Shown: positions 1 through 64,000 of the stretch, one piece after another
Position numbering within the stretch: the first letter of the stretch is position 1
Layout: each line of letters begins with the position of its first letter
Source of the DNA: Bacilli bacterium
GTDB lineage: Bacteria; Bacillota_I; Bacilli_A; RF39; UBA660
Direction of reading: 5' to 3'
DNA length: 64,000 nt
Assembly: GCA_017409785.1 (NCBI GenBank)
Contig: JAFQSD010000004.1
Location: 130,910-194,909 of the forward strand
Translations under genes and position numbers: made by a program
The notes under the pieces: model-generated
What the model was told of the DNA's origin: nothing
Databases searched by the model: none
What the model saw: only the letters and a program-made list of their open reading frames with translations

Positions 1-698
1 TACCAGGATTTGAACAACCAGTAGTAATATTAACAGCCAATGCTATAACAGGAATGAAAGAAAAATACTTAAGTGAAGGATTTGAAGATTATCTAGCAAA
101 ACCAATCGAAAAGGATGAACTTATTAGAGTATGTAATACAGTATTTACTAAATATCCAAATATTTCACAACAAGTACCAGAAGTTGCACCAGTAGCACCA
201 GTTGAACAAATAGGAGAATCTTCACAAGTAGAAGAAGTTGAATTAATAGAACCTATTGAAACGGTAGAAGAAATAGAACAACTAGAAAATACAGAAGAAC
301 TTGAAATAATTGGTGAAGAAACAATAGAACCCAAGTCAAAAGAAGAATATCTAAAATCAAATGGTGTAGATTTAGAAAAAGCAAAAGAACTACTAGGTGA
401 TATTGAAATGTATGATATGACTATTTCTGATTTCTTATCAGAAGTAGAAGAAAAATGGCAAAATATTATTACATATAAAACTAACAATGATATGGAAAAC
501 TATGCTATTGAAGTTCACTCATTAAAGAGTGATGCTAAATACTTAGGATTCATGTCTTTAGCAGATATCTCATATCAACATGAATTAAAAAGTAAAGAAA
601 ATGATTCATCATTTGTTAATGAAAACTTTACTAAGTTAGAAGAAGAATATAATAAAGCCTTAAATATTGCAAAAACTTACAACGAAATGTCAAAATAA
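1..698 (+). CDS. C-terminal part of a hybrid two-component protein: end of a receiver (REC) domain followed by an Hpt phosphotransfer domain. The 5' end lies outside the window.
   Basis: The frame is open from position 3 (PGFEQPVVILTANAITGMKEKYLSEGFEDYLAKP is the C-terminal REC motif). An Hpt-like motif HSLKSDAKYLGF is present. Stop at 698. Confidence 0.55.
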   Translation, partial: PGFEQPVVILTANAITGMKEKYLSEGFEDYLAKPIEKDELIRVCNTVFTKYPNISQQVPEVAPVAPVEQIGESSQVEEVELIEPIETVEEIEQLENTEELEIIGEETIEPKSKEEYLKSNGVDLEKAKELLGDIEMYDMTISDFLSEVEEKWQNIITYKTNNDMENYAIEVHSLKSDAKYLGFMSLADISYQHELKSKENDSSFVNENFTKLEEEYNKALNIAKTYNEMSK

Positions 699-722
699 AA
701 CTTCAGTATATCTGAAGTTTTT

Positions 723-1181
723 TTATAAATTTAAAACATAAATTGTAAATGATAAAATAACTGCAAAAGTAGAAAGTAAAACATATGGTATTAATAATTT
801 ACTACTTTTTTCTTTTAAATTATAAGTTTCACTAACTAAAAACAAACAACTTATTAGTGTACCAACACAACTTACAAAACCTAAGAAATTATTTCTTAGT
901 CCAAAAAATAATAAAGTATAACTTTGATTAAACAAATAATTAATAAATAAAGTTAACTTATATGATAAATTAATTTCTTTAATTCTATAAGAATCAAGAA
1001 TATTTACCATACTTATAGCAATTAATATGTAAACTATTGTCCAAGCGATGCTATAAAATATGGTAGGTGGAGCAAACCATGGTAAAATAATTTCATTATA
1101 ATAATTATAATCAAATGGAATTAAAGAAATTAAGAACCATGGAGCTAAACATAAAATAAATATAAAAATTTTTCTTATCAA
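723..1181 (-). CDS. tspO: TspO/MBR family tryptophan-rich sensory protein (5-TM membrane protein).
   Basis: Contains ILPWFAPPTIFYSIAWTIVYIL, which matches the TspO signature (PxWxPP...W..LY). About 150 aa with 5 hydrophobic segments. TTG start with an AGAGGTGA RBS. Confidence 0.55.
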   Translation of the reverse strand: MIRKIFIFILCLAPWFLISLIPFDYNYYNEIILPWFAPPTIFYSIAWTIVYILIAISMVNILDSYRIKEINLSYKLTLFINYLFNQSYTLLFFGLRNNFLGFVSCVGTLISCLFLVSETYNLKEKSSKLLIPYVLLSTFAVILSFTIYVLNL

Positions 1182-1246
1182 AGAATCACCTCTTTTTTTA
1201 TTTTATGTTTTATATTATAATAATATTAGTATTTTAGGAGGTAAAC

Positions 1247-2404
1247 ATGAAGCATGATGATGTATTATTCGATGATAAAAATGTAATGGCTATGAAGCTA
1301 CTTCATTATTTTATTACCGAAAAAAATTATAATCCTATTATTCTTCAAGGTGTAGAAGATGAAATTTGGTTAGAAAACTTACAAGAAGAGTACCAAGTAG
1401 TTCGTATTGTTTCAGGTTATATTCACAATGACGAACAATTTGATTTTGATAAATTTAAAACCAAAAGAATCATGAAGAAAATTAAAAGAAAAACATTATC
1501 TTTATTTAATATGAATGTTGCATCTTTCTTCTTAAACTTAGGTGAAAACGTAAACTTAAAAGATGCTAATACTAAAAATAGTATTTGTATTCGTTTAAAA
1601 GAAGAAAGTGATTTAAATAGAAATGAAACTGCTAAAAAAGCATTTCCTGATTTAAAAAAGAAATTAAAATTTACTGAAAAGGGGACAGAATTATTTATGA
1701 AGATAACAGGTGATATCAGTAAACATAATCAAGAAGATGCAAGAAAAGTTGAAAAAGTATTTAAAAGCAAGTTCCCAATGATTACATATATTTTAATAGC
1801 ATTTAATATAATCCTATATGTAACACCAGTAATATTTGGAGAACTAAATAATGTAATCTTAGATTTCTGTGTTCATGGTCCAAGTATTAGATACGGTCAA
1901 TACTATCGATTATTAACAGGAACATTCCTACATACTGGTCTAATGCACTTACTACTAAACTGTTATTCTTTATATGTATTAGGTAGTCAGCTAGAAAGTT
2001 TCCTAGGTAAAGCTAAATTCACAGTAATATATTTTGTTAGTGCTATATTTGGTAGTTTATTCTCAATGACATTCAATGGAGATACAGCATCTATTGGAGC
2101 AAGTGGAGCAATCTTTGGTTTAATGGGAGCATTACTATACTTTGGATATCACTATCGAGTATATTTAGGTAATGTTATGAAAAGCCAGATAATACCATTA
2201 TTAGTAATTAACCTTGTAATGGGATTTGTCGCATCAGGTGTAGACAATGCTGCTCATATCGGTGGACTAATCGGAGGAGCATTAATCACATTATCTCTAG
2301 GAGTTAAAAATAAAAGTAGTTGGTTTGAAGAAATAAATGGTTGGATCATAACCTTAATATTCTTAGCCTTCACAGTTTATATGGCATTCTTTTATGGCGT
2401 ATAA
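1247..2404 (+). CDS. gluP: Rhomboid-family intramembrane serine protease with an N-terminal cytoplasmic domain (GluP/YqgP-like).
   Basis: GASGAIFGLMGALL (the catalytic GxSG motif) and AHIGGLIGG (the catalytic His) sit within 6 TM segments. AGGAGG RBS. Confidence 0.75.
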   Translation: MKHDDVLFDDKNVMAMKLLHYFITEKNYNPIILQGVEDEIWLENLQEEYQVVRIVSGYIHNDEQFDFDKFKTKRIMKKIKRKTLSLFNMNVASFFLNLGENVNLKDANTKNSICIRLKEESDLNRNETAKKAFPDLKKKLKFTEKGTELFMKITGDISKHNQEDARKVEKVFKSKFPMITYILIAFNIILYVTPVIFGELNNVILDFCVHGPSIRYGQYYRLLTGTFLHTGLMHLLLNCYSLYVLGSQLESFLGKAKFTVIYFVSAIFGSLFSMTFNGDTASIGASGAIFGLMGALLYFGYHYRVYLGNVMKSQIIPLLVINLVMGFVASGVDNAAHIGGLIGGALITLSLGVKNKSSWFEEINGWIITLIFLAFTVYMAFFYGV

Positions 2405-2481
2405 TAAATACCAAACGATTATTGTAATTAAACACAAATAATGATAAAATTAAAATATAAATATTATGGTGAGGTGGTCAT

Positions 2482-2736
2482 ATGTCACAAGAAAATACAA
2501 GCTTATTTAGTGTTCAAGAACTAGATACAGAAATGACTCGTGTAACTTTAAAAGAAGTATACACAGCATTAGAAGAAAGAGGATATAATCCTATTAATCA
2601 AATAGTTGGATACTTAATTAGTGGAGACCCAGGATATATTTCTAGTTATAAAGATGCTAGAAATAAGATTCAAGAAATTGATCGTGCTAAAATCGTAGAA
2701 ATATTACTAGTAGAATTCCAAAATAAAAATAAGTAA
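2482..2736 (+). CDS. ireB: UPF0297/IreB family small regulatory protein (YrzL-like).
   Basis: 84 aa, with a [19 protein letters not shown] motif. It sits directly upstream of ruvX, as in the Bacillus yrzL-yrrK-yrzB-yrrL cluster. Confidence 0.55.
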
Positions 2737-3152
2737 TGAAATATTTAGGATTAGACTTAGGAAGTAGAACTCTAGGAATCGCTACAAGTGATGCCACAGG
2801 CCTTATTGCGTCTACATATAAAACAATCCGTCATAATGAAGAATATGATAGATTGTTAGAAGAAGTAAAACAACTAATCGAAGAATTAAAAATAGATGAA
2901 GTTGTCTTAGGATTTCCTAAAAATATGAATAACACAATCGGACCTAAGGGAGAACTAAGTCTTGAATTTAAAGCAAAATTAGAAAAACTAGTAACAGTAC
3001 CAATTCATCTTCAAGATGAAAGATTAACTACGAAAAGTGCAACAGACATGCTTATTATGGGAAATGTCTCACGTAAGGACCGCAAAAAAGTTGTCGATAG
3101 TGTCGCAGCAACTATAATATTACAAACATTTTTAGATAGAAAGAGGAATTAA
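2736..3152 (+). CDS. ruvX: Putative pre-16S rRNA nuclease / Holliday junction resolvase-like protein RuvX (YqgF).
   Basis: N-terminus [19 protein letters not shown] is the YqgF RNase H-like motif. Its start overlaps the upstream stop (ATGA coupling). Confidence 0.8.
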   Translation: MKYLGLDLGSRTLGIATSDATGLIASTYKTIRHNEEYDRLLEEVKQLIEELKIDEVVLGFPKNMNNTIGPKGELSLEFKAKLEKLVTVPIHLQDERLTTKSATDMLIMGNVSRKDRKKVVDSVAATIILQTFLDRKRN

Positions 3153-3154
3153 TT

Positions 3155-3442
3155 ATGAAACCAAATACATTCTCAATGTTAGATGAAAACGGAGTAGAAG
3201 TAGTATATGATGTACTATTCACATTCGAAAGTGATGAAACAAAGAAAAACTATATAGTATATACAGACAATTCAAAAGATGAATTAGGAAATATCGAAGT
3301 TTACGCTTCAATCTATCATCCAGAAGACAATAACGGAAGATTAGAAGCAATCGAATCAGAAAAAGAGTGGAAAGTTATTGAAACAATTTTAGAAACTCTT
3401 CAAGAAGAAATTAAAAAGAAAACAGAAAATAACGAGCAATAA
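3155..3442 (+). CDS. DUF1292/UPF0473 family protein (YrzB-like).
   Basis: 95 aa acidic protein in the position of Bacillus yrzB between ruvX and mltG. A paralog occurs at 58370. Confidence 0.5.
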   Translation: MKPNTFSMLDENGVEVVYDVLFTFESDETKKNYIVYTDNSKDELGNIEVYASIYHPEDNNGRLEAIESEKEWKVIETILETLQEEIKKKTENNEQ

Positions 3443-3471
3443 TAAGCTCTTTATTTTTTCTAGGAGGTACT

Positions 3472-4548
3472 ATGGCAGTAAAAAAGAAAAGAAAGGCCAA
3501 ACCATTATTAATAATTTTAATAATCTTAGCAATATTATCTTTAAGTGCAGGAATAACATGGATGGTTTTGTCTAGTCCAATCGATAAGAATAATACTGCT
3601 AAAGTAGAAGTTATTATCCCTAATGGAACAACAACACGTCAAATAGGAGTAATTCTAAAACAAAAAGGATTAATTAGAAGCGAACTATTCTTTAATATCT
3701 ATATTAAACTAAATAGACCTTCTCCAATGAAGGCCTCTACATACACAATGACAAAAAATATGTCATTAGATGAAATAATAAAAATATTAGAAAGTGGAAA
3801 TAATTATAATCCTGATGTAATTTCTATTACTTTCAAAGAGGGAGAAAGAATCACTGATTTCTGTAAAACAATCTCTAAAAAAACAAATCATAGTTATGAT
3901 GATGCAATCGCTAAAATGAAAGATAAAGCCTATATTCAAACATTAATTAGCAAATATTGGTTCTTATCAGATGAAATATTAAATGACAGCATCTATTATC
4001 CATTAGAAGGATATCTTGCACCAAATACATATCAATTTACTAATAAAGATGTTTCAATTGAAGCAATCATTGAAACAATGTTAAAACAAACTGATAAAAT
4101 ACTTACAAAATATAAAAGTAAAATGACAAGTCCTGTTCATTACTATGTCACAATGGCATCAATGGCTGAATTAGAGGGAACAAATACTGAAAATAGAAAA
4201 CAAATTGTTAATGTTTTTGAAAATCGTTTAGCTAAAGGAATGAATTTAGGAAGTGATGTTACAACATATTATGCACTTCAACATCCAATGAATCAAGATT
4301 TAACAACTGCTCAGTTTGCAACAGTAAATCCATACAATACGCGTTCAACAACTATGATGGGTAAAATGCCAATTGGTCCAATCTGTAATCCATCAGAATC
4401 AAGTATAGAAGCAGCATTAACTCCAACACAGTCAACATATTTGTACTTTGTTGCTGATAAATATGGTAAAATATATTTCACAAGCACTTTGGCAGAACAC
4501 AATGCTAAAGTAAAAGAAATCAAGGATAAAGGTGACTGGATATGGTAA
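3472..4548 (+). CDS. mltG: Endolytic murein transglycosylase MltG (YceG-like).
   Basis: N-terminal TM anchor followed by a YceG-like extracellular domain. Conserved synteny (yrrL position). Confidence 0.65.
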   Translation: MAVKKKRKAKPLLIILIILAILSLSAGITWMVLSSPIDKNNTAKVEVIIPNGTTTRQIGVILKQKGLIRSELFFNIYIKLNRPSPMKASTYTMTKNMSLDEIIKILESGNNYNPDVISITFKEGERITDFCKTISKKTNHSYDDAIAKMKDKAYIQTLISKYWFLSDEILNDSIYYPLEGYLAPNTYQFTNKDVSIEAIIETMLKQTDKILTKYKSKMTSPVHYYVTMASMAELEGTNTENRKQIVNVFENRLAKGMNLGSDVTTYYALQHPMNQDLTTAQFATVNPYNTRSTTMMGKMPIGPICNPSESSIEAALTPTQSTYLYFVADKYGKIYFTSTLAEHNAKVKEIKDKGDWIW

Positions 4549-5135
4549 ATACAAATGATGCGCTCAAAGAAATAGAATTGTACGCAGAAGAAAATAATGT
4601 CCCAATTATGACAAAAGAAGGAATAACATTCCTAACAAACTATATAAAGAAATATAATATAAAAAGAATTCTAGAAATAGGAGCGGCAATAGGATATTCA
4701 TCTATAATGATGGCCTTAGTTGATGAAGAAATAGAAATAACAACTATCGAAAGAGATGAAAAAAGATATTTAGAAGCAGTAAAAAATATTAAAAAGTTCC
4801 ATCTAGAAGAGCGTATTAATTTAATATATAAAGATGCATTTGATGTAAATCTAACTGATCAATATGACTTAGTATTTATAGATGCAGCTAAAGCTCAAAA
4901 CATAAAGTTTTTTGAAAAATTCTCAAAAAATCTTAAACCTAAAGGAACAATTATTACTGATAATATGAATTTCCATGGACTTGTTGATAAAGAACCAGAA
5001 GAAATCAAAAGTCGTAATCTAAGAGCTTTAGTTAGAAAACTAAAAGACTATGCAACATTCCTACAAGAAAACAAAAAATTCGATACAGAATTTTTAGATA
5101 TAGGAGATGGCATAGCTATATCAAGACCAATATAA
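4542..5135 (+). CDS. Class I SAM-dependent O-methyltransferase (YrrM-like; caffeoyl-CoA O-methyltransferase family).
   Basis: SAM-binding motif LEIGAAIGYSS and DLVFIDAAK. Conserved synteny downstream of mltG. Confidence 0.7.
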   Translation: MVNTNDALKEIELYAEENNVPIMTKEGITFLTNYIKKYNIKRILEIGAAIGYSSIMMALVDEEIEITTIERDEKRYLEAVKNIKKFHLEERINLIYKDAFDVNLTDQYDLVFIDAAKAQNIKFFEKFSKNLKPKGTIITDNMNFHGLVDKEPEEIKSRNLRALVRKLKDYATFLQENKKFDTEFLDIGDGIAISRPI

Positions 5136-5243
5136 AAGATGTTAATAAACATCTTTTTCATATGTCAACAAAACAATAAAATGATTTCCAAATAGCAATA
5201 ATAATGCTAAAATAAAAATATAAATGGCAAAGGAGGAAAACCA

Positions 5244-6113
5244 ATGCAATATTTTCAAATATTAACATGTAATGATGCCCTAGGAACTTGTTGTACTGAT
5301 TTTGCTTTAGCATCAGTATTAGATGTAGTACGCAAATTCTTTAATATATTTCAATTAGTAGTTCCAATTCTTTTAATTGTTGGAGTGACAATTCAATTAA
5401 TAAAATTAATGAGTAATCCAGATGAAAAAGGTGGCGGAAAAAAAGTAATAAATAGAATTATTGCTGCTGTAGTTTGTTTCTTCCTACCAATGATGGTTGA
5501 CGTTGTACTTGGAATGATAAGTCAAACATCAACATTTAAAGTAGCAGATTGCTGGGAATTAGCCAAAATATCAAGTGAAGTTTCTCAAGCAAATAAAGCA
5601 ACGTATATTAATCCATATAAAGATGAAGAAAGAAAATCAATTTTAATTGATCCAAGCCTTTATAAACCAGGAACACCATCTAATCCAACTGGTTCAGATC
5701 CACAACCCGGTAATGGACAAGCTTCATTATTAGGTTCTCAAATAGTAGTATATGCCAAAAAATTCGTAGGACAAAGATATGTATATGGTGGTTCATGGAA
5801 CGGAGAACTACCATACACCCCAACTGACTGTAGTGGATTTGTTCAAGGAGTATTTAAACATTTTGGTATAAGTCTTCCAAGAACCACATCGACTCAATGG
5901 GCTGCTAAGTCAAAATATCAATTAGTAAGTCCAGCAGATATTAGAGCAGGAGACCTAGTAATGTATGACGGTCATGTCGGAATATTAACAGGTATTGGTA
6001 CAGAAGTAGTTCATGCTAAAGGATCAAAATGGGGAGTTGTTCTTGATCCTGACTATAGAACTTGTTCTAGTCATGCAATCCTTGGAATAATGCGAATTAA
6101 TGGTGTAAATTAG
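5244..6113 (+). CDS. Fusion protein: an N-terminal two-helix pilin-like membrane hairpin plus a C-terminal NlpC/P60 (C40) cell-wall peptidase.
   Basis: The N-terminal region ...IQLIKLMSNPDEKGGGKKVINRIIAAVVCFFLPMMVDVVLG is paralogous to ORF 26057 and to the C-terminus of ORF 26470. The C-terminus has the C40 Cys and His motifs DCSGFV...GHVGIL. AGGAGG RBS. Confidence 0.6.
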   Translation: MQYFQILTCNDALGTCCTDFALASVLDVVRKFFNIFQLVVPILLIVGVTIQLIKLMSNPDEKGGGKKVINRIIAAVVCFFLPMMVDVVLGMISQTSTFKVADCWELAKISSEVSQANKATYINPYKDEERKSILIDPSLYKPGTPSNPTGSDPQPGNGQASLLGSQIVVYAKKFVGQRYVYGGSWNGELPYTPTDCSGFVQGVFKHFGISLPRTTSTQWAAKSKYQLVSPADIRAGDLVMYDGHVGILTGIGTEVVHAKGSKWGVVLDPDYRTCSSHAILGIMRINGVN

Positions 6114-6122
6114 GAGGGGAAT

Positions 6123-6908
6123 ATGGCTAGTAATAGAAGAGTTAGACAAATAAAAAGAAGAATGAGTCCTAGCACCCAAAAATATTCCGTTATTTTAGGT
6201 GCAGTAATCCTAATTATGTTTATAATGTTTGTATTTTATAATAATACATCATCAACAAACTACAATAATATTAAACAAGATAAAGGAGCATATCTAGTTT
6301 ATACAAAATATTCTGATCAAAGTACAAAATATACTAAGGAAATCCCTTACGTTAATTTAAAAGCAGATATATTTAAAGAAGTAAATAAAGATATTTTAGT
6401 CTTCTGTGATAAATATATGTCAGAAAAAAGTATTATTACATATGAATATGATGTAAATGGAATTATTCTTTCACTTGTAATTAAAGTAATTAATAATGAT
6501 ACAACTTATGCCCCCGAACCATACTTTAGAACATACAATATCAATTTAGAAAGAGAAGAGGTTATTGCAGATGATGCCTTACTTCAATTCTTTGGAGTAA
6601 CTGAATCTAATGTTCAATATAAAATAAAAAGACAATTTAATAATTATTATTCTGATATAGTAAAAGAAAGATATTACTCGTCAAATGAATGTAGTTATGA
6701 ATGCTTTATGAAATGGCGTGGTGTTACAAAATATCTAGACCATGTATCTTATTATGTTAGGGATGGAAAACTAATTGCCTTTAAATCATTTATAGCTCAC
6801 TCAATATTTGGAGAAGAAGAATATTTTACTGATAAAAGTTTTGAATTTGAAATAGCAGATTCACCAATAGAAACAGACACAAGTTTACCATTATCAAGTG
6901 GTAATTAA
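6123..6908 (+). CDS. Bitopic membrane protein of unknown function (possibly T4SS-associated, VirB8-like topology).
   Basis: Basic N-terminus, one TM segment, then an extracytoplasmic domain. It is co-inserted with ORF 5244 inside the conserved yrrM-yrrN operon. GGAGGGG RBS. Confidence 0.4.
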   Translation: MASNRRVRQIKRRMSPSTQKYSVILGAVILIMFIMFVFYNNTSSTNYNNIKQDKGAYLVYTKYSDQSTKYTKEIPYVNLKADIFKEVNKDILVFCDKYMSEKSIITYEYDVNGIILSLVIKVINNDTTYAPEPYFRTYNINLEREEVIADDALLQFFGVTESNVQYKIKRQFNNYYSDIVKERYYSSNECSYECFMKWRGVTKYLDHVSYYVRDGKLIAFKSFIAHSIFGEEEYFTDKSFEFEIADSPIETDTSLPLSSGN

Positions 6909-6936
6909 TTGTATAAATAAAAAACTATGTTATAAT
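6909..6936 (+). promoter_or_regulatory. Candidate sigma-A promoter (TTGTAT-16-TATAAT) for a short plus-strand transcript that ends at the 6989-7026 terminator.
   Basis: TTGTAT at 6909-6914 and TATAAT at 6931-6936. Confidence 0.3.
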
Positions 6937-6988
6937 ATTATTAAGGAACATCTAATTTTCGTAGGTTAGGTGTTACTGTTTATGTGTG

Positions 6989-7026
6989 ACACCTAAAACT
7001 CTACTGAGTTAGGTGTTTTTCTTTTA
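6989..7026 (+). terminator. Rho-independent terminator (ACACCTAA/TTAGGTGT stem plus U-tract). An alternative upstream hairpin at 6966-6996 shares its left arm.
   Basis: 8-bp stem, 12-nt loop, then TTTTTCTTTT. The first copy of TTAGGTGT at 6966-6973 can pair with ACACCTAA instead, giving mutually exclusive hairpins. Confidence 0.5.
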
Positions 7027-7107
7027 TATTAATACTACAAGTAATATTAATAATAAAAAGAGGATTATTACTATTAGAGAAATAATTATAAAGTCATATC
7101 TCTTCAT
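7024..7107 (-). CDS. 27-aa hydrophobic peptide (MKRYDFIIISLIVIILFLLLILLVVLI), a candidate type I toxin-like small membrane peptide.
   Basis: AAAGGAGGTGA sits 5 nt upstream of the ATG (plus-strand 7105-7107, complemented). Single TM helix. Its 3' end is convergent with and overlaps the plus-strand terminator transcript. Not in the ORF track. Confidence 0.3.
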   Translation of the reverse strand: MKRYDFIIISLIVIILFLLLILLVVLI

Positions 7108-7260
7108 ATAATCACCTCCTTTCATTAAAGGACAGTAATCACCTAACAATTAAATGTTCCAATATAATTATTCGAAAAAATAAAATAATTTATCGCTAAA
7201 TAGAAAGTTGCTTACTTTCTTTTTTTAGTACTTTATTATATAATATGAACGAGGTGAATT

Positions 7261-8124
7261 ATGAAACTTTTAATAGAACCAAGTAACAAACAAGAATTAA
7301 ATATTGATAGTATAGATGGTCTTATAATTGCCTTAGAAGATTATGCAATTCAAAGTCCAGTTTACTATTCCCTAGAAGAAATAAAAGAATTAAGAAACGC
7401 TAATCCAAATATCGAATTATTTATAAGTATTAATAAAAATCTTTTAAATAAAGATATAGAACCATTAACTAAAATACTAATTGAATTAGATAAGTTGAAT
7501 ATTAATGGAATCTTCTTCTATGATTTAGCACTACTAAAATTAAAGAAAGAATTAAATTTAAAAACTGATTTAATATGGAGTCAAACACATATGGTAAATA
7601 ATTACAAAACATGTAATTATTACCATACTAAAGGAGTAAAATACGCACTACTAGGAAAAGAAATAACTTTAGAAGAAATTATTGAAATATTAAATAACAC
7701 AACAATAACTCCTATGGTTGAAGTACTAGGTTTACCAAGTGTTGCATTCTCTAAAAGAAAACTAATTTCTAACTACTATAAAGATTTAAATAAATCTTCA
7801 AAAAACTCATTAGAAGTATTAGAAAAAGTTACAGACACAACATATTTATTAACAGAAGATCAAAATGGAACAAGTTTCTTTATGAAAGATATTGTAAATG
7901 GAACATCAATTATTAAAGATTTATTTGCTAACGGCTTACAATATATTATTATGAGAGGATATGGTTTAGAAGCAGAGTTATTCAAAGAAATAATTGTAGA
8001 TACAAAAACTTATTTACAAACAAATTGTACTGATCAAAAGTATATTGAAAAATATCAAAAACTAGGTACAAATACAAACTTCTTCTTTAAAAAGACTATA
8101 TATCAGGTGAAGAAAAATGGATAG
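7261..8124 (+). CDS. YrrN-like protein (peptidase U32 family partner, by synteny).
   Basis: It is the first gene of a pair immediately upstream of the U32 peptidase at 8117, with a 4-nt overlap, as in Bacillus yrrN-yrrO. Confidence 0.4.
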   Translation: MKLLIEPSNKQELNIDSIDGLIIALEDYAIQSPVYYSLEEIKELRNANPNIELFISINKNLLNKDIEPLTKILIELDKLNINGIFFYDLALLKLKKELNLKTDLIWSQTHMVNNYKTCNYYHTKGVKYALLGKEITLEEIIEILNNTTITPMVEVLGLPSVAFSKRKLISNYYKDLNKSSKNSLEVLEKVTDTTYLLTEDQNGTSFFMKDIVNGTSIIKDLFANGLQYIIMRGYGLEAELFKEIIVDTKTYLQTNCTDQKYIEKYQKLGTNTNFFFKKTIYQVKKNG

Positions 8125-9310
8125 AGTAGAATTACTTTCACCAGCAGGTGATTTAGAAAGACTAAAAGTAACTCTTTTATATGGTGCAGATGCTGTATAT
8201 ATAGGAGGACAAAAATATTCATTAAGAGCAAATGCTACAAATTTTTCAATTGAAGAAATAAAAGAAGGTTGTGACTTTGCTCATAAGCTAAACAAAAAGG
8301 TTTACCTAACATTAAATATAGTTTTCCATAACGAAGATATGGATGGAGTAGAAGAATATATTAAAGATGTAGTAGAAGCAGGAATTGATGCTTTCATTGT
8401 AAGTGACCCATTTATTATTTCACATATCAAAACTAATTATCCAAATGTTGAAGTACACTTATCAACTCAAAATTCAACAAGTAATTATTCTGCGGTAGAG
8501 TATTTCAAAGAAGAAGGAATCAACAGAGTAGTACTTGCAAGAGAATTATCAAAAGAAGAAATAAAAGAAATAATTGATAAAACAAAAGTAGATATTGAAG
8601 TATTTATTCATGGAGCTATGTGTACATGCTTCTCAGGAAGATGTGCATTATCTAATTATGTAACAAACAGAGATGCTAATCGTGGTGGATGTTCTCAAGT
8701 ATGTCGTTTTGCATTTGAAACATCAGAAGAAAAGAAATTTACTATGGCTACAAAAGATTTAAATATGGCAACTTTTATTAAAGACTTAATCGAAATAGGT
8801 GTAAAAAGTTTAAAAGTAGAAGGACGCATGCGATCATTATATTATCTAGCAACAGTAATTGGTACATATAGAGAACTAATTGATTCTATCTATAATAATG
8901 ACTTAACAGAAGAAAAACTAAAACTACTAGAATATCGCTTAAGTAGAGTAGCCAATAGAGAAGTATCAACTCATTACTTTATGAAAGAAGCAGATGAAAC
9001 AGACCAATACTATACAGGTCGTCAAGAAATATCAAATCAAGATTACCTTGGTCAAGTAATTAGTTATGATAAAAATCAAAAATTAGTAAAAATATTTGAA
9101 AGAAATTATTTTGAACTAGGTGATACACTAGAATTATTCACCCCATCAGGAGAAGTAATAACATTTGAATTAGAAAAACTATTTGACGAAGAATTAAATG
9201 AAATTGATGTTGCTAGACACCCAGATAATATCTATTATTTATATTTAGATACAGAAATTGAAATACCAGAATATTCAATGATTAGATTAATTAAGAAAAG
9301 AGCTGAATAA
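8117..9310 (+). CDS. Peptidase U32 family (collagenase-like; YrrO/RlhA-like).
   Basis: N-terminus MDRVELLSPAGDLERLKVTLLYGADAVYIGG is the U32 signature. Cys-rich central region CTCFSGRCALSNY. Confidence 0.75.
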   Translation: MDRVELLSPAGDLERLKVTLLYGADAVYIGGQKYSLRANATNFSIEEIKEGCDFAHKLNKKVYLTLNIVFHNEDMDGVEEYIKDVVEAGIDAFIVSDPFIISHIKTNYPNVEVHLSTQNSTSNYSAVEYFKEEGINRVVLARELSKEEIKEIIDKTKVDIEVFIHGAMCTCFSGRCALSNYVTNRDANRGGCSQVCRFAFETSEEKKFTMATKDLNMATFIKDLIEIGVKSLKVEGRMRSLYYLATVIGTYRELIDSIYNNDLTEEKLKLLEYRLSRVANREVSTHYFMKEADETDQYYTGRQEISNQDYLGQVISYDKNQKLVKIFERNYFELGDTLELFTPSGEVITFELEKLFDEELNEIDVARHPDNIYYLYLDTEIEIPEYSMIRLIKKRAE

Positions 9311-9311
9311 T

Positions 9312-9743
9312 ATGCCAAAGTATTACTATGTAGATTTATATGAAGTTAGATATAAAGATGGTTTTCGAGGACAAGCAATTTATGTTTCTGACATAATTGT
9401 CGAAAAGAAATTTAACCAAGTAAGTGAATTATTAACTGAGTATAGAATTGATGTGCTCCCAGATAGTGCCAAAATAAATCAGTTTGGTGTTATAGACGAA
9501 GCTTATCACGATAAGAAAACAGCAGAAGAGACTGGCTATCATTTAGTAGTATTTAGAAGTGCACTTAATAAAGGACACTTAGTTACACCTACAATGATTG
9601 AAGACTATGTAGATGAGTATGAATGCGATGATATAAGATTTAAAGAAATATACGAAGATATCAAATCAAGAACAGAACCACAAGTTAAAAAAGAACCAAC
9701 AGTTAGACAAAAAGTCAAAACTTATAAAGGGACAAAAAAATAA
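9312..9743 (+). CDS. Hypothetical protein.
   Basis: 143-aa ORF with ATG start, tightly spaced after the U32 gene. Confidence 0.4.
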   Translation: MPKYYYVDLYEVRYKDGFRGQAIYVSDIIVEKKFNQVSELLTEYRIDVLPDSAKINQFGVIDEAYHDKKTAEETGYHLVVFRSALNKGHLVTPTMIEDYVDEYECDDIRFKEIYEDIKSRTEPQVKKEPTVRQKVKTYKGTKK

Positions 9744-9755
9744 AGAGGTGAGCAT

Positions 9756-10889
9756 ATGAATTATTTAGAACAAGCTAAACAAAACTTCTTACTTAAAGAA
9801 GCAAATTTAAGTGAGTATGCTACTAAAAGTAGTGATGCAATTCGTTTACTTCCACTTGAAGAAGATATTCGTCCAAATTTCTTTCGAGATATAGATAGAA
9901 TTATTCATTCACTAAGTTATACACGTTATACAGATAAAACCCAAGTATTCTCATATAAAGAAAATGACCACATTTCTAAACGTATGATTCATGTTCAACT
10001 TGTAAGTAAAGTAGCAAGAACAATTGGAAGAGCCCTAAACTTAAATGAAGATTTAATAGAAGCAATTGCTCTTGGCCATGACATTGGCCATACACCTTTA
10101 GGACATGAAGGAGAATATATTTTAGATAAAATCTCCCAAAGAGAACTAGGAGAAACTTTTGCTCATAACATTCAAAGTGTAAGACATTGTATGTATGTAG
10201 AAAATAAAGGAAATGGATTGAATTTATCAATCCAAGTTCTTGATGGCATAATGTGCCATAATGGAGAAATTCTTTCAAATAAATATATTCCAATGCAAAA
10301 AGATGAGAAAGAATTTCTAAAAGAATTTGAAAATTCCTACAAGGATTATGCATCTACTAAGAAATGTAGTCCTATGACTTTAGAAGGATGCGTAGTAAGA
10401 ATTAGTGATATAATTGGTTACATTGGTAGAGATATAGAAGATGCTATCGCCTTAGGAAAAATAAAAAGAGAAGAAATCCCAGAAGATATATCAAATGTCC
10501 TAGGTACAACAAACAAAGAAATAATAAATACAATTATTTTGGATATAATAAAAGAAAGTATGGGAAAGCCATATATTCAAATGAGTGAAGAAGTATATAA
10601 AGCATTATTTGCTTTAAAAGAATTTAATGCTAAAAATATATATTATAAAAGTCTAACAACAGAGGAAAAAGAATACTACAATAAGGGTATGAATATATTA
10701 TTTAATGATTATCTAAATGCGATAGAAAATCATGATAAAGAAAATATTATTTATGAGATGTTTTTAAATAATCAATCAACAACATATCTTGAAAATACAA
10801 CTCCAAAAAGAATGGTAATTGACTTTATAGCTGGTATGACAGATGACTTATTCATGTCAGAATTAAGTCGCAAGAATTGCAAAAACTAA
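9756..10889 (+). CDS. dGTPase-like HD-domain deoxynucleoside triphosphate triphosphohydrolase.
   Basis: HD motif LGHDIGHTPLGHEGE. GAGGTGA RBS. Confidence 0.7.
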   Translation: MNYLEQAKQNFLLKEANLSEYATKSSDAIRLLPLEEDIRPNFFRDIDRIIHSLSYTRYTDKTQVFSYKENDHISKRMIHVQLVSKVARTIGRALNLNEDLIEAIALGHDIGHTPLGHEGEYILDKISQRELGETFAHNIQSVRHCMYVENKGNGLNLSIQVLDGIMCHNGEILSNKYIPMQKDEKEFLKEFENSYKDYASTKKCSPMTLEGCVVRISDIIGYIGRDIEDAIALGKIKREEIPEDISNVLGTTNKEIINTIILDIIKESMGKPYIQMSEEVYKALFALKEFNAKNIYYKSLTTEEKEYYNKGMNILFNDYLNAIENHDKENIIYEMFLNNQSTTYLENTTPKRMVIDFIAGMTDDLFMSELSRKNCKN

Positions 10890-10896
10890 GAAAAAC

Positions 10897-10925
10897 TTGC
10901 ATTTTTTTTAAAAGTGTGATATAAT
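10897..10925 (+). promoter_or_regulatory. Sigma-A promoter with an extended -10 (TTGCAT-17-TGaTATAAT).
   Basis: TTGCAT at 10897-10902, TG at 10917-10918, TATAAT at 10920-10925. An imperfect hairpin GCCTGCTTC...GAAGTAGGC follows in the 5' UTR. Confidence 0.4.
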
Positions 10926-10983
10926 TAGCCTGCTTCTGAAAAAAAGGGGAAGTAGGCAAATTTATTTATAAAGGAATGATAGA

Positions 10984-11661
10984 ATGAAAGATTTTAGATT
11001 AGATCGTAAAGCCGATCCAAAATATATTCTTGATGTAAAGCCAGTTAAGAATAGACCAACAGCTGAGGGAGAAGAAGCTAGAGAAACATTAACAATTACT
11101 TTTGCAGACGGAAGAAAGTTTGACAACATTGAGTATAGTGCTGAAAACATTCAAACAATTATTGCTCAACAAGAAAGACAAGCACGTGCCGGTGTAAAAA
11201 ACTTACCAGTATTCCAAGGTAGAAAAACAATCGCTGGTGTTATGACTGCAGCCTCAATCGTAGGTGGACCAGTAATTGGAGCAGTTACTTCAACTGCAAT
11301 TGATAATCCAATTGCTTTAGCAATCGGAACAGGTGTTGTTACACTTGCAGCATTAATTCCATCAGCATGCTCATTAGTTAAGAACGCAGGAAAAGTAAAA
11401 GAATTAAGAAAAATTAAGTTCCGTGACGTTCACAGAAAAGAACTTGAAACATATCCAAATTATGAAAATGCATTAGCTGGATTACCAACTCGTAAGAGAC
11501 AATGGTTTGAAGGTATGGCAAATGAAGGACAAGATCCTTTCTGTATAACAGAAATTGATTCATATACACAACGTGATTTAGAGCAAATCATGGAAAATAT
11601 GGAAACAGAAAAACAATATACATTCAAATATGCACCAAGAAAAACAGCATCTAGTAAATAA
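10984..11661 (+). CDS. Hypothetical membrane-associated protein.
   Basis: 225 aa. The central hydrophobic Gly/Ala-rich segment TIAGVMTAASIVGGPVIGAVTSTAIDNPIALAIGTGVVTLAAL suggests 2 TM helices. Confidence 0.4.
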   Translation: MKDFRLDRKADPKYILDVKPVKNRPTAEGEEARETLTITFADGRKFDNIEYSAENIQTIIAQQERQARAGVKNLPVFQGRKTIAGVMTAASIVGGPVIGAVTSTAIDNPIALAIGTGVVTLAALIPSACSLVKNAGKVKELRKIKFRDVHRKELETYPNYENALAGLPTRKRQWFEGMANEGQDPFCITEIDSYTQRDLEQIMENMETEKQYTFKYAPRKTASSK

Positions 11662-11771
11662 TAAAAATAATATATTGTAAAAGATAAAAAAATATGTTAT
11701 ACTATCGCAAGTTGAGTCTAGAGTTCAACTATCTAAAAATTTAGATAAACATTAACAATGAGGTGATAGAA

Positions 11772-12242
11772 ATGGGAAATAAAAACACTGTATATTTAAC
11801 ACAACAAGGATTAGAAGATTTAAAGAAAGAATTAGATAACTTAATAAATGTTAGACGTCCAGAAAACATCATTGCTATTAAAGAAGCAAGATCTTTAGGT
11901 GATTTATCTGAAAATGCTGAATATGATGCTGCTCGTAACGAACAAGCTCAAATCGAAGCAAGAATCCAACAATTAGAAAAAATGTTAGAAAACGTTTCAA
12001 TTATTACAGAAGTATCTAATGAAAAAGTAGGAATCGGAAACACTGTTGCTATTAAATATGTTGATGACGATGAAGAGGATGAATATAAAATCGTTGGTTC
12101 TCAAGAAGCAGATCCATTCGAAAGTAAGATTTCTAACGAATCACCAATCGCACAAGCATTATTTGACCACAAAGTAGGAGATATCGTAACAGTAGAAAGT
12201 CCTAACGGATCATATGATGTAGAAATCATTGAAATTAAATAA
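11772..12242 (+). CDS. greA: Transcription elongation factor GreA.
   Basis: MGNKNTVYLTQQGLEDLKKELDNL...SENAEYDAAR. The ORF-track start at 11763 is GTG; the ATG at 11772 has an AGGTGA RBS 5 nt upstream. Confidence 0.85.
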   Translation: MGNKNTVYLTQQGLEDLKKELDNLINVRRPENIIAIKEARSLGDLSENAEYDAARNEQAQIEARIQQLEKMLENVSIITEVSNEKVGIGNTVAIKYVDDDEEDEYKIVGSQEADPFESKISNESPIAQALFDHKVGDIVTVESPNGSYDVEIIEIK

Positions 12243-12246
12243 ATGA

Positions 12247-12273
12247 AGATAATCGAAAGATTATCTTTTTTTA
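12247..12273 (+). terminator. Rho-independent terminator after greA.
   Basis: AGATAATC-GAAA-GATTATCT followed by T7. Confidence 0.6.
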
Positions 12274-12309
12274 TTAACTATCTTTTGCTATAATTAAGAA
12301 GGTGATTCG

Positions 12310-12483
12310 ATGCAACAAATAGAAAATTTAGAATTATTAAAGAAAATAATTGCATTTGGTATGACTATATTAGTATTAGGTTCTTTAGCAACCACTTATA
12401 TTATTTCTAAATGTAATATTATTAAAAGAAAAAAAGATCAAAGTATATCACTTATCTATAAAGTAGACTATCAAACTTCATAA
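12310..12483 (+). CDS. 57-aa single-TM small protein (hypothetical).
   Basis: AAGAAGGTGA RBS, ATG start, and its own terminator at 12476-12500 (ACTTCA/TGAAGT plus T8). Not in the ORF track. Confidence 0.35.
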   Translation: MQQIENLELLKKIIAFGMTILVLGSLATTYIISKCNIIKRKKDQSISLIYKVDYQTS

Positions 12484-12574
12484 CAATGAAGTTTTTTTTA
12501 TGCAATACTATCTTTTATTTTTAAATAAAATACGATATACTTAAAAAGAATAAGATAAGGGAGTGTAGATATAA

Positions 12575-14128
12575 ATGATTATTAGAAAACCATATGCCTT
12601 TTTAATTAAACATTTCAAAAAAATTCATATTTTATTATTAGTATTAAGTGCTTTTATTTATTATAGAAGTTTACAATTAAGTTCCTTTATCAGTGAATTC
12701 ATGCGTTTAGAAACATATGATTCTTATTATGAACCAATAACAAATCATGTATCATTCCTACCAATCTTGGCAATGATTCTATTGAGTATTGGAAGTATAA
12801 CCTTAATATTTTTACTACGTCATAAGAAAAAACCATGGAAACTATATATATTACCGGCCTTTGAATATATCTTTATGATGATTGTATTCTTTTCAGCAAA
12901 AAGCTTCTTCGACCAATATAATGGTATTGTAGATTCAGCTGGTATAAGAGCAATAAGAGACTTCTTGTTTATTGCTACGGTATTACAATATCCATCTATG
13001 TTTATATTCCTTTTAAGAACAATTGGAGTCGATTTAAAAAAATTTAATTTTCAATCTGATGAAGAATATCTAGAACTAAGCAGTGCGGACCACGAAGAAT
13101 TAGAAATTAATATTGAATTTGATAAAGATAGTTTAAAACGTGGAGCAAAAAAACTCTTCAGAAACATGAGTTATATATATGCAGAACACAAACTGATAAT
13201 AAACATCATAGCATCAGTTTTATTTGTAGTGTTCTCATACGGAATGTATAAGTTTATTTTCATAACAAATAAATCATATGGACAAGGTGAATCCCTAAAT
13301 GCTAATGGTTATGAAATAACCATAAATAAAAGTTATTATACGGATAAAGACTATACGGGAAAAGTAGTAAGTGATAAAAGTGCATTCGTCATTGTAAATA
13401 TGACTGTAAAAAATACACAACAACAAAGAGAAGCTGATTTACAAAAATATCACGTTATGAACGGAATTAAAGACTATGTTACAACAGAAAAAATTTATGA
13501 AACAGAATTCCAAGATTTTGGTAATGCAGTTAAAACGCTAGATCTTAAACGTGATGAAAGTCAGACATTCATTATGATTTTTAAAGTAGATAAAGAACTA
13601 AGAAGAAATAGATTTGTACTATATTATCAAGAATTTAACGGAGATACTCCACATTTAAGAAAAATTAAATTAAAACTAAATGATGTTTCAGAAATAAAAG
13701 AACATAAAGCAATCACAATCGGAGATGAATTAAAGTTTACTCTAGAAGAAAAAACAGAAAAGATAACATTTGATGATTTTGAGTTCCTTGATTCAGTCGA
13801 ATATTCATATAGAATTTGTTATAGTTCTAACTGTTCCACAAAACAAGGAATTTACACTGCAAAAGAAGGGTACAAAATCCTTAAAATGCCGTTCTCTTCC
13901 AACAATTTTGAGGGCAAAGATATGATTGACTTTTCAACTAAATATGGTACAATAAATTATATAGATAATAAGGGTAAGAAGAGTAGCATATCAATCAAAA
14001 ATCCATTCAATAAAACATACTACGGAAAGTACTTATATGCTCAAGTCCCTATAGCAGTATCAAATTCAACAAATATTGAATTAGAATATACAATTAGAAA
14101 CAATAGATATATATATAAGATTAGATAA
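12575..14128 (+). CDS. Polytopic membrane protein (about 4 N-terminal TM helices) with a large extracytoplasmic beta-rich domain (DUF4352-like). First gene of the accessory block.
   Basis: Hydrophobic segments in residues 15-150. The C-terminal region ITINKSYYTDKDYTGKVVSDKSAFVIVNMTVKNT...SQTFIMIFKVDKE resembles a DUF4352-type beta-sandwich. Confidence 0.45.
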   Translation: MIIRKPYAFLIKHFKKIHILLLVLSAFIYYRSLQLSSFISEFMRLETYDSYYEPITNHVSFLPILAMILLSIGSITLIFLLRHKKKPWKLYILPAFEYIFMMIVFFSAKSFFDQYNGIVDSAGIRAIRDFLFIATVLQYPSMFIFLLRTIGVDLKKFNFQSDEEYLELSSADHEELEINIEFDKDSLKRGAKKLFRNMSYIYAEHKLIINIIASVLFVVFSYGMYKFIFITNKSYGQGESLNANGYEITINKSYYTDKDYTGKVVSDKSAFVIVNMTVKNTQQQREADLQKYHVMNGIKDYVTTEKIYETEFQDFGNAVKTLDLKRDESQTFIMIFKVDKELRRNRFVLYYQEFNGDTPHLRKIKLKLNDVSEIKEHKAITIGDELKFTLEEKTEKITFDDFEFLDSVEYSYRICYSSNCSTKQGIYTAKEGYKILKMPFSSNNFEGKDMIDFSTKYGTINYIDNKGKKSSISIKNPFNKTYYGKYLYAQVPIAVSNSTNIELEYTIRNNRYIYKIR

Positions 14129-14137
14129 GGAGGAATT

Positions 14138-15940
14138 ATGAATAAAAAAACTATAAATTTTTTAAAACTTTTGGTAGTAGTAGTAATCGCAGCCTTATTT
14201 GTATGGTTTGTATTTATATATCCATCATACAACTTTAGTAAATATGAAAAAAGTTTAGAGGAAGCAGCAAAAAGATATTTCGATTTAAATCAAACAGAAT
14301 TACCTACTGGAAATAGAATTGCAACAGTCTCAATGCAAACTCTATATCACAAATCATATTTAAAAGAAGATTTTTATATTCCATATACTGATGAACCATG
14401 TAACTTAAAAGATTCATGGGTAAAAGTTAGAAAAGTAGATGGAGAATATAAGTATTATACATATCTACAATGCGGAGCTATTAGATCAACAGTAGATAGT
14501 AAAGGACCAACAATAAATTTAAATGGTTCTGAAAAAATAACAGTTGATTTAGGCGAAGAATATAAAGACCCAGGAATTAAAAGTGTAGTAGATAACAGTG
14601 ACGGAAAAATGGATGTTAAAGAAGTAACTGTTAATGCTAGTAAAGTTGATACAAATAAAATTGGAACATACGAAGTAACATATACAGCACAAGATGCATT
14701 AAAGAATAAAACAGTAGTTACAAGAGAAGTTGAAGTTGTATCTAAAATAAAAAATGCTGTAAAAGTTGCCACTGATAAAAAAGGTTATTATACAGGTAAA
14801 GAACCAAATAACTACTTAAGATTATCAGGAATGTTATTTAGAATCATTGGTGTAGATGGAGATAATGTTAAAATAGTTGCCTCAGAAGATATTGCCAATG
14901 TTAACTATAGTGGTATCTCATCATGGCTAGAAGATTACTATATGAGTCATATTAATGACGAAGCTAAAAAGCTTTTAGTAAAAAACAAATATTGTAATAT
15001 GTCAGCAACTACAGAAAACTTATCAACGACAGAATGTACATCATATACGAAGAAAAGATATGCGTATGTAACTTCAATAACAGATGTAAATAAATCATTA
15101 GTAAATAATGAATCATTCTTAAGACCAGGAACAATGACTTGGTTAGCAAATGAGAGTGATAAAGATAAAGCCTATGCAACAAGAAATATTTTCTTTGGAG
15201 AATATTCTTACAATTATGTATTTATTCCAGAAAACAAATCTGAAAACTATGGAGTTCGCCCGGTACTAACTGTAAAAGGAAATACATTAGTAAAAAAAGG
15301 AGACGGAACATATGAAAATCCATATTCATTTGGTGAAACCAAATCTGGAAAGATTGATGAAAAGATAAATACAAGATATTCTGGTGAATATTTAGAATAT
15401 GCAGGAAACCTATGGAGAATCATTGAAGTAAATAGCGATGGAACAACAAAAATTATTTCTGTAGAAAATATTAAAAAAAATGGTGTCCCTGTTGAAATAA
15501 AATATGACACAAAATCAGACAAAAAGATTTATAATCCAAAAGAAAAAGGAAACATAGGATATCAAATTAACAATAGAATGAGTGAATATATTGATACATC
15601 ATATTTCGTTAATAAAAATATAAGTGTGCCAATTTATAAAAAAGAATTCCAATATGGCAAAGAATTAGAAACTAAGAAGTACAAAGTTAAATTGTCCGCA
15701 CCAAATATGTATGAAATGTTCTCAACTATTGAAAATCAAAAAAATTCATCATATTGGTTAATTAATTCATCTGAAGCAAAATATTACAAAGCAGTAACAT
15801 CAGATGTAGGAGTAGTGGTTAGTGGAGAAATAGGAGATTTCACAAAATTTGGAGTAAGAGTAGTTGGAAATCTATCTAAATCGGTAATCATTACAAAAGG
15901 AAATGGAACACTTGAAAAACCATATGGTATTACGAAGTAA
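14138..15940 (+). CDS. Membrane-anchored surface protein with an Ig-like (DUF5011-type) domain and C-terminal repeats shared with ORF 37871.
   Basis: N-terminal TM segment. GPTINLNGSEKITVDLGEEYKDPGIKSVVDNSDGK...IGTYEVTYTAQDALKNKTVVTREVEVV is a classic DUF5011 Ig-like pattern. Repeated NY.RL...(F/W)RII...K(I/V)(I/V) and RPV..L.....K.G.GT...PY motifs. Confidence 0.55.
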   Translation: MNKKTINFLKLLVVVVIAALFVWFVFIYPSYNFSKYEKSLEEAAKRYFDLNQTELPTGNRIATVSMQTLYHKSYLKEDFYIPYTDEPCNLKDSWVKVRKVDGEYKYYTYLQCGAIRSTVDSKGPTINLNGSEKITVDLGEEYKDPGIKSVVDNSDGKMDVKEVTVNASKVDTNKIGTYEVTYTAQDALKNKTVVTREVEVVSKIKNAVKVATDKKGYYTGKEPNNYLRLSGMLFRIIGVDGDNVKIVASEDIANVNYSGISSWLEDYYMSHINDEAKKLLVKNKYCNMSATTENLSTTECTSYTKKRYAYVTSITDVNKSLVNNESFLRPGTMTWLANESDKDKAYATRNIFFGEYSYNYVFIPENKSENYGVRPVLTVKGNTLVKKGDGTYENPYSFGETKSGKIDEKINTRYSGEYLEYAGNLWRIIEVNSDGTTKIISVENIKKNGVPVEIKYDTKSDKKIYNPKEKGNIGYQINNRMSEYIDTSYFVNKNISVPIYKKEFQYGKELETKKYKVKLSAPNMYEMFSTIENQKNSSYWLINSSEAKYYKAVTSDVGVVVSGEIGDFTKFGVRVVGNLSKSVIITKGNGTLEKPYGITK

Positions 15941-15951
15941 GAGGTGAGGTT

Positions 15952-16782
15952 ATGCACAAGAAAAATAAAAGAAAATTAAAACTGAATCAGAGGACCAAGA
16001 CATTAGCTCTTGTAACAGGTCTTCTGATTTGTTGCTGTATTGTACTAGTTACATTAACTGCGATGTGGATAGTACCAAAAAATATCTATAAAGTAGAAGA
16101 CAGACAAAAAGAAATTAAGAAAGAACAAAAGAAAGATGAAGAAGGAATCGAAACAGTAGCTTGGCTAAGAGTTCAAGGAACAATGATTGATACTCCAATC
16201 GTTGCCTATGAAGAAGGAAAAGATCTAAGTTACCTAGATAAAGAAGATTTCTTGTGGACAGAAGCAAAAACAGCAGAATATAAAAACCAAATCAAAATAA
16301 TGGGCCATAACATTTTAAATCTATCTGCCACACCAGAAATAGGAGTAAACTACTTTACAAAATTTGAAGATTTAATGGCATTTACTTATGAAGATTTTGT
16401 TAAAGAAAACAAATATATTCAATATTCAATCGGTGATAAAGAATATGTATATAAAGTATTCGCTGTGCTATATGACAAAAGTTATAATTTAGATTTATAT
16501 AATACAGATAATTATTCAACTGAAGAAATGGCAGATTATATTGAATTAGTGGAATCAAAGAGTTTATACGACTTTGATATAGATGTTGATGCAAGTGATG
16601 ACATCATTTCATTAGTAACATGTTCTAGACTATACGGAGTAGATCAAAAAAGACAATTCGTTGTTGTAGGAAGATTACTAAGAGATAATGAAAAGATGAC
16701 AAACTATTCATTTGAAACAACAGAAAAATATGAAGAAATTCAAAAACTAATGAAAGGAGAAATTAACTATGAAGCAGTATAG
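15952..16782 (+). CDS. srtB: Class B sortase-family transpeptidase.
   Basis: N-terminal TM segment. AWLRVQGTMIDTPIV matches the SrtB GWL.I.GT.IDYPV motif. Catalytic His (IMGHN), the TLxTC-type Cys motif ISLVTCS, and a downstream Arg (VVVGRLL) are present. Confidence 0.65.
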   Translation: MHKKNKRKLKLNQRTKTLALVTGLLICCCIVLVTLTAMWIVPKNIYKVEDRQKEIKKEQKKDEEGIETVAWLRVQGTMIDTPIVAYEEGKDLSYLDKEDFLWTEAKTAEYKNQIKIMGHNILNLSATPEIGVNYFTKFEDLMAFTYEDFVKENKYIQYSIGDKEYVYKVFAVLYDKSYNLDLYNTDNYSTEEMADYIELVESKSLYDFDIDVDASDDIISLVTCSRLYGVDQKRQFVVVGRLLRDNEKMTNYSFETTEKYEEIQKLMKGEINYEAV

Positions 16783-19726
16783 AAAAAGATTAATAGGGGT
16801 TATTCTTCTTGGTTTATTCACCTTAGTTTTAAGTTATAATGCTATAGCTGAAGAAACAACAACAACACCTCCAGCTGAAGAACCTGCAGTAAAAGAGTGT
16901 AAAAACGGTGAAGTTCAAGACATTGAATCTCGTTATAACTTAAAACTAGAAAAAGTTGGTGCTGGTCAATATAAAGTAACAATGGCTGGAGATGCAGCTG
17001 ATATTGATACAGGTGCATTCAAAATCATCGGTACTGAAGTAGGTATTGGTGATGACGAATATGAAGGAATTACTGGACCAGTTGGTACAATCAATGCCAT
17101 AGAAACAATTGCAGAAATTAAAAAAGGTCAAGATGCATACTTCAATGCAACACCAGCCACAGCAGCAGATGGTGCTAAGATATTAGCAGTAAAAGTTCAA
17201 ATGGTTGCAGGATCATCACTATTAAATGACTGTGACTATACAGGTAGACTTGTAATTAAAGATTACGGAGATTCAGCAATAAGCAATATCTTCAGTGGTG
17301 GTAACACACAAGAAAATTCAAAGTCTATTTATAAAACAGGAAGTATTTGTTATAACTTCTACAATGGAATTTGGAATAGTGAACAATTTATAGGTATAAG
17401 AGAATCAGATTTTAATGCTTACAATTACCAAGCGGCAGCAGGATTAATGGTTGGTGGTAAATCAGCTCAAGCAATTTATCAAACAACATTATCATATTGT
17501 TTCCAACAACATGTAACAATTGGAGCAGAATATTCTGATACAGACTTAGCTAATATGATTGGAAATGCAATCACATATACAAAGTCAAGAACACAAACAA
17601 TCGGTGGTTCAAATAAAACGTTTGCACAATTATTTGAAGAAATAAAAACTCACGCAAAAGTTCAAAATAAATCTGGTAAAACAGCTGAAGATAAAGGAAT
17701 CACTTGTGATTGGCAAAAAACAGAAACAACAGGAGATCCAAACGATTATTATAAAAATAAAAACTATTATTACAAAGAAGAACAAGTAGAATCAATTTCA
17801 GTTCAATATACATATAACTATGCTCCTGGTGATGTAGTAACAACACCAGCACAAGAAGTATGTACAAGAACATGTGCAGAAGCAGTAAAAGTGGAATATG
17901 GTCCACCAGTTGCTTCAAAAGCTGGATTATGCTTTGAATATAACGTAAAAGTAACAAGTTATGTAGAATGTACATCTGATATAAAACTTGATCCTCCAGT
18001 AGCACAAACAAACTATTGTAGTCCAGTTGCATTCTGTCACGAAAAGAACTGGAGATGGAGTGGTCACCAAGCAGGACCAACAGAAGAATTCGACGCATGT
18101 ATTCAAGAATGCGACGGAGGAAAATATACAAGTAAATGTAGTAAAAAATGTTACAAGAAAGTATATAAAAATTCAAAACTAAAATTATCATATGAAAATG
18201 ATATAGTAGCTAGTAGATTAAGCAATACATATACAGTAGATTCATGTATCGCAACAAGTCCAGATGGTGGATGTTATTACTGGAGTGGTAACGACATCAT
18301 GTGGAAGAGTACATACCAAGGCGGTCTAGACTTTACTAATGATGTAAGAGCTCTAGGAAGATGGTATAGAGAAGTACAATGGTACGTTGGAGACTTAGGA
18401 GAAGGAAGATCATACGACGTTTCTTCAAATGGTATCAAGACTAAGAAGAAAGCAAGTTCTTCAACAGGACACTGTCAAGATATTTGTTATTGGAAAACAG
18501 ACGTTTGTACAAAAGGTCAATATTTAAATCCAAACTCAGCATTAGAAGACTACCAAGCTAACTTAAAATTATATCAATCAAAAGTTGCTCAATGTGAAGC
18601 TGCAACAACATGTAGTTCATCAACTGCAACATTTACAATTTCAATTAACTATGATTCATATGTACAAGAAACAGGGGCAAGTGCTAAAACTAAAAAGAAA
18701 ACAACAATTAATTTCCCTCGTTCACCATTGAATCAAGATAAATTACCATCACATGGTAAAGATGTAGTAGATACAAGCAACACATTCAATGCCGATGGTT
18801 CAACATTATTGTCATACAATGGATGTTATACAGCAGCAACAGAAAAGAACTGGTATCAAGCTGAATGGGGATTCCCAGGAACATACATCCATAACAAAAC
18901 TGGAGAAATTTCTTATTCAAAAGATAAGATTCAAAGTGATACAGGTACAATCGAAGGATGGTACTATGATGATAATAAATTCTGTATGCCACTTGAAGCA
19001 GAAAGTGTTAATACAAAATGGTGGGAATGGTACAAGATAAACAACATGCAATTTAGCTGTTACACAAGCGACCAAATCAAAAATGAATTAGCAACAAACG
19101 ACGGAACATCAAATGGATACAACATCCATGCATCAACAACAGATTTTGGATACTTCGGTTGGGACTTCGATATAAGTTGTTTCTATGCACTTAGAAATGA
19201 ACTATGTGACGAAGATACATTAACACATTGTTGTAAAAAAGATACTTGTGTTGGAGATTCTTGTGAAACAGAAATAAACGGAGTTAAAAATTATATGTTC
19301 AGAGCAATCGATACAAATAACGTATTCCCAAATGCGATTGTAGAAGGTGTTACTGATGAAACAAAACGACCAATTGGATTCAACTGGACAAATAAAGCAG
19401 CAAACTCTAAAAACCCAGATTATCTTGTTAATCCAGCAAAATTAATTGAACAAATTGAAAATAGAAGTGAAAGTCTTTATACAGATGATAACTTAGATTA
19501 TCAATTCCATTTAACACCAGAAGTATTATGGAAAATTAAAGAGTACAATAAAGAAACACCATATGGTACATGGAATGGTAGAGTAGATATCAAAAACGGA
19601 ATCTACGTATATTTCAGTAACCTATGGGGAGAAATAGATAGTGGTGTAACAAAAACAGTAGACTTAAGAAACTACAGTTCAGTACTTAAAACTGGTACAC
19701 CAGGTGTAAATAATGAGGAGGATTGA
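16769..19726 (+). CDS. Large (985 aa) secreted cysteine-rich protein of unknown function.
   Basis: Signal peptide MKQYRKRLIGVILLGLFTLVLSYNAIA. About 40 Cys in clustered C-x-x-C, C-x3-C and CC patterns. No LPXTG or NPQTN sorting signal and no C-terminal anchor. Start overlaps the sortase stop. Confidence 0.6.
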   Translation: MKQYRKRLIGVILLGLFTLVLSYNAIAEETTTTPPAEEPAVKECKNGEVQDIESRYNLKLEKVGAGQYKVTMAGDAADIDTGAFKIIGTEVGIGDDEYEGITGPVGTINAIETIAEIKKGQDAYFNATPATAADGAKILAVKVQMVAGSSLLNDCDYTGRLVIKDYGDSAISNIFSGGNTQENSKSIYKTGSICYNFYNGIWNSEQFIGIRESDFNAYNYQAAAGLMVGGKSAQAIYQTTLSYCFQQHVTIGAEYSDTDLANMIGNAITYTKSRTQTIGGSNKTFAQLFEEIKTHAKVQNKSGKTAEDKGITCDWQKTETTGDPNDYYKNKNYYYKEEQVESISVQYTYNYAPGDVVTTPAQEVCTRTCAEAVKVEYGPPVASKAGLCFEYNVKVTSYVECTSDIKLDPPVAQTNYCSPVAFCHEKNWRWSGHQAGPTEEFDACIQECDGGKYTSKCSKKCYKKVYKNSKLKLSYENDIVASRLSNTYTVDSCIATSPDGGCYYWSGNDIMWKSTYQGGLDFTNDVRALGRWYREVQWYVGDLGEGRSYDVSSNGIKTKKKASSSTGHCQDICYWKTDVCTKGQYLNPNSALEDYQANLKLYQSKVAQCEAATTCSSSTATFTISINYDSYVQETGASAKTKKKTTINFPRSPLNQDKLPSHGKDVVDTSNTFNADGSTLLSYNGCYTAATEKNWYQAEWGFPGTYIHNKTGEISYSKDKIQSDTGTIEGWYYDDNKFCMPLEAESVNTKWWEWYKINNMQFSCYTSDQIKNELATNDGTSNGYNIHASTTDFGYFGWDFDISCFYALRNELCDEDTLTHCCKKDTCVGDSCETEINGVKNYMFRAIDTNNVFPNAIVEGVTDETKRPIGFNWTNKAANSKNPDYLVNPAKLIEQIENRSESLYTDDNLDYQFHLTPEVLWKIKEYNKETPYGTWNGRVDIKNGIYVYFSNLWGEIDSGVTKTVDLRNYSSVLKTGTPGVNNEED

Positions 19727-19732
19727 TTATAG

Positions 19733-20224
19733 ATGAACAAAGGAATGTTAACAGTAGGAATTATCATGTTAAGTCTAATGGCACTATTATTAATCAATGT
19801 CATTAGTAACTACTCAACTGGTGGAGAATTAGACTACTACCTAGTAAAAGAAACAACAGAGGCTGCAATGGAAGATGCCATTGACCTTGAATATTACAGA
19901 ATGAATTCATTATTAAGAATCGACAAAGAGAAGTTCGTAGAGAGCTTCCTTCGTCGATTTGCCGATAATGTCGATAATACACGTTCATACACAGTGAGCT
20001 TCTATGATATTAATGAAGTTCCACCAAAAGTAAGTGTAAAAGTTGATTCTCATACAGTATTAAGTTTCTCAGGTTCAGCAGCAAATATTTCAACAAATAT
20101 TGATGCAATTCTAGAAACAGATTACGAAGAAGATAAATACACTGAAAAAGTATTATCAGATCCAGATAACGATGCTGGATATGGAATCGGTGATAGAAGT
20201 AATAGTGCGAAAGGAGCAGAATAA
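19733..20224 (+). CDS. Bitopic membrane protein with a pseudopilin-like (TadE/TadF-like?) N-terminus.
   Basis: N-terminal hydrophobic segment MNKGMLTVGIIMLSLMALLLINVISNY. First gene of the Tad-like module. Confidence 0.3.
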   Translation: MNKGMLTVGIIMLSLMALLLINVISNYSTGGELDYYLVKETTEAAMEDAIDLEYYRMNSLLRIDKEKFVESFLRRFADNVDNTRSYTVSFYDINEVPPKVSVKVDSHTVLSFSGSAANISTNIDAILETDYEEDKYTEKVLSDPDNDAGYGIGDRSNSAKGAE

Positions 20225-20226
20225 AA

Positions 20227-21033
20227 ATGGGGAATCTTAGTACAGGAATAAAAAAGTTCTTACAAAACAAGAATACCGTAACAGTACTTGGAGTTGTTGT
20301 TGCAATCATCATATTATATGTTGCATACAATATGCGTGTTCAATCAGCAATTAATCCAATTAATGTTCCATATGCTAAAGAACAAATTTCACCTGGTACA
20401 CAAATTACAGCAAACATGGTTGGAACAAGAGCTGTACCACCATCAATGCTTGAAGGAGATGTAATCACATCTCAAAGTGCTGTAATTGATAAGTATTCTA
20501 GTGCTGATACAGTAATACCTGCAGGAAGTCTATTCTATGCAAGAACTGTAGTAGAAAAAGAACAATTACCTGCAAATATTATTCTTACTTATCCAAAAGG
20601 ATATGTATTATATAATATGTCAGTTACAACATCAACAACATATGGAAACTCAGTTTATCCAGGAAACTATATTGATATTTACTTAAAAGCAGTAAATAAA
20701 ATTGGTGAAGACGAAGAAATGACTGCTGATGCTGATAAAATCATGTTAGGAAAACTAATGTCTAACGTTAAAGTTTTAGCAGTAAAAGATTCTTCTGGAC
20801 AAGCAGTTTTCTCAAATCTAGATGAAAAAAGAACACCTGCAATGATCGTATTTGCAGTACCAGAAGAATATTATATTTTACTTAAAAAAGCAGAATATTT
20901 AAGAACATATGATTCAACACTAATCCCAGTTCCAACAAACGAAAGTTTAAAAGACGAACCAGGAGAATTAGAAATCAGTAGTGAATCATTAAAAGACTGG
21001 ATTAACAAAGTTACAGTTTGGACAGAATCATAA
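20227..21033 (+). CDS. cpaB: CpaB/RcpC-like SAF-domain Flp pilus assembly protein.
   Basis: N-terminal TM segment followed by a SAF-like segment VPYAKEQISPGTQITANMVGTRAVPPSMLEGDVI. Confidence 0.55.
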   Translation: MGNLSTGIKKFLQNKNTVTVLGVVVAIIILYVAYNMRVQSAINPINVPYAKEQISPGTQITANMVGTRAVPPSMLEGDVITSQSAVIDKYSSADTVIPAGSLFYARTVVEKEQLPANIILTYPKGYVLYNMSVTTSTTYGNSVYPGNYIDIYLKAVNKIGEDEEMTADADKIMLGKLMSNVKVLAVKDSSGQAVFSNLDEKRTPAMIVFAVPEEYYILLKKAEYLRTYDSTLIPVPTNESLKDEPGELEISSESLKDWINKVTVWTES

Positions 21034-21078
21034 AAAAGAAAAAAAGAATTACAAAAGAATTAAAGGGATGTGAGTTAG

Positions 21079-22470
21079 ATGAATGAAAATATATTTGATA
21101 AGTTAGACTTTGGTGCATTTCGTCCGTTACTAGACAACGATGATATTACCGATATTTCATATAGTAATGGGGGACAAATATGGATACGTTCTCTAACTCA
21201 AGGATCCCTAAGAGTAGAAATCGATGGTGCAACTCCAGAATTCGTTGAAAAACTAGCATTTCAATGTTCCAACGTTATGGGAACAACCTTCAATAATGCT
21301 AAGCCATTCTTAGATGCTGAATCTGCTGAGTTACGTATGAACTTCGTTCACCAATCAATTGCGACAAATGGAATTGCCTTAGTTATTCGTAAAACTCCAG
21401 CAAAAATCCGTTTGGAAAAAGAAAAATTGATTAAAGATGACTACTTCACAAGAGATATACATGACTTACTAATTAAATGTGTTCAAGGACACTGTAATGT
21501 CATGGTAGCAGGAGAAACTGGTTCCGGAAAAACAGAGTTCGTTAAGTACTTAGCCAGTCATACAAAAACAAGTGAAAAAATTATTACAATCGAAGATACA
21601 TTGGAACTTCACTTAGACAGAATCTTCCCACAAAGAGATATTGTTTCAATGAAGACCAACAATGTAGCAAGTTACTCAGATGTATTAGTTACTTGTATGC
21701 GTCAGAATCCAAAATGGATTCTACTTTCCGAAGTACGTAGTGCAGAAGCGGTTTCTGCAGTACGTAACTCAATTTCATCAGGACACAACATTTTATCTAC
21801 AATCCACGCTGACAAAGCATCAGCTATTCCATATCGTCTATATTCATTAATGGAAACTGACTTAGATGTACATCAATTCTTATCAACAATTTATCGTTAT
21901 ATTCAATTAGGTGTACATATTAAAGCTTACTACAGTAAAGAAAGAGGAAAATTCCATCGTGAATTAGATGAAGTGTGTGAATTCTATGTAGATGATGATA
22001 ATGTTCCACAATCTAGAATAATTTATCAAAAAATATTTGGTAAAAATCCAGTAATGAGAAAACCAAGTGATCATTTACTTCAATTCTTAGAAAATCAAAA
22101 TATTGATGTAAGTGCTATTGTTGATAAATTACCTGATGATATGCCATTTAAAGAACAAGAAGAAATTAAGTTAGAAAATGATCAAGACAATCAAACAACT
22201 GCTCAACCAGAAGCAACAAGTGAAACACCAGCAATAGAAAACAAACCAGTAGAAGAGCCAAAATTGGTTGAAGAAAAAAAAGAAGTAGTACAACCAGAAC
22301 AACCAACATTGCAACCACTTAATGAATCACCTCAACCAACACAACCTGCTCCTCAATTAGTTGCACAACCAAGCGAGCCAGTACAACAAGTAACACAACA
22401 ACCTGTACAACAACCAGCTCAACCGCAAGTACAACAACCAGCAGTTACTAAATTAGATAGTCTATCATAA
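21079..22470 (+). CDS. cpaF: CpaF/TadA-type (VirB11 superfamily) secretion ATPase with a Pro/Gln-rich C-terminal extension.
   Basis: Walker A motif VMVAGETGSGKTEF, Walker B/Asp box ITIEDTLEL, His box STIHADKA, and WILLSEVRSAEA. The C-terminal ~100 aa are QP/PQ-rich low complexity. Confidence 0.8.
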   Translation: MNENIFDKLDFGAFRPLLDNDDITDISYSNGGQIWIRSLTQGSLRVEIDGATPEFVEKLAFQCSNVMGTTFNNAKPFLDAESAELRMNFVHQSIATNGIALVIRKTPAKIRLEKEKLIKDDYFTRDIHDLLIKCVQGHCNVMVAGETGSGKTEFVKYLASHTKTSEKIITIEDTLELHLDRIFPQRDIVSMKTNNVASYSDVLVTCMRQNPKWILLSEVRSAEAVSAVRNSISSGHNILSTIHADKASAIPYRLYSLMETDLDVHQFLSTIYRYIQLGVHIKAYYSKERGKFHRELDEVCEFYVDDDNVPQSRIIYQKIFGKNPVMRKPSDHLLQFLENQNIDVSAIVDKLPDDMPFKEQEEIKLENDQDNQTTAQPEATSETPAIENKPVEEPKLVEEKKEVVQPEQPTLQPLNESPQPTQPAPQLVAQPSEPVQQVTQQPVQQPAQPQVQQPAVTKLDSLS

Positions 22471-22485
22471 TAGAAAGGAGTTTGT

Positions 22486-23388
22486 ATGTATTTAGAAGAG
22501 TTATTAATAATTATAGTAATTATAGTTGGTATTTTCTTATACAGAAATTACAAAGGACAAAATGTTGGTAAATTTATTACTGAACAAGTAACAACAATCT
22601 ATGAAAAATACGCACCATTCTCCTTTAAAGTTGTTAGAGAAAAAGCCAAAGAATTAGGACAAGAGTATAGTACAAAACAATATATTATGCAAATATGTTT
22701 ATTTGCAGGAGGAGCTGCAGCCATAAGCTACTTATACTTTTACAACATTGTTATAAGTTTATTCTATGCTGTAATTGCCGTTACTTTTGTTCCTTATCTA
22801 GCATACTTAAGATGTAAAAGAGTATATAGTGAATTTATTTTTGAGCAAATCCAAGTATATACATCAAACGTAATTATGGAATTTGCTACAACTCAATCAT
22901 TTGTTAAGTCATTAGAAGGAGTTAGAAATTCAGGAATCTTAGAAGATCCAGTTCTAAGTGACGTTAATCACATGATTGAATTATCTTATGACAATGGTAC
23001 TATTGATGAAGCCTTAGCATATATGAGTGAATTATATCCATATTATATAGTTAAGAATATGCATCAATTATTCTTACAAATTACAAAAGAAGGTGCTCGT
23101 AACTCAGCAGATTCACTTGATAACATGCAACTTGATATCGACATGTTAATTGAAAGTGTATATCGTGACCGTATTGAAAGAGCATCATTCCACAAAAACT
23201 TCTTAACATTCGGATTTACATTATATTTACTTGTAATGTTAGTTCAACTCCTACTAGGAAATGAAAGTTATATCATTCTACTAGAAAGATGGTATATCCA
23301 AGTATTATTACATGCAGTAATTGTTGTTAATACATATTTCCTTTTAAAAGGAGAAAAATACTATAATGAGAATGTAGGTGCTGAATAA
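22486..23388 (+). CDS. tadB: TadB-like (T2SSF/GspF-domain) pilus assembly inner-membrane protein.
   Basis: About 300 aa with N-terminal and C-terminal TM pairs flanking a cytoplasmic alpha-helical domain. Adjacent to cpaF. Confidence 0.5.
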   Translation: MYLEELLIIIVIIVGIFLYRNYKGQNVGKFITEQVTTIYEKYAPFSFKVVREKAKELGQEYSTKQYIMQICLFAGGAAAISYLYFYNIVISLFYAVIAVTFVPYLAYLRCKRVYSEFIFEQIQVYTSNVIMEFATTQSFVKSLEGVRNSGILEDPVLSDVNHMIELSYDNGTIDEALAYMSELYPYYIVKNMHQLFLQITKEGARNSADSLDNMQLDIDMLIESVYRDRIERASFHKNFLTFGFTLYLLVMLVQLLLGNESYIILLERWYIQVLLHAVIVVNTYFLLKGEKYYNENVGAE

Positions 23389-24194
23389 TGGAAGTATTAA
23401 TTATTGGAGCAATCATATTATTTGTATTAGTATATAACAATACCATTGATAAGAATAAGTTCTTCGCAGATAATGAAAAATATCTAGAATCATTAAAAGA
23501 AAAAGATTATGAGTTCCTAGTATATGCAAGATATGGAGATCAAGTTGATGTTAAACAACTATATATGCAAAGAGTTACATATGCACTTATAACATTCTTC
23601 ATTGTATTAGGATTTGCAGTTAGTGGAGGAAATCAAGATAAACTTGGTTCAGAGTTCTTCCTATATTTAGCAATAGCTGCAGTAGTAGCCTTTATAGTTT
23701 TTAAATCATCATATACCCAATTAAAAGGTTATTATAAAAAACACTTACATGAAATTGACGTTATGTTACCATACTATTTAAAGAGTTTGGAAATCTTAAT
23801 CCAACACTATACAGTTCCAGTAGCATTAGGTAAGTCAATAGACGATGCTCCTGAAATATTTAAACCAGGATTAAGAAAATTAATTGATCGTATCAATGCC
23901 GGAGATTCAACAATTGATCCTTACATGGAATTTGCAAATACATATCCTGTAAGAGATTCAATGCGTATGATGCGTCTATTATATCGTCTTGGATTAGGTT
24001 CACAAGAAAAGAAACAAGAACGTTTAATGATGTTTTCAAGAACTGTTTCAACACTACAAAACAAAGCTCGTGAAACAAAATATAAAGAACGTTTAGGATT
24101 CATGGAATCTCAAACTATGGTAATGTTAGTTGTTACCGGAGTTGGTGTAATGTTAATTATTTTAATCTCAATGATGATGATGTTCAGTATGTAA
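23388..24194 (+). CDS. tadC: TadC-like (T2SSF/GspF-domain) pilus assembly inner-membrane protein.
   Basis: Same architecture as ORF 22486. ATGA start/stop overlap with tadB. Confidence 0.5.
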   Translation: MEVLIIGAIILFVLVYNNTIDKNKFFADNEKYLESLKEKDYEFLVYARYGDQVDVKQLYMQRVTYALITFFIVLGFAVSGGNQDKLGSEFFLYLAIAAVVAFIVFKSSYTQLKGYYKKHLHEIDVMLPYYLKSLEILIQHYTVPVALGKSIDDAPEIFKPGLRKLIDRINAGDSTIDPYMEFANTYPVRDSMRMMRLLYRLGLGSQEKKQERLMMFSRTVSTLQNKARETKYKERLGFMESQTMVMLVVTGVGVMLIILISMMMMFSM

Positions 24195-24210
24195 ACAATA
24201 CAAAAAAAAG

Positions 24211-24239
24211 TTGTTTAGTAGATTTTAATTTGCTATAAT
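24211..24239 (+). promoter_or_regulatory. Candidate sigma-A promoter (TTGTTT-17-TATAAT) dedicated to the small pilin-like gene.
   Basis: TTGTTT at 24211-24216 and TATAAT at 24234-24239, 32 nt upstream of the ATG at 24272. Confidence 0.4.
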
Positions 24240-24271
24240 TAAATTATGATAACGAAAGGATGGGATAATAA

Positions 24272-24439
24272 ATGAAAGATGCGACAGGTGAATTAAACTT
24301 AACAGTAATCACATTAGTAGCTATCGCTGCAGTTATTGGATTCTTCTGGGTAATGTGGCCAAATATTCAAAATGCCTTAAATACTCAATGGTCTAATATC
24401 AGTAGTGGAGGACCTGCTACAATCATAGTAGAAAGATAA
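24272..24439 (+). CDS. flp: 55-aa Flp/pilin-like small hydrophobic protein, absent from the ORF track.
   Basis: MKDATGELNLTVITLVAIAAVIGFFWVMWPNIQNALNTQWSNISSGGPATIIVER: a short polar leader ending in Gly, then a hydrophobic helix. AAGGATGGG RBS and its own promoter. It has no E at +5, so it is not a canonical G/XXXXEY Flp. Confidence 0.4.
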   Translation: MKDATGELNLTVITLVAIAAVIGFFWVMWPNIQNALNTQWSNISSGGPATIIVER

Positions 24440-24458
24440 CAAAAAGAGGGTGTTTTAA

Positions 24459-24914
24459 ATGCGTGATGCTTTTGGAGGAGTTGCCAACTTAGTTATTATA
24501 GTTGTATTCCTTACTTTAGTTTCTGGATATTTAGCGTTTAACGTTAACTATACCAAAGCATTCAGAGTTAAGAATAAAATAATTTCTTTATATGAACAAT
24601 ATGAAGGAGAACAATGTTACCACAACGATACAAGTGAATGTAATATTAAAATTCGTGACTATATGAATGCACTTGGATACGATGCTCCATATCTAAATCT
24701 AGAAGGATACAATTGTTATTATGGATATTGTGCAAAAAAATTTGAAACTGAAAAAGTAGATGACAGCGTAACGGGTGACACTAAGAAAAAAGCGTATTAC
24801 AACATTGTAACGCAAATAAATATTGATATTCCTATTATTAATAAGATACTACCGGGATTGAAAATATTTCAAATAGCCGGTGATACAAAACCAATCGTAA
24901 TTGGAATTGGCTAA
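24459..24914 (+). CDS. TadE-like pseudopilin (putative minor pilin).
   Basis: N-terminus MRDAFGGVANLVIIVVFLTLVSGYLAF: a short leader with GG then a hydrophobic helix. Cys-containing extracellular part. AGAGGGTG RBS. Confidence 0.35.
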   Translation: MRDAFGGVANLVIIVVFLTLVSGYLAFNVNYTKAFRVKNKIISLYEQYEGEQCYHNDTSECNIKIRDYMNALGYDAPYLNLEGYNCYYGYCAKKFETEKVDDSVTGDTKKKAYYNIVTQINIDIPIINKILPGLKIFQIAGDTKPIVIGIG

Positions 24915-24931
24915 AAAGAGGGTGATACTGA

Positions 24932-26002
24932 GTGAACGTAATAGTTTCAAATGAACAACAAAGTCAAACAGCTAATTTAGATGTCGATATAATTAAAAGT
25001 ATTACTGGAGCATATAGTTCAATTGAACTAGTAGAAATGTTTAAGAATTTCTTCTACAGTAAAATGGTTTTAGATGTAACATCTATTAAAAATTATCAAA
25101 ATATCTTAGAATATAAAACATTAGCTGATGGATTAGATCCAGATAAAATTATTTTCTTTATTCCAGAAGGAAGTAGTTTATGTACACCTAACTTTCTAGC
25201 TAAACTAGTAACGTTGGGAATATATAATTTCACAACTAATATAGATGGAGTAAAATATTTATTAAAAAAATCAAACACATTTAATGATGTAGCTCACATT
25301 CAACAAATGGGCGGTGGTGTTATTGAAGAACTTCAACAACCACCACAACCAGACCCTGCGGAACAAGGGGCTCAAACTCAACAAGGAACTTTTGTAGCTC
25401 CGGCACATCATGTTCAAGTTCAGCAAGGAAGTATGGCTAGAACAATAAAAATTGGTGTACGTAATGTTACAGACCATGCAGGAGCAACAAGTTTGATATA
25501 TATGTTCAAAAAAGAACTTACATCAGTATTTGGTGAAAGTAACGTTGTTGCAATAGAAATTAATAAAAATGATTTTCAATTCTATAATGATAAGAATATG
25601 ATATCAACAACAACTAATGACATAAAGACAGTTATTGAAAGATATAATGGAGTATCTGTACTGTTAATAGATTTAAATGATTTTGAAGATAACACAATTT
25701 GTGATGATGTTCTATATTTATTAGAGCCAAGTACTTTAAAATTAAATAAGTTAATTAGAAAGAATAAACATATTTTTGGTAAAATAAAAGATAAAAAAAT
25801 TGTATTCAATCAAAGTTTATTAACTAGTAAAGATATAAGTGAGTTAGAATACGAAGCGGGAATCAAATCCTTCTTTAATCTACCTCCAGTTAATGATAGA
25901 AAGAAAAACGAAATAGTAACAGAATTACTTGCAAAACTTGGATTATTACAAATTACAGGTGGCAATAATTCTGGTAAAATATTTGGTCTATTTAGACGTT
26001 AA
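24932..26002 (+). CDS. TadZ/CpaE-like protein: a pseudo-receiver N-domain plus a ParA/MinD-like domain with a degenerate P-loop.
   Basis: GTG start with AAGAGGGTGA RBS. The second half has IKIGVRNVTDHAGATSLIYMF where ParA has KGGVGKTT, and VLLIDLND is a Walker-B-like box. Confidence 0.35.
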   Translation: MNVIVSNEQQSQTANLDVDIIKSITGAYSSIELVEMFKNFFYSKMVLDVTSIKNYQNILEYKTLADGLDPDKIIFFIPEGSSLCTPNFLAKLVTLGIYNFTTNIDGVKYLLKKSNTFNDVAHIQQMGGGVIEELQQPPQPDPAEQGAQTQQGTFVAPAHHVQVQQGSMARTIKIGVRNVTDHAGATSLIYMFKKELTSVFGESNVVAIEINKNDFQFYNDKNMISTTTNDIKTVIERYNGVSVLLIDLNDFEDNTICDDVLYLLEPSTLKLNKLIRKNKHIFGKIKDKKIVFNQSLLTSKDISELEYEAGIKSFFNLPPVNDRKKNEIVTELLAKLGLLQITGGNNSGKIFGLFRR

Positions 26003-26005
26003 TAT

Positions 26006-26034
26006 TTGACAAAAAAAATGATATAATGTATTAT
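26006..26034 (+). promoter_or_regulatory. Candidate sigma-A promoter (TTGACA-17-TATTAT) upstream of the pilin-like gene 26057.
   Basis: TTGACA at 26006-26011 and TATTAT at 26029-26034. An alternative -10 is TGATATAAT. Confidence 0.35.
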
Positions 26035-26056
26035 ATACATTGAAGGAGAGGTTTGT

Positions 26057-26377
26057 ATGTTAGAATTAGTTCAATTAGCTTCAGCATGTGGAGGATTAGA
26101 CCCACTAGTAAGTTTAGTTAAAAACGGGTTGTTCCCAATCGTATATATTATTATTCCAATTGCATTACTTATTTATGCAGTTATCGATTTTGGTAAGGCA
26201 GTAATTGCAAGTGATGAAAAAGAAGTTAAAGCAGCACAAAGTAGATTAATCAAACGTGCAATTTATGCAGCACTAATTTTCTTCGTAGTATTCCTAGTTA
26301 AAGCAATTATGGATGTAGTTGCTAAAGGTGGAACTGGAAATACTGGAGATTGGTGGTCTTGCTGGGAATCAGTATAA
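26057..26377 (+). CDS. Two-helix hairpin membrane protein, a VirB2/TrbC-like T4SS pilin candidate.
   Basis: The 106-aa sequence ...PIVYIIIPIALLIYAVIDFGKAVIASDEKEVKAAQSRLIKRAIYAALIFFVVFLVKAIMDVV... is paralogous to the N-domain of ORF 5244 and to the C-domain of ORF 26470. Confidence 0.45.
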   Translation: MLELVQLASACGGLDPLVSLVKNGLFPIVYIIIPIALLIYAVIDFGKAVIASDEKEVKAAQSRLIKRAIYAALIFFVVFLVKAIMDVVAKGGTGNTGDWWSCWESV

Positions 26378-26469
26378 TATAGACAGTAAAATAAAAAATA
26401 GTAAATAAATTGCTATTTTTTTTTTCTTCTGATATACTTAATATGTTATAATGTATTTGGAGTGATCTT

Positions 26470-27552
26470 ATGAAAAAAAAGCAACTATTTGGTTTGATTT
26501 TATTAATGTTAATAACATTATTTATACCAAATAACATCAATGCAAAAGAGAAAAAAGTAATTTGTGAATATCAATATAAAAACCAAGAATTAATTTATAC
26601 AATTGATAATAAAGTAATTCTTCCATTTGAGGATGGAAAAGACAATTGGTATCATGGACAAGATTTTAAAAATAACTATTTGAAAAATTCAAAAATAAAT
26701 AGCAATACTTATGTATGTCCAACAATAACAATTGAAGAATCTGATAGTTTTATAACAATATTTAATAATCCAAGAAGTGAAGATGAGTGTAGTGGAGTAT
26801 GTACAACTCTATCAGCAATAAACTATCAGTCAAGTAAAAATATAAATGTTAAAAAAGCAGTAGATACTACTGCTATTAGTAGTGTAGGAATTTATAATCA
26901 AGATAATTACTTTATTCCATATTTTAGATTATTAGAAGACGGTACAAAAGAATGGTCAGTTGATGGAATTAATTACAAGCCAGTAACTGAAAAAGTAGAA
27001 AATGACAAACTAGAAATAAGTTTAGATAAGTCATTAATTGAAGAAATTTATCAAGATAAAAACTTAAATAAAAATGTCACAATATATAGAAATGTAAAAA
27101 ATGATAATAACAAATATATCTATTTATTAGCAACACATAAAGTATCTGGTTACAATTTAAATGACGGACAAGAAACTAGTGCTAGAGCATATCATGCTGC
27201 ATATGGTGACCCAGACATAGATGAGTGGTTAGAAGATTATAATCAAAACCAAGATTGTTCTGGAGATAATAGTATTCTAGGAAGTTATAACGACCCTAAC
27301 TCAGTAGCATACTTCCTACAAATAATATTTAATTGGTTAAAACTTATTGGTCCATTTATAGTTATAGTTATGAGTGGTATAGATTTTGCTAAAGTAATCG
27401 TAATGGGTGATGATGATGGAATGAAGAAAGCTCAAACAAAATTAATCATCAGATTAATTCTTGCAGCATGTTTATTCTTCTTACCAGATTTAATCAAAGC
27501 ATTCTTAGACTTATTCAATATTACATCAAGTGGAATCTGTGGATTACAATAG
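26470..27552 (+). CDS. Secreted protein with a ~270-aa ectodomain fused to a C-terminal pilin-like two-helix domain.
   Basis: Signal peptide MKKKQLFGLILLMLITLFIPNNINA. The C-terminus GIDFAKVIVMGDDDGMKKAQTKLIIRLILAACLFFLPDLIKAFLDLF matches the ORF 26057 family. Confidence 0.45.
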   Translation: MKKKQLFGLILLMLITLFIPNNINAKEKKVICEYQYKNQELIYTIDNKVILPFEDGKDNWYHGQDFKNNYLKNSKINSNTYVCPTITIEESDSFITIFNNPRSEDECSGVCTTLSAINYQSSKNINVKKAVDTTAISSVGIYNQDNYFIPYFRLLEDGTKEWSVDGINYKPVTEKVENDKLEISLDKSLIEEIYQDKNLNKNVTIYRNVKNDNNKYIYLLATHKVSGYNLNDGQETSARAYHAAYGDPDIDEWLEDYNQNQDCSGDNSILGSYNDPNSVAYFLQIIFNWLKLIGPFIVIVMSGIDFAKVIVMGDDDGMKKAQTKLIIRLILAACLFFLPDLIKAFLDLFNITSSGICGLQ

Positions 27553-27580
27553 TTTAAAGCAAAAAAGAGGTGATTAGTAA

Positions 27581-29653
27581 ATGACAGATTATATGACAGC
27601 CAATACGATAAACGATCTATTCAGAAGTTTATTCGCATTATTAGATAGAGCAGCATATATGATGCTTGGATGGATGTATGAAATCTTGTTCAATGTAGCA
27701 AGTGCAGACATTTTTGCCAATGATACAGTTCAAAAATTTTATGGACGTATACAAATGATCATTGGTGTATTCATGCTATTCAAATTAGCTGTTTCAATTA
27801 TTCAAGGTATAATTAATCCTGATACTTTTACAGATAAAAAGTCAGGATTTTCGCACATAATTTCAAGAGTAGTTTTTGCTTTAATAATGTTAACCGTGTT
27901 AACTCCAATTAATATTCCAGGAGCAAGAAGTAGTTATGAAATTAATCTTAACAATAACGGATTATTATTCGGAACATTATATGAATTACAAGATAGAATT
28001 TTAGAAAATAATACATTAGGTAGATTAATATTAGGTACAAATGATGGAACTACTGGAAGTGGTAGTGGTGGTACAAATACAGCGCTAACGCAAGCTGAAA
28101 AGTTAAAAAAATCATCTAATATGTTTACCGCAACTATTCTTAAAGGATTCATTAGAATCAATATGAAAGAGTCTGGCGGAATGGATGAAACAAATCCAGA
28201 TGATAGAGTTTGTGACTATATTGATCAAGAAGTACTTGATGTATATGCAGATTTAGAAACAAGTCCAAATCAATTATTATCATTAGTTAATGCTAGCTGT
28301 GAATATCAAGGAAATGATGGATTCTTCGATACAATGGCAGCATTCTTTACAAGATTATTTACAGGTGATAGATACGTATTTGCATATATGCCAATTATCT
28401 CAACAATTGTAGCAGCCGTATTTATCTATATTTTACTAGGAGAAATAATTACAATTGCAATTCGTTCAATAAAACTTGCAGTATTAAGACTTTTAGCACC
28501 AATCCCAATTATTAGTTATATTGATCCAAAATCAGAAAAAGATGGTGCATTTGCTTCATGGACTAAATCATTAACATCAACTTATTTAGAATTATTTATC
28601 CATTTAGCAGTAATTTATTTCGTAATATTCTTAATCCAAGACATGATTGTTAATGGATTAGTAATCAATACAGGAACAGGTGTTATTGGAGTAATATCAT
28701 GTATCTTCATCTGGATAGGATTATTCTTCTTCGTAAAACAAGCACCTAAGTTCATTAAAGATATCCTTGGAGTAAAAGGTGGAAGTTCAAATGTTGGACT
28801 TGCCGGATTACTTGGAGGAACAGCAATGCTTGCTGGCGGTGGAGGAATGTCAGGATTTGCTCTTGGAGCAATGCAAGGTTTCGATGCTGCAGTACAAGGT
28901 AATAATCAAGGAAAAGCAGCACCACTTGGTGCAATTTGGACACAAAATAGCAATAAAATGGCCCAAATCAGAACTGGAGACAAAGATGCTCAAGGTGGAT
29001 TATGGGGACAAGCAATGGACCGTTTCAACTACGATACACGTGAAGCTCAAGCTAGAAGACTTGGAATCGGTTCAAACGATGTTGCCGATGCTAAATACAT
29101 TAAAGATCAACGTGAAGCTGAAGCAAATAATGCTAAACGTAACCTAGACTTTGCTGCACGTGAAGTAGAATATGCAAAAGCTGAAATGGAAGCTGCAAGA
29201 TACGAACTTGATAGAACAGCTGAAGGTTCAACAGAACGTACATCTGCAGAAGCTAGATATAGAGCTGCTCAATCTAGATATGCAGATGCTCAGACAGGAT
29301 ATACAACAGCATATACACAAAACGAAGCATACCAAGAAGCATATGGAAAAGCTTCATCTGCATACGAAAAAATGGATAAAGACAGAGCTCAAATGGGTGT
29401 TGGTCCACGTATCAGTGATAAACGTGGAGATCGTGCAACTTATAGATCACCACATAAAGCAGATGGTACATACACTCCATACACAGCTGATGAAACAGGA
29501 AGAAATGCACCAAGAAGTGAAGATGATATTAAAGGAACAATTACAGGACATAGTAATGACCTTAAAAACTTCAGTGGTACAACAGATGACTCTGGTATCG
29601 GTTCTATGGGTGGAGGAGCCCGTGGTGGTGGACCAGGACCAGGACGTCCATAA
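27581..29653 (+). CDS. VirB6/TrbL-like polytopic T4SS channel protein with a long hydrophilic C-terminal tail.
   Basis: At least 6 TM segments with large loops (TcpH/ConG-like). The C-terminal ~250 aa are A/Q/R/Y/E-rich coiled coil ending in GGGARGGGPGPGRP. Confidence 0.55.
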   Translation: MTDYMTANTINDLFRSLFALLDRAAYMMLGWMYEILFNVASADIFANDTVQKFYGRIQMIIGVFMLFKLAVSIIQGIINPDTFTDKKSGFSHIISRVVFALIMLTVLTPINIPGARSSYEINLNNNGLLFGTLYELQDRILENNTLGRLILGTNDGTTGSGSGGTNTALTQAEKLKKSSNMFTATILKGFIRINMKESGGMDETNPDDRVCDYIDQEVLDVYADLETSPNQLLSLVNASCEYQGNDGFFDTMAAFFTRLFTGDRYVFAYMPIISTIVAAVFIYILLGEIITIAIRSIKLAVLRLLAPIPIISYIDPKSEKDGAFASWTKSLTSTYLELFIHLAVIYFVIFLIQDMIVNGLVINTGTGVIGVISCIFIWIGLFFFVKQAPKFIKDILGVKGGSSNVGLAGLLGGTAMLAGGGGMSGFALGAMQGFDAAVQGNNQGKAAPLGAIWTQNSNKMAQIRTGDKDAQGGLWGQAMDRFNYDTREAQARRLGIGSNDVADAKYIKDQREAEANNAKRNLDFAAREVEYAKAEMEAARYELDRTAEGSTERTSAEARYRAAQSRYADAQTGYTTAYTQNEAYQEAYGKASSAYEKMDKDRAQMGVGPRISDKRGDRATYRSPHKADGTYTPYTADETGRNAPRSEDDIKGTITGHSNDLKNFSGTTDDSGIGSMGGGARGGGPGPGRP

Positions 29654-29676
29654 TATAAAGAGGAGTGTGATACATA

Positions 29677-30003
29677 GTGCGTAACTATTTAATTCCTGCA
29701 AACACAAAAAGAGGGAAATTAATACTAGGAATGTTTAAACCGTTTGATTTAGTGTTATTTGGAACAGGAATTCTTATTACATTTATATTTCTAGCATTCA
29801 TGCCGCTAAGCTCAACACTTGTAACAATACTTGTGTTGAGCCCAGCGCTTGTTACTGGATTCTTAGTTTTACCTGTACCTTATTATCACAACATACTAAA
29901 TATCCTAATTGAAATGTATGAATTTATAACAACAAATCAAACATATAGATGGAAAGGTTGGTGTTTTAGAAGTGGCGAAAAAGTCATCAAAAAACGTAAG
30001 TAG
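29677..30003 (+). CDS. Small 2-TM membrane protein (VirB3-like candidate).
   Basis: GTG start with AAGAGGAG RBS. 108 aa with two hydrophobic helices, immediately upstream of the VirB4 ORFs. Its 3' end overlaps ORF 29972 by 32 nt. Confidence 0.35.
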   Translation: MRNYLIPANTKRGKLILGMFKPFDLVLFGTGILITFIFLAFMPLSSTLVTILVLSPALVTGFLVLPVPYYHNILNILIEMYEFITTNQTYRWKGWCFRSGEKVIKKRK

Positions 30004-30532
30004 TGGTTATACTGAAGATTGGCTACCAGTCCGTGGTATTCAAAATAACATGATAATTACTAGAGATAATTACAAAGTAACAGGAGTTAAAATATCTCCA
30101 AAAAATATTTTTATCTTGGACCCAATTGCTCAAGATAATATGTTAATAAGTTTAAAGAATTTTTATAACACAATTGATTTTGAATTCTGGCTAGTAGTTG
30201 CTGATAGACCGGTAGACATCTCTGTATATCTATCACAAATGCAATTACTATATAATGAAGCACATACACCAGCAATTAGAAAATTAATTATGCAAGATAT
30301 TAATAAAGGACATACTTTTATCAATAATAGTATTGTTGATACTGAATATTATTTCTTATTCAAGTCAAAAGACCCTGATCTTTTAGCCAAAAGAGTAAGA
30401 ATGATGATTAATGGTCTTGCATCATGCGGATTAGCTGCTGCTCAAGCAAGTAATTCGGATTTAAGAATAGTATTAGATAACTTCCTAAACGGAGGAAGTA
30501 CAACAGAGTTTGGGGTGGTGATGCCAGTATGA
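29972..30532 (+). CDS. VirB4 N-terminal domain-like protein (a separate ORF coupled to the VirB4 ATPase).
   Basis: 186 aa, GTG start. Its stop overlaps the ATG of the VirB4 ATPase (ATGA at 30529-30532). Hydrophilic, with no TM segment. Confidence 0.4.
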   Translation: MAKKSSKNVSSGYTEDWLPVRGIQNNMIITRDNYKVTGVKISPKNIFILDPIAQDNMLISLKNFYNTIDFEFWLVVADRPVDISVYLSQMQLLYNEAHTPAIRKLIMQDINKGHTFINNSIVDTEYYFLFKSKDPDLLAKRVRMMINGLASCGLAAAQASNSDLRIVLDNFLNGGSTTEFGVVMPV

Positions 30533-32319
30533 GTACCGGATTAAGAAGTCAATTAGCTCCAAAAGGGCTACATTTCTCACCAAGTGAGTTTTTCATAAGT
30601 GATAAGTATGCAACTATTTTAACAGTTGTATCATTTCCAAAATACATAACACCAGGTTATTTATCATCATTAACAAATATGGCAGGAATTAAAATTGTTA
30701 TTAAACATATTCCTGTTCCATATCAAGATATGGTTAAGATGTTAAATAAAGAAGTAGCAGATTTAAAAGAAAAATATCGTAATGAAAGAGACCAAACTAT
30801 TCGTGAAAGATTAAGACAAGATGCAGAAAGTTTGGAATACTTCACATCAATGATTGCAGGAAGTCAAGCAAGAAACTTCGATTTCCAAATGCATATCATG
30901 ATTGCTGCAAATACAAAAGAAGAATTAGAATTAAAGAAAATGAATGTTAAAAACTACTTAGATGCAATGGAATTAAGAGCAATTTCCCTACGTTTTGAAC
31001 AAGAAAAAGTTCTTAAATCAATGTTACCAATTTTCCCTGCTCAAGATATTGAACAAAGAATTGGAACACCAATTCCATCAGTAACAGTAGCAGCAATGTA
31101 TCCATTTATTTTCGATAGTATTAAAGACCCAGGATTATCAACACTACTTGGAGTTGATTTCTCTGGAGGAGTAATTCTATTTAATCAATTCTTATATAAA
31201 ATAAGAAAAGAACATAATAGAAATAATGCTAATATGATTATCTTAGGAACATCTGGTTCCGGAAAATCAACAGCAGCAAAATTATTACTAAGAACACATA
31301 TTAGAAATGGATGTCAAATTGTTATTATCGACCCAGAAGATGAATTTAGAGAAATTACTAGATCATTTGGTGGAGATACAGTAGATATTGGTAAAGGTGG
31401 AGAATTTGGTTTAATCAACCCACTAGAAGTAATCTTCGATGCTGATGAAGAAGAAATTAAACAAGGTATGGGATACACAGTATTAAATAGAACATTAAAC
31501 TTCTTAAAAGGTTTTATGAAATACTATAATCCATCAATTGCACAAGATGTTTTAGCAATGTTTAGTGATGTAGTTCAAGATACATATAAACGTTTTGGAA
31601 TTGACTTTGAAACAGATTTCTCAAACTTCACATCAAAAGATTTCCCAGTTTTCTCAGATGTTTATGCAACAATCAAAGGAAGACTACTTTCTATGACAGA
31701 TCAAACTAAAGAAAGAGATATCATGGAAAGACTTGAATTAGAAGTAAGACCAATCGTTAAAGAATTAAGATTCTACTTCGATGGTCATACAACATTACCA
31801 AGAGATAGTGATTTCATGGTATTTAATATTAAAGAATTAATGAATAGTGATGCAAATATTAGAAATGCCTTATTATTCAACGTCTTAAAATATGCTTGGG
31901 GAATGTGTTTAGACCCAAGTGTAGATACAGTATTATTAGTTGATGAAGCACACGTATTAATGAGTAGCAGAAACCAACAAGGTTCAGAATTCTTAGCTCA
32001 AGTACAAAGACGTGCTCGTAAATATAACACAGGAACTATTATTATTACTCAACAACCAAGTGACTTCGCTGATGAGGCTGTAATCACTGATGGTAAAGCA
32101 ATTTTCGATAATGCTTCTTACTATCTAGTAATGGGATTAAAGAAACAAGCAGTTGAAGATTTATCAAGATTAATAGACCTAAATGAAAATGAAAAAGAAA
32201 GTATCAAACGTTATTCTCAAGGAGAAGCACTATTCGTTTGTGGAAGCAGACGTATGAGAATTAACGTAGTAGTTACAAAAGAAGAATTAGATTCATTCGG
32301 CTCAGGCGGAGGATTCTAA
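30529..32319 (+). CDS. virB4: VirB4/TrbE/CagE-family T4SS ATPase (Gram-positive ConE/TcpF/PrgJ-like).
   Basis: Walker A motif MIILGTSGSGKST and Walker B motif VLLVDEAHVLM. N-terminal YATILTVVSFPKYITPGYLSSL. Confidence 0.8.
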   Translation: MSTGLRSQLAPKGLHFSPSEFFISDKYATILTVVSFPKYITPGYLSSLTNMAGIKIVIKHIPVPYQDMVKMLNKEVADLKEKYRNERDQTIRERLRQDAESLEYFTSMIAGSQARNFDFQMHIMIAANTKEELELKKMNVKNYLDAMELRAISLRFEQEKVLKSMLPIFPAQDIEQRIGTPIPSVTVAAMYPFIFDSIKDPGLSTLLGVDFSGGVILFNQFLYKIRKEHNRNNANMIILGTSGSGKSTAAKLLLRTHIRNGCQIVIIDPEDEFREITRSFGGDTVDIGKGGEFGLINPLEVIFDADEEEIKQGMGYTVLNRTLNFLKGFMKYYNPSIAQDVLAMFSDVVQDTYKRFGIDFETDFSNFTSKDFPVFSDVYATIKGRLLSMTDQTKERDIMERLELEVRPIVKELRFYFDGHTTLPRDSDFMVFNIKELMNSDANIRNALLFNVLKYAWGMCLDPSVDTVLLVDEAHVLMSSRNQQGSEFLAQVQRRARKYNTGTIIITQQPSDFADEAVITDGKAIFDNASYYLVMGLKKQAVEDLSRLIDLNENEKESIKRYSQGEALFVCGSRRMRINVVVTKEELDSFGSGGGF

Positions 32320-32346
32320 AATATAAAGTAGTAAGGTGGTGGAAGC

Positions 32347-34668
32347 ATGGCATACGAAGCAAATAGAGAAGGCGACCAAAGAGAAAACCAAATGTCTCAA
32401 GATGAACGCAACATTCAAAATAATGCAAACAACATAAGAAACGCAGCTGATGTTGCCATGGCTTCCGGTAACCCTTATGCAATGGCTGCAGGAGCAGCAG
32501 TAAAAGCTGCAGATAAACTTACAGGTGGGAAAAGTACTGAAATGGCAGGAAAAGCCCTAAATCAAGCAAATAAAATGGCTCCAGGAGGAAATCAAGTACA
32601 AAACTCATTAAATAAAATGAGCGAAAGTGGAGCAAGTGATAAAATCGGACAAGCAGCAGCCATAAAAAACGGAATGAGTAATGGTGGATCTGGAGGTGCA
32701 GATGCTGCTTCAAAAGCTGGAGAAACAGCAAATCCTACAGATAAAGCATCTTCAACTTCAAGTTCATCATCTGATTCATCAGGTGACGGATTAGGTAAAG
32801 GCTTTGGTGGTGGAAGAAAACCAAAAAATTGGTTAGATGATGGCTCTGATGAAAATAATGAGCCACAAGAGCCAACAGATACAATGTTTGAATTCCAAAT
32901 GAAACCAGAAACTAAAGCAATTATGTTGCTAGTTGCACCATTAGCAGGAATATTACTATTATTCTTTGCGATATCTGGTGCTGTAGGTGGAGGAGTTGCA
33001 GACTTCAATGATGCTCTAGGAGCAAGTGGAGCATCAGGTGGAGAAACAGGAAACATTGTATTCACAGCATCAGACCCTGATGCCCAAGCATTCTACGAAA
33101 GAATTAATAATGTAAAATTAAATATGCAAGCTAGTGGTAAAAGCGTAGACGTATTAAAAGTCGTAGCTGTTTACCACGTATTAAACGTAAATAATAATAA
33201 TTATGATTATAAATATATGACAGAGTCAGTTATCACAGATATTGCCAATGCAATGTTTAGTGGTAATGTCTATGATGAAACAACATTCAAGTTTAATTTA
33301 ACTAATGACATTTTCTATAAGCACTTCCCAAGAACAACTCAAAGTAAACGTGAATTAATGACTGAAGATGTATTTGATTATATTGATAGATATTACAGTT
33401 TCATTGGTACCGAAGGTTATGGTTGTGCTGCAGCTGGAGCATGTAATTACGATATTAAAGGTTTTTATATACCAGGCGCTGGAAATATCTCTAAACAAAT
33501 GCAAATATCAAATTTAATGGTTAGATTAATGGAATGTGGAAGTCCATATGGAAATGGAACATATGGAACACCAATTGACCAAGATATGGTTCCATTCGAA
33601 GAGTATGTAGCAGGAGTTGCATACGCAGAAGTTGGTCCAAGTGCTCACATTGAAGTACTAAAAGCCCAAATGGTTATGGCAAGAAGCTTTGCTCTTGCAA
33701 GACCAACAGGAATGGGAAATGCTCTTGGTAAAAAACTAGAACAAGAAAATAATCAATGGGTATTACAAATTTCATCATGCGTAGCCGACCAAGTATTCTG
33801 TAACATCAATGAAGGTTGTTCTTTCATGGGTGGTGGAGATGGTCAGGGTGGAATATGTCGAAGTGGACACGTTGCAGGAGCAGTAAGAACAAGAGATGCT
33901 TTAGCAGCGGACCATCAATTACGTACAGCAATGGCTGCAACAGCCGGAGAAGTATTAGTAAATGATCAAGGATATATTATCCAAACAGGCTATTTATCAA
34001 CAGAACAAAATCTTATGTCAAGCCTTGCTAATCAAGGAATGAATTATAAACAAATTCTGTTACAAGTATATAACTCAGGAAACAGAAATTATGGTGCAGC
34101 AGATATTCAAAAAATGGCTTGTAATACAGCAGGTTCTGCAAACTGTGGAACAGCATCATCTGGACCATACGCAAGTTGGAAACAATATGAAGGTCCATGG
34201 ACAAATGTAATCTTAGGTAATAGTGGAAAAACAATTAGACAAATCGGATGTTTAGCAACATCAGTTTCAATATTAATTGCTAAGAGTGGAGTTCCAACTG
34301 TCTTAGGAGATAACTTCAACCCAGGTACATTCGTTGAATATCTAAGTCAAAATGGTGGATTTGTAAGTGGAGGAAACTTCGTATGGGCATCAGCCTCAAA
34401 AGTAGCACCATCATTCCAATTCGTTGGACGAGCTTACGTTTCAGGATATACTAAAAATCAAAAATTACAAAAACTTACAGAACTAATGAATCAAGGATAT
34501 TATGTAGTTGCAGAAGTAAAAGGTAATACTGGACAACACTGGGTAGCAATAGATGCCATCGCTGGACAAACAATCATTATGATGGACCCTGGAAGTAGTA
34601 GCACAGATATGTGGGCTCAATATGATTGGAGAAATACAAGTACTTTTGCATACTTTAAAGCGGGGTAA
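32347..34668 (+). CDS. Cell-wall hydrolase (VirB1 analog): a disordered G/S/A-rich N-terminus, a TM segment, a SpoIID/LytB-like domain, and a C-terminal CHAP-like Cys/His peptidase domain.
   Basis: EEYVAGVAYAEVGPSAHIEVLKAQMVMARSFALAR matches the SpoIID motif. The C-terminus has RQIGCLATSVSILIAKSG and GQHWVAIDAI (CHAP-like Cys and His). TM segment AIMLLVAPLAGILLLFFAISGAV. Confidence 0.55.
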   Translation: MAYEANREGDQRENQMSQDERNIQNNANNIRNAADVAMASGNPYAMAAGAAVKAADKLTGGKSTEMAGKALNQANKMAPGGNQVQNSLNKMSESGASDKIGQAAAIKNGMSNGGSGGADAASKAGETANPTDKASSTSSSSSDSSGDGLGKGFGGGRKPKNWLDDGSDENNEPQEPTDTMFEFQMKPETKAIMLLVAPLAGILLLFFAISGAVGGGVADFNDALGASGASGGETGNIVFTASDPDAQAFYERINNVKLNMQASGKSVDVLKVVAVYHVLNVNNNNYDYKYMTESVITDIANAMFSGNVYDETTFKFNLTNDIFYKHFPRTTQSKRELMTEDVFDYIDRYYSFIGTEGYGCAAAGACNYDIKGFYIPGAGNISKQMQISNLMVRLMECGSPYGNGTYGTPIDQDMVPFEEYVAGVAYAEVGPSAHIEVLKAQMVMARSFALARPTGMGNALGKKLEQENNQWVLQISSCVADQVFCNINEGCSFMGGGDGQGGICRSGHVAGAVRTRDALAADHQLRTAMAATAGEVLVNDQGYIIQTGYLSTEQNLMSSLANQGMNYKQILLQVYNSGNRNYGAADIQKMACNTAGSANCGTASSGPYASWKQYEGPWTNVILGNSGKTIRQIGCLATSVSILIAKSGVPTVLGDNFNPGTFVEYLSQNGGFVSGGNFVWASASKVAPSFQFVGRAYVSGYTKNQKLQKLTELMNQGYYVVAEVKGNTGQHWVAIDAIAGQTIIMMDPGSSSTDMWAQYDWRNTSTFAYFKAG

Positions 34669-34672
34669 TTAA

Positions 34673-35452
34673 ATGAAAAAGAAAAAAAGATATATTGTGA
34701 TATTAGCAGTTTTAGCAATTTATGTAGTAATAATGCTTCTAGTCCTTGGAAAAGATATGCTAGTAAAAAATAAAGATGAAGCAACAATTGTTGTTGGAGA
34801 TACATCAATATGGGTATATAAAGACAAGGGCTGGACAAACATTACTAATCCACAAACGATAGCCTCACTTAATTGGACTGAATATAATGTATATTTAGAT
34901 AACCAAGAATATGGAAAATATTATTTATGGAATGATGACAAATGGTATTTATTTGATAAAAATAAAAAAGCCATTCCAAGAGAAGGTACATTATTAGCAA
35001 TAAAGTCAAATTATGATATAAAAGTAAAAAATTTCACTCCGAAAAACATAAGAAATTACTATCATGTAGAAAAAGTGCTTGAACAAAATAATTTAAGTAC
35101 ATCATCTAAATATACCGTTGAACAAGAAGTATCAATAGATATAGATAATGATGGAAATAATGAAACATTTTATTTTGTAAGTAATGCCTTTTCATTAGAT
35201 TATAATCCAAGTAAAATATTCTCAATTGTATTTATGGTAAAGAATAGTAAGATTTATCCAATATATACAGATATAGCACCAAACACAACAAATAATGGGT
35301 GCAAGCCATACTTAAGTGCAGTGCTTGATGTTGATCAAGATAACATCTATGAGATGGTTATAAGTTGTGGAAAATATTCAACAGAAACACCATCAGACAT
35401 GTTATACAAACTAACAGATGATGGTTTCAAAATTGTGATTTCAAATCAATAA
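34673..35452 (+). CDS. Bitopic membrane protein (VirB8/TcpC-like candidate) of unknown function.
   Basis: N-terminal TM segment MKKKKRYIVILAVLAIYVVIMLLVLG followed by an extracytoplasmic beta-rich domain. Located between the hydrolase and the coupling protein. Confidence 0.3.
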   Translation: MKKKKRYIVILAVLAIYVVIMLLVLGKDMLVKNKDEATIVVGDTSIWVYKDKGWTNITNPQTIASLNWTEYNVYLDNQEYGKYYLWNDDKWYLFDKNKKAIPREGTLLAIKSNYDIKVKNFTPKNIRNYYHVEKVLEQNNLSTSSKYTVEQEVSIDIDNDGNNETFYFVSNAFSLDYNPSKIFSIVFMVKNSKIYPIYTDIAPNTTNNGCKPYLSAVLDVDQDNIYEMVISCGKYSTETPSDMLYKLTDDGFKIVISNQ

Positions 35453-35513
35453 ATAATGACAGTTATAAAAAGTTAAGTTATAATAAAAAAGAAAAAAGAA
35501 AGGAAGTAGTAAT

Positions 35514-37853
35514 ATGAAACTTAAATTTCGTGCAGACCCAGAAGATTGGATGATATTTGGTATATTTGCAGTTGCATTATTGTACGTTATTGCAATTGGT
35601 GTAGTAAATCTAGCATCATTCGCATCAGATGGAACCTTATCAGGGTTAAATCCTTTTCCTGCGTTTAGCACAGAACATATAACAACAACATTAGTATTAT
35701 ATTTCTTAACACTTGGTGGTCTATTCGTAAGTGTTAGTTCATACTTTTTTGAAAGAGAAAAAGGTTTTGGTCTAACAGCCGATAAAAAAGACAAAGGATA
35801 TTCAAGATGGGCTAAAGATAAAGAAATCAAAGAAGAATTAAAATGTGTTAAAATTCAACAAAAAAATTCTAAAGCCGCAGGTATTCCAATTATCTTGAAT
35901 AAAGAAGAAATGTGGGTAGACGACAGTGAATACCACTCATTAGTAATCGGAGCTACTGGGTCAGGTAAAACACAAGGTATTGTATTCCCACAAGTTAATA
36001 GTTTAGCTAAAGCTAGAGAGTCAATGATTATTACCGACCCTAAAGGTGAAATCTATGAACAAACAAGTTTAATGTTACGAAAAAGAGGATATCAAATCTT
36101 ACTTTTAAACTTCCGTGATCCACAAAACGGTAATGCATGGAATCCATTATCATTACCTTATAAAATGTACAAATCAGGAAATCAAGATAAAGCAATCGAG
36201 TTATTAGACGACTTAGCATTGAACATTCTATATGATGATTCAAATAAAAATGCTGACCCATTCTGGGAGAAAACATCAGCAGACTACTTTTCTGGAGTAG
36301 CTCTAGGATTGTTTGAAGATGCTAAAGAATCAGAAATTAATATTAATAGTATTTCCTTAGCAACAACAGTTGGTGAAGAAAAATTTGGTGGTTCAACATA
36401 CATCAAAGAATACTTTGCAGCTAAAGACCAATCAAGTGCAGCTGCAATCAATGCATCAAGTACAATCATGGCACCATCAGAAACAAAAGGAAGTATCCTT
36501 TCAGTATTTAAACAAAAAGTTAAATTATTCGCATCACGTGAAAATTTAAGTGAAATGTTATCACATAGTGATATCGATTTAGAGAGTATTGGTGCAAGAC
36601 CAACTGCCGTATTCATCGTTATTCAAGATGAAAAGAAAACATATCACTCATTAGTAACAATTTTATTAAAGCAAATATATGAAACACTAATTTCTACAGC
36701 ACAAAAGAATGGTGGAAAACTACCAGTAAGAACTAACTTCATTCTAGATGAGTTTGCCAACATGCCACCATTAAAAGATGTTACAACAATGATTACTGCC
36801 GCACGTTCACGTAGAATTAGATTTACAATGATTATTCAAAACTTTGCACAATTAGATGGTACATATGGTAAAGATGATGCCGAAACAATCAGAGGTAACT
36901 GTGGTAACATAATTTACCTAATTACAACAGAACTTAAAGCCTTAGAAGAAATTTCAAAAATGTGTGGTGAAGTAAAATCTAAGAAAGATGATAAAACTGC
37001 CTCAACACCACTTGTTACAGTATCAGACTTACAACGTATGAAACAATATGAAACAGTAATATTAAGAATGCGTAAACAACCATTCAAAACAAAACTTACA
37101 CCAAACTGGCAATTAGATTGGGGAATAAAATATCCTAATGCCAAGTATCCAATACGTAAGAAAGTAGAAGTTGATACTTTTGATATTAAAGAGTTTGTTA
37201 AAGATCAAAAGAAGAAAAAGTTATTAGAAATGATGAATGGATCAGATGATGCTAAAAAAGAGGTTATGTCTAAACTACCTCCAGCAGATTTCATGAAAAA
37301 AGATCCACTTCCATTTGATAAACCTGCAGAAGCAGCAAGAATTCCTGACTTCTTAACAAGAGGGCCTATCGAACCAGAAGAAAGAAAAGTTATGGGTGGC
37401 GGAAGAGTATCTGCTCCAGCAAGACCACCAGTTTATGAAGAACCAATATCTAAACCACCAGTTGATGATGATTTGGGATTTGATGTAGACGAGTTAGTAA
37501 AGAAAATTGATGCTAAAATTGCTGAACTTGAAGAAGAAGAAAGACGCAATAAAGCAGGAGCAACTGCAACACCAGCAACTAAGCCACAACCAATTATCAA
37601 TAAGCCAGTTGCAGTACCTAAACAACAACCATTACCAACAGAGACACCAAGTTCTGATGGTGGCGCAGTTTCAAGTATTGATGAATTCTTAAGTAAAGCA
37701 CCAGTAGCTGAAACAACAATGCCAAAGATTAAACCTTTAGAAGAAAAAGTAGTCGAACCAATTAATAGTGTTGTCAAACCTAAAGACAACTTATCATTAT
37801 CAGATGAAGAAAATGATGATGATGATTTCTTTGATGACTTTTTTGATAATTAA
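35514..37853 (+). CDS. virD4: VirD4/TraG-family type IV coupling protein with a long disordered acidic C-terminal tail.
   Basis: Two N-terminal TM segments. Walker A motif VIGATGSGKTQG and Walker B motif NFILDEFANMPP. The C-terminal ~250 aa are P/A/K/E-rich and end in EENDDDDFFDDFFDN. Confidence 0.75.
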   Translation: MKLKFRADPEDWMIFGIFAVALLYVIAIGVVNLASFASDGTLSGLNPFPAFSTEHITTTLVLYFLTLGGLFVSVSSYFFEREKGFGLTADKKDKGYSRWAKDKEIKEELKCVKIQQKNSKAAGIPIILNKEEMWVDDSEYHSLVIGATGSGKTQGIVFPQVNSLAKARESMIITDPKGEIYEQTSLMLRKRGYQILLLNFRDPQNGNAWNPLSLPYKMYKSGNQDKAIELLDDLALNILYDDSNKNADPFWEKTSADYFSGVALGLFEDAKESEININSISLATTVGEEKFGGSTYIKEYFAAKDQSSAAAINASSTIMAPSETKGSILSVFKQKVKLFASRENLSEMLSHSDIDLESIGARPTAVFIVIQDEKKTYHSLVTILLKQIYETLISTAQKNGGKLPVRTNFILDEFANMPPLKDVTTMITAARSRRIRFTMIIQNFAQLDGTYGKDDAETIRGNCGNIIYLITTELKALEEISKMCGEVKSKKDDKTASTPLVTVSDLQRMKQYETVILRMRKQPFKTKLTPNWQLDWGIKYPNAKYPIRKKVEVDTFDIKEFVKDQKKKKLLEMMNGSDDAKKEVMSKLPPADFMKKDPLPFDKPAEAARIPDFLTRGPIEPEERKVMGGGRVSAPARPPVYEEPISKPPVDDDLGFDVDELVKKIDAKIAELEEEERRNKAGATATPATKPQPIINKPVAVPKQQPLPTETPSSDGGAVSSIDEFLSKAPVAETTMPKIKPLEEKVVEPINSVVKPKDNLSLSDEENDDDDFFDDFFDN

Positions 37854-37870
37854 TAGAAGGAGATTTGCTT

Positions 37871-39088
37871 ATGTCAATGAATTTTAAAGTAGAAGGCGAA
37901 AAAGACAAAGAAAAAGTAGCCGATGAATTAGATGAAGTAGTAGATGAATACGAAGAATTTGAAGAAGTAGAAACAAGTTCATCATCAAGTAGTAAAAGCG
38001 ATGATAAAAAAGGTCTTGTTAAACTATTATCTATACTTCTAGGGGTTATAATAGTGTTTATTTTAGTAATGTTCCTATTAACTTCATGTACATCAGGTAC
38101 AAAAACATATGAAGAAATGGAAGCATTAATGGTAGAGGCAGCAGAGTCATATTTTGCTGATCATAACGAAAACTTACCTAAAAAAGATGGTGGAACACAA
38201 ACTATCGACGTATCAGTACTAGTTGCAGAAGGATATATGAAGGACTTATCTAAATATAATAGTGCAATATGTACAGGAACTGTAAAAGTTCAAAAATCTG
38301 GAAGCACATATGCTTATACACCAAACTTAAATTGTGGTGAATCATATGCTTCAGTAGAATTATCTGATAAAATTAAAGACGATAATAAAATAGTTAGTTC
38401 AGGATATGGATTATATAATAAGAATGGAAATTATGTATTCCGTGGTGAAACAGTAAATAACTATGTTCAATTAGATAATGCAGTATGGAGAGTTGTTAAA
38501 ATTACTTCTAGTGGTAATACAGTAATTATCTTAGATGAACCACTACCAATGACATCACCATATGATAATCGTTATAATGAAGTAGCAAACTACAAGTCAG
38601 GAATTAATAACTATTCTTCAAGTAGATTAAAAGAAAAATTATTAGAAGAATATAACAAAGAAGAATCATTCCTAAGTGATAACGATAAAGCAAAAACAGA
38701 TACATTTAATATTTGTTCTGGAGCACGTTCATTAACTGAAACAGGTGTAGAACAAGCAGTTGAATGTAAATTACAAGAACAAAATCAAAAAGTAGGATTA
38801 TTAACAGCAGCAGATTACATGAATGCAAGTGTTGATGCAGGATGTACAACAGTAGCAAGTAAGAACTGCCAAAACTATAACTACTTAAATGGTCCAAAAG
38901 CTGAGTGGTGGACATTAACTCCATCTAAAACTAATACATATTTAGCTTATATGGTTAGTATCAATAATGGAATTAAAGAAACAGAAACATATAACTATGC
39001 AGCATTAAGACCAGTTGTTTACTTAAACTCTAATGTATTATACAAGAGTGGTACAGGTACAGAAACTGATCCATATATAGTAAAATAA
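37871..39088 (+). CDS. Membrane-anchored surface protein: acidic cytoplasmic N-terminus, TM segment, and an extracellular domain sharing repeats with ORF 14138.
   Basis: First ATG at 37871 with an AAGGAG RBS (the ORF-track start at 37865 is TTG). Motifs NYVQLDNAVWRVVKITSSGNTVIIL and ALRPVVYLNSNVLYKSGTGTETDPYIV parallel the repeats in ORF 14138. Confidence 0.5.
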   Translation: MSMNFKVEGEKDKEKVADELDEVVDEYEEFEEVETSSSSSSKSDDKKGLVKLLSILLGVIIVFILVMFLLTSCTSGTKTYEEMEALMVEAAESYFADHNENLPKKDGGTQTIDVSVLVAEGYMKDLSKYNSAICTGTVKVQKSGSTYAYTPNLNCGESYASVELSDKIKDDNKIVSSGYGLYNKNGNYVFRGETVNNYVQLDNAVWRVVKITSSGNTVIILDEPLPMTSPYDNRYNEVANYKSGINNYSSSRLKEKLLEEYNKEESFLSDNDKAKTDTFNICSGARSLTETGVEQAVECKLQEQNQKVGLLTAADYMNASVDAGCTTVASKNCQNYNYLNGPKAEWWTLTPSKTNTYLAYMVSINNGIKETETYNYAALRPVVYLNSNVLYKSGTGTETDPYIVK

Positions 39089-39116
39089 GAATCTATTCAA
39101 TAGATTCTTTTTTTTT
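39089..39116 (+). terminator. Strong rho-independent terminator closing the accessory block.
   Basis: GAATCTAT-TCA-ATAGATTC (8-bp stem) followed by T9. Confidence 0.7.
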
Positions 39117-39142
39117 CATCTAATACTATAGAGGTGAATAAA

Positions 39143-39436
39143 ATGAATAGTATAGATATAGAAAAACTACTTGAACTTCTAAACAATAAATCAATAAATA
39201 TAATTGATATCAGAACAAAGTATGAGTATATGCTTAACCATATACCTACATCAAAAAATATTGATAAAATTCTTTTAAGAATAGCACCAGAAAAATATTT
39301 TAATTCTAAAGAAATATATTATATTTATTGTCAGTCAGGATATTCGAGTAAAGCCTTAGTTGAGTATTTAAACACACTAGGATATAATACTGTAAACATT
39401 AATGGTGGATATAATAATTACTTGTTAAGAAAATAG
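39143..39436 (+). CDS. Rhodanese-like domain protein.
   Basis: Active-site Cys in IYCQSGYSSKA. ATG at 39143 with a GAGGTGA RBS (the ORF-track start at 39134 is GTG). Confidence 0.6.
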   Translation: MNSIDIEKLLELLNNKSINIIDIRTKYEYMLNHIPTSKNIDKILLRIAPEKYFNSKEIYYIYCQSGYSSKALVEYLNTLGYNTVNINGGYNNYLLRK

Positions 39437-39470
39437 AATTATAATATAATAAAACAAGAAGGTGATAGTA

Positions 39471-40049
39471 GTGACAACACTTACTGAAATCATAGAAACC
39501 TGTACTGAATTAATCCAAAAAGGTGGTTTTTTAATGGGGTTCTTTCTAATTTTAATAGAAGCCTTTATCCCAATATTACCATTAGGAGCCTTTGTAACAT
39601 TAAACATTAATGCCTTTGGTACATTTCCAGGTTTACTTATCTCTTGGAGTGCTTCAGTAATTGGTAGTTACATTATGTATTTATTATGTTACTATGTATC
39701 AAATAAGATAATATATAAATTCATAAAAGAAAAAACAAAAGAAAAGATAATAGAAAAAACTACCCACTTTCAAAAAATTAAACTAACCTCATTAGTTTTG
39801 ATAATAACCTTACCATTTACACCTTCATGTTTTATTAATCTTCTTGCTGGTATATCAAACGTATCAAAAGAAAAATATATAATATCTCTCATAATAGGAA
39901 AAGTATTTAATATCATCTTTTGGGGATATATTGGTATGAGTTTAATTGAAAGTTTAACTAATATTAAAGCAATTATATTTATTATAATAATCTTATTAAT
40001 TGCTTATTTAATTTCAAAAATAATATCAAAAAAATTTAAAATTGACTAG
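39471..40049 (+). CDS. DedA/TVP38 family membrane protein.
   Basis: Multiple TM segments with a DedA-like GxxxM/GxxxG core (PILPLGAFVTLNINAFG). Start is ambiguous: GTG at 39462 or GTG at 39471 with an AAGGTGA RBS. Confidence 0.55.
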   Translation: MTTLTEIIETCTELIQKGGFLMGFFLILIEAFIPILPLGAFVTLNINAFGTFPGLLISWSASVIGSYIMYLLCYYVSNKIIYKFIKEKTKEKIIEKTTHFQKIKLTSLVLIITLPFTPSCFINLLAGISNVSKEKYIISLIIGKVFNIIFWGYIGMSLIESLTNIKAIIFIIIILLIAYLISKIISKKFKID

Positions 40050-40063
40050 AAAGGAAGAACTTT

Positions 40064-41146
40064 ATGGACTACATAATAATAATTTTATTAATAATAATTT
40101 TAATACTTGGAGTTATATCTCTATTTAAAAATATAAATGAAAGTAATATTACAGAACGTCTTGGTAAATTAGAACTAAGTATGATGAAAGAAATGGGAGA
40201 TTTCAAAACAGAGTTAAGTCGTAATATGAATAAAGACTTTACAGACCTAAATGAACAATTAGAACGAAGACTACTAGCAATTAATGAAAAAGTAAATACT
40301 CGTTTAGATGAAAACTTTGAAAAAACAAATAAAACATTTACAAATGTTATTGAGCGTTTATCAAAAATAGATGAAGCTCAAAAGAAAATAGAAACTTTAT
40401 CAACAGATATAGTAAGTCTACAAAGTATTTTAACTGATAAAAAAACTAGAGGTATCTTTGGAGAAGTAAATCTTAAACATATTCTTACAAGTGTTTTTGG
40501 TGAAAAAAATGATAATATATTCAGACTACAACATACCCTATCAACAGGAGTTATAGCTGACTCAGTTGTCTTTGCACCTGAACCTTTAGGAACAATTGCT
40601 ATTGATTCCAAATTCCCATTAGAGCACTATCAACTAATGGTTGATAAAAGCCTAACTCAAGATATGCGTGATAACTATGAAAAAATGTTTAAACAAGATA
40701 TGAAAAAACATATTGATGCTATCAGCAGCAAATATATAATACCTGGAGAAACAGCAGATCAAGCAATTTTATTCCTTCCAGCAGAAGCAATCTTTGCAGA
40801 AGTAAATGCATATCACCAAGATATAATAAATTATGCCTATAAAAAACGTGTATGGATAACATCACCAACTACCTTAATTTCAACACTTACTGTAGTAGAA
40901 ATGATTATTAAAAATATGGAACGAGATAAATATACATCTGTTATCCATGAAGAATTAAATAAATTAGGATTAGAATTTGCCAGATACAAAGAACGTTGGG
41001 ATAAACTATCTAAGAGTATCCAAACAGTAAATAAAGATGTAGAAAATGTTACAATAACTACTGATAAAATCTCTAAAAAATTCGAAGCAATTAATAAAGT
41101 TGAAGTAGAAGTAGTAAAACAATTAGAACTACATGAAGAAGAATAA
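40064..41146 (+). CDS. rmuC: DNA recombination protein RmuC.
   Basis: N-terminal TM segment, a coiled coil, and a C-terminal RmuC nuclease-like domain (RGIFGEVNLKHILTSVFGE...IDSKFPLEHY...TSPTTLISTL). Confidence 0.7.
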   Translation: MDYIIIILLIIILILGVISLFKNINESNITERLGKLELSMMKEMGDFKTELSRNMNKDFTDLNEQLERRLLAINEKVNTRLDENFEKTNKTFTNVIERLSKIDEAQKKIETLSTDIVSLQSILTDKKTRGIFGEVNLKHILTSVFGEKNDNIFRLQHTLSTGVIADSVVFAPEPLGTIAIDSKFPLEHYQLMVDKSLTQDMRDNYEKMFKQDMKKHIDAISSKYIIPGETADQAILFLPAEAIFAEVNAYHQDIINYAYKKRVWITSPTTLISTLTVVEMIIKNMERDKYTSVIHEELNKLGLEFARYKERWDKLSKSIQTVNKDVENVTITTDKISKKFEAINKVEVEVVKQLELHEEE

Positions 41147-41170
41147 GAAAGTTTTATACTTTCTTTTTTT
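41145..41170 (+). terminator. Rho-independent terminator after rmuC.
   Basis: AAGAAAGT-TTTAT-ACTTTCTT followed by a T-run. Confidence 0.6.
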
Positions 41171-41203
41171 GTATATAAAAAGATCTAGTGCATAAACTTT
41201 ATT

Positions 41204-41416
41204 ATGATATTAAAACTTATTTTAATAATGCTAGGATACATTTTAATGGTCTACGGAATATCATACATAATTATATACATAAATCTATTTTCATTTGGTT
41301 ATACTATAAAAGAATATTTTATGTTTTTATATACAACATTCGAGGGTTATTTACTTCCCTTAGGAATGATCATCGAAGTAATAGCATTAACTAAAAGAAA
41401 GGACAAAAGAAAATGA
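41204..41416 (+). CDS. Small 2-TM membrane protein (hypothetical).
   Basis: 70 aa and hydrophobic. Its stop overlaps the start of ORF 41413. No obvious RBS, so confidence is low. The alternative frame 41188-41394 was rejected. Confidence 0.3.
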   Translation: MILKLILIMLGYILMVYGISYIIIYINLFSFGYTIKEYFMFLYTTFEGYLLPLGMIIEVIALTKRKDKRK

Positions 41417-42057
41417 CATATATATACGATGTACTATTAAATTTTACTGAGCAAAACAATCCAATTGAGTTCTTCGAATGGAATAAAGATGACACTTTAG
41501 AACACATAAAAAGAATCCCACTAATTAAAGTGTCATCTAAAACATTAAATGACTTTACTAAATACAACATACAAGTAGATAAGTCCTTATTAGATAGAAT
41601 AAAAGAAATAACTATAATGTATCGAAAAACAAAAGATTTAGACTATGCACTTTTATTATCAGATACAAATAGAGTAGTAGCTTTTGAATTTAATAAAAAG
41701 GGAGAAATAATAAGTAGAAGTAGTCTATTACTTGATGAAGAAGAAGAAATAATAGAAGAGTCATATGATGAAAAAGAAGAACAATTACTATATAAGAAAA
41801 TAAATAAACTATCTCAAGAAAATTTTCTAACACGTACTGAAAAAAATCATCAAAACTACTTACTAAAAGAAATAGACTTTTTATATAAAGAAAAGTATAA
41901 AGAAAAACTTCAATATTTATATGAAGAAATATATTCAAAAGATAATCTTACCATAGAAGAAAAATATTTAAAATTAAAACAAGACCTTCTTCAAAAATAC
42001 ACAAATAAATTTGAACAATTATACAAAATAGTTCGCCTAACATACATAAAAAAATAG
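41413..42057 (+). CDS. Hypothetical protein.
   Basis: 214 aa, Lys/Glu-rich, with an ATG start. Confidence 0.4.
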   Translation: MTYIYDVLLNFTEQNNPIEFFEWNKDDTLEHIKRIPLIKVSSKTLNDFTKYNIQVDKSLLDRIKEITIMYRKTKDLDYALLLSDTNRVVAFEFNKKGEIISRSSLLLDEEEEIIEESYDEKEEQLLYKKINKLSQENFLTRTEKNHQNYLLKEIDFLYKEKYKEKLQYLYEEIYSKDNLTIEEKYLKLKQDLLQKYTNKFEQLYKIVRLTYIKK

Positions 42058-42064
42058 ACTACAA

Positions 42065-43069
42065 TTAGTAGTCTATTTTCATTGCTTTTTTTACTTCAGC
42101 CATCTTATTAACTGCTTTTTCTCTAGCAGCTTTTGTACCTTCTTCTAATATCTTCTTAACTTCTTCAGGATTCTCTTCATAATATTTTCTTCTTTCTTGA
42201 ATTGGACTTAAGAAGTTTTTCATAGCTTCAATTAATTCTTTCTTACATTGAACACATCCACGAGCACCTGCTTTACATTCATTACAAATAGTATTAATAT
42301 TTTCATCATTATTAACTAATTTATGATAGTAATAAACCATACATACATCTGGATTAGCAGGATCATCTTTTTTAATTTTATTTGGATCAGTAACAGCTCC
42401 CATTACTTTAGTTCTAATAGTATCTTCATCATCAACTAAGTAAATAGCATTTCCAAGACTTTTACCCATCTTTTCATTACCATCTAAACCTTTAACTCGA
42501 GTAGTTTTACTTAATACTTGTTGAGGCTCTTTTAATACTTCTCCATAAATAGAATTAAACTTACGTACTATTTCACGACATTGTTCAAGTAAAGGTAATT
42601 GATCATCTCCAACTGGAACAACCTCACCATCAAATGCAGTAATGTCAGCAGCTTGACTAACAGGATATCCTAAGAAACCATAAGTAATACTTTCACCGCT
42701 ATTTCCAAATAATTCTTTCTTTTGACTAATTTCAGTTTTTACAGTTGGGTTTCTTTGAAGTCTCGCAACAGTAACTAAGTTAGAATAATAAACTGTTAAC
42801 TCAGCAATTTCCGGTATTTGTGATTGAATAAAGAAATGAACTTTCTTAGGATCAAGCCCTATAGCAAGTAAATCCTTAGTAATCTCAAAAACATTCTTTC
42901 TAACTTTTTCAGGATTATCAAAATTATCAGTTAATGCTTGTACATCAGCAATCTCTAAATAAAAGTCATAATCATCTTGTAATCTAACATAATTTTGTCC
43001 AGCTCCAAAATAGTGACCTAAATGTAAATTACCAGTAGGTCTAAGCCCAGTTAATATTGTTTTTTTCAT
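42065..43069 (-). CDS. trpS: Tryptophan--tRNA ligase.
   Basis: HIGH motif PTGNLHLGHYFG and KMSKS motif KMGKSLGN. AGGAAGTGA RBS. Confidence 0.85.
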   Translation of the reverse strand: MKKTILTGLRPTGNLHLGHYFGAGQNYVRLQDDYDFYLEIADVQALTDNFDNPEKVRKNVFEITKDLLAIGLDPKKVHFFIQSQIPEIAELTVYYSNLVTVARLQRNPTVKTEISQKKELFGNSGESITYGFLGYPVSQAADITAFDGEVVPVGDDQLPLLEQCREIVRKFNSIYGEVLKEPQQVLSKTTRVKGLDGNEKMGKSLGNAIYLVDDEDTIRTKVMGAVTDPNKIKKDDPANPDVCMVYYYHKLVNNDENINTICNECKAGARGCVQCKKELIEAMKNFLSPIQERRKYYEENPEEVKKILEEGTKAAREKAVNKMAEVKKAMKIDY

Positions 43070-43180
43070 AATATCACTTCCTAGACATATTTTATCACAT
43101 AATCATAAAAATTGCCTTATATTTGCAAAAAAACACAAAATATGATATAATGTAGCAGTACTCGAAAGAGGGGGAAAAAC

Positions 43181-43576
43181 ATGGCATTATTCGGAAGATT
43201 ATCAAAATTTAATAAAACAGAATTAAAAACAATCAAAGAAGCTGTAATTGAAGCAACTACAAGAGATGAATTATTAACTACTATCGAAGAAATAATAGCG
43301 CAAAAGGAGAAATTAGAAACTGAAGGTCCAAATGCATGTATACCAGTAAGTTTCTTTAATATAGATCCTGATTATAGACAACTATTACACGATAATGGCA
43401 TAGAAAATCTTGCTCAATTAAGAAGCATAAAAGAAGAAGATTTATGGAGCCTAAAGGGAATGACTCATGGCGGATTTGAACAAATTTCATGGGCAAGAGA
43501 ATTCTTTAATATGGAACCATTAGTTCAAGATACAAAACCAAAAACAAATACTAAAGGAACTAAAAAAAATAAGTAA
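43181..43576 (+). CDS. Hypothetical protein with a helix-hairpin-helix-like segment.
   Basis: 131 aa. GAGGGGG RBS. Confidence 0.35.
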   Translation: MALFGRLSKFNKTELKTIKEAVIEATTRDELLTTIEEIIAQKEKLETEGPNACIPVSFFNIDPDYRQLLHDNGIENLAQLRSIKEEDLWSLKGMTHGGFEQISWAREFFNMEPLVQDTKPKTNTKGTKKNK

Positions 43577-43685
43577 AAGAGAATTAATTTCTCTTTTTTT
43601 GTTGACAAATAGTTTACACCTCAAGGTTGGCTCACTAAGTAAATTGTGTTATAATATAACAAATTTAAATTAGAGGAGGGAAATA

Positions 43686-44171
43686 ATGAACAAATATTAT
43701 AAAATACCAATGACAGAAAGAATAATAAAAGTAAATGATACTTCATTATTCGATATTTTACTGGAACATTATCCGGATTTATATAATAGGGAAAAGGGAC
43801 GTGTAGAACTACAGTATGGCATACCTGAACCCGGAATTATGACACCTCAGCTAGAAGAGGCTGTGAACGAATACAATCAAGAGACAAAAAGATTGTATAT
43901 GGAACAAGGCGTTCCAACCCATATAATTGCTATAGGCAATAATGAAGGAGTAACTGAATATTTTACTCACACTCCAATTCAAACATCTGGATATGATAGT
44001 TTCTTACAAGGAAGAGAAGTATCAAGACAAGAAGCATATGAATATTTAGACCAAACTCAAAATTACATTGAGCAAGTCTCAAAGATGTTTGCAAAAAAAG
44101 AATCTAAATCATTAAGAAAAGTACTTGTTCAAAAAGTAACAAGCATCCTAAAAAGTAAAACAGATAATTAA
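43686..44171 (+). CDS. Hypothetical protein.
   Basis: 161 aa. GAGGAGGG RBS. Confidence 0.35.
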   Translation: MNKYYKIPMTERIIKVNDTSLFDILLEHYPDLYNREKGRVELQYGIPEPGIMTPQLEEAVNEYNQETKRLYMEQGVPTHIIAIGNNEGVTEYFTHTPIQTSGYDSFLQGREVSRQEAYEYLDQTQNYIEQVSKMFAKKESKSLRKVLVQKVTSILKSKTDN

Positions 44172-44232
44172 GAAAAATTGTTGTTTTCAATAAAAATATA
44201 CTGTATAATATAAGACGTTGGAGGGAATACAA

Positions 44233-45528
44233 ATGGCAAAAGCAAAAGAAACAGTAGAAAAAAAAGAAGAAACAAAGAAAAATGTTCATGAAGTAGTAAT
44301 TAAAATTGAAGGTGAAGAATGGGAAAAAGCATTAGATCAAGCTTTCGCAAAAAGACAAAAAACTGCAAAAGTTGATGGATTCCGTGCTGGAAAAGTACCA
44401 AGAGATATTTTTGAAAAGAATTTTGGAAAAGAATCACTATACTTTGATGCAGCAGATGTGTTATTACAAGTTGCATATGTAAAAGCAGTAGAAGAATCTA
44501 AATTAATCCCAGCAGTACAACCAGGAGTTGATTTAAAAAGTATCAACGAAAGTGGTGTTGAATTTATTTTCACTATTATTACTAAACCTGAAGTTACTGT
44601 AAAGAAATATAAAGGATTAAATGTTAAACCTGAAACAGTTGAAGTAACTGATGAAGAAATTAATCACGAACTTGGACATTTATTAGAAAGATATACTGAA
44701 TTAACTACAAAAGATGAAGGAAACGTTGAAGAAGGAGACGTTGCAGTAATCGATTTCGAAGGATTCAAAGATGGAGAAGCATTCGAAGGTGGAAAAGGAG
44801 AAAACTATTCACTAGAAATCGGATCAAATACATTCATCCCTGGATTCGAAGAACAAGTTAAAGGAATGAAAGTTGGAGAAGAAAAAGACCTTAACTTAAC
44901 ATTCCCTGAAGATTACGGTGCTAAAGATTTAGCAGGAGCAGCAGTAGTATTCAAAGTAAAAGTAAATGAAATCAAACAAAAAGTTGCTAGAGAATTAGAT
45001 GAAGAATTCTTCGAAGATCTAGGAATGGAAGGTGTTGATTCAGAAGAATCATTAAAGAATGCAATTAAAGATTCAATTAAAGCTCAAAAAGAAATGGATG
45101 CTGAAAACGCATACGTTGATAGAATCTTAGAAGCAGTTGCTAAAAATGTAGAAGTAGACATTCCACAAGAAATGGTTGATGAAGAAGTTGAACGTTTAAT
45201 GGGAAGATTTGCTGAACAAATGAAGATGCAAGGAATCTCACTTGACTTATATTATCAATTTACTGGAAGTAGCGAAGCAGAGCTTAAATCACAAATGGAA
45301 AAAGAAGCTTACAACAATGTTCTATATCGTTTAATGTTAGAAGAAATTATGACAATTGAAAAGATTGAAGTAACAGAAGAAGAAGCTGATAAAGAAGCTA
45401 CTGCTTTAGCAGAAAAATATCAAATGGATAAGAAAGATTTCTTAGCTCAATTTGGTGGAATCGATATGATTCAATATGATTTAGAAATCCGTAAAGTTAT
45501 GGAATTACTAAAAGAATTAAATAAATAA
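44233..45528 (+). CDS. tig: Trigger factor.
   Basis: MAKAKETVEKK...ALDQAFAKRQKTAKVDGFRAGKVPRDIFEKNFG. ATG at 44233 after a GGAGGG RBS (the ORF-track start at 44218 is TTG). Confidence 0.85.
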   Translation: MAKAKETVEKKEETKKNVHEVVIKIEGEEWEKALDQAFAKRQKTAKVDGFRAGKVPRDIFEKNFGKESLYFDAADVLLQVAYVKAVEESKLIPAVQPGVDLKSINESGVEFIFTIITKPEVTVKKYKGLNVKPETVEVTDEEINHELGHLLERYTELTTKDEGNVEEGDVAVIDFEGFKDGEAFEGGKGENYSLEIGSNTFIPGFEEQVKGMKVGEEKDLNLTFPEDYGAKDLAGAAVVFKVKVNEIKQKVARELDEEFFEDLGMEGVDSEESLKNAIKDSIKAQKEMDAENAYVDRILEAVAKNVEVDIPQEMVDEEVERLMGRFAEQMKMQGISLDLYYQFTGSSEAELKSQMEKEAYNNVLYRLMLEEIMTIEKIEVTEEEADKEATALAEKYQMDKKDFLAQFGGIDMIQYDLEIRKVMELLKELNK

Positions 45529-45536
45529 TAATAAAA

Positions 45537-45569
45537 GGAACACTAAAATAATAAGTGTTCTTTTTTTTT
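45537..45569 (+). terminator. Rho-independent terminator after tig.
   Basis: GAACACT...AGTGTTC followed by T9. Confidence 0.6.
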
Positions 45570-45675
45570 ATATTTTTATTGGAAAAAATTATGAAAAATG
45601 GCCGATTTCCTTGAAAAAAATTTTTTTTATTATATAATAGTAAGCAGTATTTAAAAATTGGAGGTGGATAAGCCC

Positions 45676-48000
45676 ATGGAAAATGAAAAATTACTAGTTC
45701 TAATCATTAACGACATGGTTATCTTCCCCAATAACGAGATAAGAATAGAATATGATAACACATTCGATAAATCAATGATCAACATCATTGATAAACTAGA
45801 TAATGACTTAATGTTAATTGTTAATCCAATAGAAGAAAGTGAAGACATAAGTTTAACTAACTTACCAAGTTACGGAACATTAGGAAGATTAAAATTAAAA
45901 ATGAATGTTCCAAATGGAAAAACAAGAGTAGTGATCGACGGTTTAAAAAGAGTTGAAATATCAAATTATTCCAAAGAAGATGATGAATTCTTCTACGCCG
46001 ACTATAAAGAATTACATCATGAAGAAACAAAAGAAGAAAAAGACTATTATAATATTTTAGTTAAGTCATTAGAACACTATATTGAAAGAGTACCATATAT
46101 GAGTAATGCAGTAATTACTCAATTAAATAAAGTTAATACATTAGATGAACTATGTGATTTAACTGGTTCTTTCTTAACAATTGATTATCAAAAGAAAAAG
46201 AAATATATAACTATTACTAATCCTATTGAAAGATGCAAACAACTAATTGAAGACATGAATCAAGATCTTAAATTTATAGAACTTGAACAAAAAATAGAAG
46301 AACAAGTTGAAAAAGAATTATCGGAAACACAAAAAGAATATTTCTTAAGAGAAAAAATAAAAATAATGCAACAAGAACTAGGAGAAGTTAATAGTAAAGA
46401 CGATGAAGTAGTTAAATTAAAAAATAAGTGTAATAAACTAAAATGTTCGCCTAGAGTAAAAGATAGAATTAAAAGAGAAATTGCTCGTTATGAAGCAATT
46501 AACAGTAATTCGCCTGAATTAGGAATAGTAAGAGAATATCTAGATTGGATGTTAAATCTTCCATGGAATAATCTAACTAAAGATAATGATGATTTAGTAA
46601 AAGTAAAATCAATTCTAGATTCATCACATTATGCTTTAGACGATGTAAAAGATCGTATCCTAGAATATCTAGCAGTAAAACAAAATACAAATAGCTTACG
46701 TAGTCCAATTCTATGTTTAGTTGGTCCACCAGGAGTTGGAAAGACTTCACTTGCACTAAGTATTGCCAAATCATTAGGTAGAAAGTCTGCAAAAATAAGT
46801 GTTGGTGGAATAAATGATGAAGCAGAAATTATTGGTCATAGAAGGACATATGTAGGTGCAAATCCAGGTCGAATAATTCAAGGAATTAGAAAAGCGGGAA
46901 CATCAAATCCAGTCTTTATAATTGACGAAATTGATAAGATGACTAAAGACATTAAGGGAGACCCTGCCAGTAGTTTATTAGAAGTTCTAGATCCAGAGCA
47001 AAATAATAAGTTTTCTGATCATTATATCGAAGAGGATTTTGATTTATCAAAAGTGTTATTCATTGCAACAGCAAACTACATAGAACAAATTCCATATGAA
47101 TTAAGAGACAGATTAGAAATAATACATGTATCTAGTTACACAGAATATGAAAAATTAGATATTGCTAAACGACACTTAGTTCCAAAAGAGTTAGAAGAAC
47201 ATGGACTAACTCCATTACAAGTTCAAATTACTGATGAAGCATTAATGTTAATAATCAGACACTATACAAAAGAAGCTGGTGTCAGAGAATTGGAAAGAAT
47301 GATTGCAACATTATTTAGAAAAATAGTAAAGAAGATCTTATTAGAAAAAGATATGCCATTCTACAATATTGATGAACAAGTAATTGAAGAATTCTTAGGA
47401 AAGAAAAAATATCAATATAAAGAAAATACTGAAAAAAATGAAGTTGGAGTAGTAAATGGAATGGCCTATACCGTTTTTGGTGGAGACATTCTTCCAATTG
47501 AAGCAACATTATATAAAGGAAAAGGTGAATTAAAACTAACTGGTTCTTTAGGTGATGTAATGCAAGAGTCTTGCCATATTGCTCTAAGTTACATTAAAGC
47601 AAATATGAAAGAGTTTTTCTTAAACGAAAAGATTTTCTCAGAAAACGATATTCATATACATGTACCTGAAGGTGCAGTAAACAAAGATGGCCCTTCAGCA
47701 GGTGTAACTATTACTACAGCCCTAATAAGTTTACTTACAAATCAAGCTGTTGATAAAAATGTAGCTATGACTGGTGAAATAACTTTAAGAGGTAGAGTAC
47801 TTGGAATTGGTGGATTGAAAGAAAAAATTATTGGGGCCCATCGTGCTGGAATCAAAAAAATAATTCTTCCAGAAGAAAACGAAAAAGATCTAGATGAAGT
47901 ACCAACTGAATTAAAGAAAAGTATTAAGTTTATTTTTGTAAAAAAATATCAAGAAATATATAAACAATTATTCAAAGTAGGTAATAAACATGACGTATGA
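45676..48000 (+). CDS. lon: ATP-dependent Lon protease.
   Basis: Walker A motif GPPGVGKTS. Catalytic Ser-Lys dyad region DGPSAGVTITTALISL...KEKIIGAHRAGIK. ATG at 45676 after a GGAGGTGG RBS (the ORF-track start at 45658 is TTG). Confidence 0.9.
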   Translation: MENEKLLVLIINDMVIFPNNEIRIEYDNTFDKSMINIIDKLDNDLMLIVNPIEESEDISLTNLPSYGTLGRLKLKMNVPNGKTRVVIDGLKRVEISNYSKEDDEFFYADYKELHHEETKEEKDYYNILVKSLEHYIERVPYMSNAVITQLNKVNTLDELCDLTGSFLTIDYQKKKKYITITNPIERCKQLIEDMNQDLKFIELEQKIEEQVEKELSETQKEYFLREKIKIMQQELGEVNSKDDEVVKLKNKCNKLKCSPRVKDRIKREIARYEAINSNSPELGIVREYLDWMLNLPWNNLTKDNDDLVKVKSILDSSHYALDDVKDRILEYLAVKQNTNSLRSPILCLVGPPGVGKTSLALSIAKSLGRKSAKISVGGINDEAEIIGHRRTYVGANPGRIIQGIRKAGTSNPVFIIDEIDKMTKDIKGDPASSLLEVLDPEQNNKFSDHYIEEDFDLSKVLFIATANYIEQIPYELRDRLEIIHVSSYTEYEKLDIAKRHLVPKELEEHGLTPLQVQITDEALMLIIRHYTKEAGVRELERMIATLFRKIVKKILLEKDMPFYNIDEQVIEEFLGKKKYQYKENTEKNEVGVVNGMAYTVFGGDILPIEATLYKGKGELKLTGSLGDVMQESCHIALSYIKANMKEFFLNEKIFSENDIHIHVPEGAVNKDGPSAGVTITTALISLLTNQAVDKNVAMTGEITLRGRVLGIGGLKEKIIGAHRAGIKKIILPEENEKDLDEVPTELKKSIKFIFVKKYQEIYKQLFKVGNKHDV

Positions 48001-48640
48001 TTTAGAAGATAAAAAGAACATAATTTATTTAAAGAACCAATTAATTCATGGTGATGTAAAAAAACTAAAAGAATTATATTCGAGTGAAGATGGATATGCA
48101 TTCTTTCTAGATACCTTTAATATTGCCTTAGATACTGAACCTATATTTTTCTTGCTTGATGATTCAATTTTAAGAAAAGCAGAAGATATATTTTATAATA
48201 AAAGATTTGATTTTAAAGATCCTAATATAACACAAGTAACTAATGAGATAATTGGTAGACTTAATTCTATACGTGCAGTTCCAGAAAACATTAAAAATTT
48301 AAAATGTAGACAATATTCTATGTGGCAACAACAAATTAGAGGAACAGCATTTACAAGTAAAGATGATCTATTAGGTGGTCTAGCATATGATGCAATATTA
48401 ATGGAAAAACTATATCAAGGAAAATTAGGAGAAGTGGATGCTGTATATTTCTTCGCAAGTACTAATTATCTTGCACAAGTTTTACCAGAATTCTATCAAG
48501 AGGACCCAGCAAGAATCGACTTAACAATGGCTCGCCTTGATGCTCATGCCAGTAAGCTTTGGATTTGGAATTGGGCAGAAAGAGATTTTGCTAAGAAAGC
48601 AATCAATAATTTACAAAAAGTTAAAGCAAAAGAAGAATAA
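47990..48640 (+). CDS. Hypothetical protein.
   Basis: 216 aa. Its start overlaps the lon stop. Confidence 0.4.
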   Translation: MTYDLEDKKNIIYLKNQLIHGDVKKLKELYSSEDGYAFFLDTFNIALDTEPIFFLLDDSILRKAEDIFYNKRFDFKDPNITQVTNEIIGRLNSIRAVPENIKNLKCRQYSMWQQQIRGTAFTSKDDLLGGLAYDAILMEKLYQGKLGEVDAVYFFASTNYLAQVLPEFYQEDPARIDLTMARLDAHASKLWIWNWAERDFAKKAINNLQKVKAKEE

Positions 48641-48656
48641 TAATTCTTCTTTTTTC
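48630..48656 (+). terminator. Rho-independent terminator.
   Basis: AAGAAGAAT-AATA-ATTCTTCTT followed by a T-run. It overlaps the upstream stop codon. Confidence 0.55.
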
Positions 48657-48679
48657 ATACTCTTTTTTAGGAGGATTAT

Positions 48680-49411
48680 ATGAAAAAAATAATATCTTTT
48701 GAAAAGAGAATAGAGTTTCCTACTATGATTGGAGAAGTAACATCTATCTCTTTAGAACATGATTTAAAGTTTATTGATGAAAGTACAATCGAAGGAATGT
48801 TTACTGTTAATGGTACTTATAAACTAACAGAGGCATCAAGAATAGAAGAACCTTTCACATATGAGCTACCTGCAGAAATAATCTTAGGAGAAAAAATTGA
48901 TATTCCTGGATCAAAAATAGAAATTAATGATTTTTACTACGAAATAGAGAATGACTATAATTTAATTTGTTATATAGATGTTCAAGTAGAAGGAGTAGAA
49001 GTAGTAGAAATAGAAGAAAATACTAACCAAGAACCTGAAAGTGAAATGATTAGTTCACCACCTCAACCAGAAGAAATAACCTTAAAAATAGAAAAAATAG
49101 ATTCCATGGAAGAAGATAGAGAGTGCGATGGAGAATATCAAGAAGAGCAAATATCAGAAAGAGAGAATGAAGAAACTATGATACCTGAAACAAAAGAAAT
49201 GGTAAAATCCTTATTTGAAAATATTAATGATAGTGAAGAGTCATATGCAACATATTCTGTATACATATTAAGGGAAGAAGAAACAATAACTTCTCTAATG
49301 ACAAAATATAAAACAACAAAAGAAGAATTAGAAAATTATAATGATTTAACCAATTTAACTATTGGTTCAAAAATAATAATTCCTTATCATGAAGAAAAAA
49401 ATAATCTATAA
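48680..49411 (+). CDS. SpoVID/SipL-like spore morphogenetic protein (acidic, with a C-terminal LysM domain).
   Basis: C-terminal LysM domain TITSLMTKYKTTKEELENYNDLTNLTIGSKIIIPY. Acidic central region. It sits next to a CotS/YsxE-like gene downstream of lon, as in Bacillus spoVID-ysxE. Confidence 0.45.
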   Translation: MKKIISFEKRIEFPTMIGEVTSISLEHDLKFIDESTIEGMFTVNGTYKLTEASRIEEPFTYELPAEIILGEKIDIPGSKIEINDFYYEIENDYNLICYIDVQVEGVEVVEIEENTNQEPESEMISSPPQPEEITLKIEKIDSMEEDRECDGEYQEEQISERENEETMIPETKEMVKSLFENINDSEESYATYSVYILREEETITSLMTKYKTTKEELENYNDLTNLTIGSKIIIPYHEEKNNL

Positions 49412-50249
49412 ATCAAAAGTTCAAATTTTTGAAAAAGACAACAAAAAATATGTAAAAAAAATAAAGAAAAGTAATAAACAAGACCTATTTAATTATTTAG
49501 ACAATAAAGGTTTTAAAAATTATCTTCCTATTATCGAAGAAACAAATGAATATGAAATATATCGTTATATTTTAGAAAAGGATTTCCCAAGTGAAGATAA
49601 AGCTATTGAAATAGTAAAAGTTTTATCACTACTTCATATCTTAACAACAACATATCAAGAAATAAATCAAAACAAAGTAAATGATTTATATGAAAAAACA
49701 CTGAACACTCTTTCAGAATTAAAAACCTATTATTTAGAACTACAAGACCATATCGAAACAAAAGAATTTTTCTCACCAGCAGAACATCTTCTTATGAATA
49801 ATATTTCTAACATTTATAAAGCAATAAATTATTCAAATTATAAATTAGAAGAATGGTATCAATTAATAAAAACAAAAAAATCTCAACGATATGTCCAACT
49901 ACATAATAATATTTCTTTAAATCATGCATTAAAAGAAGAAACACTATACTTTATCAATTGGGATAATTCTAAAAAAGATTTTGCAATTTACGATTTTATT
50001 AATTTTTATAAAAACAACTTTCAAGATATAGAAATGACTTCCTTATTTAAAATATATCAATCAAAATTTACATACACAGATGATGAACTAATTCTTTTTG
50101 AGTCTCTAATTTCAATTCCACCAAAAGTAATATTTAGTAAAAATAACTATATTGATGTCATCAATGTAAGGCAATTGGTTAACTATGTTGAAAAAACGAA
50201 TAAATTTTTATTAGAAGATAATAAAGAAAATCAAGAAGAAAACAAATAG
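49389..50249 (+). CDS. CotS/YsxE-family spore coat protein-like (kinase-fold) protein.
   Basis: 286 aa. Assignment is mainly from synteny with the spoVID-like gene. Confidence 0.35.
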   Translation: MKKKIIYKSKVQIFEKDNKKYVKKIKKSNKQDLFNYLDNKGFKNYLPIIEETNEYEIYRYILEKDFPSEDKAIEIVKVLSLLHILTTTYQEINQNKVNDLYEKTLNTLSELKTYYLELQDHIETKEFFSPAEHLLMNNISNIYKAINYSNYKLEEWYQLIKTKKSQRYVQLHNNISLNHALKEETLYFINWDNSKKDFAIYDFINFYKNNFQDIEMTSLFKIYQSKFTYTDDELILFESLISIPPKVIFSKNNYIDVINVRQLVNYVEKTNKFLLEDNKENQEENK

Positions 50250-50520
50250 AAACTCACAAAAAAGCAAAATAGCGTTTAATTTAGTAGTAATAAATATTAG
50301 TAATAACATCTGATAAAAAATAATTATCAAAAATACAAATATACTATAAATATAAAAAATATTACTTCTTCTTTTTTGTTTACAGTTATTACATCTACAA
50401 AATAGAGAGTGTTTCTTCCTCATAAATATCACCACTTTATTTTATGCGTAAAAAAATATATTGACATCTTTATTAAATATGATAAAATAATATTGATAAT
50501 CATTATCAATAAGGAGAAAT

Positions 50521-50922
50521 ATGAATACAAGAAACACAAAACAAAAGGAAATAGTTCTTGAAATATTAGAAGCTAATAGAATACATCCCACTATGCAAGA
50601 AATATATAAGTTAGCTAAATTAAAATATCCTAATATTGGTCAAGCAACAATTTATCGTAATGTGAATAAGCTTGTTGAAGAAAGTAAGGTATTACGTCTA
50701 CCGGCAACATCTGATGAAGGATATCATTACGATATAAACATTGAACCCCACAATCATTTGGTTTGTAATTCTTGTGGGAAAATTATTGATTTATATGACA
50801 ATGATTATAATTCTATGATTCAAAGAATTGAAACTACAAACTCTGTTAAGATAAGTAGGTCATTATTAATATTAGAGGGAATTTGTTCTAAATGTATTAA
50901 TCAAAATACTACAAAAAAATAA
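50521..50922 (+). CDS. perR: Fur-family transcriptional regulator (PerR-like).
   Basis: Winged-helix N-terminus plus H..H.C..C...C..C metal-binding sites (HNHLVCNSCGKIID...CSKC). Located upstream of rubrerythrin. Confidence 0.65.
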   Translation: MNTRNTKQKEIVLEILEANRIHPTMQEIYKLAKLKYPNIGQATIYRNVNKLVEESKVLRLPATSDEGYHYDINIEPHNHLVCNSCGKIIDLYDNDYNSMIQRIETTNSVKISRSLLILEGICSKCINQNTTKK

Positions 50923-51000
50923 CTAATATTGGTATAATATAAGTATATTAAGAGATGAACTCTTAAATATAAACAAAATAATTAGAAAAGAGGTAATAAA

Positions 51001-51543
51001 ATGGAACTAAAAGGAAGTAAAACAGAACAAAATTTAATGACTGCATTCGCAGGAGAATCACAAGCAAGAAATAAATACACATATTATGCAAGCAAGGCAA
51101 AAAAAGATGGTTATGAACAATTAGCAGCAATTTTCGAAGAAACTGCAAATAATGAAAAAGAACATGCAAAAATATGGTTTAAAGAATTACATGGTGGAGA
51201 AGTACCATCAACAGAAGAAAACTTACTTGATGCTGCAATGGGTGAAAACTACGAATGGACAGAAATGTATAAAGAATTTGCTGAAACAGCAAAAGAAGAA
51301 GGATTTACTCGTTTAGCTAAATTATTTGAAATGGTTGCAGAAATCGAAAAAGAACACGAAAATAGATATAGAATTCTATTACAAAATATTAAAGATGATC
51401 GTGTATTTAAAAAAGACGGAAAGAAAATCTGGGTATGTCGTAACTGTGGACACGTATATGAAGGAGAAGAAGCTCTTAAAGTTTGTCCAGTATGTGCTCA
51501 TCCACAAAGTTACATGGAAGTACAAGCAGATAACTATAGATAA
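51001..51543 (+). CDS. rbr: Rubrerythrin.
   Basis: Ferritin-like diiron ExxH motifs ([16 protein letters not shown]) and a C-terminal rubredoxin-like CxxC...CxxC ([10 protein letters not shown]...CPVCAHP). Confidence 0.8.
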
Positions 51544-51548
51544 AACAA

Positions 51549-51572
51549 AATATTCCTTCGGGAATATTTTTT
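51549..51572. terminator. Bidirectional rho-independent terminator between rbr (+) and ORF 51571 (-).
   Basis: AATATTCC-TTCG-GGAATATT flanked by T-runs on both strands. Confidence 0.6.
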
Positions 51573-51948
51573 AATTGAAAGCAATTTCTGTATCAAGGTT
51601 TTCATCATAGATCGCAATATATAAAAAAATAACCCCGGCAATAACAATTAATGCTGAAGCAATAAAATTAAGTTCATTAAATTTTTTTTTCTTATAAGAA
51701 TCAAATACGCTTAACTCATTAATAACCTTAAAATTACCTTTAAAAAAATATAAATATACCACTAAAACAGCACTAAAAATAAATATATTGATCATTCTAT
51801 ATATATCTTTAGATTCAAGATTATTATTAATGTAATAATCTTTTTCAAATGAATTAGCTAAAAAAGATAATCCAATTATTAATAAATATATAATCCATAT
51901 AAAATTTTCAGTTTCAATTTCATTTAAAATCGCTTTACTATTATTCAT
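51571..51948 (-). CDS. Hypothetical membrane protein (about 3-4 TM segments).
   Basis: The ORF track extends to a TTG at 52032, overlapping the start of the U32 gene. The first ATG (MNNSKAIL) is at 51948. The start is uncertain. Confidence 0.3.
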   Translation of the reverse strand: MNNSKAILNEIETENFIWIIYLLIIGLSFLANSFEKDYYINNNLESKDIYRMINIFIFSAVLVVYLYFFKGNFKVINELSVFDSYKKKKFNELNFIASALIVIAGVIFLYIAIYDENLDTEIAFN

Positions 51949-52025
51949 ATTAAAATATATGTTACTTAGCAATTTATTATCGTTATAAATTATGATATAA
52001 TCAATATACAAATCGGGGTGATTAT

Positions 52026-54203
52026 ATGACAAAACATGAGTTACTAGTTCCAGCTGGAGACATGGAAAGTTTAAAACAAGCTATTCATAATGGAGCAGAT
52101 GCTATCTACTTAGGATGTAAATGTTTTGGTGCTAGAAAATTTGCAAGAAATTTTGATAATGAAGAAATCGTTGAAGCAATAAAACTAGCTCATTTATATG
52201 GCGTAAAAATATATGTAACTATGAATACTCTAGTTAAAGATGAAGAAGTAACATACTTTTTAGAACAAGTTGAATTTCTATATAAGTCTGGCGTAGATGC
52301 CATTATAGTTCAAGATTTTGGAATGATATGTTTAGTAAGAAACATGTACCCAGAATTAGAAATACACGCATCAACACAAGCTAATACTTCTTCAAAAGAA
52401 ACAGCCAAACTTTTTTATGATCTTGGGGTTAAAAGAGTAGTATTTTCACGTGAAATGACTTTAGAAGAAATTAATAGCATCGATGTACCTATTGAAAAAG
52501 AAGTGTTTATTCATGGTGCCCTATGTATTAGTTATTCTGGATGCTGTCTTATGAGTAGTATGTTAGGTACTCGTAGTGGAAACAGAGGAGAATGTGCTGG
52601 TAGTTGTCGTTTACCATATTCCCTAGAATTAGATGGTAAAGAACTATTATCTAAGAAATATCTATTAAGTACAAAAGAACTAAATTCTTCATCAAGAATA
52701 CAAGAACTACTAGATAGCGATATAGCAAGTTTTAAAATAGAAGGACGTATGAAAAGCCCTGAATATGTAGGCTTCATTACAAGATTCTATCGTAATCTAA
52801 TTGATCATAAAAAAATTGATTTAACTGAAGAAACAAGTAAGTTAAAAACAATCTTTAATCGTGAGTTTACAAATGGAAATCTTTTCTCAACACCAGCTGT
52901 AGAATTAATGAACAATAAAACACCAAATCACATTGGCCTTGAAATCGGAAAAGTACTAGAAGTAACGCCCCAAAAAATAAAAATAAAGTTAACTCAGCCA
53001 CTAAATCAACAAGATGCTATTCGTTTTCTAAATAGCGGAAAAGGATTTATAGTCAACTTCTTATATGACGAAAAAGATAAATTAATAAATCAAGCTACTG
53101 ATATTTGTTATGTAGACAATAAAGTAAACTTAACTGAATGTGACATAGTATGTAAAACACAAGATTATAAGTTATTAACAGAGTTAAAAAACTTACCAGA
53201 ACGTAAAATAAACATCTCTTATAAAGTCGCTGCTTTCATTGACAAGCCTTTAGAAATAACAATAAGCGATGGTATAAATAATATTACAGAAACTAAAAAC
53301 ATAGTTGCTAAATCAATCAATGCTCCACTTACTAAAGAACGAATTAAAGAACAATTAGAGAAACTAGGTAATACACCATTTATATCTACTAATACAGAAA
53401 TATCTTCAGATAATAACATATTTATCTCAATTAAAGAATTAAATGAATTAAGACGTTATCTAGTAGAAAAATTAATATCATTAAGAGAAAATAGTAAACG
53501 CCCATTCATAAAAAAACAAGTAGAATTTAACTACAGCAAACAACAAGGTGATAAAGGAAAAACAGCATCCGTATATACTGAAGAACAACTAACTACTTGC
53601 TTGGAATTAGGTTTCTCTAGAATTTATGTTATAGACTACAACTTATATGAAAAATATAAAGATAATGAGTCTATTTACTATAAAATACCTCGCTGTACAA
53701 GAATACCAAAAGTCTTAGAACAAGAAAGAAACCTTGTTTCAGACTACTATGATTATAAAGAAACAGAAAATAAATATATAGCTGATTATTCATTAAATGT
53801 AACTAATATATATACAATGTATTATTTAAATGAGTTAAAAATGCAATCAACAACTTTATCTGTTGAACTAACAGATAATGAGATAGTAAATTTATTAAAT
53901 AAATTTCAATCTAAATTTAATCAAGTTCCAGTATCTGAATTGCTAGTATATGGAAGAGTTGAAAACATGATTATTAAAGGAAACATTCTATCATTAGAAG
54001 AAAAAAATTACGGTTATCGAATAATTGATTTCAAAAATAGAAGATTCCCTGTATATTTTGATGGTATAAACACACATATACTTAATTTTGAAAATAAAAA
54101 TATAACTGACAAAGAACTATTAAGTAAAGTTACTCATTACAGATTTGACTTTTTTGACGAAGATGCAACTGAAATTAAAAAAATTGTAAACCAATATCTA
54201 TAA
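52026..54203 (+). CDS. Peptidase U32 family protein (large form, 725 aa).
   Basis: N-terminus MTKHELLVPAGDMESLKQAIHNGADAIYLG. Cys cluster CISYSGCCLMSS. Paralog of ORF 8117. Confidence 0.7.
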   Translation: MTKHELLVPAGDMESLKQAIHNGADAIYLGCKCFGARKFARNFDNEEIVEAIKLAHLYGVKIYVTMNTLVKDEEVTYFLEQVEFLYKSGVDAIIVQDFGMICLVRNMYPELEIHASTQANTSSKETAKLFYDLGVKRVVFSREMTLEEINSIDVPIEKEVFIHGALCISYSGCCLMSSMLGTRSGNRGECAGSCRLPYSLELDGKELLSKKYLLSTKELNSSSRIQELLDSDIASFKIEGRMKSPEYVGFITRFYRNLIDHKKIDLTEETSKLKTIFNREFTNGNLFSTPAVELMNNKTPNHIGLEIGKVLEVTPQKIKIKLTQPLNQQDAIRFLNSGKGFIVNFLYDEKDKLINQATDICYVDNKVNLTECDIVCKTQDYKLLTELKNLPERKINISYKVAAFIDKPLEITISDGINNITETKNIVAKSINAPLTKERIKEQLEKLGNTPFISTNTEISSDNNIFISIKELNELRRYLVEKLISLRENSKRPFIKKQVEFNYSKQQGDKGKTASVYTEEQLTTCLELGFSRIYVIDYNLYEKYKDNESIYYKIPRCTRIPKVLEQERNLVSDYYDYKETENKYIADYSLNVTNIYTMYYLNELKMQSTTLSVELTDNEIVNLLNKFQSKFNQVPVSELLVYGRVENMIIKGNILSLEEKNYGYRIIDFKNRRFPVYFDGINTHILNFENKNITDKELLSKVTHYRFDFFDEDATEIKKIVNQYL

Positions 54204-54268
54204 TCAACTTTAATATATAAAATTGTAAATATTTGTGTTAAAATATTAATTGATAAGGAGTTGTTAAA

Positions 54269-54790
54269 ATGGAAAAGAAAGAAACTCAAAGAAAAGTAGG
54301 AATAAAGAATTACCTAATCTTAGCTCTTATTTTTATCGTTGCAACTGTCATAACATTATATTTATGTAATGTTTACAATGTTTATGAAGAAAGTAAACGT
54401 CAAATACCAGTAATTAGAGGAACATTATCGGAAATCACAAGTGAAGAACTAGAACACTATATTTCTGAAAATCCTACTATTATGATGTATATTTGTACAG
54501 CAAGTAATGAAACTTGTAGAAAATATGAACAAAGTTTAAAAAAATATGTTGTTAGAGAAGAACTACAAGAAACAATGGTTTACTTAAATTTAACAGAAGA
54601 TGAAAATTTAAACTTCTCTGAGAAATTTAACGAAAAATATAGTGTAAATTTAAAATTAAAAGATAATTATCCAGCACTAGTTATTTTCGAAGAAGGTAAA
54701 GTAACTCATCTTCTTCAAGGAAAAGAAAAAGAGAAGTTGACTATAACAAAAACAAAACAATTTATGGAATTACATAAAATAGGAGAGTAA
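54269..54790 (+). CDS. Membrane-anchored thioredoxin-like protein (hypothetical).
   Basis: N-terminal TM segment. The CTASNETC motif is a possible redox pair. Confidence 0.3.
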   Translation: MEKKETQRKVGIKNYLILALIFIVATVITLYLCNVYNVYEESKRQIPVIRGTLSEITSEELEHYISENPTIMMYICTASNETCRKYEQSLKKYVVREELQETMVYLNLTEDENLNFSEKFNEKYSVNLKLKDNYPALVIFEEGKVTHLLQGKEKEKLTITKTKQFMELHKIGE

Positions 54791-54814
54791 TCTCCTTTTA
54801 AATTAGGAGGAAGT

Positions 54815-55324
54815 ATGAATAATATCGTTTTATATCAACCAGAAATACCACAAAATACAGGAAATATCATGCGTACTTGTGTCGCAACAGATACTAAATT
54901 ACATTTGATAAAACCATTGGGCTTTGTCATCGATGATGCTCATCTAAAAAGAAGTGGTGTTAACTACATTGATAAATTAGAATATGAAATATATGAAGAT
55001 TTTGAAGATTTTAAAAGTAAAAATCCAGGAGTGTACTATTACTTTACAAGATATGGTCACAAACCCCATACAAGTTTTGACTATAGCAATAAAGAAAATG
55101 AGAACTTATATTTTATATTTGGTAAAGAATCAACAGGAATACCAAAGGAAATTCTTCAAGATGATTTAGAACATTGCATGCGTATACCAATGACAGATAA
55201 AGTAAGAGCACTCAATGTATCAAATAGTGTCGCAATCGTAATTTATGAAGCTCTACGTCAACAAGATTATAATGACTTATTAAAAGAGGAACCTCATAAA
55301 GGTGCAAACTTCCTAGAAGAATAA
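54815..55324 (+). CDS. trmL: tRNA (cytidine34/uridine34-2'-O)-methyltransferase TrmL (SpoU family).
   Basis: MNNIVLYQPEIPQNTGNIMRTCVATDTKLHLIKPLGF is the TrmL N-terminal signature. AGGAGG RBS. Confidence 0.75.
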   Translation: MNNIVLYQPEIPQNTGNIMRTCVATDTKLHLIKPLGFVIDDAHLKRSGVNYIDKLEYEIYEDFEDFKSKNPGVYYYFTRYGHKPHTSFDYSNKENENLYFIFGKESTGIPKEILQDDLEHCMRIPMTDKVRALNVSNSVAIVIYEALRQQDYNDLLKEEPHKGANFLEE

Positions 55325-55339
55325 GAAAGAGTGAATAAT

Positions 55340-56161
55340 ATGTTAGAAAGAAAACAAGAAATTGAACGAAGTATTATTACCAAATTCCGTAAAACAATCT
55401 GGCGTCCATTTACAAAAGCTATTAGAGATTATGAGTTGATTCAAGAAAACGATAAAATAGCAGTTTGTATTTCTGGTGGAAAAGATTCTGTTATTCTAGC
55501 AAAATGTTTAGAAGAATTAAAAAAACATGGCAAAGTTAATTTTGAATTAGTCTACATCGTAATGAATCCAGGATATAATGACCAAAATCTTAATAAAATA
55601 ATTGAAAACGCCAAAACACTTGGCATAGATATTCAAATATTTAATTCGGATATTTTTGATGTTGTAAATAAACATGCTAGTGACTCGCCTTGTTACTTAT
55701 GCGCCAGAATGAGAAGGGGATTTCTATACGATAGAGCAAAAAGTCTAGGTTGTAATAAAATTGCCCTCGGACATCACTTTGATGACGTAGTAGAAACAAT
55801 TCTTCTATCTATGCTATATGGTGGAGAATATAAAGGCATGATGCCTAAATTAAAAAGTACAAATTTTGAAGGAATGGAATTAATTAGACCTCTATATCTA
55901 GTTAGAGAAGATGACATTATAGCTTGGAAAAACTATAACAACCTAGAATTTATTAATTGTGCTTGTAAGTTTACAGAAAAAGATAGTCAAAAAGATTCAA
56001 AACGATTAGAAATAAAACTTCTAATAAAGGAATTAGAAAAGAAAAATAAAAATGTTGCTTACAATATCTTTAAGTCAAGTGAGAATGTTAATATAGATAC
56101 AGTGTTAGCAACAAAAAAAGATGGAGAAAAAAATTCATTTTTAGAAAACTATAATAAATAA
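55340..56161 (+). CDS. ttcA: TtcA-like PP-loop ATPase (tRNA 2-thiocytidine synthase family).
   Basis: PP-loop motif CISGGKDS and CxxC motif CYLCARMRRG. ATG at 55340 (the ORF-track start at 55331 is GTG). Confidence 0.6.
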   Translation: MLERKQEIERSIITKFRKTIWRPFTKAIRDYELIQENDKIAVCISGGKDSVILAKCLEELKKHGKVNFELVYIVMNPGYNDQNLNKIIENAKTLGIDIQIFNSDIFDVVNKHASDSPCYLCARMRRGFLYDRAKSLGCNKIALGHHFDDVVETILLSMLYGGEYKGMMPKLKSTNFEGMELIRPLYLVREDDIIAWKNYNNLEFINCACKFTEKDSQKDSKRLEIKLLIKELEKKNKNVAYNIFKSSENVNIDTVLATKKDGEKNSFLENYNK

Positions 56162-56214
56162 TTGTATAAAATAATCTCTCTTCAATCATTATTGATTTGA
56201 AGGGAGATTTTTAA

Positions 56215-56994
56215 ATGTCTAAATATAAAGTAGAAATAAGTGGTATTAACACCAATGATATAGTAGTACTTTCGCAGGAAGAGATGCAAGCATTATTTCA
56301 GAAAATGCAACAAGGGGATTCTTTCGCTAGAGAATTATTAGTACAAGGTAATTTAAAACTAGTTTTATCAATAATAAAAAAATTTAGTAATCGTTTAGAC
56401 AACCTAGATGACTTATTTCAAATAGGATGTGTTGGATTGTTAAAAGCAATTGACAATTTTGATCTATCACATGAGGTAAAATTCTCAACTTATGCAGTAC
56501 CAATGATTTTAGGTGAAGTAAAACGTTATGTAAGAGATAATTCAAGTAGTATAAGAGTTAGCCGCTCTATTAAGGACCTAGCCTATAAAATATTAAAACA
56601 AAAAGAAGAATATAATCAAGAATATGGTCAGGAAATATCAAATGAAGAATTGGCTAAGAGACTTAATGTATCTACATATGACATAATTATTGCTTTAGAG
56701 TCATTAAAAGAACCAATTAGTATGTTTGAACCAATCTACAACGATGGAGGAGACACAATATATTTATATGATCAAATAGAGGATAAATCATCCAATTCAA
56801 CAGAACTTGCAACAAAACTTGCCATTTCTGCAGCAATCAATAATCTAGATGATAGAGAAAAATATATATTAGATGAAAGATTTATTATAGGAAAAACTCA
56901 AATGGAAATTGCCAATGAATTAAATATTAGTCAAGCTCAAGTATCAAGGTTAGAAAAAGGAGCGATAAACCAACTAAAAAAAGTTCTAAAATAA
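56215..56994 (+). CDS. sigG: Sporulation sigma factor SigG.
   Basis: Near-colinear with B. subtilis SigG: VEISGINT, LVLSIIKKF, VSRSIKDLAYK, FEPIYNDGGDTIY, GKTQMEIANELNISQAQVSRLEK. Followed by ylmC/ymxH, as in Bacillus. Confidence 0.8.
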   Translation: MSKYKVEISGINTNDIVVLSQEEMQALFQKMQQGDSFARELLVQGNLKLVLSIIKKFSNRLDNLDDLFQIGCVGLLKAIDNFDLSHEVKFSTYAVPMILGEVKRYVRDNSSSIRVSRSIKDLAYKILKQKEEYNQEYGQEISNEELAKRLNVSTYDIIIALESLKEPISMFEPIYNDGGDTIYLYDQIEDKSSNSTELATKLAISAAINNLDDREKYILDERFIIGKTQMEIANELNISQAQVSRLEKGAINQLKKVLK

Positions 56995-57035
56995 TAACAT
57001 ATTAAATATATATTTAGTAATAAGCAGGTGACAAA

Positions 57036-57269
57036 ATGAGATTATCAGAATTACAGTCAAAAAAAATAATTAATATAACTGATGGGAAGAGCATTGGAAG
57101 CATCATTGATATAAATATACAAGAAAATGGAAATATTGAATCATTAGTATTAGAATCTACTAGAAGTATCTTTTCATTAAATAAGGAATTAGACACATAT
57201 GTTTTATGGAAAGATATAACAAAAATTGGTGAAGATGTTATTCTAGTTAAACTAAATAATCATGAATAG
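57036..57269 (+). CDS. YlmC/YmxH family sporulation protein (PRC-barrel).
   Basis: MRLSELQSKKIINITDGKSIGSIIDINIQENGNIESLVL. Confidence 0.6.
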   Translation: MRLSELQSKKIINITDGKSIGSIIDINIQENGNIESLVLESTRSIFSLNKELDTYVLWKDITKIGEDVILVKLNNHE

Positions 57270-57978
57270 ACTAAAACTATTTATAATTATTATCGTTTTA
57301 TCTATAATATCTTCTTTTATTTTAGTAGGATATACTGGTAAAAAACTAAATAAAAAATTATATAACTACGTTAATTTTGAGTCAAAAAGAATTGTTAGTA
57401 ACGTAGTAAACTATTCAATTAATGAAATTATAGCGGAAAATATAATAGATGACTTATTTGAAATAACTAAAAATAATAGAGGAGAAATTGAACTTTTAGA
57501 CTATAACACTAAAGAAGTAAATAAATTACTCCAAAAGGTAAATCAATCTGTCCAAAAAGAATTGGTTAAATTAGAAGAAGGCAAAGTAAAAGAATATGTA
57601 ATTGCAGAAACCTTTAAACAAGGAAAATTTAAACAAATTAAATCAGGAATAATTTGTGAAATACCATTAGGCGTTTTAAAAGAAAATGCCTTATATTCGA
57701 ATTTTGGCCCATATATACCAATTAGAATGTCATTTCTAGGTTCAATTAACTCATACATTAATACAAAAATAACTCCATATGGTTTTAATAGTTTAGTAAT
57801 GGAAGTAAACCTCCATATAGAAATAGAAGAAAAAGTCACAATGCCCACATCATCAGAAATATCCACGCTCAAGTTAAAATCACCATTAACATTAAAGATA
57901 ATACAAGGAATAATCCCAGAATATTATTATACAAAAGGTCTTGAAAAAACATCTAATCAATATTCTATAAGCGAATAA
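57262..57978 (+). CDS. yunB: Sporulation protein YunB-like.
   Basis: N-terminal TM segment, about 240 aa, in a sporulation gene context. Start overlaps the upstream stop. Confidence 0.4.
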   Translation: MNRLKLFIIIIVLSIISSFILVGYTGKKLNKKLYNYVNFESKRIVSNVVNYSINEIIAENIIDDLFEITKNNRGEIELLDYNTKEVNKLLQKVNQSVQKELVKLEEGKVKEYVIAETFKQGKFKQIKSGIICEIPLGVLKENALYSNFGPYIPIRMSFLGSINSYINTKITPYGFNSLVMEVNLHIEIEEKVTMPTSSEISTLKLKSPLTLKIIQGIIPEYYYTKGLEKTSNQYSISE

Positions 57979-58023
57979 TATACACCCTCCAGAAAATATG
58001 ATATAATTAAGATGAGGTGTGTT

Positions 58024-58302
58024 ATGAAAACAATAGAATTAAATGGAACAAAATACGAAATTATAAAAAATGAAGGAAACTGTGTTGAAAAAGAAGAATT
58101 AGAAGCCAAAATTACCGATTATTTTGAACCATATGACTACATCTTTGGAGACTATGCCTATGAAAAAGTAAGATTAAAAGGCTACTATGAAAGCAGTAAC
58201 AAAAAGGCAAATAAAGTAAATGATATAAAAACGTTAGATGATTATATAGCAAATTATTGTAGTTATGGAGCAAAACACTTTCTAATAAAAAAAGTTAAGT
58301 AA
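58024..58302 (+). CDS. YutD/DUF1027 family protein.
   Basis: YEIIKNEG...DYFEPYDYIFGDYAYEKVRLKGY. ATG at 58024 after a GAGGTG RBS (the ORF-track start is at 58012). Confidence 0.5.
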   Translation: MKTIELNGTKYEIIKNEGNCVEKEELEAKITDYFEPYDYIFGDYAYEKVRLKGYYESSNKKANKVNDIKTLDDYIANYCSYGAKHFLIKKVK

Positions 58303-58369
58303 AATACTTGTAATTATTTTAAAATATGTTAGAATTAAATTATATGAATAATAAGGGAGGATTTTTATT

Positions 58370-58648
58370 ATGACAGAAAATCAAGAAGTAGAAAAGAAAA
58401 TAATGTCAATCGTTGCTGAAGACGGTTCAGTTGAGGAAGTAGAAGTAATTTTAGCTTTCGAATTTAAAGATACAAAAAAAGAATATGTTATCTATACAAA
58501 AAATGAAAAAGATGAAAATGATAATATAACAGTGTATGTTTCACACGTTGATCGTTCATCTGGAGAACCAAAATTATTAGGTGTTGAAGATGAAGAAGAG
58601 TGGAGCAGAATTAAAGACGTTTTACGTGAATTATCAAAATCAGAATAA
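58370..58648 (+). CDS. DUF1292/UPF0473 family protein (paralog of ORF 3155).
   Basis: 92 aa and acidic, with the same VEVILAFEF...YVIYTKNE pattern as ORF 3155. AAGGGAGG RBS. Confidence 0.5.
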   Translation: MTENQEVEKKIMSIVAEDGSVEEVEVILAFEFKDTKKEYVIYTKNEKDENDNITVYVSHVDRSSGEPKLLGVEDEEEWSRIKDVLRELSKSE

Positions 58649-58684
58649 CATCATTTTAAATTGACATTATAAGGAGGTAAGTTT

Positions 58685-60166
58685 ATGGTACACAAGGATA
58701 TCGAGTTAGTAGACAATGATTATTTTAGAATACCATTAGTAAAACCAAGTAGAAAAATCAAATTTAAAGGCATCTCATTTAAAAATATTTTATCTCGTTG
58801 GAATGAGTTTAGACTTGAACGTCTAAAGAAAAAATTAGCAGCTAAAAAAGAAAATCTTGTTGGAATGGAGTTTCCTGGGGACAAACTAGTTCCAGGAACA
58901 CAAAGAGAACGTATTGAGAAAAAGGTTGAAAGAAAAACACGTGCTATAGCTAAATTAGAATCAAAAATTAATTTCCTTGAACAAGGAGAATACTATACAG
59001 AAGAATTCGTTGATTCAAGAGCAATTAAATTAAAAGATTTAATGATGAAAAATTTAGTATATAATAGAGATTCACTATATAGCGTAACAGAAAAAGTAGC
59101 AGAAGAAATTATGAGTAATAATAGCGTTGATAGTATTATTGATGCTGAAACAGAAAAAATTGGAGCTAGAGTAAGAGAAATTCTAGCAGAAAAAGAAGCT
59201 CAAAGAAAAGCTGCATTACAAACTGAAAATCAAGTACATTCAGAAGAAAGTTTAGTTCCTCCAGTTGGAGATAATACACAAGCTGCACCAGTAGAAGAAA
59301 ATATTTCAAATACTGAAATAAATGAAGTAATAAATGAGAATATGGCAGGAATAGATGTAATTCCTGTAGTAAGTAATGATGAAGTTGCTGCTGCAATAGA
59401 TTCAGAGATGCAAAAAATTAAAGTTAGTGGAAATGAAAGTACACCAGCAAAAGTTAATAAATTTATAAATGAAGATGGTACATATAGACTAAGAAGAGAA
59501 GATATCGATGAAGACTTTAGAATCACAAGATTTGATAGAAGTAAGTTACCAATTGCAGAAACTACTCCTGTTGAAAAGGCTGAAGAACCAGAGATTCCTC
59601 CATTTAGTACTACAGCCGCAAAAAGAAAAGCACCATATGTTGAAGCACCAAGAAAAGCACTTACAGAAATTGTTGAAAGAACATCACATAAATTCCCAGA
59701 AATTGTTATGCCAACAATAAAGGAATCATTTGGACAAGAAAACAATGCAGAAGCATCAGAAAGAGAAACTCCAGTTGTTGTTCCTGAAAGAAAACCAATT
59801 CGTGTAAAAGTAAGAAAAGTTGAATCAGTAGAAGAGCCAGTTATTGAAGATAATCAAGAAAATGGTGATCTTAGTGCACTTATTGCAAAAGTAAATCTAC
59901 TTAAAGCAGAAAAAAGAGCTATTGCCAATATGACTGCAGAAGCAGAGCAAAAAGCAAATAGTGTAAACTCAGCACATAGAGAAATGGTAAGAAGATTACA
60001 AGATTTTGCAAACTCATTAGAAGCAGATTGTAATGCATCTTATCAAACAATGAGTGAAGTTGAGAGAAGTGCCGCAACAAAAGAAGCTCAAATTACTGCA
60101 ATGATTGAAATTATGGCATCAAGTGGAGCTCAAGAACCAGAAAAAGTACCAGGAAGAGTTAAATAA
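58685..60166 (+). CDS. Hypothetical coiled-coil protein.
   Basis: 493 aa, Glu/Lys/Ala-rich. AAGGAGG RBS. Terminator at 60153-60181. Confidence 0.4.
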   Translation: MVHKDIELVDNDYFRIPLVKPSRKIKFKGISFKNILSRWNEFRLERLKKKLAAKKENLVGMEFPGDKLVPGTQRERIEKKVERKTRAIAKLESKINFLEQGEYYTEEFVDSRAIKLKDLMMKNLVYNRDSLYSVTEKVAEEIMSNNSVDSIIDAETEKIGARVREILAEKEAQRKAALQTENQVHSEESLVPPVGDNTQAAPVEENISNTEINEVINENMAGIDVIPVVSNDEVAAAIDSEMQKIKVSGNESTPAKVNKFINEDGTYRLRREDIDEDFRITRFDRSKLPIAETTPVEKAEEPEIPPFSTTAAKRKAPYVEAPRKALTEIVERTSHKFPEIVMPTIKESFGQENNAEASERETPVVVPERKPIRVKVRKVESVEEPVIEDNQENGDLSALIAKVNLLKAEKRAIANMTAEAEQKANSVNSAHREMVRRLQDFANSLEADCNASYQTMSEVERSAATKEAQITAMIEIMASSGAQEPEKVPGRVK

Positions 60167-60181
60167 CTCTTCTTTTTTTTT
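60153..60181 (+). terminator. Rho-independent terminator.
   Basis: GAAGAGTT-AAAT-AACTCTTC followed by T9. Confidence 0.6.
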
Positions 60182-60212
60182 GACATTTGAATATACTTTA
60201 CTAAGTGATTAT

Positions 60213-61079
60213 ATGATTTTTATATTAAAGTATTATTATGGATTAGAGAATCCAAGTATATATAAGGATGCAGAACATATATACGTAAGAGATAAACAAA
60301 AAAAATATATGTTATACACAATCGAAAATTTAATAGAGTTTAACGAAGTAATAAAATTAACAAGTATAAATAACGAATACTTCGATAGAATAGTTGCCAC
60401 AAAAGATAATGATTTATATATATATTATCATGATAAAGCATACGCATTAATAGAAATTACTCGCGAAGAAAGAAGAAATCAAGAACTAATAAATAATATA
60501 AATAAAGTAAAAATTCGCGATCTAAAAGAATATAATTTTTTAAACAGAAGCAACTGGTATTTTCTTTGGTGTAATAAAACTGATTATTTTAGAGAAAAAA
60601 ATAAGTATTATGTAGATAATACTAATTACTATGTATCAGATTACTATATCGGAATGGCAGAATCAGCAATACAATATTATAATAGCGCAATCAGTAAAGA
60701 AAAAACAAATAAGAGTTTATATGTTTCTCACAAGAGAATTACTAAGAAACTAAATACAAATCCAATAAACATTGTAATTGATAGAGCAGAAAGAGATATT
60801 GCTGAATATGTAAAGTATTTAATTCTAAAAGGTGAATATACAGATGAATGTGATAAGTATTTAACAGAAAAAATATACAAGAATAATTTAAATCCAGAAT
60901 TGATATTTGCACGGTTACTTTTTCCAACACATTATTTTGATATGTGTGAAACTGTAATTCTTAATAACAAAAATAAAATATTAACATCAGAACAAGTAAT
61001 ATATTATGAAAAAAAAATAAAAAATGTTTATAAAATGCTTTCTAAAATAAAAAAAATAAAAAAAATAGACTGGTTATGA
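60213..61079 (+). CDS. Hypothetical protein.
   Basis: The ORF-track start at 60105 lies inside the upstream gene and before the terminator. The ATG at 60213 downstream of the terminator is more plausible. Confidence 0.3.
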   Translation: MIFILKYYYGLENPSIYKDAEHIYVRDKQKKYMLYTIENLIEFNEVIKLTSINNEYFDRIVATKDNDLYIYYHDKAYALIEITREERRNQELINNINKVKIRDLKEYNFLNRSNWYFLWCNKTDYFREKNKYYVDNTNYYVSDYYIGMAESAIQYYNSAISKEKTNKSLYVSHKRITKKLNTNPINIVIDRAERDIAEYVKYLILKGEYTDECDKYLTEKIYKNNLNPELIFARLLFPTHYFDMCETVILNNKNKILTSEQVIYYEKKIKNVYKMLSKIKKIKKIDWL

Positions 61080-61086
61080 AATATAA

Positions 61087-61323
61087 CTAGTCTACATTTT
61101 TAACTTCTTTTACCTCAGGAATTTCATTAATAATTATTTCCTCAATTCCTTCTTTTAAAGTAACGTCCATCATTTCACAATCTTTGCAAGCTCCCATTAA
61201 TCTTACATAAACGATATTGTCTTCATATTTTACAAATTCTAAATTTCCACCATCACTTATCAAAAATGGTTTTAGTTTTTCTATTAACACCAAAATTTTA
61301 TTAACAATTTCATCATTTCTCAT
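61087..61323 (-). CDS. NifU-like (Nfu-type) Fe-S cluster scaffold domain protein.
   Basis: 78 aa. ISDGGNLEFVKYEDNIVYVRLMGACKDCEM contains the CxxC motif typical of the NifU C-terminal domain. Confidence 0.6.
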   Translation of the reverse strand: MRNDEIVNKILVLIEKLKPFLISDGGNLEFVKYEDNIVYVRLMGACKDCEMMDVTLKEGIEEIIINEIPEVKEVKNVD

Positions 61324-61377
61324 AATTAATCACCAACAAAATTATACCATGAACACAAATCGTATACAAATAAATTC

Positions 61378-61406
61378 TTGTTATATATTAGCTAAAATGA
61401 TATAAT
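61378..61406 (+). promoter_or_regulatory. Sigma-A promoter (TTGTTA-17-TATAAT) for the S1-domain gene.
   Basis: TTGTTA at 61378-61383 and TATAAT at 61401-61406. Confidence 0.45.
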
Positions 61407-61426
61407 ACAAACAGAAGGTGTATTAA

Positions 61427-61792
61427 ATGAGTAAATATAAGTGCGGTGAAATAGTAACAGGATATGTTACTGGGATTGAAAAATATGGAATATTTGTAAA
61501 TATTGACGATAAGTATGATGGTCTTATACATATTTCAGAAATAACAAGTTCCTATGTAAGAAATATAAATGACTATGCAAGAGTTGGAGAGATAATTCGT
61601 GCAAAAGTAATAGATGAAGAGAAAAATAATCAAATAAAACTAAGTATAAAAGATATCGATTATCGAATTATGAGAAAAAAAAGCACTAAAATTGAAGAGA
61701 CAGAAAAAGGTTTTTCGACACTTATAATAATGTTAAACAAGTGGATAGATGAGAAAACAGAAGAAATAAGTGAAAAAATTGAAAAAAAATAA
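61427..61792 (+). CDS. S1 RNA-binding domain protein (general stress protein 13/YugI-like).
   Basis: GEIVTGYVTGIEKYGIFVNIDDKYDGLIHISEI is an S1 fold motif. Confidence 0.65.
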   Translation: MSKYKCGEIVTGYVTGIEKYGIFVNIDDKYDGLIHISEITSSYVRNINDYARVGEIIRAKVIDEEKNNQIKLSIKDIDYRIMRKKSTKIEETEKGFSTLIIMLNKWIDEKTEEISEKIEKK

Positions 61793-61800
61793 AAAAAATG

Positions 61801-61829
61801 TTGACAAAAAAAACAATAATTGATATATT
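61801..61829 (+). promoter_or_regulatory. Sigma-A promoter (TTGACA-17-TATATT) for the tRNA operon.
   Basis: TTGACA at 61801-61806 and TATATT at 61824-61829, about 25 nt upstream of tRNA-Val. Confidence 0.5.
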
Positions 61830-61853
61830 TAATTACGTCAACTGATTTATTTC

Positions 61854-61930
61854 GGGCGATTAGCTCAGTTGGTTAGAGCACCTGCCTTACAAGCAGGGGG
61901 TCACAGGTTCGAGTCCTGTATCGCCCACCA
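61854..61930 (+). tRNA. tRNA-Val (anticodon TAC).
   Basis: Cloverleaf with a 7-bp GGGCGAT/ATCGCCC acceptor stem, anticodon loop CTTACAA, and an encoded CCA. Confidence 0.85.
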
Positions 61931-61934
61931 TAAT

Positions 61935-62010
61935 GCCGAAATAGCTCAATTGGTAGAGCAACTGATTTGTAATCAGTAGGTTACGGGTTCAAGTCCTGTT
62001 TTCGGCACCA
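61935..62010 (+). tRNA. tRNA-Thr (anticodon TGT).
   Basis: Acceptor stem GCCGAAA/TTTCGGC, anticodon stem ACTGA/TCAGT with loop TTTGTAA, CCA end. Confidence 0.85.
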
Positions 62011-62017
62011 TTTTTTT

Positions 62018-62102
62018 GGAGAGGTAGCGAAGAGGCTAAACGCGACAGACTGTAAATCTGTTCTCATTGAGTTCGATGGTTCGAATCCATCTCTCTCCAC
62101 CA
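62018..62102 (+). tRNA. tRNA-Tyr (anticodon GTA), class II with a long variable arm.
   Basis: Acceptor stem GGAGAGG, anticodon loop TGTAAAT, long variable arm, CCA end. Confidence 0.8.
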
Positions 62103-62110
62103 CTTAAGAT

Positions 62111-62185
62111 TGCCTCGTAGCCAAGCGGTAAGGCATCAGACTTTGACTCTGACATGCGTTAGTTCGAATCTAACCGAGGCAGCCA
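62111..62185 (+). tRNA. tRNA-Gln (anticodon TTG).
   Basis: U1-A72 acceptor stem (TGCCTCG...CGAGGCA) with a G discriminator, anticodon loop CTTTGAC, CCA end. Confidence 0.8.
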
Positions 62186-62195
62186 TCTAAAATTT

Positions 62196-62271
62196 GATCT
62201 GTTAGCTCAGTTGGTAGAGCATTTGACTTTTAATCAAAGGGTCATGAGTTCGAATCTCATACAGGTCACCA
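62196..62271 (+). tRNA. tRNA-Lys (anticodon TTT).
   Basis: Acceptor stem GATCTGT/ACAGGTC, anticodon loop CTTTTAA, CCA end. Confidence 0.85.
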
Positions 62272-62277
62272 TTTTGT

Positions 62278-62366
62278 GCCTGAGTGGCGGAATTGGTAGA
62301 CGCACAGGACTTAAAATCCTGCGAGAATCAACCCTCGTGCCGGTTCAAGTCCGGCCTCAGGCACCA
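62278..62366 (+). tRNA. tRNA-Leu (anticodon TAA), class II.
   Basis: Acceptor stem GCCTGAG/CTCAGGC, anticodon loop CTTAAAA, long variable arm, CCA end. Confidence 0.85.
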
Positions 62367-62427
62367 TTCTAATAATTACTCAGTTAGTAATAATTGAGTT
62401 TTTTTAAACAAATGTCATAGAAATTTA

Positions 62428-62457
62428 TTGACACAATAAAAAACACTATGATATAAT
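62428..62457 (+). promoter_or_regulatory. Internal sigma-A promoter (TTGACA-18-TATAAT) for the second tRNA block.
   Basis: TTGACA at 62428-62433 and TATAAT at 62452-62457. Preceded by a weak hairpin plus T7 after tRNA-Leu. Confidence 0.5.
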
Positions 62458-62487
62458 CAATTTGTCGTCCGAACTTCGGGCTACAAT

Positions 62488-62580
62488 GGAGGAATACCCA
62501 AGTCTGGTTGAAGGGACCGGTCTTGAAAACCGGGAGGTCGTGCGAGCGGCGCAGGGGTTCGAATCCCTTTTCCTCCGCCA
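62488..62580 (+). tRNA. tRNA-Ser (anticodon TGA), class II.
   Basis: Acceptor stem GGAGGAA/TTCCTCC, anticodon loop CTTGAAA, long variable arm, CCA end. Confidence 0.85.
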
Positions 62581-62593
62581 CTTTTAAAAATAT

Positions 62594-62670
62594 CGCGGGA
62601 TGGAGCAGTCTGGCAGCTCGTCGGGCTCATAACCCGAAGGTCGGAGGTTCAAATCCTTCTCCCGCAACCA
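62594..62670 (+). tRNA. Initiator tRNA-fMet (anticodon CAT).
   Basis: C1 opposite A72 (unpaired), three consecutive G-C pairs in the anticodon stem (TCGGG/CCCGA), anticodon loop CTCATAA, CCA end. Confidence 0.85.
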
Positions 62671-62681
62671 ATTTAATTTAT

Positions 62682-62758
62682 GGTCTCATGGTGCAGCTGG
62701 TTAACACGTCTGCCTGTCACGCAGAAGATCGCGGGTTCGAGTCCCGTTGAGACCGCCA
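62682..62758 (+). tRNA. tRNA-Asp (anticodon GTC).
   Basis: Acceptor stem GGTCTCA/TGAGACC, anticodon loop CTGTCAC, CCA end. Confidence 0.85.
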
Positions 62759-62766
62759 TTTATTTT

Positions 62767-62842
62767 GGCTTCATAGCTCAGTTGGTAGAGCAAGGGACTG
62801 AAAATCCCTGTGTCGCTGGTTCGATTCCCGCTGGAGCCACCA
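62767..62842 (+). tRNA. tRNA-Phe (anticodon GAA).
   Basis: Acceptor stem GGCTTCA/TGGAGCC, anticodon loop CTGAAAA, CCA end. Confidence 0.85.
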
Positions 62843-62880
62843 GTTTTTTGTTATAACCTGACTTATTTAGTTAAGGTCAT

Positions 62881-62957
62881 GCGCTCGTAGCTCAGTTGGA
62901 TAGAGTGTTTGGCTACGAACCAAAAGGTCAGGGGTTCGAATCCCTTCGAGCGCACCA
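62881..62957 (+). tRNA. tRNA-Arg (anticodon ACG).
   Basis: Acceptor stem GCGCTCG/CGAGCGC, anticodon loop CTACGAA, CCA end. Confidence 0.85.
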
Positions 62958-62963
62958 TATTAT

Positions 62964-63040
62964 CGGGAAGTGGCTCAACTTGGTAGAGCACTTGGTTTGG
63001 GACCAAGGGGTTGCAGGTTCAAATCCTGTCTTCCCGACCA
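62964..63040 (+). tRNA. tRNA-Pro (anticodon TGG).
   Basis: Acceptor stem CGGGAAG/CTTCCCG, anticodon stem CTTGG/CCAAG with loop TTTGGGA, CCA end. Confidence 0.85.
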
Positions 63041-63072
63041 TTTGTTTTTTAGCTCATATATTGGGTTCGAGA

Positions 63073-63100
63073 AAGTACTTATTGCAAGTACTATTTTTTT
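63073..63100. terminator. Rho-independent terminator ending the tRNA operon. It is convergent with the minus-strand ORF 63091.
   Basis: AGTACTT-ATTGC-AAGTACT followed by T9. Confidence 0.65.
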
Positions 63101-63849
63101 TGCTCAAAATTAGTAAATTTAATAAATAAATTTGATAACGTATTACTTTTTATCGAAAAAGAAGTACCATGATTATAAGGCATTCCACGTTTATACCCAT
63201 TTCTATAAACTCCATATTTTAAACTTACAATTATATTACCTTTTTCCAATTCAGATAAAAAAGAATCAAAACCTGCAAAACTATAAAAATTATATTTAAA
63301 AAAATTACAATATATATGATTATTGTTTGTTGCTTTTTGAAAGTAAACAACACATAGTTTGTTTAATTTTCTATGAAGCAGAGAACTAATTGTTTCAAAA
63401 TTCCAGTATGCTCTTTTTTCAATTACTTTACCATTCTTATTTGCAATCAAAATAAATATTTTTTTATTATGTCTATCTACAAGTAATTTCATTTTTAGAT
63501 ATTTTCCCCACTCAGTGAATTTATTAGCATAAAGTTTAGTAGATAAGACTTTTACATCTTTAAACATATAATCTTTAACACCAAATTTTTCAACTAATCT
63601 ATTTAACTCAAAAAAATCCGGTCCATCACAAGTACAACTAAAAAGAGTAATTGGATATTTTGAAAAAATGTTAACAGCTTTTACTTCAACACCATCAATA
63701 TCTGCAACAGAAAAATCATTTGTCTCAATTCCTAATTCTCTTTCTAAAAGAAGCCCGGAATTAATATATTTATCAGAGTCCATTTTTATATAACCTTTTT
63801 CGCATATTTCATTCAATTTATGATCCAGTAAACTATAATTATTATTCAA
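63091..63849 (-). CDS. Hypothetical protein with a PD-(D/E)xK-like nuclease motif (restriction endonuclease-like).
   Basis: VADIDGVEVKAV fits D...(D/E)xK. The likely start is TTG at 63849 after an AGGAGGTGA RBS (the ORF-track GTG at 63858 is too close to the SD). No adjacent methyltransferase is visible in the window. Confidence 0.35.
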   Translation of the reverse strand: MNNNYSLLDHKLNEICEKGYIKMDSDKYINSGLLLERELGIETNDFSVADIDGVEVKAVNIFSKYPITLFSCTCDGPDFFELNRLVEKFGVKDYMFKDVKVLSTKLYANKFTEWGKYLKMKLLVDRHNKKIFILIANKNGKVIEKRAYWNFETISSLLHRKLNKLCVVYFQKATNNNHIYCNFFKYNFYSFAGFDSFLSELEKGNIIVSLKYGVYRNGYKRGMPYNHGTSFSIKSNTLSNLFIKFTNFEQKK

Positions 63850-64000
63850 TTGAATCACCTCCTACTATATTATTCGCAAAAAAAAATTATTTTTTTCATA
63901 TTTTCATAATAAAAAAATAAAATTATACTAGGTGATGTAATATTGAAAAAAATTTTAATAATATTTTTAATATTAATATTATCTTCAGTTACAAATGTTA

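Follow-up and report, generated by a model that had tools for sequence, protein, structure and literature searches.

A chromosomally fixed block of sortase, Tad-like and type IV secretion genes in a Bacilli bacterium

Extent and layout of the gene block

The window analysed is a stretch of 64,000 nucleotides from a Bacilli bacterium. On its + strand it harbours a co-directional block of 22 ORFs, each 50 aa or longer (12575-39088; 26.5 kb), with greA (11763-12242) on one side and a rhodanese gene (39134-39436) on the other. The ORF list and direct reading agree with the initial annotation in a terminator-bracketed, same-strand block between these two genes; its count of about 27 genes and its spacers of 0-60 nt have to be corrected to 22 ORFs and to -32 to +92 nt. 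Both border hairpins were read directly from the sequence, since they are too AT-rich to be reported by the terminator scanner, which needs at least three G-C pairs. The G+C content of the block (0.30-0.37) slightly exceeds that of its flanks (0.25-0.30), which would also fit an old acquisition.

12471-12500, + strand: AT-rich hairpin and T-run, upstream border, after a small ORF (12310-12483)
26006-26034, + strand: sigma-70-like match TTGACA-17-TATTAT (11/12), best in the region and a possible internal promoter before the T4SS half; as a class, such matches are not enriched over shuffles
39089-39116, + strand: hairpin and T-run, downstream border

Surface proteins, sortase and first gene

12575-14128, + strand: polytopic membrane protein, first gene; residues 1-230 span the membrane about 5-6 times (TM segments), and an extracellular DUF4352-type domain is present
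14138-15940, + strand: surface protein carrying a bacterial Ig-like domain (PF16403, 62.8 bits), anchored by one N-terminal TM segment
15952-16782, + strand: sortase, distantly class-B-like (Pfam Sortase, 32.5 bits; cut-off 26.6)
16769-19726, + strand: 985-aa Cys-rich secreted protein with a signal-like N-terminus, putative adhesin
37865-39088, + strand: second anchored surface protein, DUF6273 (PF19789, 24.7 bits; cut-off 23.5)

DUF4352 is matched by 18 of 38 family members of the first protein (best E 2.7e-6), and the copy in the window is itself matched by neither Pfam nor NCBIfam; the gene is kept in 74 loci, and its linkage is retained even where the module order is permuted. The Ig-like surface protein and the second surface protein downstream of VirD4 were both correctly recognized beforehand and display weak paralogy to each other. 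The enzyme at 15952, proposed to be a class B sortase, does belong to the Sortase family, with the GHN histidine and the TC cysteine conserved in 75 sequences, but its match to the class-B model TIGR03064 (61 bits) is well under the NCBIfam cut-off (153.75). No LPXTG-type sortase substrate was found in the window. The protein at 16769, devoid of family matches in Pfam and NCBIfam, is fast-evolving (dN/dS 0.49-0.57, the maximum of the block), and its C-terminus weakly resembles an Ig-like protein preceding the Tad-like module on a Priestia plasmid (E 0.001).

Tad-like module

19733-20224, + strand: DUF5411 protein (PF17424, 165.7 bits) with a pilin-like N-terminus, candidate pseudopilin
20227-21033, + strand: CpaB/RcpC-like SAF protein (RcpC 28.1 bits, cut-off 28.8, plus SAF; TIGR03177 E 3e-10, below cut-off)
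21079-22470, + strand: secretion ATPase of the TadA/CpaF/FlaI clade with a Q/P-rich tail (PF00437, T2SSE, 96.7 bits)
22486-23388, + strand: TadB-like platform protein, divergent T2SSF-like (HMM and hhalign to plasmid homologues)
23388-24194, + strand: TadC-like platform protein, paralogue of the preceding one (hhalign 94.7 %, E 5.7e-8)
24272-24439, + strand: 55-aa pilin-like protein, approximately of Flp pilin size, MKDATGELNLTVITLVAIAAVIGFFW, near-invariant in 75 sequences
24459-24914, + strand: 151-aa pseudopilin-like protein, conserved N-terminus MRDAFGGxVN followed by a TM segment
24932-26002, + strand: TadZ/CpaE-like protein by predicted fold, with a receiver-like domain and a ParA/MinD-like domain with degenerate Walker A

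The CpaB/SAF and CpaF ATPase assignments of the initial annotation hold, and that of a degenerate TadZ-like protein is supported by the predicted fold. The CpaB-like family HMM detects SAF proteins encoded on plasmids (4e-37 and 1e-32). Among PDB entries the ATPase scores higher with FlaI (70.8) and CpaF (68.5) than with VirB11 (53); its NCBIfam matches to VirB11 (107) and TadA-conjugal (103) are both below cut-off, and it is 35.6 % identical to the product of pLS20 gene 37.

For the TadB-like and TadC-like proteins the assignment stands in part: neither has a direct Pfam match. The family HMM of the former recognizes the 'T2SS F family protein' of the Priestia plasmid (3e-17), and three plasmid homologues of the TadB-like protein have sub-threshold T2SSF matches (E 3.4e-5, 1.8e-4 and 0.014), so that kinship with T2SSF would be transitive only and sub-threshold. 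The TadB-like protein (dN/dS 0.045-0.075) aligns by hhalign at 98 % with plasmid homologues and at 90.8 % with pLS20 gene 38; the TadC-like protein aligns at 96.1 % with pLS20 gene 39, and its HMM matches plasmid homologues at 1e-16 and 1e-10.

The two proteins regarded as TadE-like could not be retained as such, as that at 19733 belongs to DUF5411, outside Pfam TadE, and that at 24459 has no family match. The N-terminus MNKGMLTVGII of the former is invariant, and DUF5411 proteins occur at the equivalent position on the Priestia plasmid (annotated) and on B. thuringiensis and B. cereus plasmids (sub-threshold matches). The 55-aa protein likewise has no family match and is devoid of the Flp G/XXXXEY motif. 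Because none of the three pilin-like proteins (19733, 24272, 24459) displays canonical Flp/TadE motifs or a pilin-family match, a fibre is something we infer.

Type IV secretion half

26057-26377, + strand: VirB2-like protein with a two-TM hairpin (T4SS_pilin, PF18895, 17.3 bits)
26470-27552, + strand: secreted domain with a C-terminal T4SS_pilin-like hairpin (PF18895, 17.4 bits, residues 282-338)
27581-29653, + strand: extended VirB6/TrbL-like channel protein (TrbL_4 20 bits; pLS20_p028 family 39 bits, below cut-off)
29677-30003, + strand: VirB3/PrgI-like protein, two TM segments (hhalign 56 %)
29972-30532, + strand: VirB4 N-terminal part as its own ORF (NF045975 model positions 92-276, E 2e-14)
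30529-32319, + strand: VirB4 ATPase C-terminal part (NF045975 342 bits at positions 295-891, cut-off 590; AAA_10, P-loop_TraG)
32347-34668, + strand: membrane-anchored cell-wall hydrolase with a SpoIID domain (PF08486, 47.7 bits; TIGR02669; PDB SpoIID 4rwr)
34673-35452, + strand: bitopic protein, one TM segment, conserved DxDxDG motif
35514-37853, + strand: VirD4-type coupling protein ending in a long acidic tail (PF02534 199.5 bits; NF045973, CD1115 family, 306 bits, cut-off 250)
5244-6113, + strand, outside the block: T4SS_pilin-like hairpin fused to an NlpC/P60 hydrolase (PF18895 25.2 bits, cut-off 26.6; NLPC_P60 55.6 bits)

Of three pilin-hairpin proteins postulated in the block, two could be verified, i.e. 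the protein at 26057 and the C-terminus of that at 26470 (34 % identity over 73 aa, E 1e-11); as to a third, VirB6 bears only a weak resemblance, and a further hairpin lies outside the block at 5244-6113. PF18895 is matched by 26 of 48 family members of the 26057 protein (best E 2.1e-6), which also weakly matches a mycoplasma ICE pilin-like family. The hairpin-NlpC/P60 protein, also called in the precomputed annotation, is possibly an unlinked accessory of the system.

The calls for VirB6/TrbL, for the split VirB4 and for VirD4, the last above its curated cut-off, proved sound. By hhalign, the VirB6-like protein matches pLS20 gene 49 at 92.4 %, and the VirB3-like family HMM matches a PrgI-family protein of pBMB64 (B. 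thuringiensis) at 4e-6. The C-terminal part of VirB4 (dN/dS 0.028) additionally matches the CD1110 family at 171 bits. Since VirB4 is divided into two ORFs in all 79 loci and likewise on pLS20 and pBMB64, the split is native. The SpoIID domain of the hydrolase was identified as predicted, but the CHAP domain claimed alongside it was not found in Pfam, NCBIfam or PDB searches; the C-terminal domain contains Cys/His. The bitopic protein at 34673 has no match in the same three databases, and a VirB8-like function is possible. VirD4 carries a TraG-D_C domain and is conserved across loci with a median identity of 66 %.

Conservation and chromosomal fixation

The gene order from 12575 to VirB4 is kept in 80/80 species-level genomes of uncultured gut Bacilli, probably of the GTDB order RF39. 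In all 45 loci with a matchable upstream flank, the gene found there is greA. In VirD4-centred metagenome loci the order from the hydrolase to the 37865 gene is kept and followed by genes for rhodanese, DedA and RmuC, these downstream neighbours being the same in many such loci; in distant relatives the linkage persists despite permuted module order. The block genes diverge in step with the flanks (Spearman 0.72-0.78 for RmuC, 0.46 for GreA), and dN/dS of the core block genes (0.03-0.15; greA 0.03-0.05) reveals strong purifying selection. The genomes of this lineage are reduced (1.4-Mb class).

As initially noted, the block is flanked by housekeeping genes, and no relaxase, integrase or recombinase was detected in the window or in the roughly 16 kb surveyed outside it (about 80 kb in total), nor was a prepilin peptidase in the same 80 kb. 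Three plasmid relaxases yielded no tblastn match in 2.7 Mb, comprising the window and 160 related loci with their +/-10 kb flanks; other parts of these genomes could still encode a relaxase or prepilin peptidase. No SSB, primase or other DNA-processing gene occurs near the block in any locus, and neither border carries a tRNA gene.

Across a large group of uncultured gut bacteria the block is a permanent and strongly conserved part of the chromosome, not an island. That it might be a conventional integrated conjugative element or a recent genomic island, with relaxase and integrase just outside the examined stretch, is suggested by its conjugation-type gene content, its slightly raised G+C and the plasmid-borne nature of its closest characterized homologues, but is largely refuted by its retention in 80/80 species, with greA upstream in 45 loci and rhodanese/RmuC downstream in related loci, by its co-divergence with the flanks and by the lack of mobility genes in about 80 kb and of border tRNA genes.

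Proposed function and alternative readings

Judged from gene content and order, the block probably represents a vertically inherited, domesticated chromosomal copy of mating-pair-formation machinery of the pLS20/pBMB64/pXO1 kind, i.e. a conjugation-type contact and translocation machine; the domestication considered in the initial annotation gains support from the fixed position and purifying selection described above. The best explanation is that Gram-positive T4SS and Tad-like module belong together in that plasmid machinery. What suggests a physical coupling of the two halves is their conserved linkage.

In such a machine, attachment to a target cell would be the task of the surface proteins at 14138, 16769 and 37865, with the sortase assisting. 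ATPase, platform and TadZ/CpaB-like proteins could then join the 55-aa, 151-aa and DUF5411 proteins into a short pilus or pseudopilus, which would make or stabilize contact across the thick wall. The SpoIID hydrolase may open the peptidoglycan, VirB3, VirB4, VirB6 and VirB2-like proteins may form the membrane channel, and VirD4 would select the cargo. Lacking the entire DNA-processing module, the machine is not self-transferring. As to the cargo, delivery of proteins or of other non-self cargo to neighbour cells is our tentative first choice; export of chromosomal DNA with the help of a nickase that is unlinked or non-canonical, on the model of mycoplasma chromosomal transfer, is a serious possibility, DNA import appears distinctly improbable, and adhesion only makes up the remainder of this estimate.

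Taken as a reading of the whole block, a chromosomal DNA donor that exports host DNA to kin via a distant relaxase or non-canonical initiator, by analogy with the mycoplasmas, is rather unlikely but deserves attention. All characterized homologues move DNA, VirD4 falls into a conjugative family, the top VirB4 model is that of a mycoplasma ICE (below cut-off, see above), and a recent review lists VirB4/VirD4 systems moving chromosomal fragments. Against this stand the lack of any DNA-processing gene near the block in all loci and the heuristic in the field that T4SS loci without relaxase indicate protein secretion or decay. If true, this reading would provide a reduced-genome lineage with a route for recombination.

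That the block comprises two adjoining but functionally uncoupled operons, one for a Tad-type adhesion pilus (12575-26002) and one for a T4SS (26057-39088), would agree with the promoter-like site between the halves, with their variable order among this block, pBMB64 and some distant relatives, and with a CpaF-GspF-DUF5411 operon reported in gut Clostridia with T4SS genes unmentioned. In all contexts examined, however, the halves occur linked, be it in the 80 species, in relatives with a permuted order or on Bacillus plasmids of four unrelated types, and pLS20 genes 37-41 lie within a conjugation operon, which renders independence improbable.

Even less credible is a DNA-uptake (competence) machine analogous to the H. 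pylori ComB T4SS or to Tad/Flp-pilus-dependent transformation. Both kinds of uptake have precedents (for Tad-dependent uptake, the title of PMC8513845), the genomes are reduced and RmuC is a conserved neighbour; yet VirD4, absent from ComB-type systems, is conserved here, and the 80 kb surveyed contain no ComEC/ComEA-type gene.

Comparison with Bacillus-group plasmids

The reading as domesticated conjugation-type machinery is best viewed against plasmids on which homologous Tad-like genes reside beside VirB4/VirD4 T4SS genes, namely pLS20, pBMB64, the pXO1-type pBCXO1 and a Priestia plasmid. In comparisons by tblastn, blastp and HMM with the Priestia plasmid, pBMB64 and pLS20, the block families of ATPase, CpaB-like, TadB-like, TadC-like, VirB3, VirB4-N, VirB4-C and VirD4 proteins were matched. 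On pLS20, which is experimentally conjugative, Tad-like genes 37-41 are located between adhesin and VirD4 genes; on pBCXO1 the same module adjoins a PrgI/VirB3 gene, and the published gene tables of pLS20 and pAW63 contain the same pattern, for pAW63 a local one. On pBMB64, as in some distant relatives, the two halves are ordered differently from this block. TadB-like homologues are present on 363 Bacillus-group plasmids.

These plasmids contradict the initial premise that Firmicute conjugation modules do not include CpaF, TadB, TadC or CpaB. The initial annotation had also regarded the same gene order in well-characterized conjugative elements as evidence against its reading, and such order is in part found on the Bacillus-group plasmids. 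Reviews still describe Gram-positive T4SSs as lacking VirB11, and the plasmid literature names only the ATPase of the Tad-like module, calling it 'VirB11'. What is unusual in the block is its chromosomal fixation together with the loss of all DNA-processing genes rather than its hybrid content, and the combination of Tad-like and T4SS genes itself is, as these gene arrangements show, an already known but under-described architecture.

Layout and genomic context of the block

The block (12575–39088) comprises 22 ORFs (≥50 aa), exclusively on the plus strand; the initial annotation had estimated about 27 genes. Its description of a co-directional block between greA and a rhodanese gene, bracketed by terminators, was confirmed by the ORF map and by direct reading of the sequence. 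Gaps between ORFs range from −32 to +92 nt, with overlaps at three junctions, and the G+C content is 0.30–0.37 in the block vs 0.25–0.30 in its surroundings. The following features mark the borders and the transition between the Tad-like and the T4SS half:

11763–12242: greA, upstream of the block
12310–12483 (+): small 57-aa ORF with a single TM segment and its own hairpin/T-run, between greA and the block
~12471–12500: AT-rich hairpin followed by a T-run, after the 57-aa ORF (read directly)
26006–26034 (+): sigma-70-like site TTGACA-17-TATTAT (11/12, the best of the region), in the 54-nt gap between the TadZ-like and VirB2-like genes
39089–39116: hairpin with T-run (read directly)
39134: rhodanese gene, downstream of the block, followed by a DedA/VTT gene and rmuC

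Both hairpin/T-run sites were missed by the consensus scanner because they contain few G-C pairs. The site at 26006–26034 hints that the Tad-like and the T4SS half may be transcribed separately; as a class, sigma-70-like matches were not enriched over shuffled sequences. The 57-aa ORF is kept only in the closest relative (locus L003, 68 % identity).

The remainder of the window is of housekeeping character, containing genes for RuvX, a rhomboid protein, YceG, U32 peptidases, TrpRS, trigger factor, Lon, Fur and a sigma factor as well as a cluster of 12 tRNA genes, and housekeeping genes (DnaE, LspA, pseudouridine synthase, D-Ala-D-Ala carboxypeptidase) also occupy the ~16 kb past the window ends. 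Apart from tRNAs, no Rfam elements, riboswitches included, were detected in the window. A gene for a MvaI/BcnI-family restriction endonuclease lies directly after the 12-tRNA-gene cluster (63091–63858, minus strand, and 61854–63040, plus strand, respectively). Sporulation-type genes, coding for a sigma factor and YunB, together with genes for a YutH-like spore-coat protein and a PRC-barrel protein, locate at 56215–61079 (+), though records of this lineage carry the labels Tenericutes or Mycoplasma; the organism is probably walled and possibly spore-forming. Amid housekeeping genes 6.5 kb upstream of the block, a gene at 5244–6113 (+) encodes a 289-aa protein in which a T4SS_pilin-like two-TM hairpin (25.2 bits, slightly below the gathering score) is joined to an NlpC/P60 hydrolase domain; this protein could be an unlinked component of the same machine.

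Genes for a type IV secretion system

Most domain calls of the initial annotation stood, and a few were corrected. The gene at 35514 encodes a VirD4 coupling protein (PF02534, 199.5 bits; NF045973, 306 bits, above the cut-off of 250). VirB4 is distributed over two ORFs, the first of which (29972) covers positions 92–276 of the mycoplasma-ICE VirB4 model NF045975, and the second (30529) positions 295–891 (342 bits); the latter also matches CD1110 (171 bits), both scores being below the equivalog cut-offs, as well as AAA_10 and P-loop_TraG. Since VirB4 occurs as separate ORFs in 79/79 related loci and likewise on plasmids, the split is native, and a frameshift or pseudogene behind it was ruled out.

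The protein encoded at 27581 resembles an extended VirB6/TrbL (TrbL_4 and pLS20_p028 matches below cut-off; hhalign probability of 92.4 % to the product of pLS20 gene 49), and that at 29677 a two-TM VirB3/PrgI (PrgI-family protein matched by HMM at 4e-6); both predicted assignments are weak but consistent. VirB2-like hairpins are formed by 26057 and the C-terminus of 26470. Their PF18895 match is weak in the window copy and was obtained for 26/48 family members (best E 2.1e-6). A cell-wall hydrolase (VirB1 function) is encoded at 32347 by virtue of a SpoIID domain (47.7 bits); the CHAP domain previously assigned to this protein was not detected. The bitopic protein 34673, considered as a candidate for the VirB8-like (NTF2-fold) component, matched no Pfam, NCBIfam or PDB profile, and hhalign did not pair it with pLS20 gene 53. 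Of the components of a Gram-positive conjugative T4SS (MPF-FA/FATA; pLS20, pBMB64 and pAW63 kinds), the block holds VirB4, VirD4, VirB6 plus VirB3, and a hydrolase.

Tad-like genes

The PF00437 ATPase encoded at 21079 scored higher against the solved structures of FlaI (70.8 bits) and CpaF (68.5 bits) than against VirB11 (53 bits), which makes a true VirB11 less likely; since all NCBIfam equivalog cut-offs were missed, its membership in TadA/CpaF holds at clade level only. The ATPase (21079–22470, plus strand) carries a long Q/P-rich low-complexity C-terminal tail (residues ~360–463), and such tails are the main cause of the length range of the family (391–737 aa).

A CpaB/RcpC-SAF-like protein is encoded at 20227, with significant E-values and scores below curated cut-offs (RcpC, 28.1 vs 28.8; TIGR03177, 39.7 vs 71), and 19733 is a strong DUF5411 match. 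The TadB-like (22486) and TadC-like (23388) proteins are paralogues of one another (hhalign 94.7 %). Neither matches PF00482 (T2SSF) in Pfam directly; the link is transitive, via homologues on three Bacillus plasmids matching T2SSF with E-values of 3.4e-5, 1.8e-4 and 0.014 (all below the gathering score), two of the plasmid homologues being labelled "type II secretion system F family" by NCBI. The AlphaFold model of the TadB-like protein (pLDDT 58, pTM 0.32), built on a shallow alignment (91 % mean column identity), was unusable. A search of 1.84 billion representatives with its profile retrieved mostly fragments, and ten full-length distant relatives gave no T2SSF match. PDB profile searches with the TadB-like, TadZ-like and 34673 families returned nothing meaningful.

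The TadZ-like protein displays the TadZ/CpaE architecture of an atypical receiver plus a ParA/MinD-like domain. The N-termini of 24272 (55 aa), 24459 and 19733 are pilin-like and almost invariant, consisting of a short charged stretch, Gly and a hydrophobic helix. None of the three has the Flp/TadE motif G/XXXXEY(F), an E at +5, or a Flp or TadE match in Pfam, and neither the window, block included, nor its extended flanks yielded a gene for a prepilin peptidase (TadV/CpaA, Peptidase_A24).

Proteins encoded at the start of the block

The first four genes code for a polytopic protein (12575), an Ig-like surface protein (14138), a sortase (15952) and a fast-evolving secreted protein of 985 aa (16769). 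A non-canonical prepilin peptidase was considered for 12575 and ruled out, as it lacks an A24 signature and the family possesses an extracellular DUF4352 domain. Motif and C-terminal-anchor scans revealed no candidate LPXTG-type sorting substrate among the window ORFs; the LPXTG pilins beside the sortase that characterize sortase-assembled Gram-positive pili are accordingly missing.

Homologous loci on Bacillus-group plasmids

The combination of Tad-like and T4SS genes had initially been regarded as a new architecture. This claim fails because the same combination is already present on well-known Bacillus plasmids, having been found on pLS20, pBMB64, pBCXO1 and Priestia koreensis plasmids; its premise mirrors the review literature (PMC12857230) rather than the sequence record. 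According to the review in question, from December 2025, T4SSs of Gram-positive bacteria "universally lack VirB11 homologs", and VirB2 is missing except in Patescibacteria. Going by predicted gene products, this is contradicted by public plasmid records and by the block, and VirB2-like hairpin proteins are encoded in the block and on at least the pXO1-type plasmid.

When 19 kb of the block was compared with plasmids by megablast, no match emerged. At the protein level, "tadA/VirB11-like" genes of the pLS20 family came closest to the ATPase among plasmids (35.6 % identity). HMMs built from the families of the window's relatives matched plasmid proteins as follows: CpaB, 4e-37; ATPase, 4e-57; TadB-like, 3e-17; TadC-like, 1e-16; VirB4-N, 1e-22; VirB4-C, 5e-94 (VirB4 of pBMB64); and VirD4, 2e-88. 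Hhalign was informative only once family alignments had been broadened with plasmid homologues and mostly uninformative against single plasmid proteins, where the 12575, 14138, 19733, 24272, 24459 and 24932 families had no partner at ≥40 % probability. Homologues of the TadB-like protein occur on 363 plasmids, nearly all from Bacillus (B. cereus group), and are annotated as 'hypothetical protein' in most cases.

Like the block, the conjugation operon of pLS20 from B. subtilis (genes 34–55) encodes a surface adhesin followed by a small N-anchored protein. Next are gene 37 ("VirB11" ATPase, the product being 35.6 % identical to the block ATPase), the polytopic genes 38 and 39, which match the TadB-like and TadC-like families (hhalign 90.8 % and 96.1 %, broadened alignments), small one- and two-TM proteins, VirD4, the extended VirB6 (gene 49), a two-TM VirB3-like protein, a VirB4 split into a 192-aa ORF and a 631-aa VirB4, a VirB8-like protein and a cell-wall hydrolase, with the relaxase further on. 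Genes 38–41 are given as 'unknown' in the literature. Apart from the VirB8-like protein and the relaxase, these components are shared with the block. Unlike the block, the plasmid pLS20 encodes a MobP2 relaxase with accessory proteins, SSB and replication functions, and is under quorum-sensing control; its annotation contains no recognizable CpaB/SAF or DUF5411 gene, and its VirD4 precedes VirB6, whereas VirD4 is at the end of the block.

Plasmids of the B. cereus group and Priestia are also similar in the Tad-like set, encoded there in the order DUF5411-like, SAF/CpaB, ParA-like (TadZ), TadA-family ATPase, TadB-like, TadC-like and small pilin-like proteins; this set shares the replicon with VirD4 (CD1115 family), TrbL, PrgI and a split VirB4, with significant matches at sequence level:

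Priestia koreensis plasmid: Ig-like, DUF5411, SAF, ParA-like, CpaF/VirB11, "T2SS F family" and TadC-like, on the same replicon as relaxase and coupling protein
pBMB64 (B. thuringiensis): MobP3 relaxase, VirD4, TrbL, PrgI, split VirB4, DUF5411-like, SAF, ParA-like, ATPase, TadB-like, TadC-like and DUF4320
pBCXO1 (B. anthracis pXO1 type, CP009592.1), 8689–13627: CpaB, ParA-like, ATPase, TadB-like and TadC-like, ~11 kb from the PrgI gene

The published gene table of conjugative pAW63 (pAW63/pXO2 type) displays the same local pattern around its "VirB11". These plasmids differ from the block in possessing a relaxase; pBMB64 and the Priestia plasmid have it annotated beside the coupling protein, and pBCXO1 is typed MOBP. 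On pBMB64, the T4SS comes before the Tad-like module. In addition, the ParA-like gene of the plasmids is placed between CpaB and ATPase genes and has kept the AAA_31 signature, whereas the TadZ-like gene of the block follows the pilin-like genes and its P-loop is degenerate.

The presence of a CpaF/FlaI-clade ATPase with TadB/C-, CpaB- and TadZ-like partners in the block and on several Bacillus plasmids argues for an integral role: a large class of conjugation systems in monoderms seems to include the Tad-like sub-machine as an integral, uncharacterized part, for which pLS20 genes 37–41 would provide a tractable model. The predicted hybrid Tad-like plus T4SS content is hence already known from Bacillus plasmids; the unusual part is the domestication of a conjugation-type machine, which a major uncultured gut lineage keeps as a conserved core locus.

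Conservation and chromosomal fixation

The exact ATPase encoded at 21079 was found in metagenomic contigs only. More than 7,400 database proteins matched it at E ≤ 1e-10, the top 120 of which are all ≥72 % identical and stem from MAGs labelled uncultured "Bacilli bacterium". In a scan of one genome per species, at least 545 stretches encode a relative, and the best 80 (68–89 % identical) were taken for comparison. The MAGs of origin bear the labels uncultured Bacilli, Tenericutes, Mycoplasma sp. CAG:877 and Candidatus Faecimonas (placed by NCBI in Bacilli incertae sedis) and probably belong to the GTDB order RF39.

The gene order from 12575 to VirB4 is complete in 80/80 loci, where sequence is available, and greA is located upstream in all loci with matchable flank (n = 45). 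The order is also kept in VirD4-centred metagenome loci (VirB6, VirB4, hydrolase, 34673, VirD4 and 37865, then rhodanese, DedA and RmuC). Divergence of block proteins correlates with that of the flanks (Spearman 0.72–0.78 for RmuC, 0.46 for GreA). Against two relatives, dN/dS amounts to 0.03–0.15 for the ATPase, TadB/C-like, CpaB-like and VirB4 genes vs 0.03–0.05 for greA, and to 0.26–0.57 for the sortase, the 985-aa protein and 26470. This shared gene order, purifying selection and co-divergence with the flanks support the earlier proposal of a domesticated apparatus; the block is a fixed chromosomal locus of the whole lineage.

More distant relatives show a permuted or compacted arrangement of the modules, with Tad-like and T4SS parts still linked. 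In four related loci (L124, L126, L133 and L150), VirD4 is at ~10001–12600 and the 12575 homologue 2–6 kb downstream (~14600–20000); a compact version (related locus L159, 39–11993) has VirD4 directly after VirB4. No prior description of an RF39 T4SS or Tad system, or of this locus in gut Bacilli, was found in the literature.

No mobility or DNA-processing genes detected near the block

No relaxase, integrase, transposase, SSB, primase or Peptidase_A24 gene was detected in the 64-kb window and ~16 kb beyond, and tblastn with the relaxases of pLS20, pBMB64 and the Priestia plasmid gave no match (E < 1) in 2.7 Mb comprising the window and 160 related loci. The absence of relaxase and integrase noted at the outset holds up across these ~80 kb. 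A self-transmissible element would be expected to carry a relaxase/oriT module and an integrase and to vary in presence; neither a relaxase nor an integrase was found in the window and ~16 kb beyond, the related loci gave no match to the three plasmid relaxases, and against variable presence stands the identical gene order in 80/80 species loci, with neighbours conserved where flanks were matched.

Possible function

Both halves of the block are homologous to plasmid conjugation loci, the block is chromosomally fixed and under purifying selection, and no DNA-processing genes were found nearby. We infer that the apparatus continues to function in contact-dependent translocation. Surface proteins, together with a Tad-like fibre or pseudopilus, would establish or stabilize contact across the wall, and the SpoIID hydrolase would breach the peptidoglycan. 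The channel would consist of VirB3, VirB4, VirB6 and the VirB2-like proteins, with VirD4 selecting the cargo.

Relaxase-less T4SS loci are, by a heuristic of the field, attributed to protein secretion or decay, the latter being excluded by the purifying selection. Protein or other non-self cargo is our tentative choice. Export of chromosomal DNA is conceivable and only slightly less likely: every characterized homologue moves DNA, the nearest VirB4 model is that of mycoplasma ICEs, and a recent review lists VirB4/VirD4 systems moving chromosomal DNA. Import of DNA appears improbable, and a role in adhesion only is left with the small remaining share.

A wider reading, which we consider unlikely on present evidence, is that the translocation apparatus represents an organelle that is core and possibly essential to a gut lineage which is prevalent, uncultured and reduced in genome size. 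If true, these bacteria would depend on obligate cell-to-cell contact with other microbes or host cells, as Saccharibacteria need their chromosomal T4SS and pili, or, alternatively, chromosomal DNA would pass between them with no canonical relaxase involved. In the Tad-like module, a whole class of Gram-positive T4SSs would then have the missing 'pilus/VirB11' arm whose existence current reviews deny.

A conjugation-type machine that is chromosomal in at least 80 species, under housekeeping-level constraint and with no mobility genes found is a clear case of exaptation. It also offers a molecular handle on the biology (possibly contact dependence, DNA exchange or effector delivery) of uncultured gut bacteria that are very abundant and have small genomes.

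Comparison with other known systems

The block resembles Tad/Flp systems (Aggregatibacter, Caulobacter Cpa) in the TadA/CpaF-clade ATPase and the TadZ/CpaE architecture, in a putative pair of paralogous TadB/TadC-like platform proteins and a putative CpaB/RcpC-like protein, and in a protein of pilin size (~55 aa). It differs in the lack of a detected prepilin peptidase, of the Flp motif and of Pfam TadE/Flp matches, in family scores that are all below curated cut-offs, and in the physical position of the module inside a T4SS locus.

An operon of gut Clostridia (Roseburia, Ruminococcus, Eubacterium), flagged as a predicted CpaF-GspF-DUF5411 secretion system (Miller et al. 2022) and compared here by its published description, likewise encodes a CpaF-type ATPase, a GspF/PilC-like protein, DUF5411 and an adhesin-like protein, but comprises 8–9 genes with no mention of T4SS genes and belongs to another bacterial class.

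Mycoplasma ICEs (ICEA type) provide the best-scoring VirB4 model, and 26057 weakly matches an ICE pilin-like family. However, the 342 bits obtained for VirB4 are below the cut-off of 590 of this family (Mbov_0397), and these ICEs are mobile and reside in wall-less hosts. Mycoplasma ICEs rely on a DDE recombinase for their movement; a transposase gene was not detected in the window. To our knowledge, they are devoid of Tad-like genes.

The R64 (IncI) thin pilus and PAPI-1 are precedents for a conjugative T4SS encoded together with a type IV filament pilus that promotes or is required for mating contact. In contrast to the block, they belong to mobile elements with relaxases in diderm hosts, and their type IVb pili have an own prepilin peptidase and PilV adhesins.

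Chromosomal T4SSs retained in bacterial lineages are also represented by the rvh T4SS of Rickettsiales, a case similar to that of Saccharibacteria (Patescibacteria). The T4SS of the latter, compared by description, is of monoderm type (VirB1, B3, B4, B6, D4) and includes genes for VirB2-like pilins; located in the chromosome and not evidently part of a mobile element, it is conserved in uncultured lineages whose genomes are reduced. It differs in phylum, in an array of six VirB2-like pilins and in that no Tad-like module has been reported. This chromosomal T4SS, which is essential for epibiotic growth (PMC12857230), is the closest conceptual parallel to the block.

Follow-up and report, generated by a model that had tools for sequence, protein, structure and literature searches.

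A 985-aa secreted, cysteine-rich protein (hereafter X), encoded on the forward strand at 16769–19726 of the window, the 64-kb stretch of DNA analysed here, may well be the surface-exposed specificity subunit (adhesin or receptor-binding component) of a fixed chromosomal Tad-like pilus and type IV secretion system (T4SS) in RF39-type gut Bacilli. X is the most divergent gene of this pilus/T4SS locus and, because it is the fastest-evolving part of the cluster, it is likely the component that recognises a target surface. Gram-positive T4SSs use surface adhesins for mating-pair formation (PMC12857230). Immune or phage pressure on an exposed protein of any kind could also account for the rapid divergence of X, and X has no homology or fold match to known adhesins (PilY1/PilC, PrgB, fimbrial tip proteins) and no recognisable binding domain. 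The preliminary description of X as a fibre tip or adhesin is retained in part: an adhesin component fits the evidence, but the fibre would be a Tad-like pilus/T4SS, not a sortase-built pilus.

An exported protein of an unannotated family

The X gene is real. It starts at an ATG with AGGAG about 10 nt upstream, and the ORF and its translation agree with the coordinates and length first given. The signal peptide reported in the preliminary description also holds up: the N-terminus, MKQYRKRLIGVILLGLFTLVLSYNAIA/EE, resembles a Sec-type signal peptide (aa 1–27; 16769–16849, + strand), cleavage is predicted by eye at AIA/EE, and the same n-h-c leader layout is present in 49 homologues. This leader is the sole hydrophobic window with KD >1.6 and no further membrane segment follows, so X is predicted to be exported by Sec. 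The protein ends in ...GTPGVNNEED and, as previously described, lacks a C-terminal wall-sorting signal.

A type IV pilin or pseudopilin was rejected as an identity for X. Class III signals have a short positive leader, a Gly at -1 and a hydrophobic helix of ~20 residues that is kept in the mature protein; by eye, the leaders seen here are of the n-h-c type with AxA-type sites (AIA/EE, TFA/EA, VFA/ET). Pilin-type N-termini are instead found, again by eye, in neighbours of X, namely the DUF5411 protein (MNKG/MLTVG...) and proteins of 55 and 151 aa.

The family to which X belongs is unannotated anywhere. A word-indexed search returned 272 homologues and an HMM search 702 representative clusters, none of them annotated, and the best 150 of the 702 clusters are all full-length X-type proteins. 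X has no match in Pfam, NCBIfam or PHROG, in keeping with the earlier statement that it carries no recognisable enzymatic motif, and 48 homologues are likewise without a PilC/PilY1, Cna, anchor or pilin Pfam hit. Profile searching of the entire PDB sequence set yielded 0 hits (E up to 1), and Foldseek of the X model against the PDB gave nothing below 1e-3. Across these domain, PDB and Foldseek searches, no clear match to a known family with a different role emerged.

Named matches all come from metagenome-assembled genomes of uncultured gut Bacilli, and all that could be assigned taxonomically fall within the GTDB order RF39. Genomes carrying relatives include Ca. Faecimonas, a genus of this order (PMC8035907). 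RF39 bacteria are predicted to be walled, sortase-positive and capable of sporulation (PMC10868615). The window itself carries a YunB sporulation gene and a sigma factor, which makes a sporeforming host plausible.

Cysteines and domain architecture of X

X contains 31 cysteines rather than the ~40 originally claimed, although both of the cysteine-cluster peptides quoted at that time are present (aa 444–464 and 812–835). Its Cys content is the highest in the window, at 3.15% compared with 0.85% across the other 56 genes (binomial P ~1e-9). Conservation of these residues is strong: 16 cysteines are invariant in 49 homologues (positions 365, 369, 388, 401, 423, 444, 448, 457, 461, 569, 573, 609, 615, 686, 739 and 804). 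Of the two findings that would have spoken against the preliminary description, a known family with another role and unconserved cysteines, neither was obtained. The variable cysteines appear and disappear pairwise (C417-C580, C493-C502, C764-C822, C827-C832); for instance, C417 and C580 are both present in 41 homologues, both absent in 6 and found singly in 2. Spacings are of the CX3C and CX5C types, with four CX3C motifs. Two of these form a twin arrangement (C444, C448 / C457, C461; 18098–18151, + strand), in which all four cysteines are invariant and would pair with one another, on two short helices predicted at aa 440–449 and 455–465 with a local pLDDT of only 47–60.

The paired gain and loss, together with the absence of CxxC and His motifs, speaks for structural disulfides and against metal sites, with bond formation itself predicted from these patterns. 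An extracellular metal-binding or redox role with the cysteines as ligands, one of the functions first suggested for X, would account for dense Cys at invariant positions, yet we regard it as extremely improbable. X lacks CxxC, CxC and HxxH, has a single mixed C/H motif (HCC) and only 10 His, and its variable cysteines come and go by twos, not in sets of four. Moreover, the cysteines extend across ~500 residues in predicted strands and helix pairs, not compact knuckles, and the operon is without metal-transport genes.

Three regions can be distinguished in X. The N-terminal region (aa 28–320; 16850–17728, + strand) is variable and is modelled as a beta-sandwich followed by a helical domain (AF2 secondary structure). 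Identity to 48 homologues is 18–26% per 50-aa block over aa 1–300 and 34–68% over aa 301–400, reaching its upper value at aa 351–400, and for many distant members the alignment begins only at about profile position 250. The conserved cysteine-rich core (aa 321–840; 17729–19288, + strand) holds 26 of the 31 cysteines and is modelled with long beta strands; most of its 10-residue blocks have a pLDDT of 70–95, with the exception of aa 421–490 and 821–840 (31–68). The last region (aa 841–985; 19289–19723, + strand) is a Cys-free domain with block pLDDT values of 43–69.

Two conserved motifs lie in the core and C-terminal regions. The internal [NH]-N-K-T-G motif (aa 708–712; 18890–18904, + strand) is similar to class B sortase motifs: K710 and G712 never vary, and N709 occurs in 48/49 and T711 in 42/49 sequences. 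No membrane anchor follows it in X, and it is treated as a lead only for a possible sortase-type motif. The C-terminal domain ends with G-[VC]-N-N (aa 979–982; nt 19703–19714, + strand), with N981 conserved in 48/49, N982 in 44/49 and G979 in 43/49 sequences and 1–15 residues beyond the motif.

A sortase-containing cassette

X lies in a cassette that begins with a 517-aa polytopic membrane protein (A517; 12575–14128, + strand) and a 600-aa membrane-anchored Ig-like surface protein (B600; 14138–15940, + strand; Bact_surface_Ig-like, E 3e-17), two genes found in the same order in 73 of 78 genomes. They are followed by a class-B-like sortase gene (15952–16782, + strand) that is translationally coupled to X. 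The overlap between its stop and the X start, part of the preliminary description, measures 14 nt and recurs in 73 of the 76 related genomes, while co-occurrence of the two genes, a check proposed there, is seen in 76 of 78 genomes.

Class B sortases are marked by the sortase fold, a catalytic His, the Cys of a TLxTC motif and a C-terminal Arg. The sortase-like protein next to X scores 32.5 bits against Pfam Sortase (cutoff 26.6) and 61 bits against TIGR03064 srtB, which is under the cutoff of 153.75. PDB SrtB chains match it along the full catalytic domain (E 6e-12 to 1e-8); in the alignment LVTCS falls opposite LATCT and GR opposite GR, and the catalytic His, Cys and Arg positions are retained. 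The GHN and TC motifs are found in at least 95% of 76 orthologues, and an identical protein is labelled 'class B sortase' at NCBI. Together, these comparisons suggest a divergent SrtB relative. A pattern scan for cell-wall sorting signals in every ORF of 50 aa or longer across the 64 kb returned only one spurious antisense ORF.

Downstream of X lies a DUF5411 gene (19733–20224, + strand; PF17424, E 7e-49), which starts 0–26 nt past the X stop in nearly all genomes. Its product has a short positive leader, a Gly and a hydrophobic helix, with a near-invariant N-terminus (MNKGMLTVG). From this N-terminal sequence and a low-confidence AF2 model (pLDDT 51.7), the protein appears pilin-like. DUF5411 proteins have been reported in CpaF/PilC pilus-like operons of Clostridia (PMC9523054).

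A Tad-like pilus module next to a T4SS-type module

The cassette leads into a Tad-like pilus module (20227–26002, + strand) encoding a CpaB/RcpC-like protein, a CpaF/FlaI-like ATPase, two membrane proteins, putative pilins and a 356-aa protein. Known Tad systems comprise a TadA/CpaF ATPase, a TadB/TadC platform, Flp, TadE/F pseudopilins, CpaB/RcpC and the prepilin peptidase TadV. The CpaB-like gene matches TIGR03177 cpaB (3e-10) and RcpC (28.1 bits), both just below cutoffs, and the ATPase matches T2SSE (1.5e-27) as well as FlaI (1e-18), CpaF (6e-18) and VirB11 (3e-13) in the PDB. Platform proteins and pilins gave no model hits and were assigned by size, topology and N-terminal pattern; the two membrane proteins are putative TadB and TadC by position and topology only. 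The pilins include a 55-aa Flp-like protein (24272–24439, + strand; MKDATG/ELNL...) and a 151-aa TadE-like protein with a pilin-type N-terminus (MRDAFG/GVANL...), and the pilin N-termini of the module are near-invariant. No prepilin peptidase was found among the scanned ORFs of the window.

A Gram-positive-type T4SS module follows (26057–39088, + strand), with two VirB2-like genes, a TrbL/VirB6-like gene, a VirB4-like ATPase (30529–32319, + strand), a SpoIID-domain wall hydrolase (32347–34668, + strand; SpoIID 3e-12), a VirD4 coupling protein (35514–37853, + strand) and, within the same interval and on the same strand, a surface protein with a DUF6273 domain. Matches in this module include T4SS-DNA_transf (1e-58), AAA_10 (1e-15) and TraG P-loop (1e-12), and weak matches under the cutoff to T4SS_pilin and TrbL_4. 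Conjugative T4SSs of monoderms (MPF-FA/FATA) have a VirB4, a coupling protein, a VirB6-like protein and a wall hydrolase, and they reside on mobile elements that bear a relaxase and oriT. In the window, none of the scanned ORFs showed a relaxase or integrase domain. The locus is flanked by housekeeping genes, with no tRNA and no GC jump, and its chromosomal site next to GreA is common to 63 of 78 genomes. As read from its genes, the locus appears to combine a Tad-like (type IVc) pilus module with a Gram-positive-type T4SS on the chromosome.

Gene order across the locus is well preserved. The series A517, B600, sortase, X, DUF5411, CpaB, ATPase and TadB/C-like continues with Flp, TadE-like, the 356-aa protein, two VirB2-like genes and VirB6-like, and then the VirB4- and VirD4-like genes. 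From A517 to VirB6-like, this order is identical in 51 of 78 genomes, and most of the others are cut by contig ends. On both sides, the junctions of X are overlapping or just 0–26 nt. Rates of divergence differ strongly: median identity to the window is 34% for X compared with 68% for DUF5411, 73% for CpaB, 77% for the ATPase, 74–76% for the TadB/C-like proteins and 74.5% for Flp. The mean pairwise p-distance in 56 genomes is 0.65 for X against 0.20–0.35 for the machinery. Seven loci carry two X copies, with (A517)-B600-sortase-X-DUF5411 as the repeated unit in six of them, and paralogues share 37–63% identity for X, 40–60% for the sortase and 65–100% for DUF5411.

Specificity subunit or other roles

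As a specificity subunit, X would be exported by Sec and its signal peptide then removed. The core (aa ~320–840) would form an elongated, beta-rich body locked by ~13–15 disulfides, lending stability in the gut lumen. Core and C-terminal domain may dock on the machine, most likely through the neighbouring DUF5411 pilin-like protein, which would place the docking site on the pilus or close to it. The N-terminal 300 residues, which are poorly conserved, would then touch the target, be it another bacterium, mucus or a host cell. The dedicated class-B-like sortase could act non-canonically, with X or the neighbouring Ig-like protein as its substrate.

It is possible, though unlikely, that X is instead a structural or assembly part with no target binding, for example a wall-spanning stalk or collar replacing the secretin/RcpA layer missing in monoderms. 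Its presence in every locus adjoining CpaB, usually as one copy per machine, agrees with this, as does a large conserved core that has ~78 invariant residues and is built of long beta strands with many disulfides. However, X diverges at about twice the rate of any recognised machine component; its cassette has been duplicated separately, with the machinery left in single copy; and a fixed scaffold offers no evident function for its variable 300 N-terminal residues. That X is a secreted effector, toxin or enzyme directed at other cells, with its gene simply placed in the locus, is very doubtful. X is secreted, fast-evolving, duplicated in some genomes and without a known fold, as such a protein might be, but a Sec leader makes X no obvious T4SS substrate, and neither a catalytic motif nor a toxin/immunity pair was seen. 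A variable N-terminal and conserved C-terminal part is also the opposite of polymorphic toxins, and the fixed place between sortase and DUF5411 favours a machine-associated role.

The sortase raises the further question of whether X is a conventional sortase substrate, either anchored to peptidoglycan or serving as a subunit or tip of a sortase-polymerised pilus. The retained catalytic positions, the coupling to X in 73 of 76 genomes, the duplication and divergence of the sortase with X and the two conserved candidate sites ([NH]NKTG at aa 708–712 and C-terminal G[VC]NN) all speak for this, yet it seems distinctly improbable. Neither X nor any ORF of the 64 kb combines an LPXTG-type motif with a hydrophobic segment and a positive tail; NKTG is internal, with 273 residues behind it; and the C-terminal motif has no Thr/Ser at position 4. 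In distant members a Cys pair brackets this C-terminal motif, which suggests a structural loop. Sortase distances also track B600 (partial r 0.67) at least as well as X (0.59). Sortase-assembled pilins carry a sorting signal, a pilin-motif Lys (YPKN-like) and Ig-like CnaA/CnaB domains; this identity was rejected for X, which lacks the sorting signal and, like 48 homologues, any Cna, Gram_pos_anchor or pilin Pfam domain.

A bolder, unlikely extension of the specificity-subunit reading treats the 26.5-kb block as a vertically inherited, relaxase-less Tad-pilus/T4SS that RF39 bacteria would need in order to live in contact with other cells, with X as a partner-recognition determinant that is attached or processed non-canonically by the sortase. 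Such a machine could be used for uptake or exchange of DNA or nutrients, or for epibiont-like attachment as proposed for Patescibacteria, and the sortase site could be the internal [NH]NKTG or the C-terminal G[VC]NN of X.

Parallels with known systems

PilY1 of Pseudomonas and PilC1/2 of Neisseria are Sec-exported non-pilins of ~1000 aa, encoded beside minor pilins and thought to be displayed by a minor-pilin complex. Their C-terminal part, with a hallmark beta-propeller domain, is conserved and their N-terminal part variable. X resembles them in size, Sec export, a pilin-like neighbour gene and this distribution of variability, but differs in showing no sequence or fold similarity, in being disulfide-rich, in belonging to a Tad-like rather than type IVa system and in having a dedicated sortase. 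Membership of the PilY1/PilC family was rejected (no Pfam hit, 0 PDB profile hits, nothing below 1e-3 in Foldseek). Another conceptual parallel is PilV of IncI1 plasmid R64, a variable tip adhesin of a thin (type IVb) pilus beside a T4SS that sets partner specificity. X would share with PilV a variable part and duplicated, diverged cassettes in a comparable role; however, PilV is a minor pilin whose variation comes from a shufflon, whereas X is a non-pilin with a Sec leader that varies by divergence and cassette duplication, and homology between the two would not be expected.

PrgB, the aggregation substance of pCF10, is, like X, a large surface protein encoded with a monoderm T4SS of the VirB4/VirD4/VirB6 type. 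PrgB-type adhesins make cell-cell contact, and a sortase is involved (PMC12857230). In contrast to PrgB, X has neither a polymer adhesin domain nor a C-terminal LPXTG signal, and Pfam, PDB, Foldseek and sorting-signal searches led us to reject a PrgB or antigen I/II adhesin. X also lies in the pilus half of a chromosomal locus in which no relaxase was found, unlike PrgB systems. Patescibacteria (Saccharibacteria), which are small-genome, uncultured and host-associated, have a chromosomal monoderm-type T4SS with VirB2-like pilin genes that is not obviously on a mobile element, as well as type IV pili (PMC12102498; PMC12857230). The RF39-type locus is similarly chromosomal, not obviously mobile and equipped with VirB2-like genes, but it belongs to another phylum, and its pilus and T4SS genes sit together as a single operon-like block. 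Patescibacteria are not reported to have an X homologue.

Significance

Gut-metagenome surveys treat RF39 as an uncultured order whose genomes are reduced. In the bacteria considered here, a single conserved locus on the chromosome joins a Tad-like pilus and a T4SS, with X as its fastest-evolving, predicted surface-exposed part. X would also be a clear example, in an anaerobic Firmicute, of an extracellular protein held by many disulfide bonds, raising the question of which oxidoreductase makes them. The absence of a canonical sortase substrate from the window suggests a sortase reaction that has yet to be described. If the relaxase-less, contact-dependent reading is true, the locus would offer a new sortase mode and a handle for the partners of a major uncultured gut lineage. 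If X sets attachment, its sequence types could mark strain-level specificity, and recombinant X could be used to capture or label partners, as a guide to cultivation.

Sequence features of the cysteine-rich protein and its family

ORF calling and translation confirmed a 985-codon gene with an ATG start at 16769..19726 (+), preceded by AGGAG about 10 nt 5' of the start codon. Both peptides quoted in the preliminary description were found in the translation of this protein (hereafter X). As read from the sequence, its N-terminus (MKQYRKR-LIGVILLGLFTLVLS-YNAIA/EE) agrees with the signal peptide that had been proposed; it has a Sec-type layout and is the sole hydrophobic segment of the protein. 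The other end (...GTPGVNNEED) lacks a membrane anchor, in agreement with the reported absence of a wall-sorting motif, and the reported overlap between the X start and the sortase stop amounts to 14 nt. The number of cysteines had been overestimated, at about 40; the count is 31. X is indeed unusually cysteine-dense: cysteine makes up 3.15% of its residues compared to 0.85% across the remaining 56 genes (binomial P ~1e-9), and no gene of the window has a higher share.

Relatives of X numbered 272 in a word-indexed search and 702 in an HMM search that covered 1.84 billion cluster representatives in full, 478 of the 702 at E up to 1e-30. Among the best 150 of the 702 HMM matches, most were full-length (850-1265 aa) and three were shorter (461-704 aa). 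These relatives carry no Pfam domain, and the sole name given to them is 'hypothetical protein'. Neither Pfam nor NCBIfam matched X, any of 48 homologues or eight unusually long members. A sub-threshold SGL match in one N-terminal extension, the only exception in the Pfam, NCBIfam and PDB searches, was disregarded. PHROGs, a profile search against every PDB sequence and a Foldseek comparison of the AF2 model (pLDDT 74.7, pTM 0.57) with PDB and BFVD likewise returned no match for X or its relatives, and no known family with a different role. Literature searches found neither the X family nor the combined Tad-like/T4SS locus, and those on RF39 with pili, Tad or T4SS found no account of this locus or of X. 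X is best filed as a protein of unrecognised fold and, by function, as a pilus/T4SS-associated surface protein.

Conservation and co-occurrence of cysteines

Sixteen cysteines of X never vary in 49 sequences with 31-78% identity to it, and conservation reaches 90% or more for a further two. Variable cysteines are kept or missing jointly. For example, C417 and C580 are both present in 41 sequences, both missing from six and single in two (r 0.85), and co-occurrence was also seen for C764/C822 (r 0.76), C493/C502 (r 0.72) and C827/C832 (r 0.66). The spacings are four CX3C along with CX4C and CX5C, with no CxxC or CxC in X, and only one of its 10 histidines adjoins a cysteine. In the AF2 model, C444/C448 and C457/C461 form a twin-CX3C on two short predicted helices, where local model confidence is low. 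Pairwise coupling, the absence of metal-type motifs and Sec export together make structural disulfides the predicted state of these cysteines. The TadE-like protein encoded nearby has conserved cysteines too.

A Tad-like pilus module next to monoderm-type T4SS genes

At 12575-39088 (+), the genes of a Tad-like pilus module and of a monoderm-type T4SS (VirB4, VirD4, VirB6-like, hydrolase) form a single block. Upstream of X lie genes for a 517-aa polytopic membrane protein (A517, 12575-14128), a 600-aa membrane-anchored Ig-like protein (B600, 14138-15940) and a divergent class-B-like sortase (15952-16782, +). The sortase scores above the Pfam cutoff and below that of TIGR03064; it matches SrtB structures at 6e-12 over the full domain and keeps the catalytic His/Cys/Arg positions.

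The first gene downstream, DUF5411 (19733..20224, +), belongs to a family reported beside CpaF and PilC/GspF genes in clostridial operons that are predicted to be pilus-like (PMC9523054). Its N-terminal sequence pattern and secondary-structure order (a long helix, then a three-stranded sheet) hint at a pilin; its AF2 model is poor (pLDDT 51.7), making Foldseek matches from it meaningless. A CpaB/RcpC-like protein follows, then an ATPase (21079-22470, +) closest to FlaI (1e-18) and CpaF (6e-18), with VirB11 farther away (3e-13), and two membrane proteins that occupy the TadB/TadC position. Residues ~375-463 of the ATPase form a Q/P/E-rich low-complexity C-terminal tail of ~90 residues, and long tails that are acidic or of low complexity occur in the TrbL/VirB6-like and VirD4 proteins as well. 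Next is a 55-aa Flp-like pilin (24272-24439, +), matched by no Pfam model, whose N-terminal 30 residues hardly vary across 60 genomes. Its N-terminus reads MKxATGELNLTVITLVAIAAVIGFFW, with the Glu right after the Gly and not at +5.

The remainder comprises the 151-aa TadE-like protein, a 356-aa protein, two VirB2-like proteins, the TrbL/VirB6-like protein (27581-29653), a VirB4-like ATPase, a SpoIID-domain hydrolase, the VirD4 coupling protein (35514-37853) and a 407-aa DUF6273 surface protein (37865-39088, +). B600 and the DUF6273 protein flank the locus and both terminate in G-x-G-T-x-x-x-P-Y, which suggests related surface domains. Separately, amid housekeeping genes that precede the main locus by 6.5 kb, a gene at 5244-6113 (+) encodes a 289-aa fusion of an N-terminal T4SS_pilin (VirB2-like) domain (28.1 bits, cutoff 26.6) and an NlpC/P60 peptidoglycan hydrolase.

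Distribution and inheritance of the locus

When one genome per species was scanned, relatives turned up in 228 stretches, and 78 loci were retained. Nearly all belong to MAGs of uncultured gut bacteria that bear the labels Bacilli, Tenericutes, Mollicutes, Mycoplasma sp. CAG:877, Erysipelotrichaceae or Ca. Faecimonas; three carry a Muribaculaceae label. Ca. Faecimonas corresponds to GTDB genus CAG-877 in the order RF39, with a GC content of 28% and a 1.4 Mb genome (PMC8035907). GC content in the window is 29.5%, and identical copies of its sortase and DUF5411 proteins occur in NCBI 'Bacilli bacterium' MAGs. We infer an RF39-type placement from these relatives. Peptidoglycan, sortases and a modified sporulation capacity have been predicted for RF39 (PMC10868615), and the window encodes MltG/YceG, YunB, a sigma factor and rubrerythrin. 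The sigma-70-family factor and the YunB sporulation protein lie at 56215-57978 (+), which fits retention of sporulation genes in the lineage. The earlier label of an anaerobic Gram-positive sporeformer is therefore reasonable, with sporulation only possible; the organism is not a Clostridium. Elsewhere in the window, 12 tRNA genes are arrayed in 1.2 kb (61854-63040, +).

The preliminary description had suggested examining whether X co-occurs with the sortase B gene, and the sortase is present in 76 of the 78 loci. DUF5411 is found in 76, CpaB in 71 and the ATPase in 70; GreA occurs in 63 loci and the HD protein in 58. Full gene order is identical in 51 of 78, most of the remainder being truncated contigs. 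X begins before the sortase gene ends in 73 of 76 genomes, and the gap between X and DUF5411 is 0-26 nt in nearly all. Promoter and terminator counts in a scan of 11.5-27 kb did not exceed those of shuffled controls, with no convincing terminator inside the operon.

Housekeeping genes flank the block, its edges show no tRNA gene or jump in GC or composition, and the window ORFs scanned yielded neither a relaxase nor an integrase domain. Plasmids gave no match by megablast of 12-27 kb or tblastn of X and DUF5411, phages none by the same megablast or tblastn of X, and an IMG/VR scan contained no relative. Given these negative results, those with PHROGs and edges free of tRNA genes and GC shifts, we rejected an origin as a plasmid, phage or recent island. 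The gene order and the site next to GreA, shared by most of the 78 loci, indicate that the block is inherited vertically at one chromosomal site.

Divergence and duplication of the X cassette

X is the most divergent gene of the locus, with a median identity to the window copy of 34%, followed by the sortase (40%), A517 (47%) and B600 (50%). Corresponding values are 68% for DUF5411, 73% for CpaB, 77% for the ATPase, 74-76% for the TadB/C-like proteins, 74.5% for Flp and 88% for GreA. Across 56 genomes, the mean pairwise p-distance is 0.65 for X compared to 0.20-0.35 for the machinery. Residues 1-300 show 18-26% identity, and aa 351-400 reach up to 68%. When X was compared to P0001, the representative of its 98%-identity cluster (27 members), 10 of 21 differences fell within aa 489-581, which may be a patch that varies inside the species and is separate from the N-terminal variability seen from one species to another.

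Seven loci (L041, L042, L043, L052, L061, L068 and L077) carry two X genes. Six of them repeat an (A517)-B600-sortase-X-DUF5411 cassette in tandem and keep the machinery single-copy; the exception, L041, carries additional copies of CpaB and an X paralogue of 1268 aa. Paralogues within these loci are 37-63% identical for X, 40-60% for the sortase and 65-100% for DUF5411. In a mirror-tree analysis, cassette genes co-vary after control for machinery distance (partial r 0.45-0.67, from non-independent data points), and the sortase-X pair was not singled out.

Possible roles of X

We infer, by computation as for every functional statement here, that X is a surface specificity or adhesin component of the pilus/T4SS apparatus, a role to which we give an even chance. 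X is predicted to be exported and disulfide-locked, combines a conserved body with a variable N-terminal end, outpaces the machine in divergence and is cassette-duplicated beside a pilin-like gene, as would be expected of such a component. The same rate and cassette data oppose a fixed structural part of the envelope, which appears unlikely. Of the two roles first proposed, the fibre tip or adhesin is favoured over the metal-binding protein, which is scarcely credible given the lack of metal-type motifs. That X is a secreted effector seems very improbable.

A somewhat better, though still doubtful, alternative is that X is a canonical sortase substrate. The sortase is seemingly intact, coupled to X, duplicated with it and co-varying with it, with co-variation at least equal for B600. 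Against this, a canonical cell-wall sorting signal is absent from X and from every ORF of the 64-kb window. X does contain an internal conserved stretch, W-S-F-P-G-T-W-I-[NH]-N-K-T-G-E-I-S, that resembles SrtB motifs such as NPKTG, and a conserved G-[VC]-N-N at its extreme C-terminus, flanked on both sides by cysteines in distant members. The NKTG stretch and the C-terminal motif are candidate sortase recognition sites; both may be structural instead.

As an adhesin, X would be comparable in mode of action to PilY1/PilC of type IV pili, PrgB-type adhesins of Gram-positive T4SSs (PMC12857230) and the R64 thin-pilus adhesin, but belongs to none of these by sequence or fold. A parallel to the locus as a whole has recently been described in the T4SS of Patescibacteria (PMC12102498; PMC12857230). 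This wider setting, a relaxase-less T4SS with a pilus, chromosomally fixed in an uncultured gut lineage whose genomes are small, adds to the interest of X.

Follow-up and report, generated by a model that had tools for sequence, protein, structure and literature searches.

The Flp/Fap pilins of Tad systems, among them Aggregatibacter Flp1 and Caulobacter PilA (PF04964), are proteins of ~50–90 aa in which a single N-terminal hydrophobic helix follows a short leader ending in Gly; in some lineages they occur as tandem paralogues, the subunit is probably highly expressed, and beside their genes lie those for two polytopic membrane proteins, paralogous to each other, for a CpaB-like protein, and for an ATPase of CpaF/TadA type. 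The type IV pilins of archaea, and archaellins (class III signal peptide; PF07790), also have a short hydrophobic N-terminus and little globular domain, and are accompanied by ATPases of the FlaI type. In gut Clostridia (Roseburia, Ruminococcus, Eubacterium), an uncharacterised operon of DUF5411, CpaF, and PilC/GspF genes has been predicted by gene-context embedding (Miller et al. 2022, PMC9523054), and a Tad-like pilus cluster with CpaB, a CpaF-like ATPase, and TadB/C-like proteins is conserved across TANB77, an uncultured order of reduced-genome gut Firmicutes to which it was described as exclusive (Kim et al. 2024, PMC11680825). The pilin-like genes of the latter, which have their own predicted promoters, were identified by context and topology only. 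Type IV pili are also known to serve conjugation or DNA exchange, as do the thin pilus of IncI1 R64 and, in the Sulfolobales, the Ups pili together with the Ced DNA-import system (summarised in PMC12102498).

The present analysis concerns a small gene within a 64,000-nucleotide stretch (hereafter the window) of contig JAFQSD010000004.1, assembly GCA_017409785.1, deposited as Bacilli bacterium. The features of the locus, in window coordinates, are as follows.

19733–20224, + strand: DUF5411 bitopic protein, marker of the cluster type (PF17424, E = 6.7e-49)
20227–21033, + strand: CpaB/RcpC-like protein (RcpC 28.1 bits, cut-off 28.8; SAF domain also found)
21079–22470, + strand: secretion ATPase of the FlaI/CpaF/VirB11 superfamily (PF00437 T2SSE, E = 1.5e-27)
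22486–23388, + strand: 300-aa polytopic membrane protein, weakly paralogous to the 268-aa one
23388–24194, + strand: 268-aa polytopic membrane protein, earlier labelled 'tadC' (position, topology)
24211–24216, + strand: -35 hexamer TTGTTT of the 55-aa gene's own sigma-A-type promoter (read in the sequence; TTGnnn conserved)
24231–24239, + strand: extended -10 element TGcTATAAT (TGC at 24231–24233, TATAAT at 24234–24239; conserved)
24255–24264, + strand: Shine-Dalgarno region AAAGGATGGG (read in the sequence; GAAAGG(A) conserved)
24272–24439, + strand: ORF of the 55-aa pilin-like protein (ATG at 24272, stop at 24437–24439)
24459–24914, + strand: 151-aa candidate minor pilin, p151, with leader MRDAFGG (present in 80/80 loci)
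24932–26002, + strand: 356-aa protein, p356, 3' of the candidate minor pilin (present in 77/80 loci)
26057–26377, + strand: 106-aa VirB2-like protein of T4SS_pilin type (PF18895, E = 0.0052, below cut-off)

This locus resembles Tad loci in the ATPase, the CpaB-like protein, and the pair of membrane proteins, and its 55-aa product resembles the Flp/Fap pilins in size, single N-terminal helix, Gly-ending leader, tandem paralogues, and probably in high expression. It departs from them in that the protein has neither a PF04964 match nor the G/XXXXEY motif (Glu stands at +1 and Thr at +5), its leader is only 6 residues long and itself invariant, there is no TadV/CpaA gene, and the platform proteins are not recognisable as TadB or TadC. 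The best resemblance of the 55-aa family, though sub-threshold, is to the archaeal pilins, which likewise lack Glu at +5, and the top solved relative of the ATPase is FlaI; against an archaeal assignment, the host is bacterial, all Pilin_N matches fall below the gathering score, no FlaK/PibD-type peptidase lies nearby, and position -2 has Thr or Ser in place of Lys or Arg.

As in the Clostridia operon, a DUF5411 gene neighbours membrane platform genes and that of a CpaF-type ATPase in a Gram-positive gut bacterium, and the other genes are without recognisable homology; the description of that operon, however, mentions no gene for a small pilin, PilC/GspF can be recognised in its platform protein but not in those here, and the present cluster is fused to a type IV secretion system (T4SS) and found in Bacilli-type MAGs (PMC9523054). 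The TANB77 cluster is comparable in gene content and host type, but its pilin-like proteins are of 143–236 aa (one of 621 aa) as against ~55 aa here, and linkage to a T4SS was not reported (PMC11680825). With R64 and Ups/Ced, the locus has in common that a transfer machine of VirB4/VirB6/VirB2 type is coupled to a module for a type IV filament, although the pilins of those systems are canonical type IVb or archaeal with known peptidases, whereas the coupling here consists in genomic adjacency alone and no relaxase was found in the cluster.

The earlier note had described, between the 268-aa gene and p151, a 55-aa ORF with the RBS AAGGATGGG and a TTGTTT-17-TATAAT promoter, all of which are present as it described them. 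The product, MKDATGELNLTVITLVAIAAVIGFFWVMWPNIQNALNTQWSNISSGGPATIIVER, opens with the leader MKDATG and the invariant E7, continues with a hydrophobic helix (about residues 8–29), and closes with a WP...QW.NIS motif and a variable tail, which bears out the polar leader and hydrophobic helix of that description. The gene was also called unannotated, which is true of the six-frame track; GenBank, for its part, already holds the exact protein as a CDS (MBQ2910589.1, 'hypothetical protein IJE53_07250 [Bacilli bacterium]'). Public annotation knows the family under no name but 'hypothetical protein', neither Pfam nor NCBIfam has a model for it, its members are shorter than many ORF length cut-offs, and a literature search on RF39 and pili found no description of the gene.

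Conservation of the small ORF in homologous loci had been named beforehand as a check, and it was borne out in 80 species-level loci. At least 80 genomes of uncultured gut Bacilli, distinct at species level, encode the protein with constant gene order, and at identity thresholds of 90% and 50% its family falls into 621 and 531 clusters. Over 45 codons, pairs of sequences differed on average at 6.8 first, 4.5 second, and 16.9 third positions, and because the sequence is conserved across clusters and third-position changes far exceed those at the first and second, the comparison identifies a real 55-codon gene, coding, strongly conserved in uncultured gut Bacilli, and under purifying selection. 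DNA of 30% G+C abounds in short ORFs and promoter-like hexamers, and the ORF could on that account have been a chance product of AT-rich intergenic DNA, or the region a non-coding regulatory RNA; the odds of either are negligible, since the amino-acid sequence is kept across hundreds of clusters while nucleotide change is mostly synonymous, the RBS is conserved, and no RNA family was found by Rfam between 23000 and 26500 (a single chance-level match lies elsewhere). A chance ORF is refuted by the conservation, the codon pattern, and the constant gene order together. The genomes carrying the family were deposited as 'Bacilli bacterium', 'uncultured Tenericutes', or 'Mycoplasma sp. CAG:877', labels that suggest the hosts to belong to order RF39. 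A known plasmid or phage gene was also considered and dropped: megablast gave no plasmid match to the cluster, tblastn no phage or plasmid match to the protein, and no relative turned up when IMG/VR was scanned for the pattern of the family.

The promoter is uninformative from the window alone, because sigma-70-like sites occur there at chance rate (48 found against 46.6 expected at ~30% G+C), and TTGTTT shares just three of six bases with the -35 consensus, so that the site went unlisted by the promoter scanner. Comparative data settle the matter, since the motif is near-universal upstream of this gene. In a census of the 110 nt upstream it was found in 77 of 78 related loci, as against 3% of random 110-nt windows, always with the 17-nt spacer that separates TTGTTT from TATAAT here; of these 77, 67 have TATAAT as the -10 hexamer and all have TGn before it, and the -10 lies 30–55 nt from the ATG across related loci. 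TTGnnn stands at the same position also in the distant loci L086, L088, and L089. A strict form, TTGnnn-14-TGnTAnnnT, occurs within 150 nt upstream of the 55-aa gene in 78/79 related loci, and upstream of the other 10 cluster genes it occurs in 0 or 1 locus for 8 of them, in none for the T4SS_pilin-like gene, and in 21/73 for a 360-aa gene. The T4SS_pilin-like gene has a relaxed form of the motif upstream in 76/77 loci, and in the window TTGACA-17-TATTAT lies at 26006–26034, 5' of the VirB2-like gene. The RBS occupies 24256–24264, 7 nt 5' of the ATG, and GAAAGG ends 10–16 nt from the ATG in all loci examined; transcription is predicted to start near 24246, which would leave a 5' UTR of ~25 nt. 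The promoter that the earlier note had assigned to the gene is thus upheld, and by this comparative reading the gene possesses a promoter of its own and an RBS, both of them conserved.

The order DUF5411, CpaB-like, ATPase, two membrane proteins, 55-aa gene, p151, p356, T4SS_pilin-like gene is kept in 80/80 species-level loci as far as each contig reaches, and is identical in the distant loci L086, L088, and L089. The CpaB-like product matches TIGR03177 (pilus_cpaB) at E = 3.1e-10, below that model's cut-off. The best solved relatives of the ATPase are FlaI (1.2e-18) and CpaF (6e-18), followed by VirB11 (~3e-13), and it is probably the filament assembly motor. The families of the 300-aa and 268-aa membrane proteins align with each other at E = 0.0028 over 166 collinear columns (hhalign) with invariant columns in common; the former is possibly TadB-like, and the position and topology of the latter suggest a platform-like role. 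Neither protein has a meaningful Pfam or PDB match, and when 41 TadB/C-like sequences were scanned against Pfam, T2SSF was not among the matches, all of which were at chance level; the AlphaFold2 model of the 300-aa protein was unusable (pLDDT 51.6, from a shallow alignment of sequences at ≥76% identity), and no fold search was made with it. The labels 'tadC' and 'TadE-like' formerly given to the genes flanking the 55-aa ORF find no HMM or PDB support. For p151, which has four conserved Cys, the AlphaFold2 model (pLDDT 77.6) has a helix at residues 2–47 followed by a four-stranded sheet, and thus models as pilin-like; it belongs to no Pfam family and has no significant PDB match, and hence no pilin match, by Foldseek. 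No Pfam or NCBIfam match was found for p356, whose position and layout would suit a TadZ/CpaE-like role. The gene at 26057–26377 is the first of the adjoining T4SS module, and the filament cluster is contiguous with this VirB4/VirD4/VirB6/VirB2-like T4SS in most lineages examined.

Within the 55-aa family, the N-terminus is near-invariant, reading MK[EAD]A[TS]G-ELN[ML]TV[IV]T before a hydrophobic helix of ~22 residues. K2 and G6 are invariant or nearly so, and G6 is followed by E-L-N-[LM]-T-V in 123 of 124 clusters; across these clusters, which share <50% identity overall, the N-terminal 25 residues are near-invariant and the C-terminus is hypervariable. Mean column identity is 19%, with residues 1–20 near-invariant, and the C-terminal Cys count is even in 47 of the 49 Cys-containing members. 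As in type IV pilins generally, the leader is short, positively charged, and ends in Gly ahead of ~22 hydrophobic residues, and a conserved N-terminal helix is joined to a variable, Cys-paired C-terminal part. Distant lineages carry tandem paralogues of the gene. The leader M[KRQ][ED/R]x[TIS]G stands on all four pilin-like genes of L088 and of L089 and on three of the four in L086, where the leader of a 168-aa paralogue is without Gly. The 55-aa and 151-aa proteins align from Met1 with G6, G23, and the aromatic residue 24 in register, although the collinear match of their profiles is not significant (hhalign E = 0.061). The evolutionary pattern that emerges from these alignments is that of a pilin: an invariant N-terminus, a hypervariable Cys-paired C-terminus, and tandem paralogues. 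One sequence, P0255, seemed to be a natural chimera of a canonical Flp N-terminus (KG/QTLVEY) and the C-terminal half of the 55-aa family; its only source is one contig of 729 bp, covered 0.59x, and it was set aside as a likely assembly artefact.

A small gene with its own promoter adjoining a T4SS might also encode the precursor of a secreted or signal-derived peptide, pheromone or bacteriocin-like, that regulates the adjacent transfer system, by analogy with the small peptide genes beside enterococcal conjugation operons. The Gly-Gly of p151's leader and a C39-like peptidase domain, weakly detected on the cluster's hydrolase in L089, would suit such a precursor. At 25–30 residues, though, the conserved hydrophobic N-terminus is longer than a Sec signal or double-glycine leader should be and varies too little for either, the part that would be the mature peptide is the variable C-terminal one, there is no AXA-type cleavage site, and the C39-like domain occurs in a cell-wall hydrolase context with SpoIID. 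We regard this explanation as very improbable.

The earlier note had taken the gene, from its position and size, for a major Flp pilin gene, and had named HMM searches against Flp/Fap and class III signal peptide models as checks. No PF04964 (Flp_Fap) match to the protein was found at E ≤ 1 and no NCBIfam match; across the window's protein and 129 diverse relatives neither source gave a match, and Flp_Fap was not among the 25 most-matched of the 96 Pfam families hit by those relatives. The family has no significant match to Flp_Fap, N_methyl, Class_IIIsignal, TadE, T4SS_pilin, or any solved pilin, so that the class III model proved as unproductive as the Flp/Fap one. The Flp motif G/XXXXEY is absent, Glu being invariant at +1 with Thr at +5 and Val at +6; the Glu at +5 of the mature protein that marks bacterial T4P, T2SS, and Tad pilins, though not archaeal ones, is thus not found here. 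No T4SS_pilin (PF18895) match was obtained for the 55-aa protein, which has one hydrophobic helix and no two-helix hairpin. The commonest sub-threshold Pfam match was Pilin_N (PF07790), with 23 of 129 relatives at E ≤ 1 and a best E of 0.0049; family residue 6 falls on profile position 8, two members checked singly scored ~14 bits, no relative reached the gathering score of 25.2 bits, and the window's protein had no match. Among the ORFs scanned, including every ORF of ≥100 aa between 12.5 and 39.1 kb, none had a peptidase A24 Pfam match, no membrane-protein ORF of the window or of ~85 related loci (12–20 kb each) contained the G.GD[..][KR] motif, and no TadV/CpaA-type prepilin peptidase was found in them. 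Because Flp_Fap match and G/XXXXEY are lacking and no prepilin peptidase was found in any locus, Flp membership fails, and on these searches the protein is not a canonical Flp pilin or Flp/Fap member. What stands of the former assignment is a pilin-like small gene placed after a FlaI/CpaF-type ATPase and two membrane proteins; what falls, for want of G/XXXXEY and TadV/CpaA, is the Flp/Fap identity.

These absences bear on whether the protein is polymerised at all. It might instead be a small bitopic part of the filament or T4SS machinery, such as an anchor, an assembly factor, or a stator-like component, and monoderm T4SS clusters do contain several small membrane proteins without known role. 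With this agree the missing pilin family match and linked prepilin peptidase, the invariance of the entire N-terminus including the residues before Gly6, as for a retained interaction surface, and the best PDB profile match, which is to subunit b of ATP synthase, in its N-terminal membrane anchor (E = 0.019). A hypervariable, Cys-paired C-terminus and tandem paralogues better fit an abundant, surface-exposed, diversifying subunit, however, as does a dedicated strong promoter otherwise found only before the VirB2-like gene, and the leader is held in common with a protein of pilin-like predicted fold. We therefore consider a machinery part unlikely.

The PDB matches of the family were TM-helix look-alikes with no pilin among them, and the best, to the subunit b anchor, was judged compositional or convergent. 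That this generic anchor resemblance is about as strong as any pilin resemblance counts against a pilin, as does the conservation of the whole leader rather than of Gly alone, which could mean that the leader is retained.

Weighing these sequence features together, we think it probable that the 55-aa gene encodes a pilin, the major subunit from which a divergent type IV filament of Tad/archaeal lineage is built. As such a subunit, it would be expressed from the internal sigma-A promoter, with its extended -10, and the strong RBS at levels far above those of the upstream machinery genes, the signals themselves being established by their conservation. That the leader is short and contains K, that a hydrophobic helix of ~22 residues follows it, and that longer relatives have even C-terminal Cys counts suggests a membrane-inserted protein with its N-terminus inside and its C-terminus outside. 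The six-residue leader M-K-x-A-[TS]-G would probably be cut after the invariant Gly6, since pilin-like paralogues of the same loci share the leader and diverge right after Gly, and the peptidase would be encoded elsewhere. The FlaI/CpaF-type ATPase and the two polytopic membrane proteins would then extract the subunits and polymerise them via their invariant N-terminal helices, with the 151-aa protein possibly serving as a minor or priming pilin. More speculatively, contiguity with the T4SS in most lineages examined suggests that the filament probably mediates cell contact for that system.

A bolder proposal, to which we give a rather low probability, is that the protein represents a class of type IV filament subunits not described before, characterised by an invariant N-terminal MKxATG-ELN and by the lack of Glu at +5 and of a linked A24 peptidase, with an assembly module hard-wired to a chromosomal T4SS that contains no relaxase as far as the cluster shows. 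If so, the 55-aa protein would have a new processing route or no processing, and the composite machine would be a contact-dependent apparatus of DNA or nutrient exchange in genome-reduced gut Bacilli. Its analogues would be the Ups pili with Ced of the Sulfolobales or the co-opted patescibacterial T4SS, and not adhesion pili or mobile elements.

Monoderm T4SSs are generally held to be without pili, and the 55-aa family offers a handle on a possible monoderm pairing of type IV filament and T4SS. It is likewise a test case for how far the N-terminal rules of pilins (Glu5, A24 processing) can drift, and its recognition provides a marker and a profile for finding such filaments. The carriers are abundant uncultured gut bacteria with small genomes, and among the products of their conserved 25-kb cluster for a surface machine this protein probably ranks first in expression, surface exposure, and antigenic variability, which bears on how these bacteria may attach to other cells and exchange material with them.

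A conserved gene, with conserved expression signals and in a conserved context, lies at 24272-24439 on the forward strand, where an ORF with an ATG start encodes MKDATGELNLTVITLVAIAAVIGFFWVMWPNIQNALNTQWSNISSGGPATIIVER, confirming the short ORF that an earlier note had read from the sequence. That note called it unannotated, which is right for the track it used (ORFs of at least 60 aa only) and wrong for GenBank, where MBQ2910589.1 ('hypothetical protein IJE53_07250 [Bacilli bacterium]') is identical to the window protein; the gene is therefore annotated, though uncharacterised. Among 5.8 billion proteins searched, 621 relatives (52-67 aa) were found; they have no Pfam domain, and those with a name are all 'hypothetical protein'. 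HMMER, run exhaustively on representatives at 50% identity, gave 531 clusters at E ≤ 0.001; no homologue was found in plasmid, phage and IMG/VR collections. With each GTDB species represented by a single genome, at least 139 loci with the gene were counted, 80 of which were retrieved. Their labels read uncultured Bacilli, Tenericutes, 'Mycoplasma sp. CAG:877' or Erysipelotrichaceae, the sources being guts of humans and animals; from these labels we infer that the hosts belong to the order RF39. A comparison of 78 orthologues over the first 45 codons gave, for each pair on average, 6.8 differences at codon position 1, 4.5 at position 2 and 16.9 at position 3, and changes in residues 1-26 were nearly all synonymous; an ORF present by chance fits this pattern poorly and is exceedingly improbable.

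The promoter and ribosome-binding site that the note had assigned to the gene were all found in place:

24211-24216 (+): -35 element TTGTTT, read in the window sequence
24234-24239 (+): -10 element TATAAT, 17-nt spacer from the -35; TGC directly before it makes an extended -10
24256-24264 (+): Shine-Dalgarno sequence AAGGATGGG, 7 nt 5' of the ATG

Judged alone in the window, this promoter says little, because promoter-like sites occur in this DNA of ~30% G+C at the rate of shuffled sequence (48 observed, 46.6 expected). No intrinsic terminator was found in the window between the gene and its neighbours. Across the related loci, TTGnnn-17-TGnTAnnnT stands within 110 nt 5' of the gene in 77 of 78, with a spacer of invariably 17 and a -10 of TATAAT (67 loci) or TATACT (8), while the surrounding intergenic sequence has diverged; random 110-nt windows from the same loci carry the motif in 3% of cases. 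All loci have GAAAGG(A), with its end 10-16 nt 5' of the ATG, and the distant loci retain TTGAT(A/T)-17-TATAAT and AAGGAGG at the small gene. When the 11 genes of the stretch were compared one by one, the extended -10 motif preceded the 55-aa gene in 78/79 loci, and for eight of the other ten genes the strict motif was present in 0 or 1 locus. With the motif near-universal in the loci, a dedicated internal promoter is well supported by phylogenetic footprinting, and it would presumably be active.

Near-universal promoters in the stretch belong to only two small pilin-like genes, the other being the VirB2-like gene at 26057-26377 (106 aa, T4SS_pilin), with its own conserved TTGACA-17-TATTAT at 26006-26034 and the relaxed pattern in 76/77 loci. 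The 360-aa gene at 26470, whose product has a C-terminal T4SS_pilin-like domain, carries the strict motif in 21/73 loci and the relaxed one in 42/73; the remaining genes carry the latter in 4/80 to 19/77.

The family consensus, from 124 clusters with <50% identity overall, begins M-K-[EAD]-A-[TS]-G-E-L-N-[ML]-T-V-[IV]-T-[IVL]-[VI]-A-I-[AG]-A, with M1, K2, A4 and E7 invariant and G6 present in 123/124 clusters. The polar leader and hydrophobic helix described by the note are both present, the helix spanning ~22 residues (20 in the note) and ending in F-F-[WY]..W-P. The C-terminal remainder is hypervariable, both in sequence and in length (whole proteins measure 43-107 aa), and in longer members Ser, Thr, Asn, Gly and Cys are abundant in it. 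Cysteines are even in number (2, 4 or 6) in 47 of the 49 members that contain them, which implies disulfides and a C-terminus that would lie outside the cytoplasm. A peptide-signal precursor fits this family poorly, and we hold it to be very unlikely.

The same leader recurs next door. The 151-aa and 55-aa window proteins align from Met1 with G6, G23 and aromatic 24 in register; their profile-profile comparison was not significant (E = 0.061). Distant lineages have the small-protein gene as a tandem pair of paralogues and, after it, a pair of 151-aa-protein paralogues, and M[KRQ][ED/R]x[TIS]G starts all four pilin-like genes in L088 and L089 and three of four in L086, where a 168-aa paralogue is without Gly at the leader position; in paralogues sharing the leader, divergence begins right after Gly. 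The AlphaFold2 model of the 151-aa protein, which has four conserved Cys, sets a 46-residue N-terminal helix against a four-stranded sheet (pLDDT 77.6), a predicted architecture of the generic 'lollipop' pilin type; Foldseek returned no significant PDB neighbour.

Assignment to the Flp family, as the note had proposed, was not borne out. Neither Pfam nor NCBIfam gave a match to the window protein, Flp_Fap is not among the Pfam families listed for 129 diverse relatives, and the G/XXXXEY hallmark is absent, with Glu at +1 and Thr at +5. The most often matched Pfam family was archaeal Pilin_N (23/129, best E = 0.0049, all under the gathering score, residue 6 falling on profile position 8), and Flp1_like matched 4/129. 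Searches of PDB by sequence and by profile gave no pilin, only single-TM look-alikes, the best being the N-terminal membrane anchor of ATP synthase subunit b (7p2y chain b, E = 0.019). This likeness covers residues 8-40 (LN.T.I...IA...F..VWP.I..AI) and equals any pilin-model likeness in strength; we judged it convergent, a TM helix followed by W-P. One 64-aa protein, P0255 (locus L084), joins a canonical Flp N-terminus (MRLKLNNKG/QTLVEYVLII) to the C-terminal half of the 55-aa family (AIAAVIGFFWIMWPNIQ...) and, if genuine, would tie the two families directly; it was set aside as probably chimeric, coming from one 729-bp contig at 0.59x coverage.

Gene order around the 55-aa gene is identical in 80/80 loci, as far as contigs extend:

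Order 1: DUF5411 protein (PF17424, E = 6.7e-49)
Order 2: CpaB/RcpC-like protein (scores slightly below cut-offs)
Order 3: T2SSE ATPase
Order 4: 22486-23388 (+), 300-aa membrane protein
Order 5: 23388-24194 (+), 268-aa membrane protein
Order 6: the 55-aa gene
Order 7: 24459-24914 (+), 151-aa protein, candidate minor pilin
Order 8: 24932-26002, 356-aa protein
Order 9: VirB2-like T4SS_pilin gene, then the T4SS module

The solved structures closest to the ATPase are FlaI (1.2e-18) and CpaF (6e-18), with VirB11 behind (~3e-13). The two membrane proteins are weak paralogues (hhalign E = 0.0028, invariant columns in common) of one layout: an N-terminal TM, two TM, a soluble helical part of ~130 aa and C-terminal TMs. 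Neither has a T2SSF, PDB or other informative match, which leaves position and topology as the basis of the note's 'tadC' label for the 268-aa protein; 'tadC' and 'TadE-like' are both unverified names. For the 300-aa protein, AlphaFold2 gave an unusable model (pLDDT 51.6). The 356-aa protein, which has no Pfam or NCBIfam match, might from its position and sequence be a degenerate TadZ/CpaE-like protein (receiver-like N-terminus, then a ParA/MinD-like part with decayed Walker A). At the cluster head, a class B sortase-like gene (15952-16782) overlaps the start of a gene (16769-19726) for a Cys-rich 985-aa protein without a Pfam domain or C-terminal sorting signal; a role as tip adhesin or in cell-wall attachment is possible. 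In distant lineages the first gene instead codes for a 250-aa protein whose C-terminus carries a TM helix and which has no sortase match. Two paralogous surface-type proteins with Ig-like and DUF6273 domains and alike C-terminal ends (...G.GT...PY...) flank the whole cluster (14138-15940 and 37865-39088).

The prepilin-peptidase motif was found neither in the window nor in ~85 loci. The missing linked peptidase and the conservation of the whole leader favour the main rival, a bitopic machine component that does not polymerise, which we nevertheless regard as unlikely. The 55-aa protein is instead probably the major subunit of a type IV filament, because an invariant N-terminal helix is combined with a diversifying, disulfide-paired exterior and tandem paralogues, because its leader is common to a neighbour of pilin-like fold and its promoter is dedicated and presumably strong, and because its gene comes directly after those for a FlaI/CpaF-type ATPase and the two membrane paralogues. 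As a major subunit, it would sit in the membrane, be cleaved after Gly6 and polymerise into a filament, which by sequence appears nearer the archaeal/Tad branch than type IVa pili and may act with the T4SS in some role.

The module 3' of the filament genes comprises:

VirB2-like proteins
TrbL/VirB6-like protein
Protein with TraC-like (PF26593) matches in related-locus homologues, the window copy being without Pfam match
VirB4-type ATPase
SpoIID-domain hydrolase (SpoIID/C39-like)
VirD4-type coupling protein

The filament module is contiguous with it in 71/80 species-level loci (to the VirB6-like gene, as contigs allow) and in distant L088 and L089, and stands without adjacent VirB4 in L086; the pairing recurs among lineages with pilins <50% identical. 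Relaxase, integrase and A24 peptidase families had no match in any ORF of 100 aa or longer from 12.5 to 39.1 kb. Since greA adjoins the cluster both in the window and in another species, the cluster appears chromosomal and vertically inherited, not ICE-like. The Tad-like module joined to a monoderm-type T4SS was observed within 12575-39088 of the window and in loci L001-L083, L088 and L089. Outside the cluster, a 289-aa protein (5244-6113) has the unusual architecture of an N-terminal VirB2-like T4SS_pilin (PF18895, E = 2.1e-6, above cut-off) fused to a C-terminal NlpC/P60 peptidoglycan hydrolase.

A DUF5411, CpaF and PilC operon of gut Clostridia was recognised by gene-context learning as an uncharacterised secretion-related system, with no pilin identified there (PMC9523054). 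The Tad-like cluster conserved throughout the uncultured order TANB77, termed exclusive to that order, has pilin-like proteins assigned by context that are larger than the 55-aa protein (PMC11680825). A review-style passage in a further paper says that Gram-positive T4SS classes have no VirB2-type pilins, that type IV pili aid transfer in R64 and Sulfolobales, and that Patescibacteria have chromosomal T4SS, mostly without a relaxase, that include VirB2 arrays (PMC12102498). The present cluster resembles these situations. In it, a filament module of type IV directly adjoins the T4SS module. Of the note's proposal, a pilin-like gene with its own promoter stands, placed outside the Flp family. 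The gene represents a pilin-like family for which no model exists and whose N-terminal signature is non-canonical, within a composite filament and T4SS cluster.
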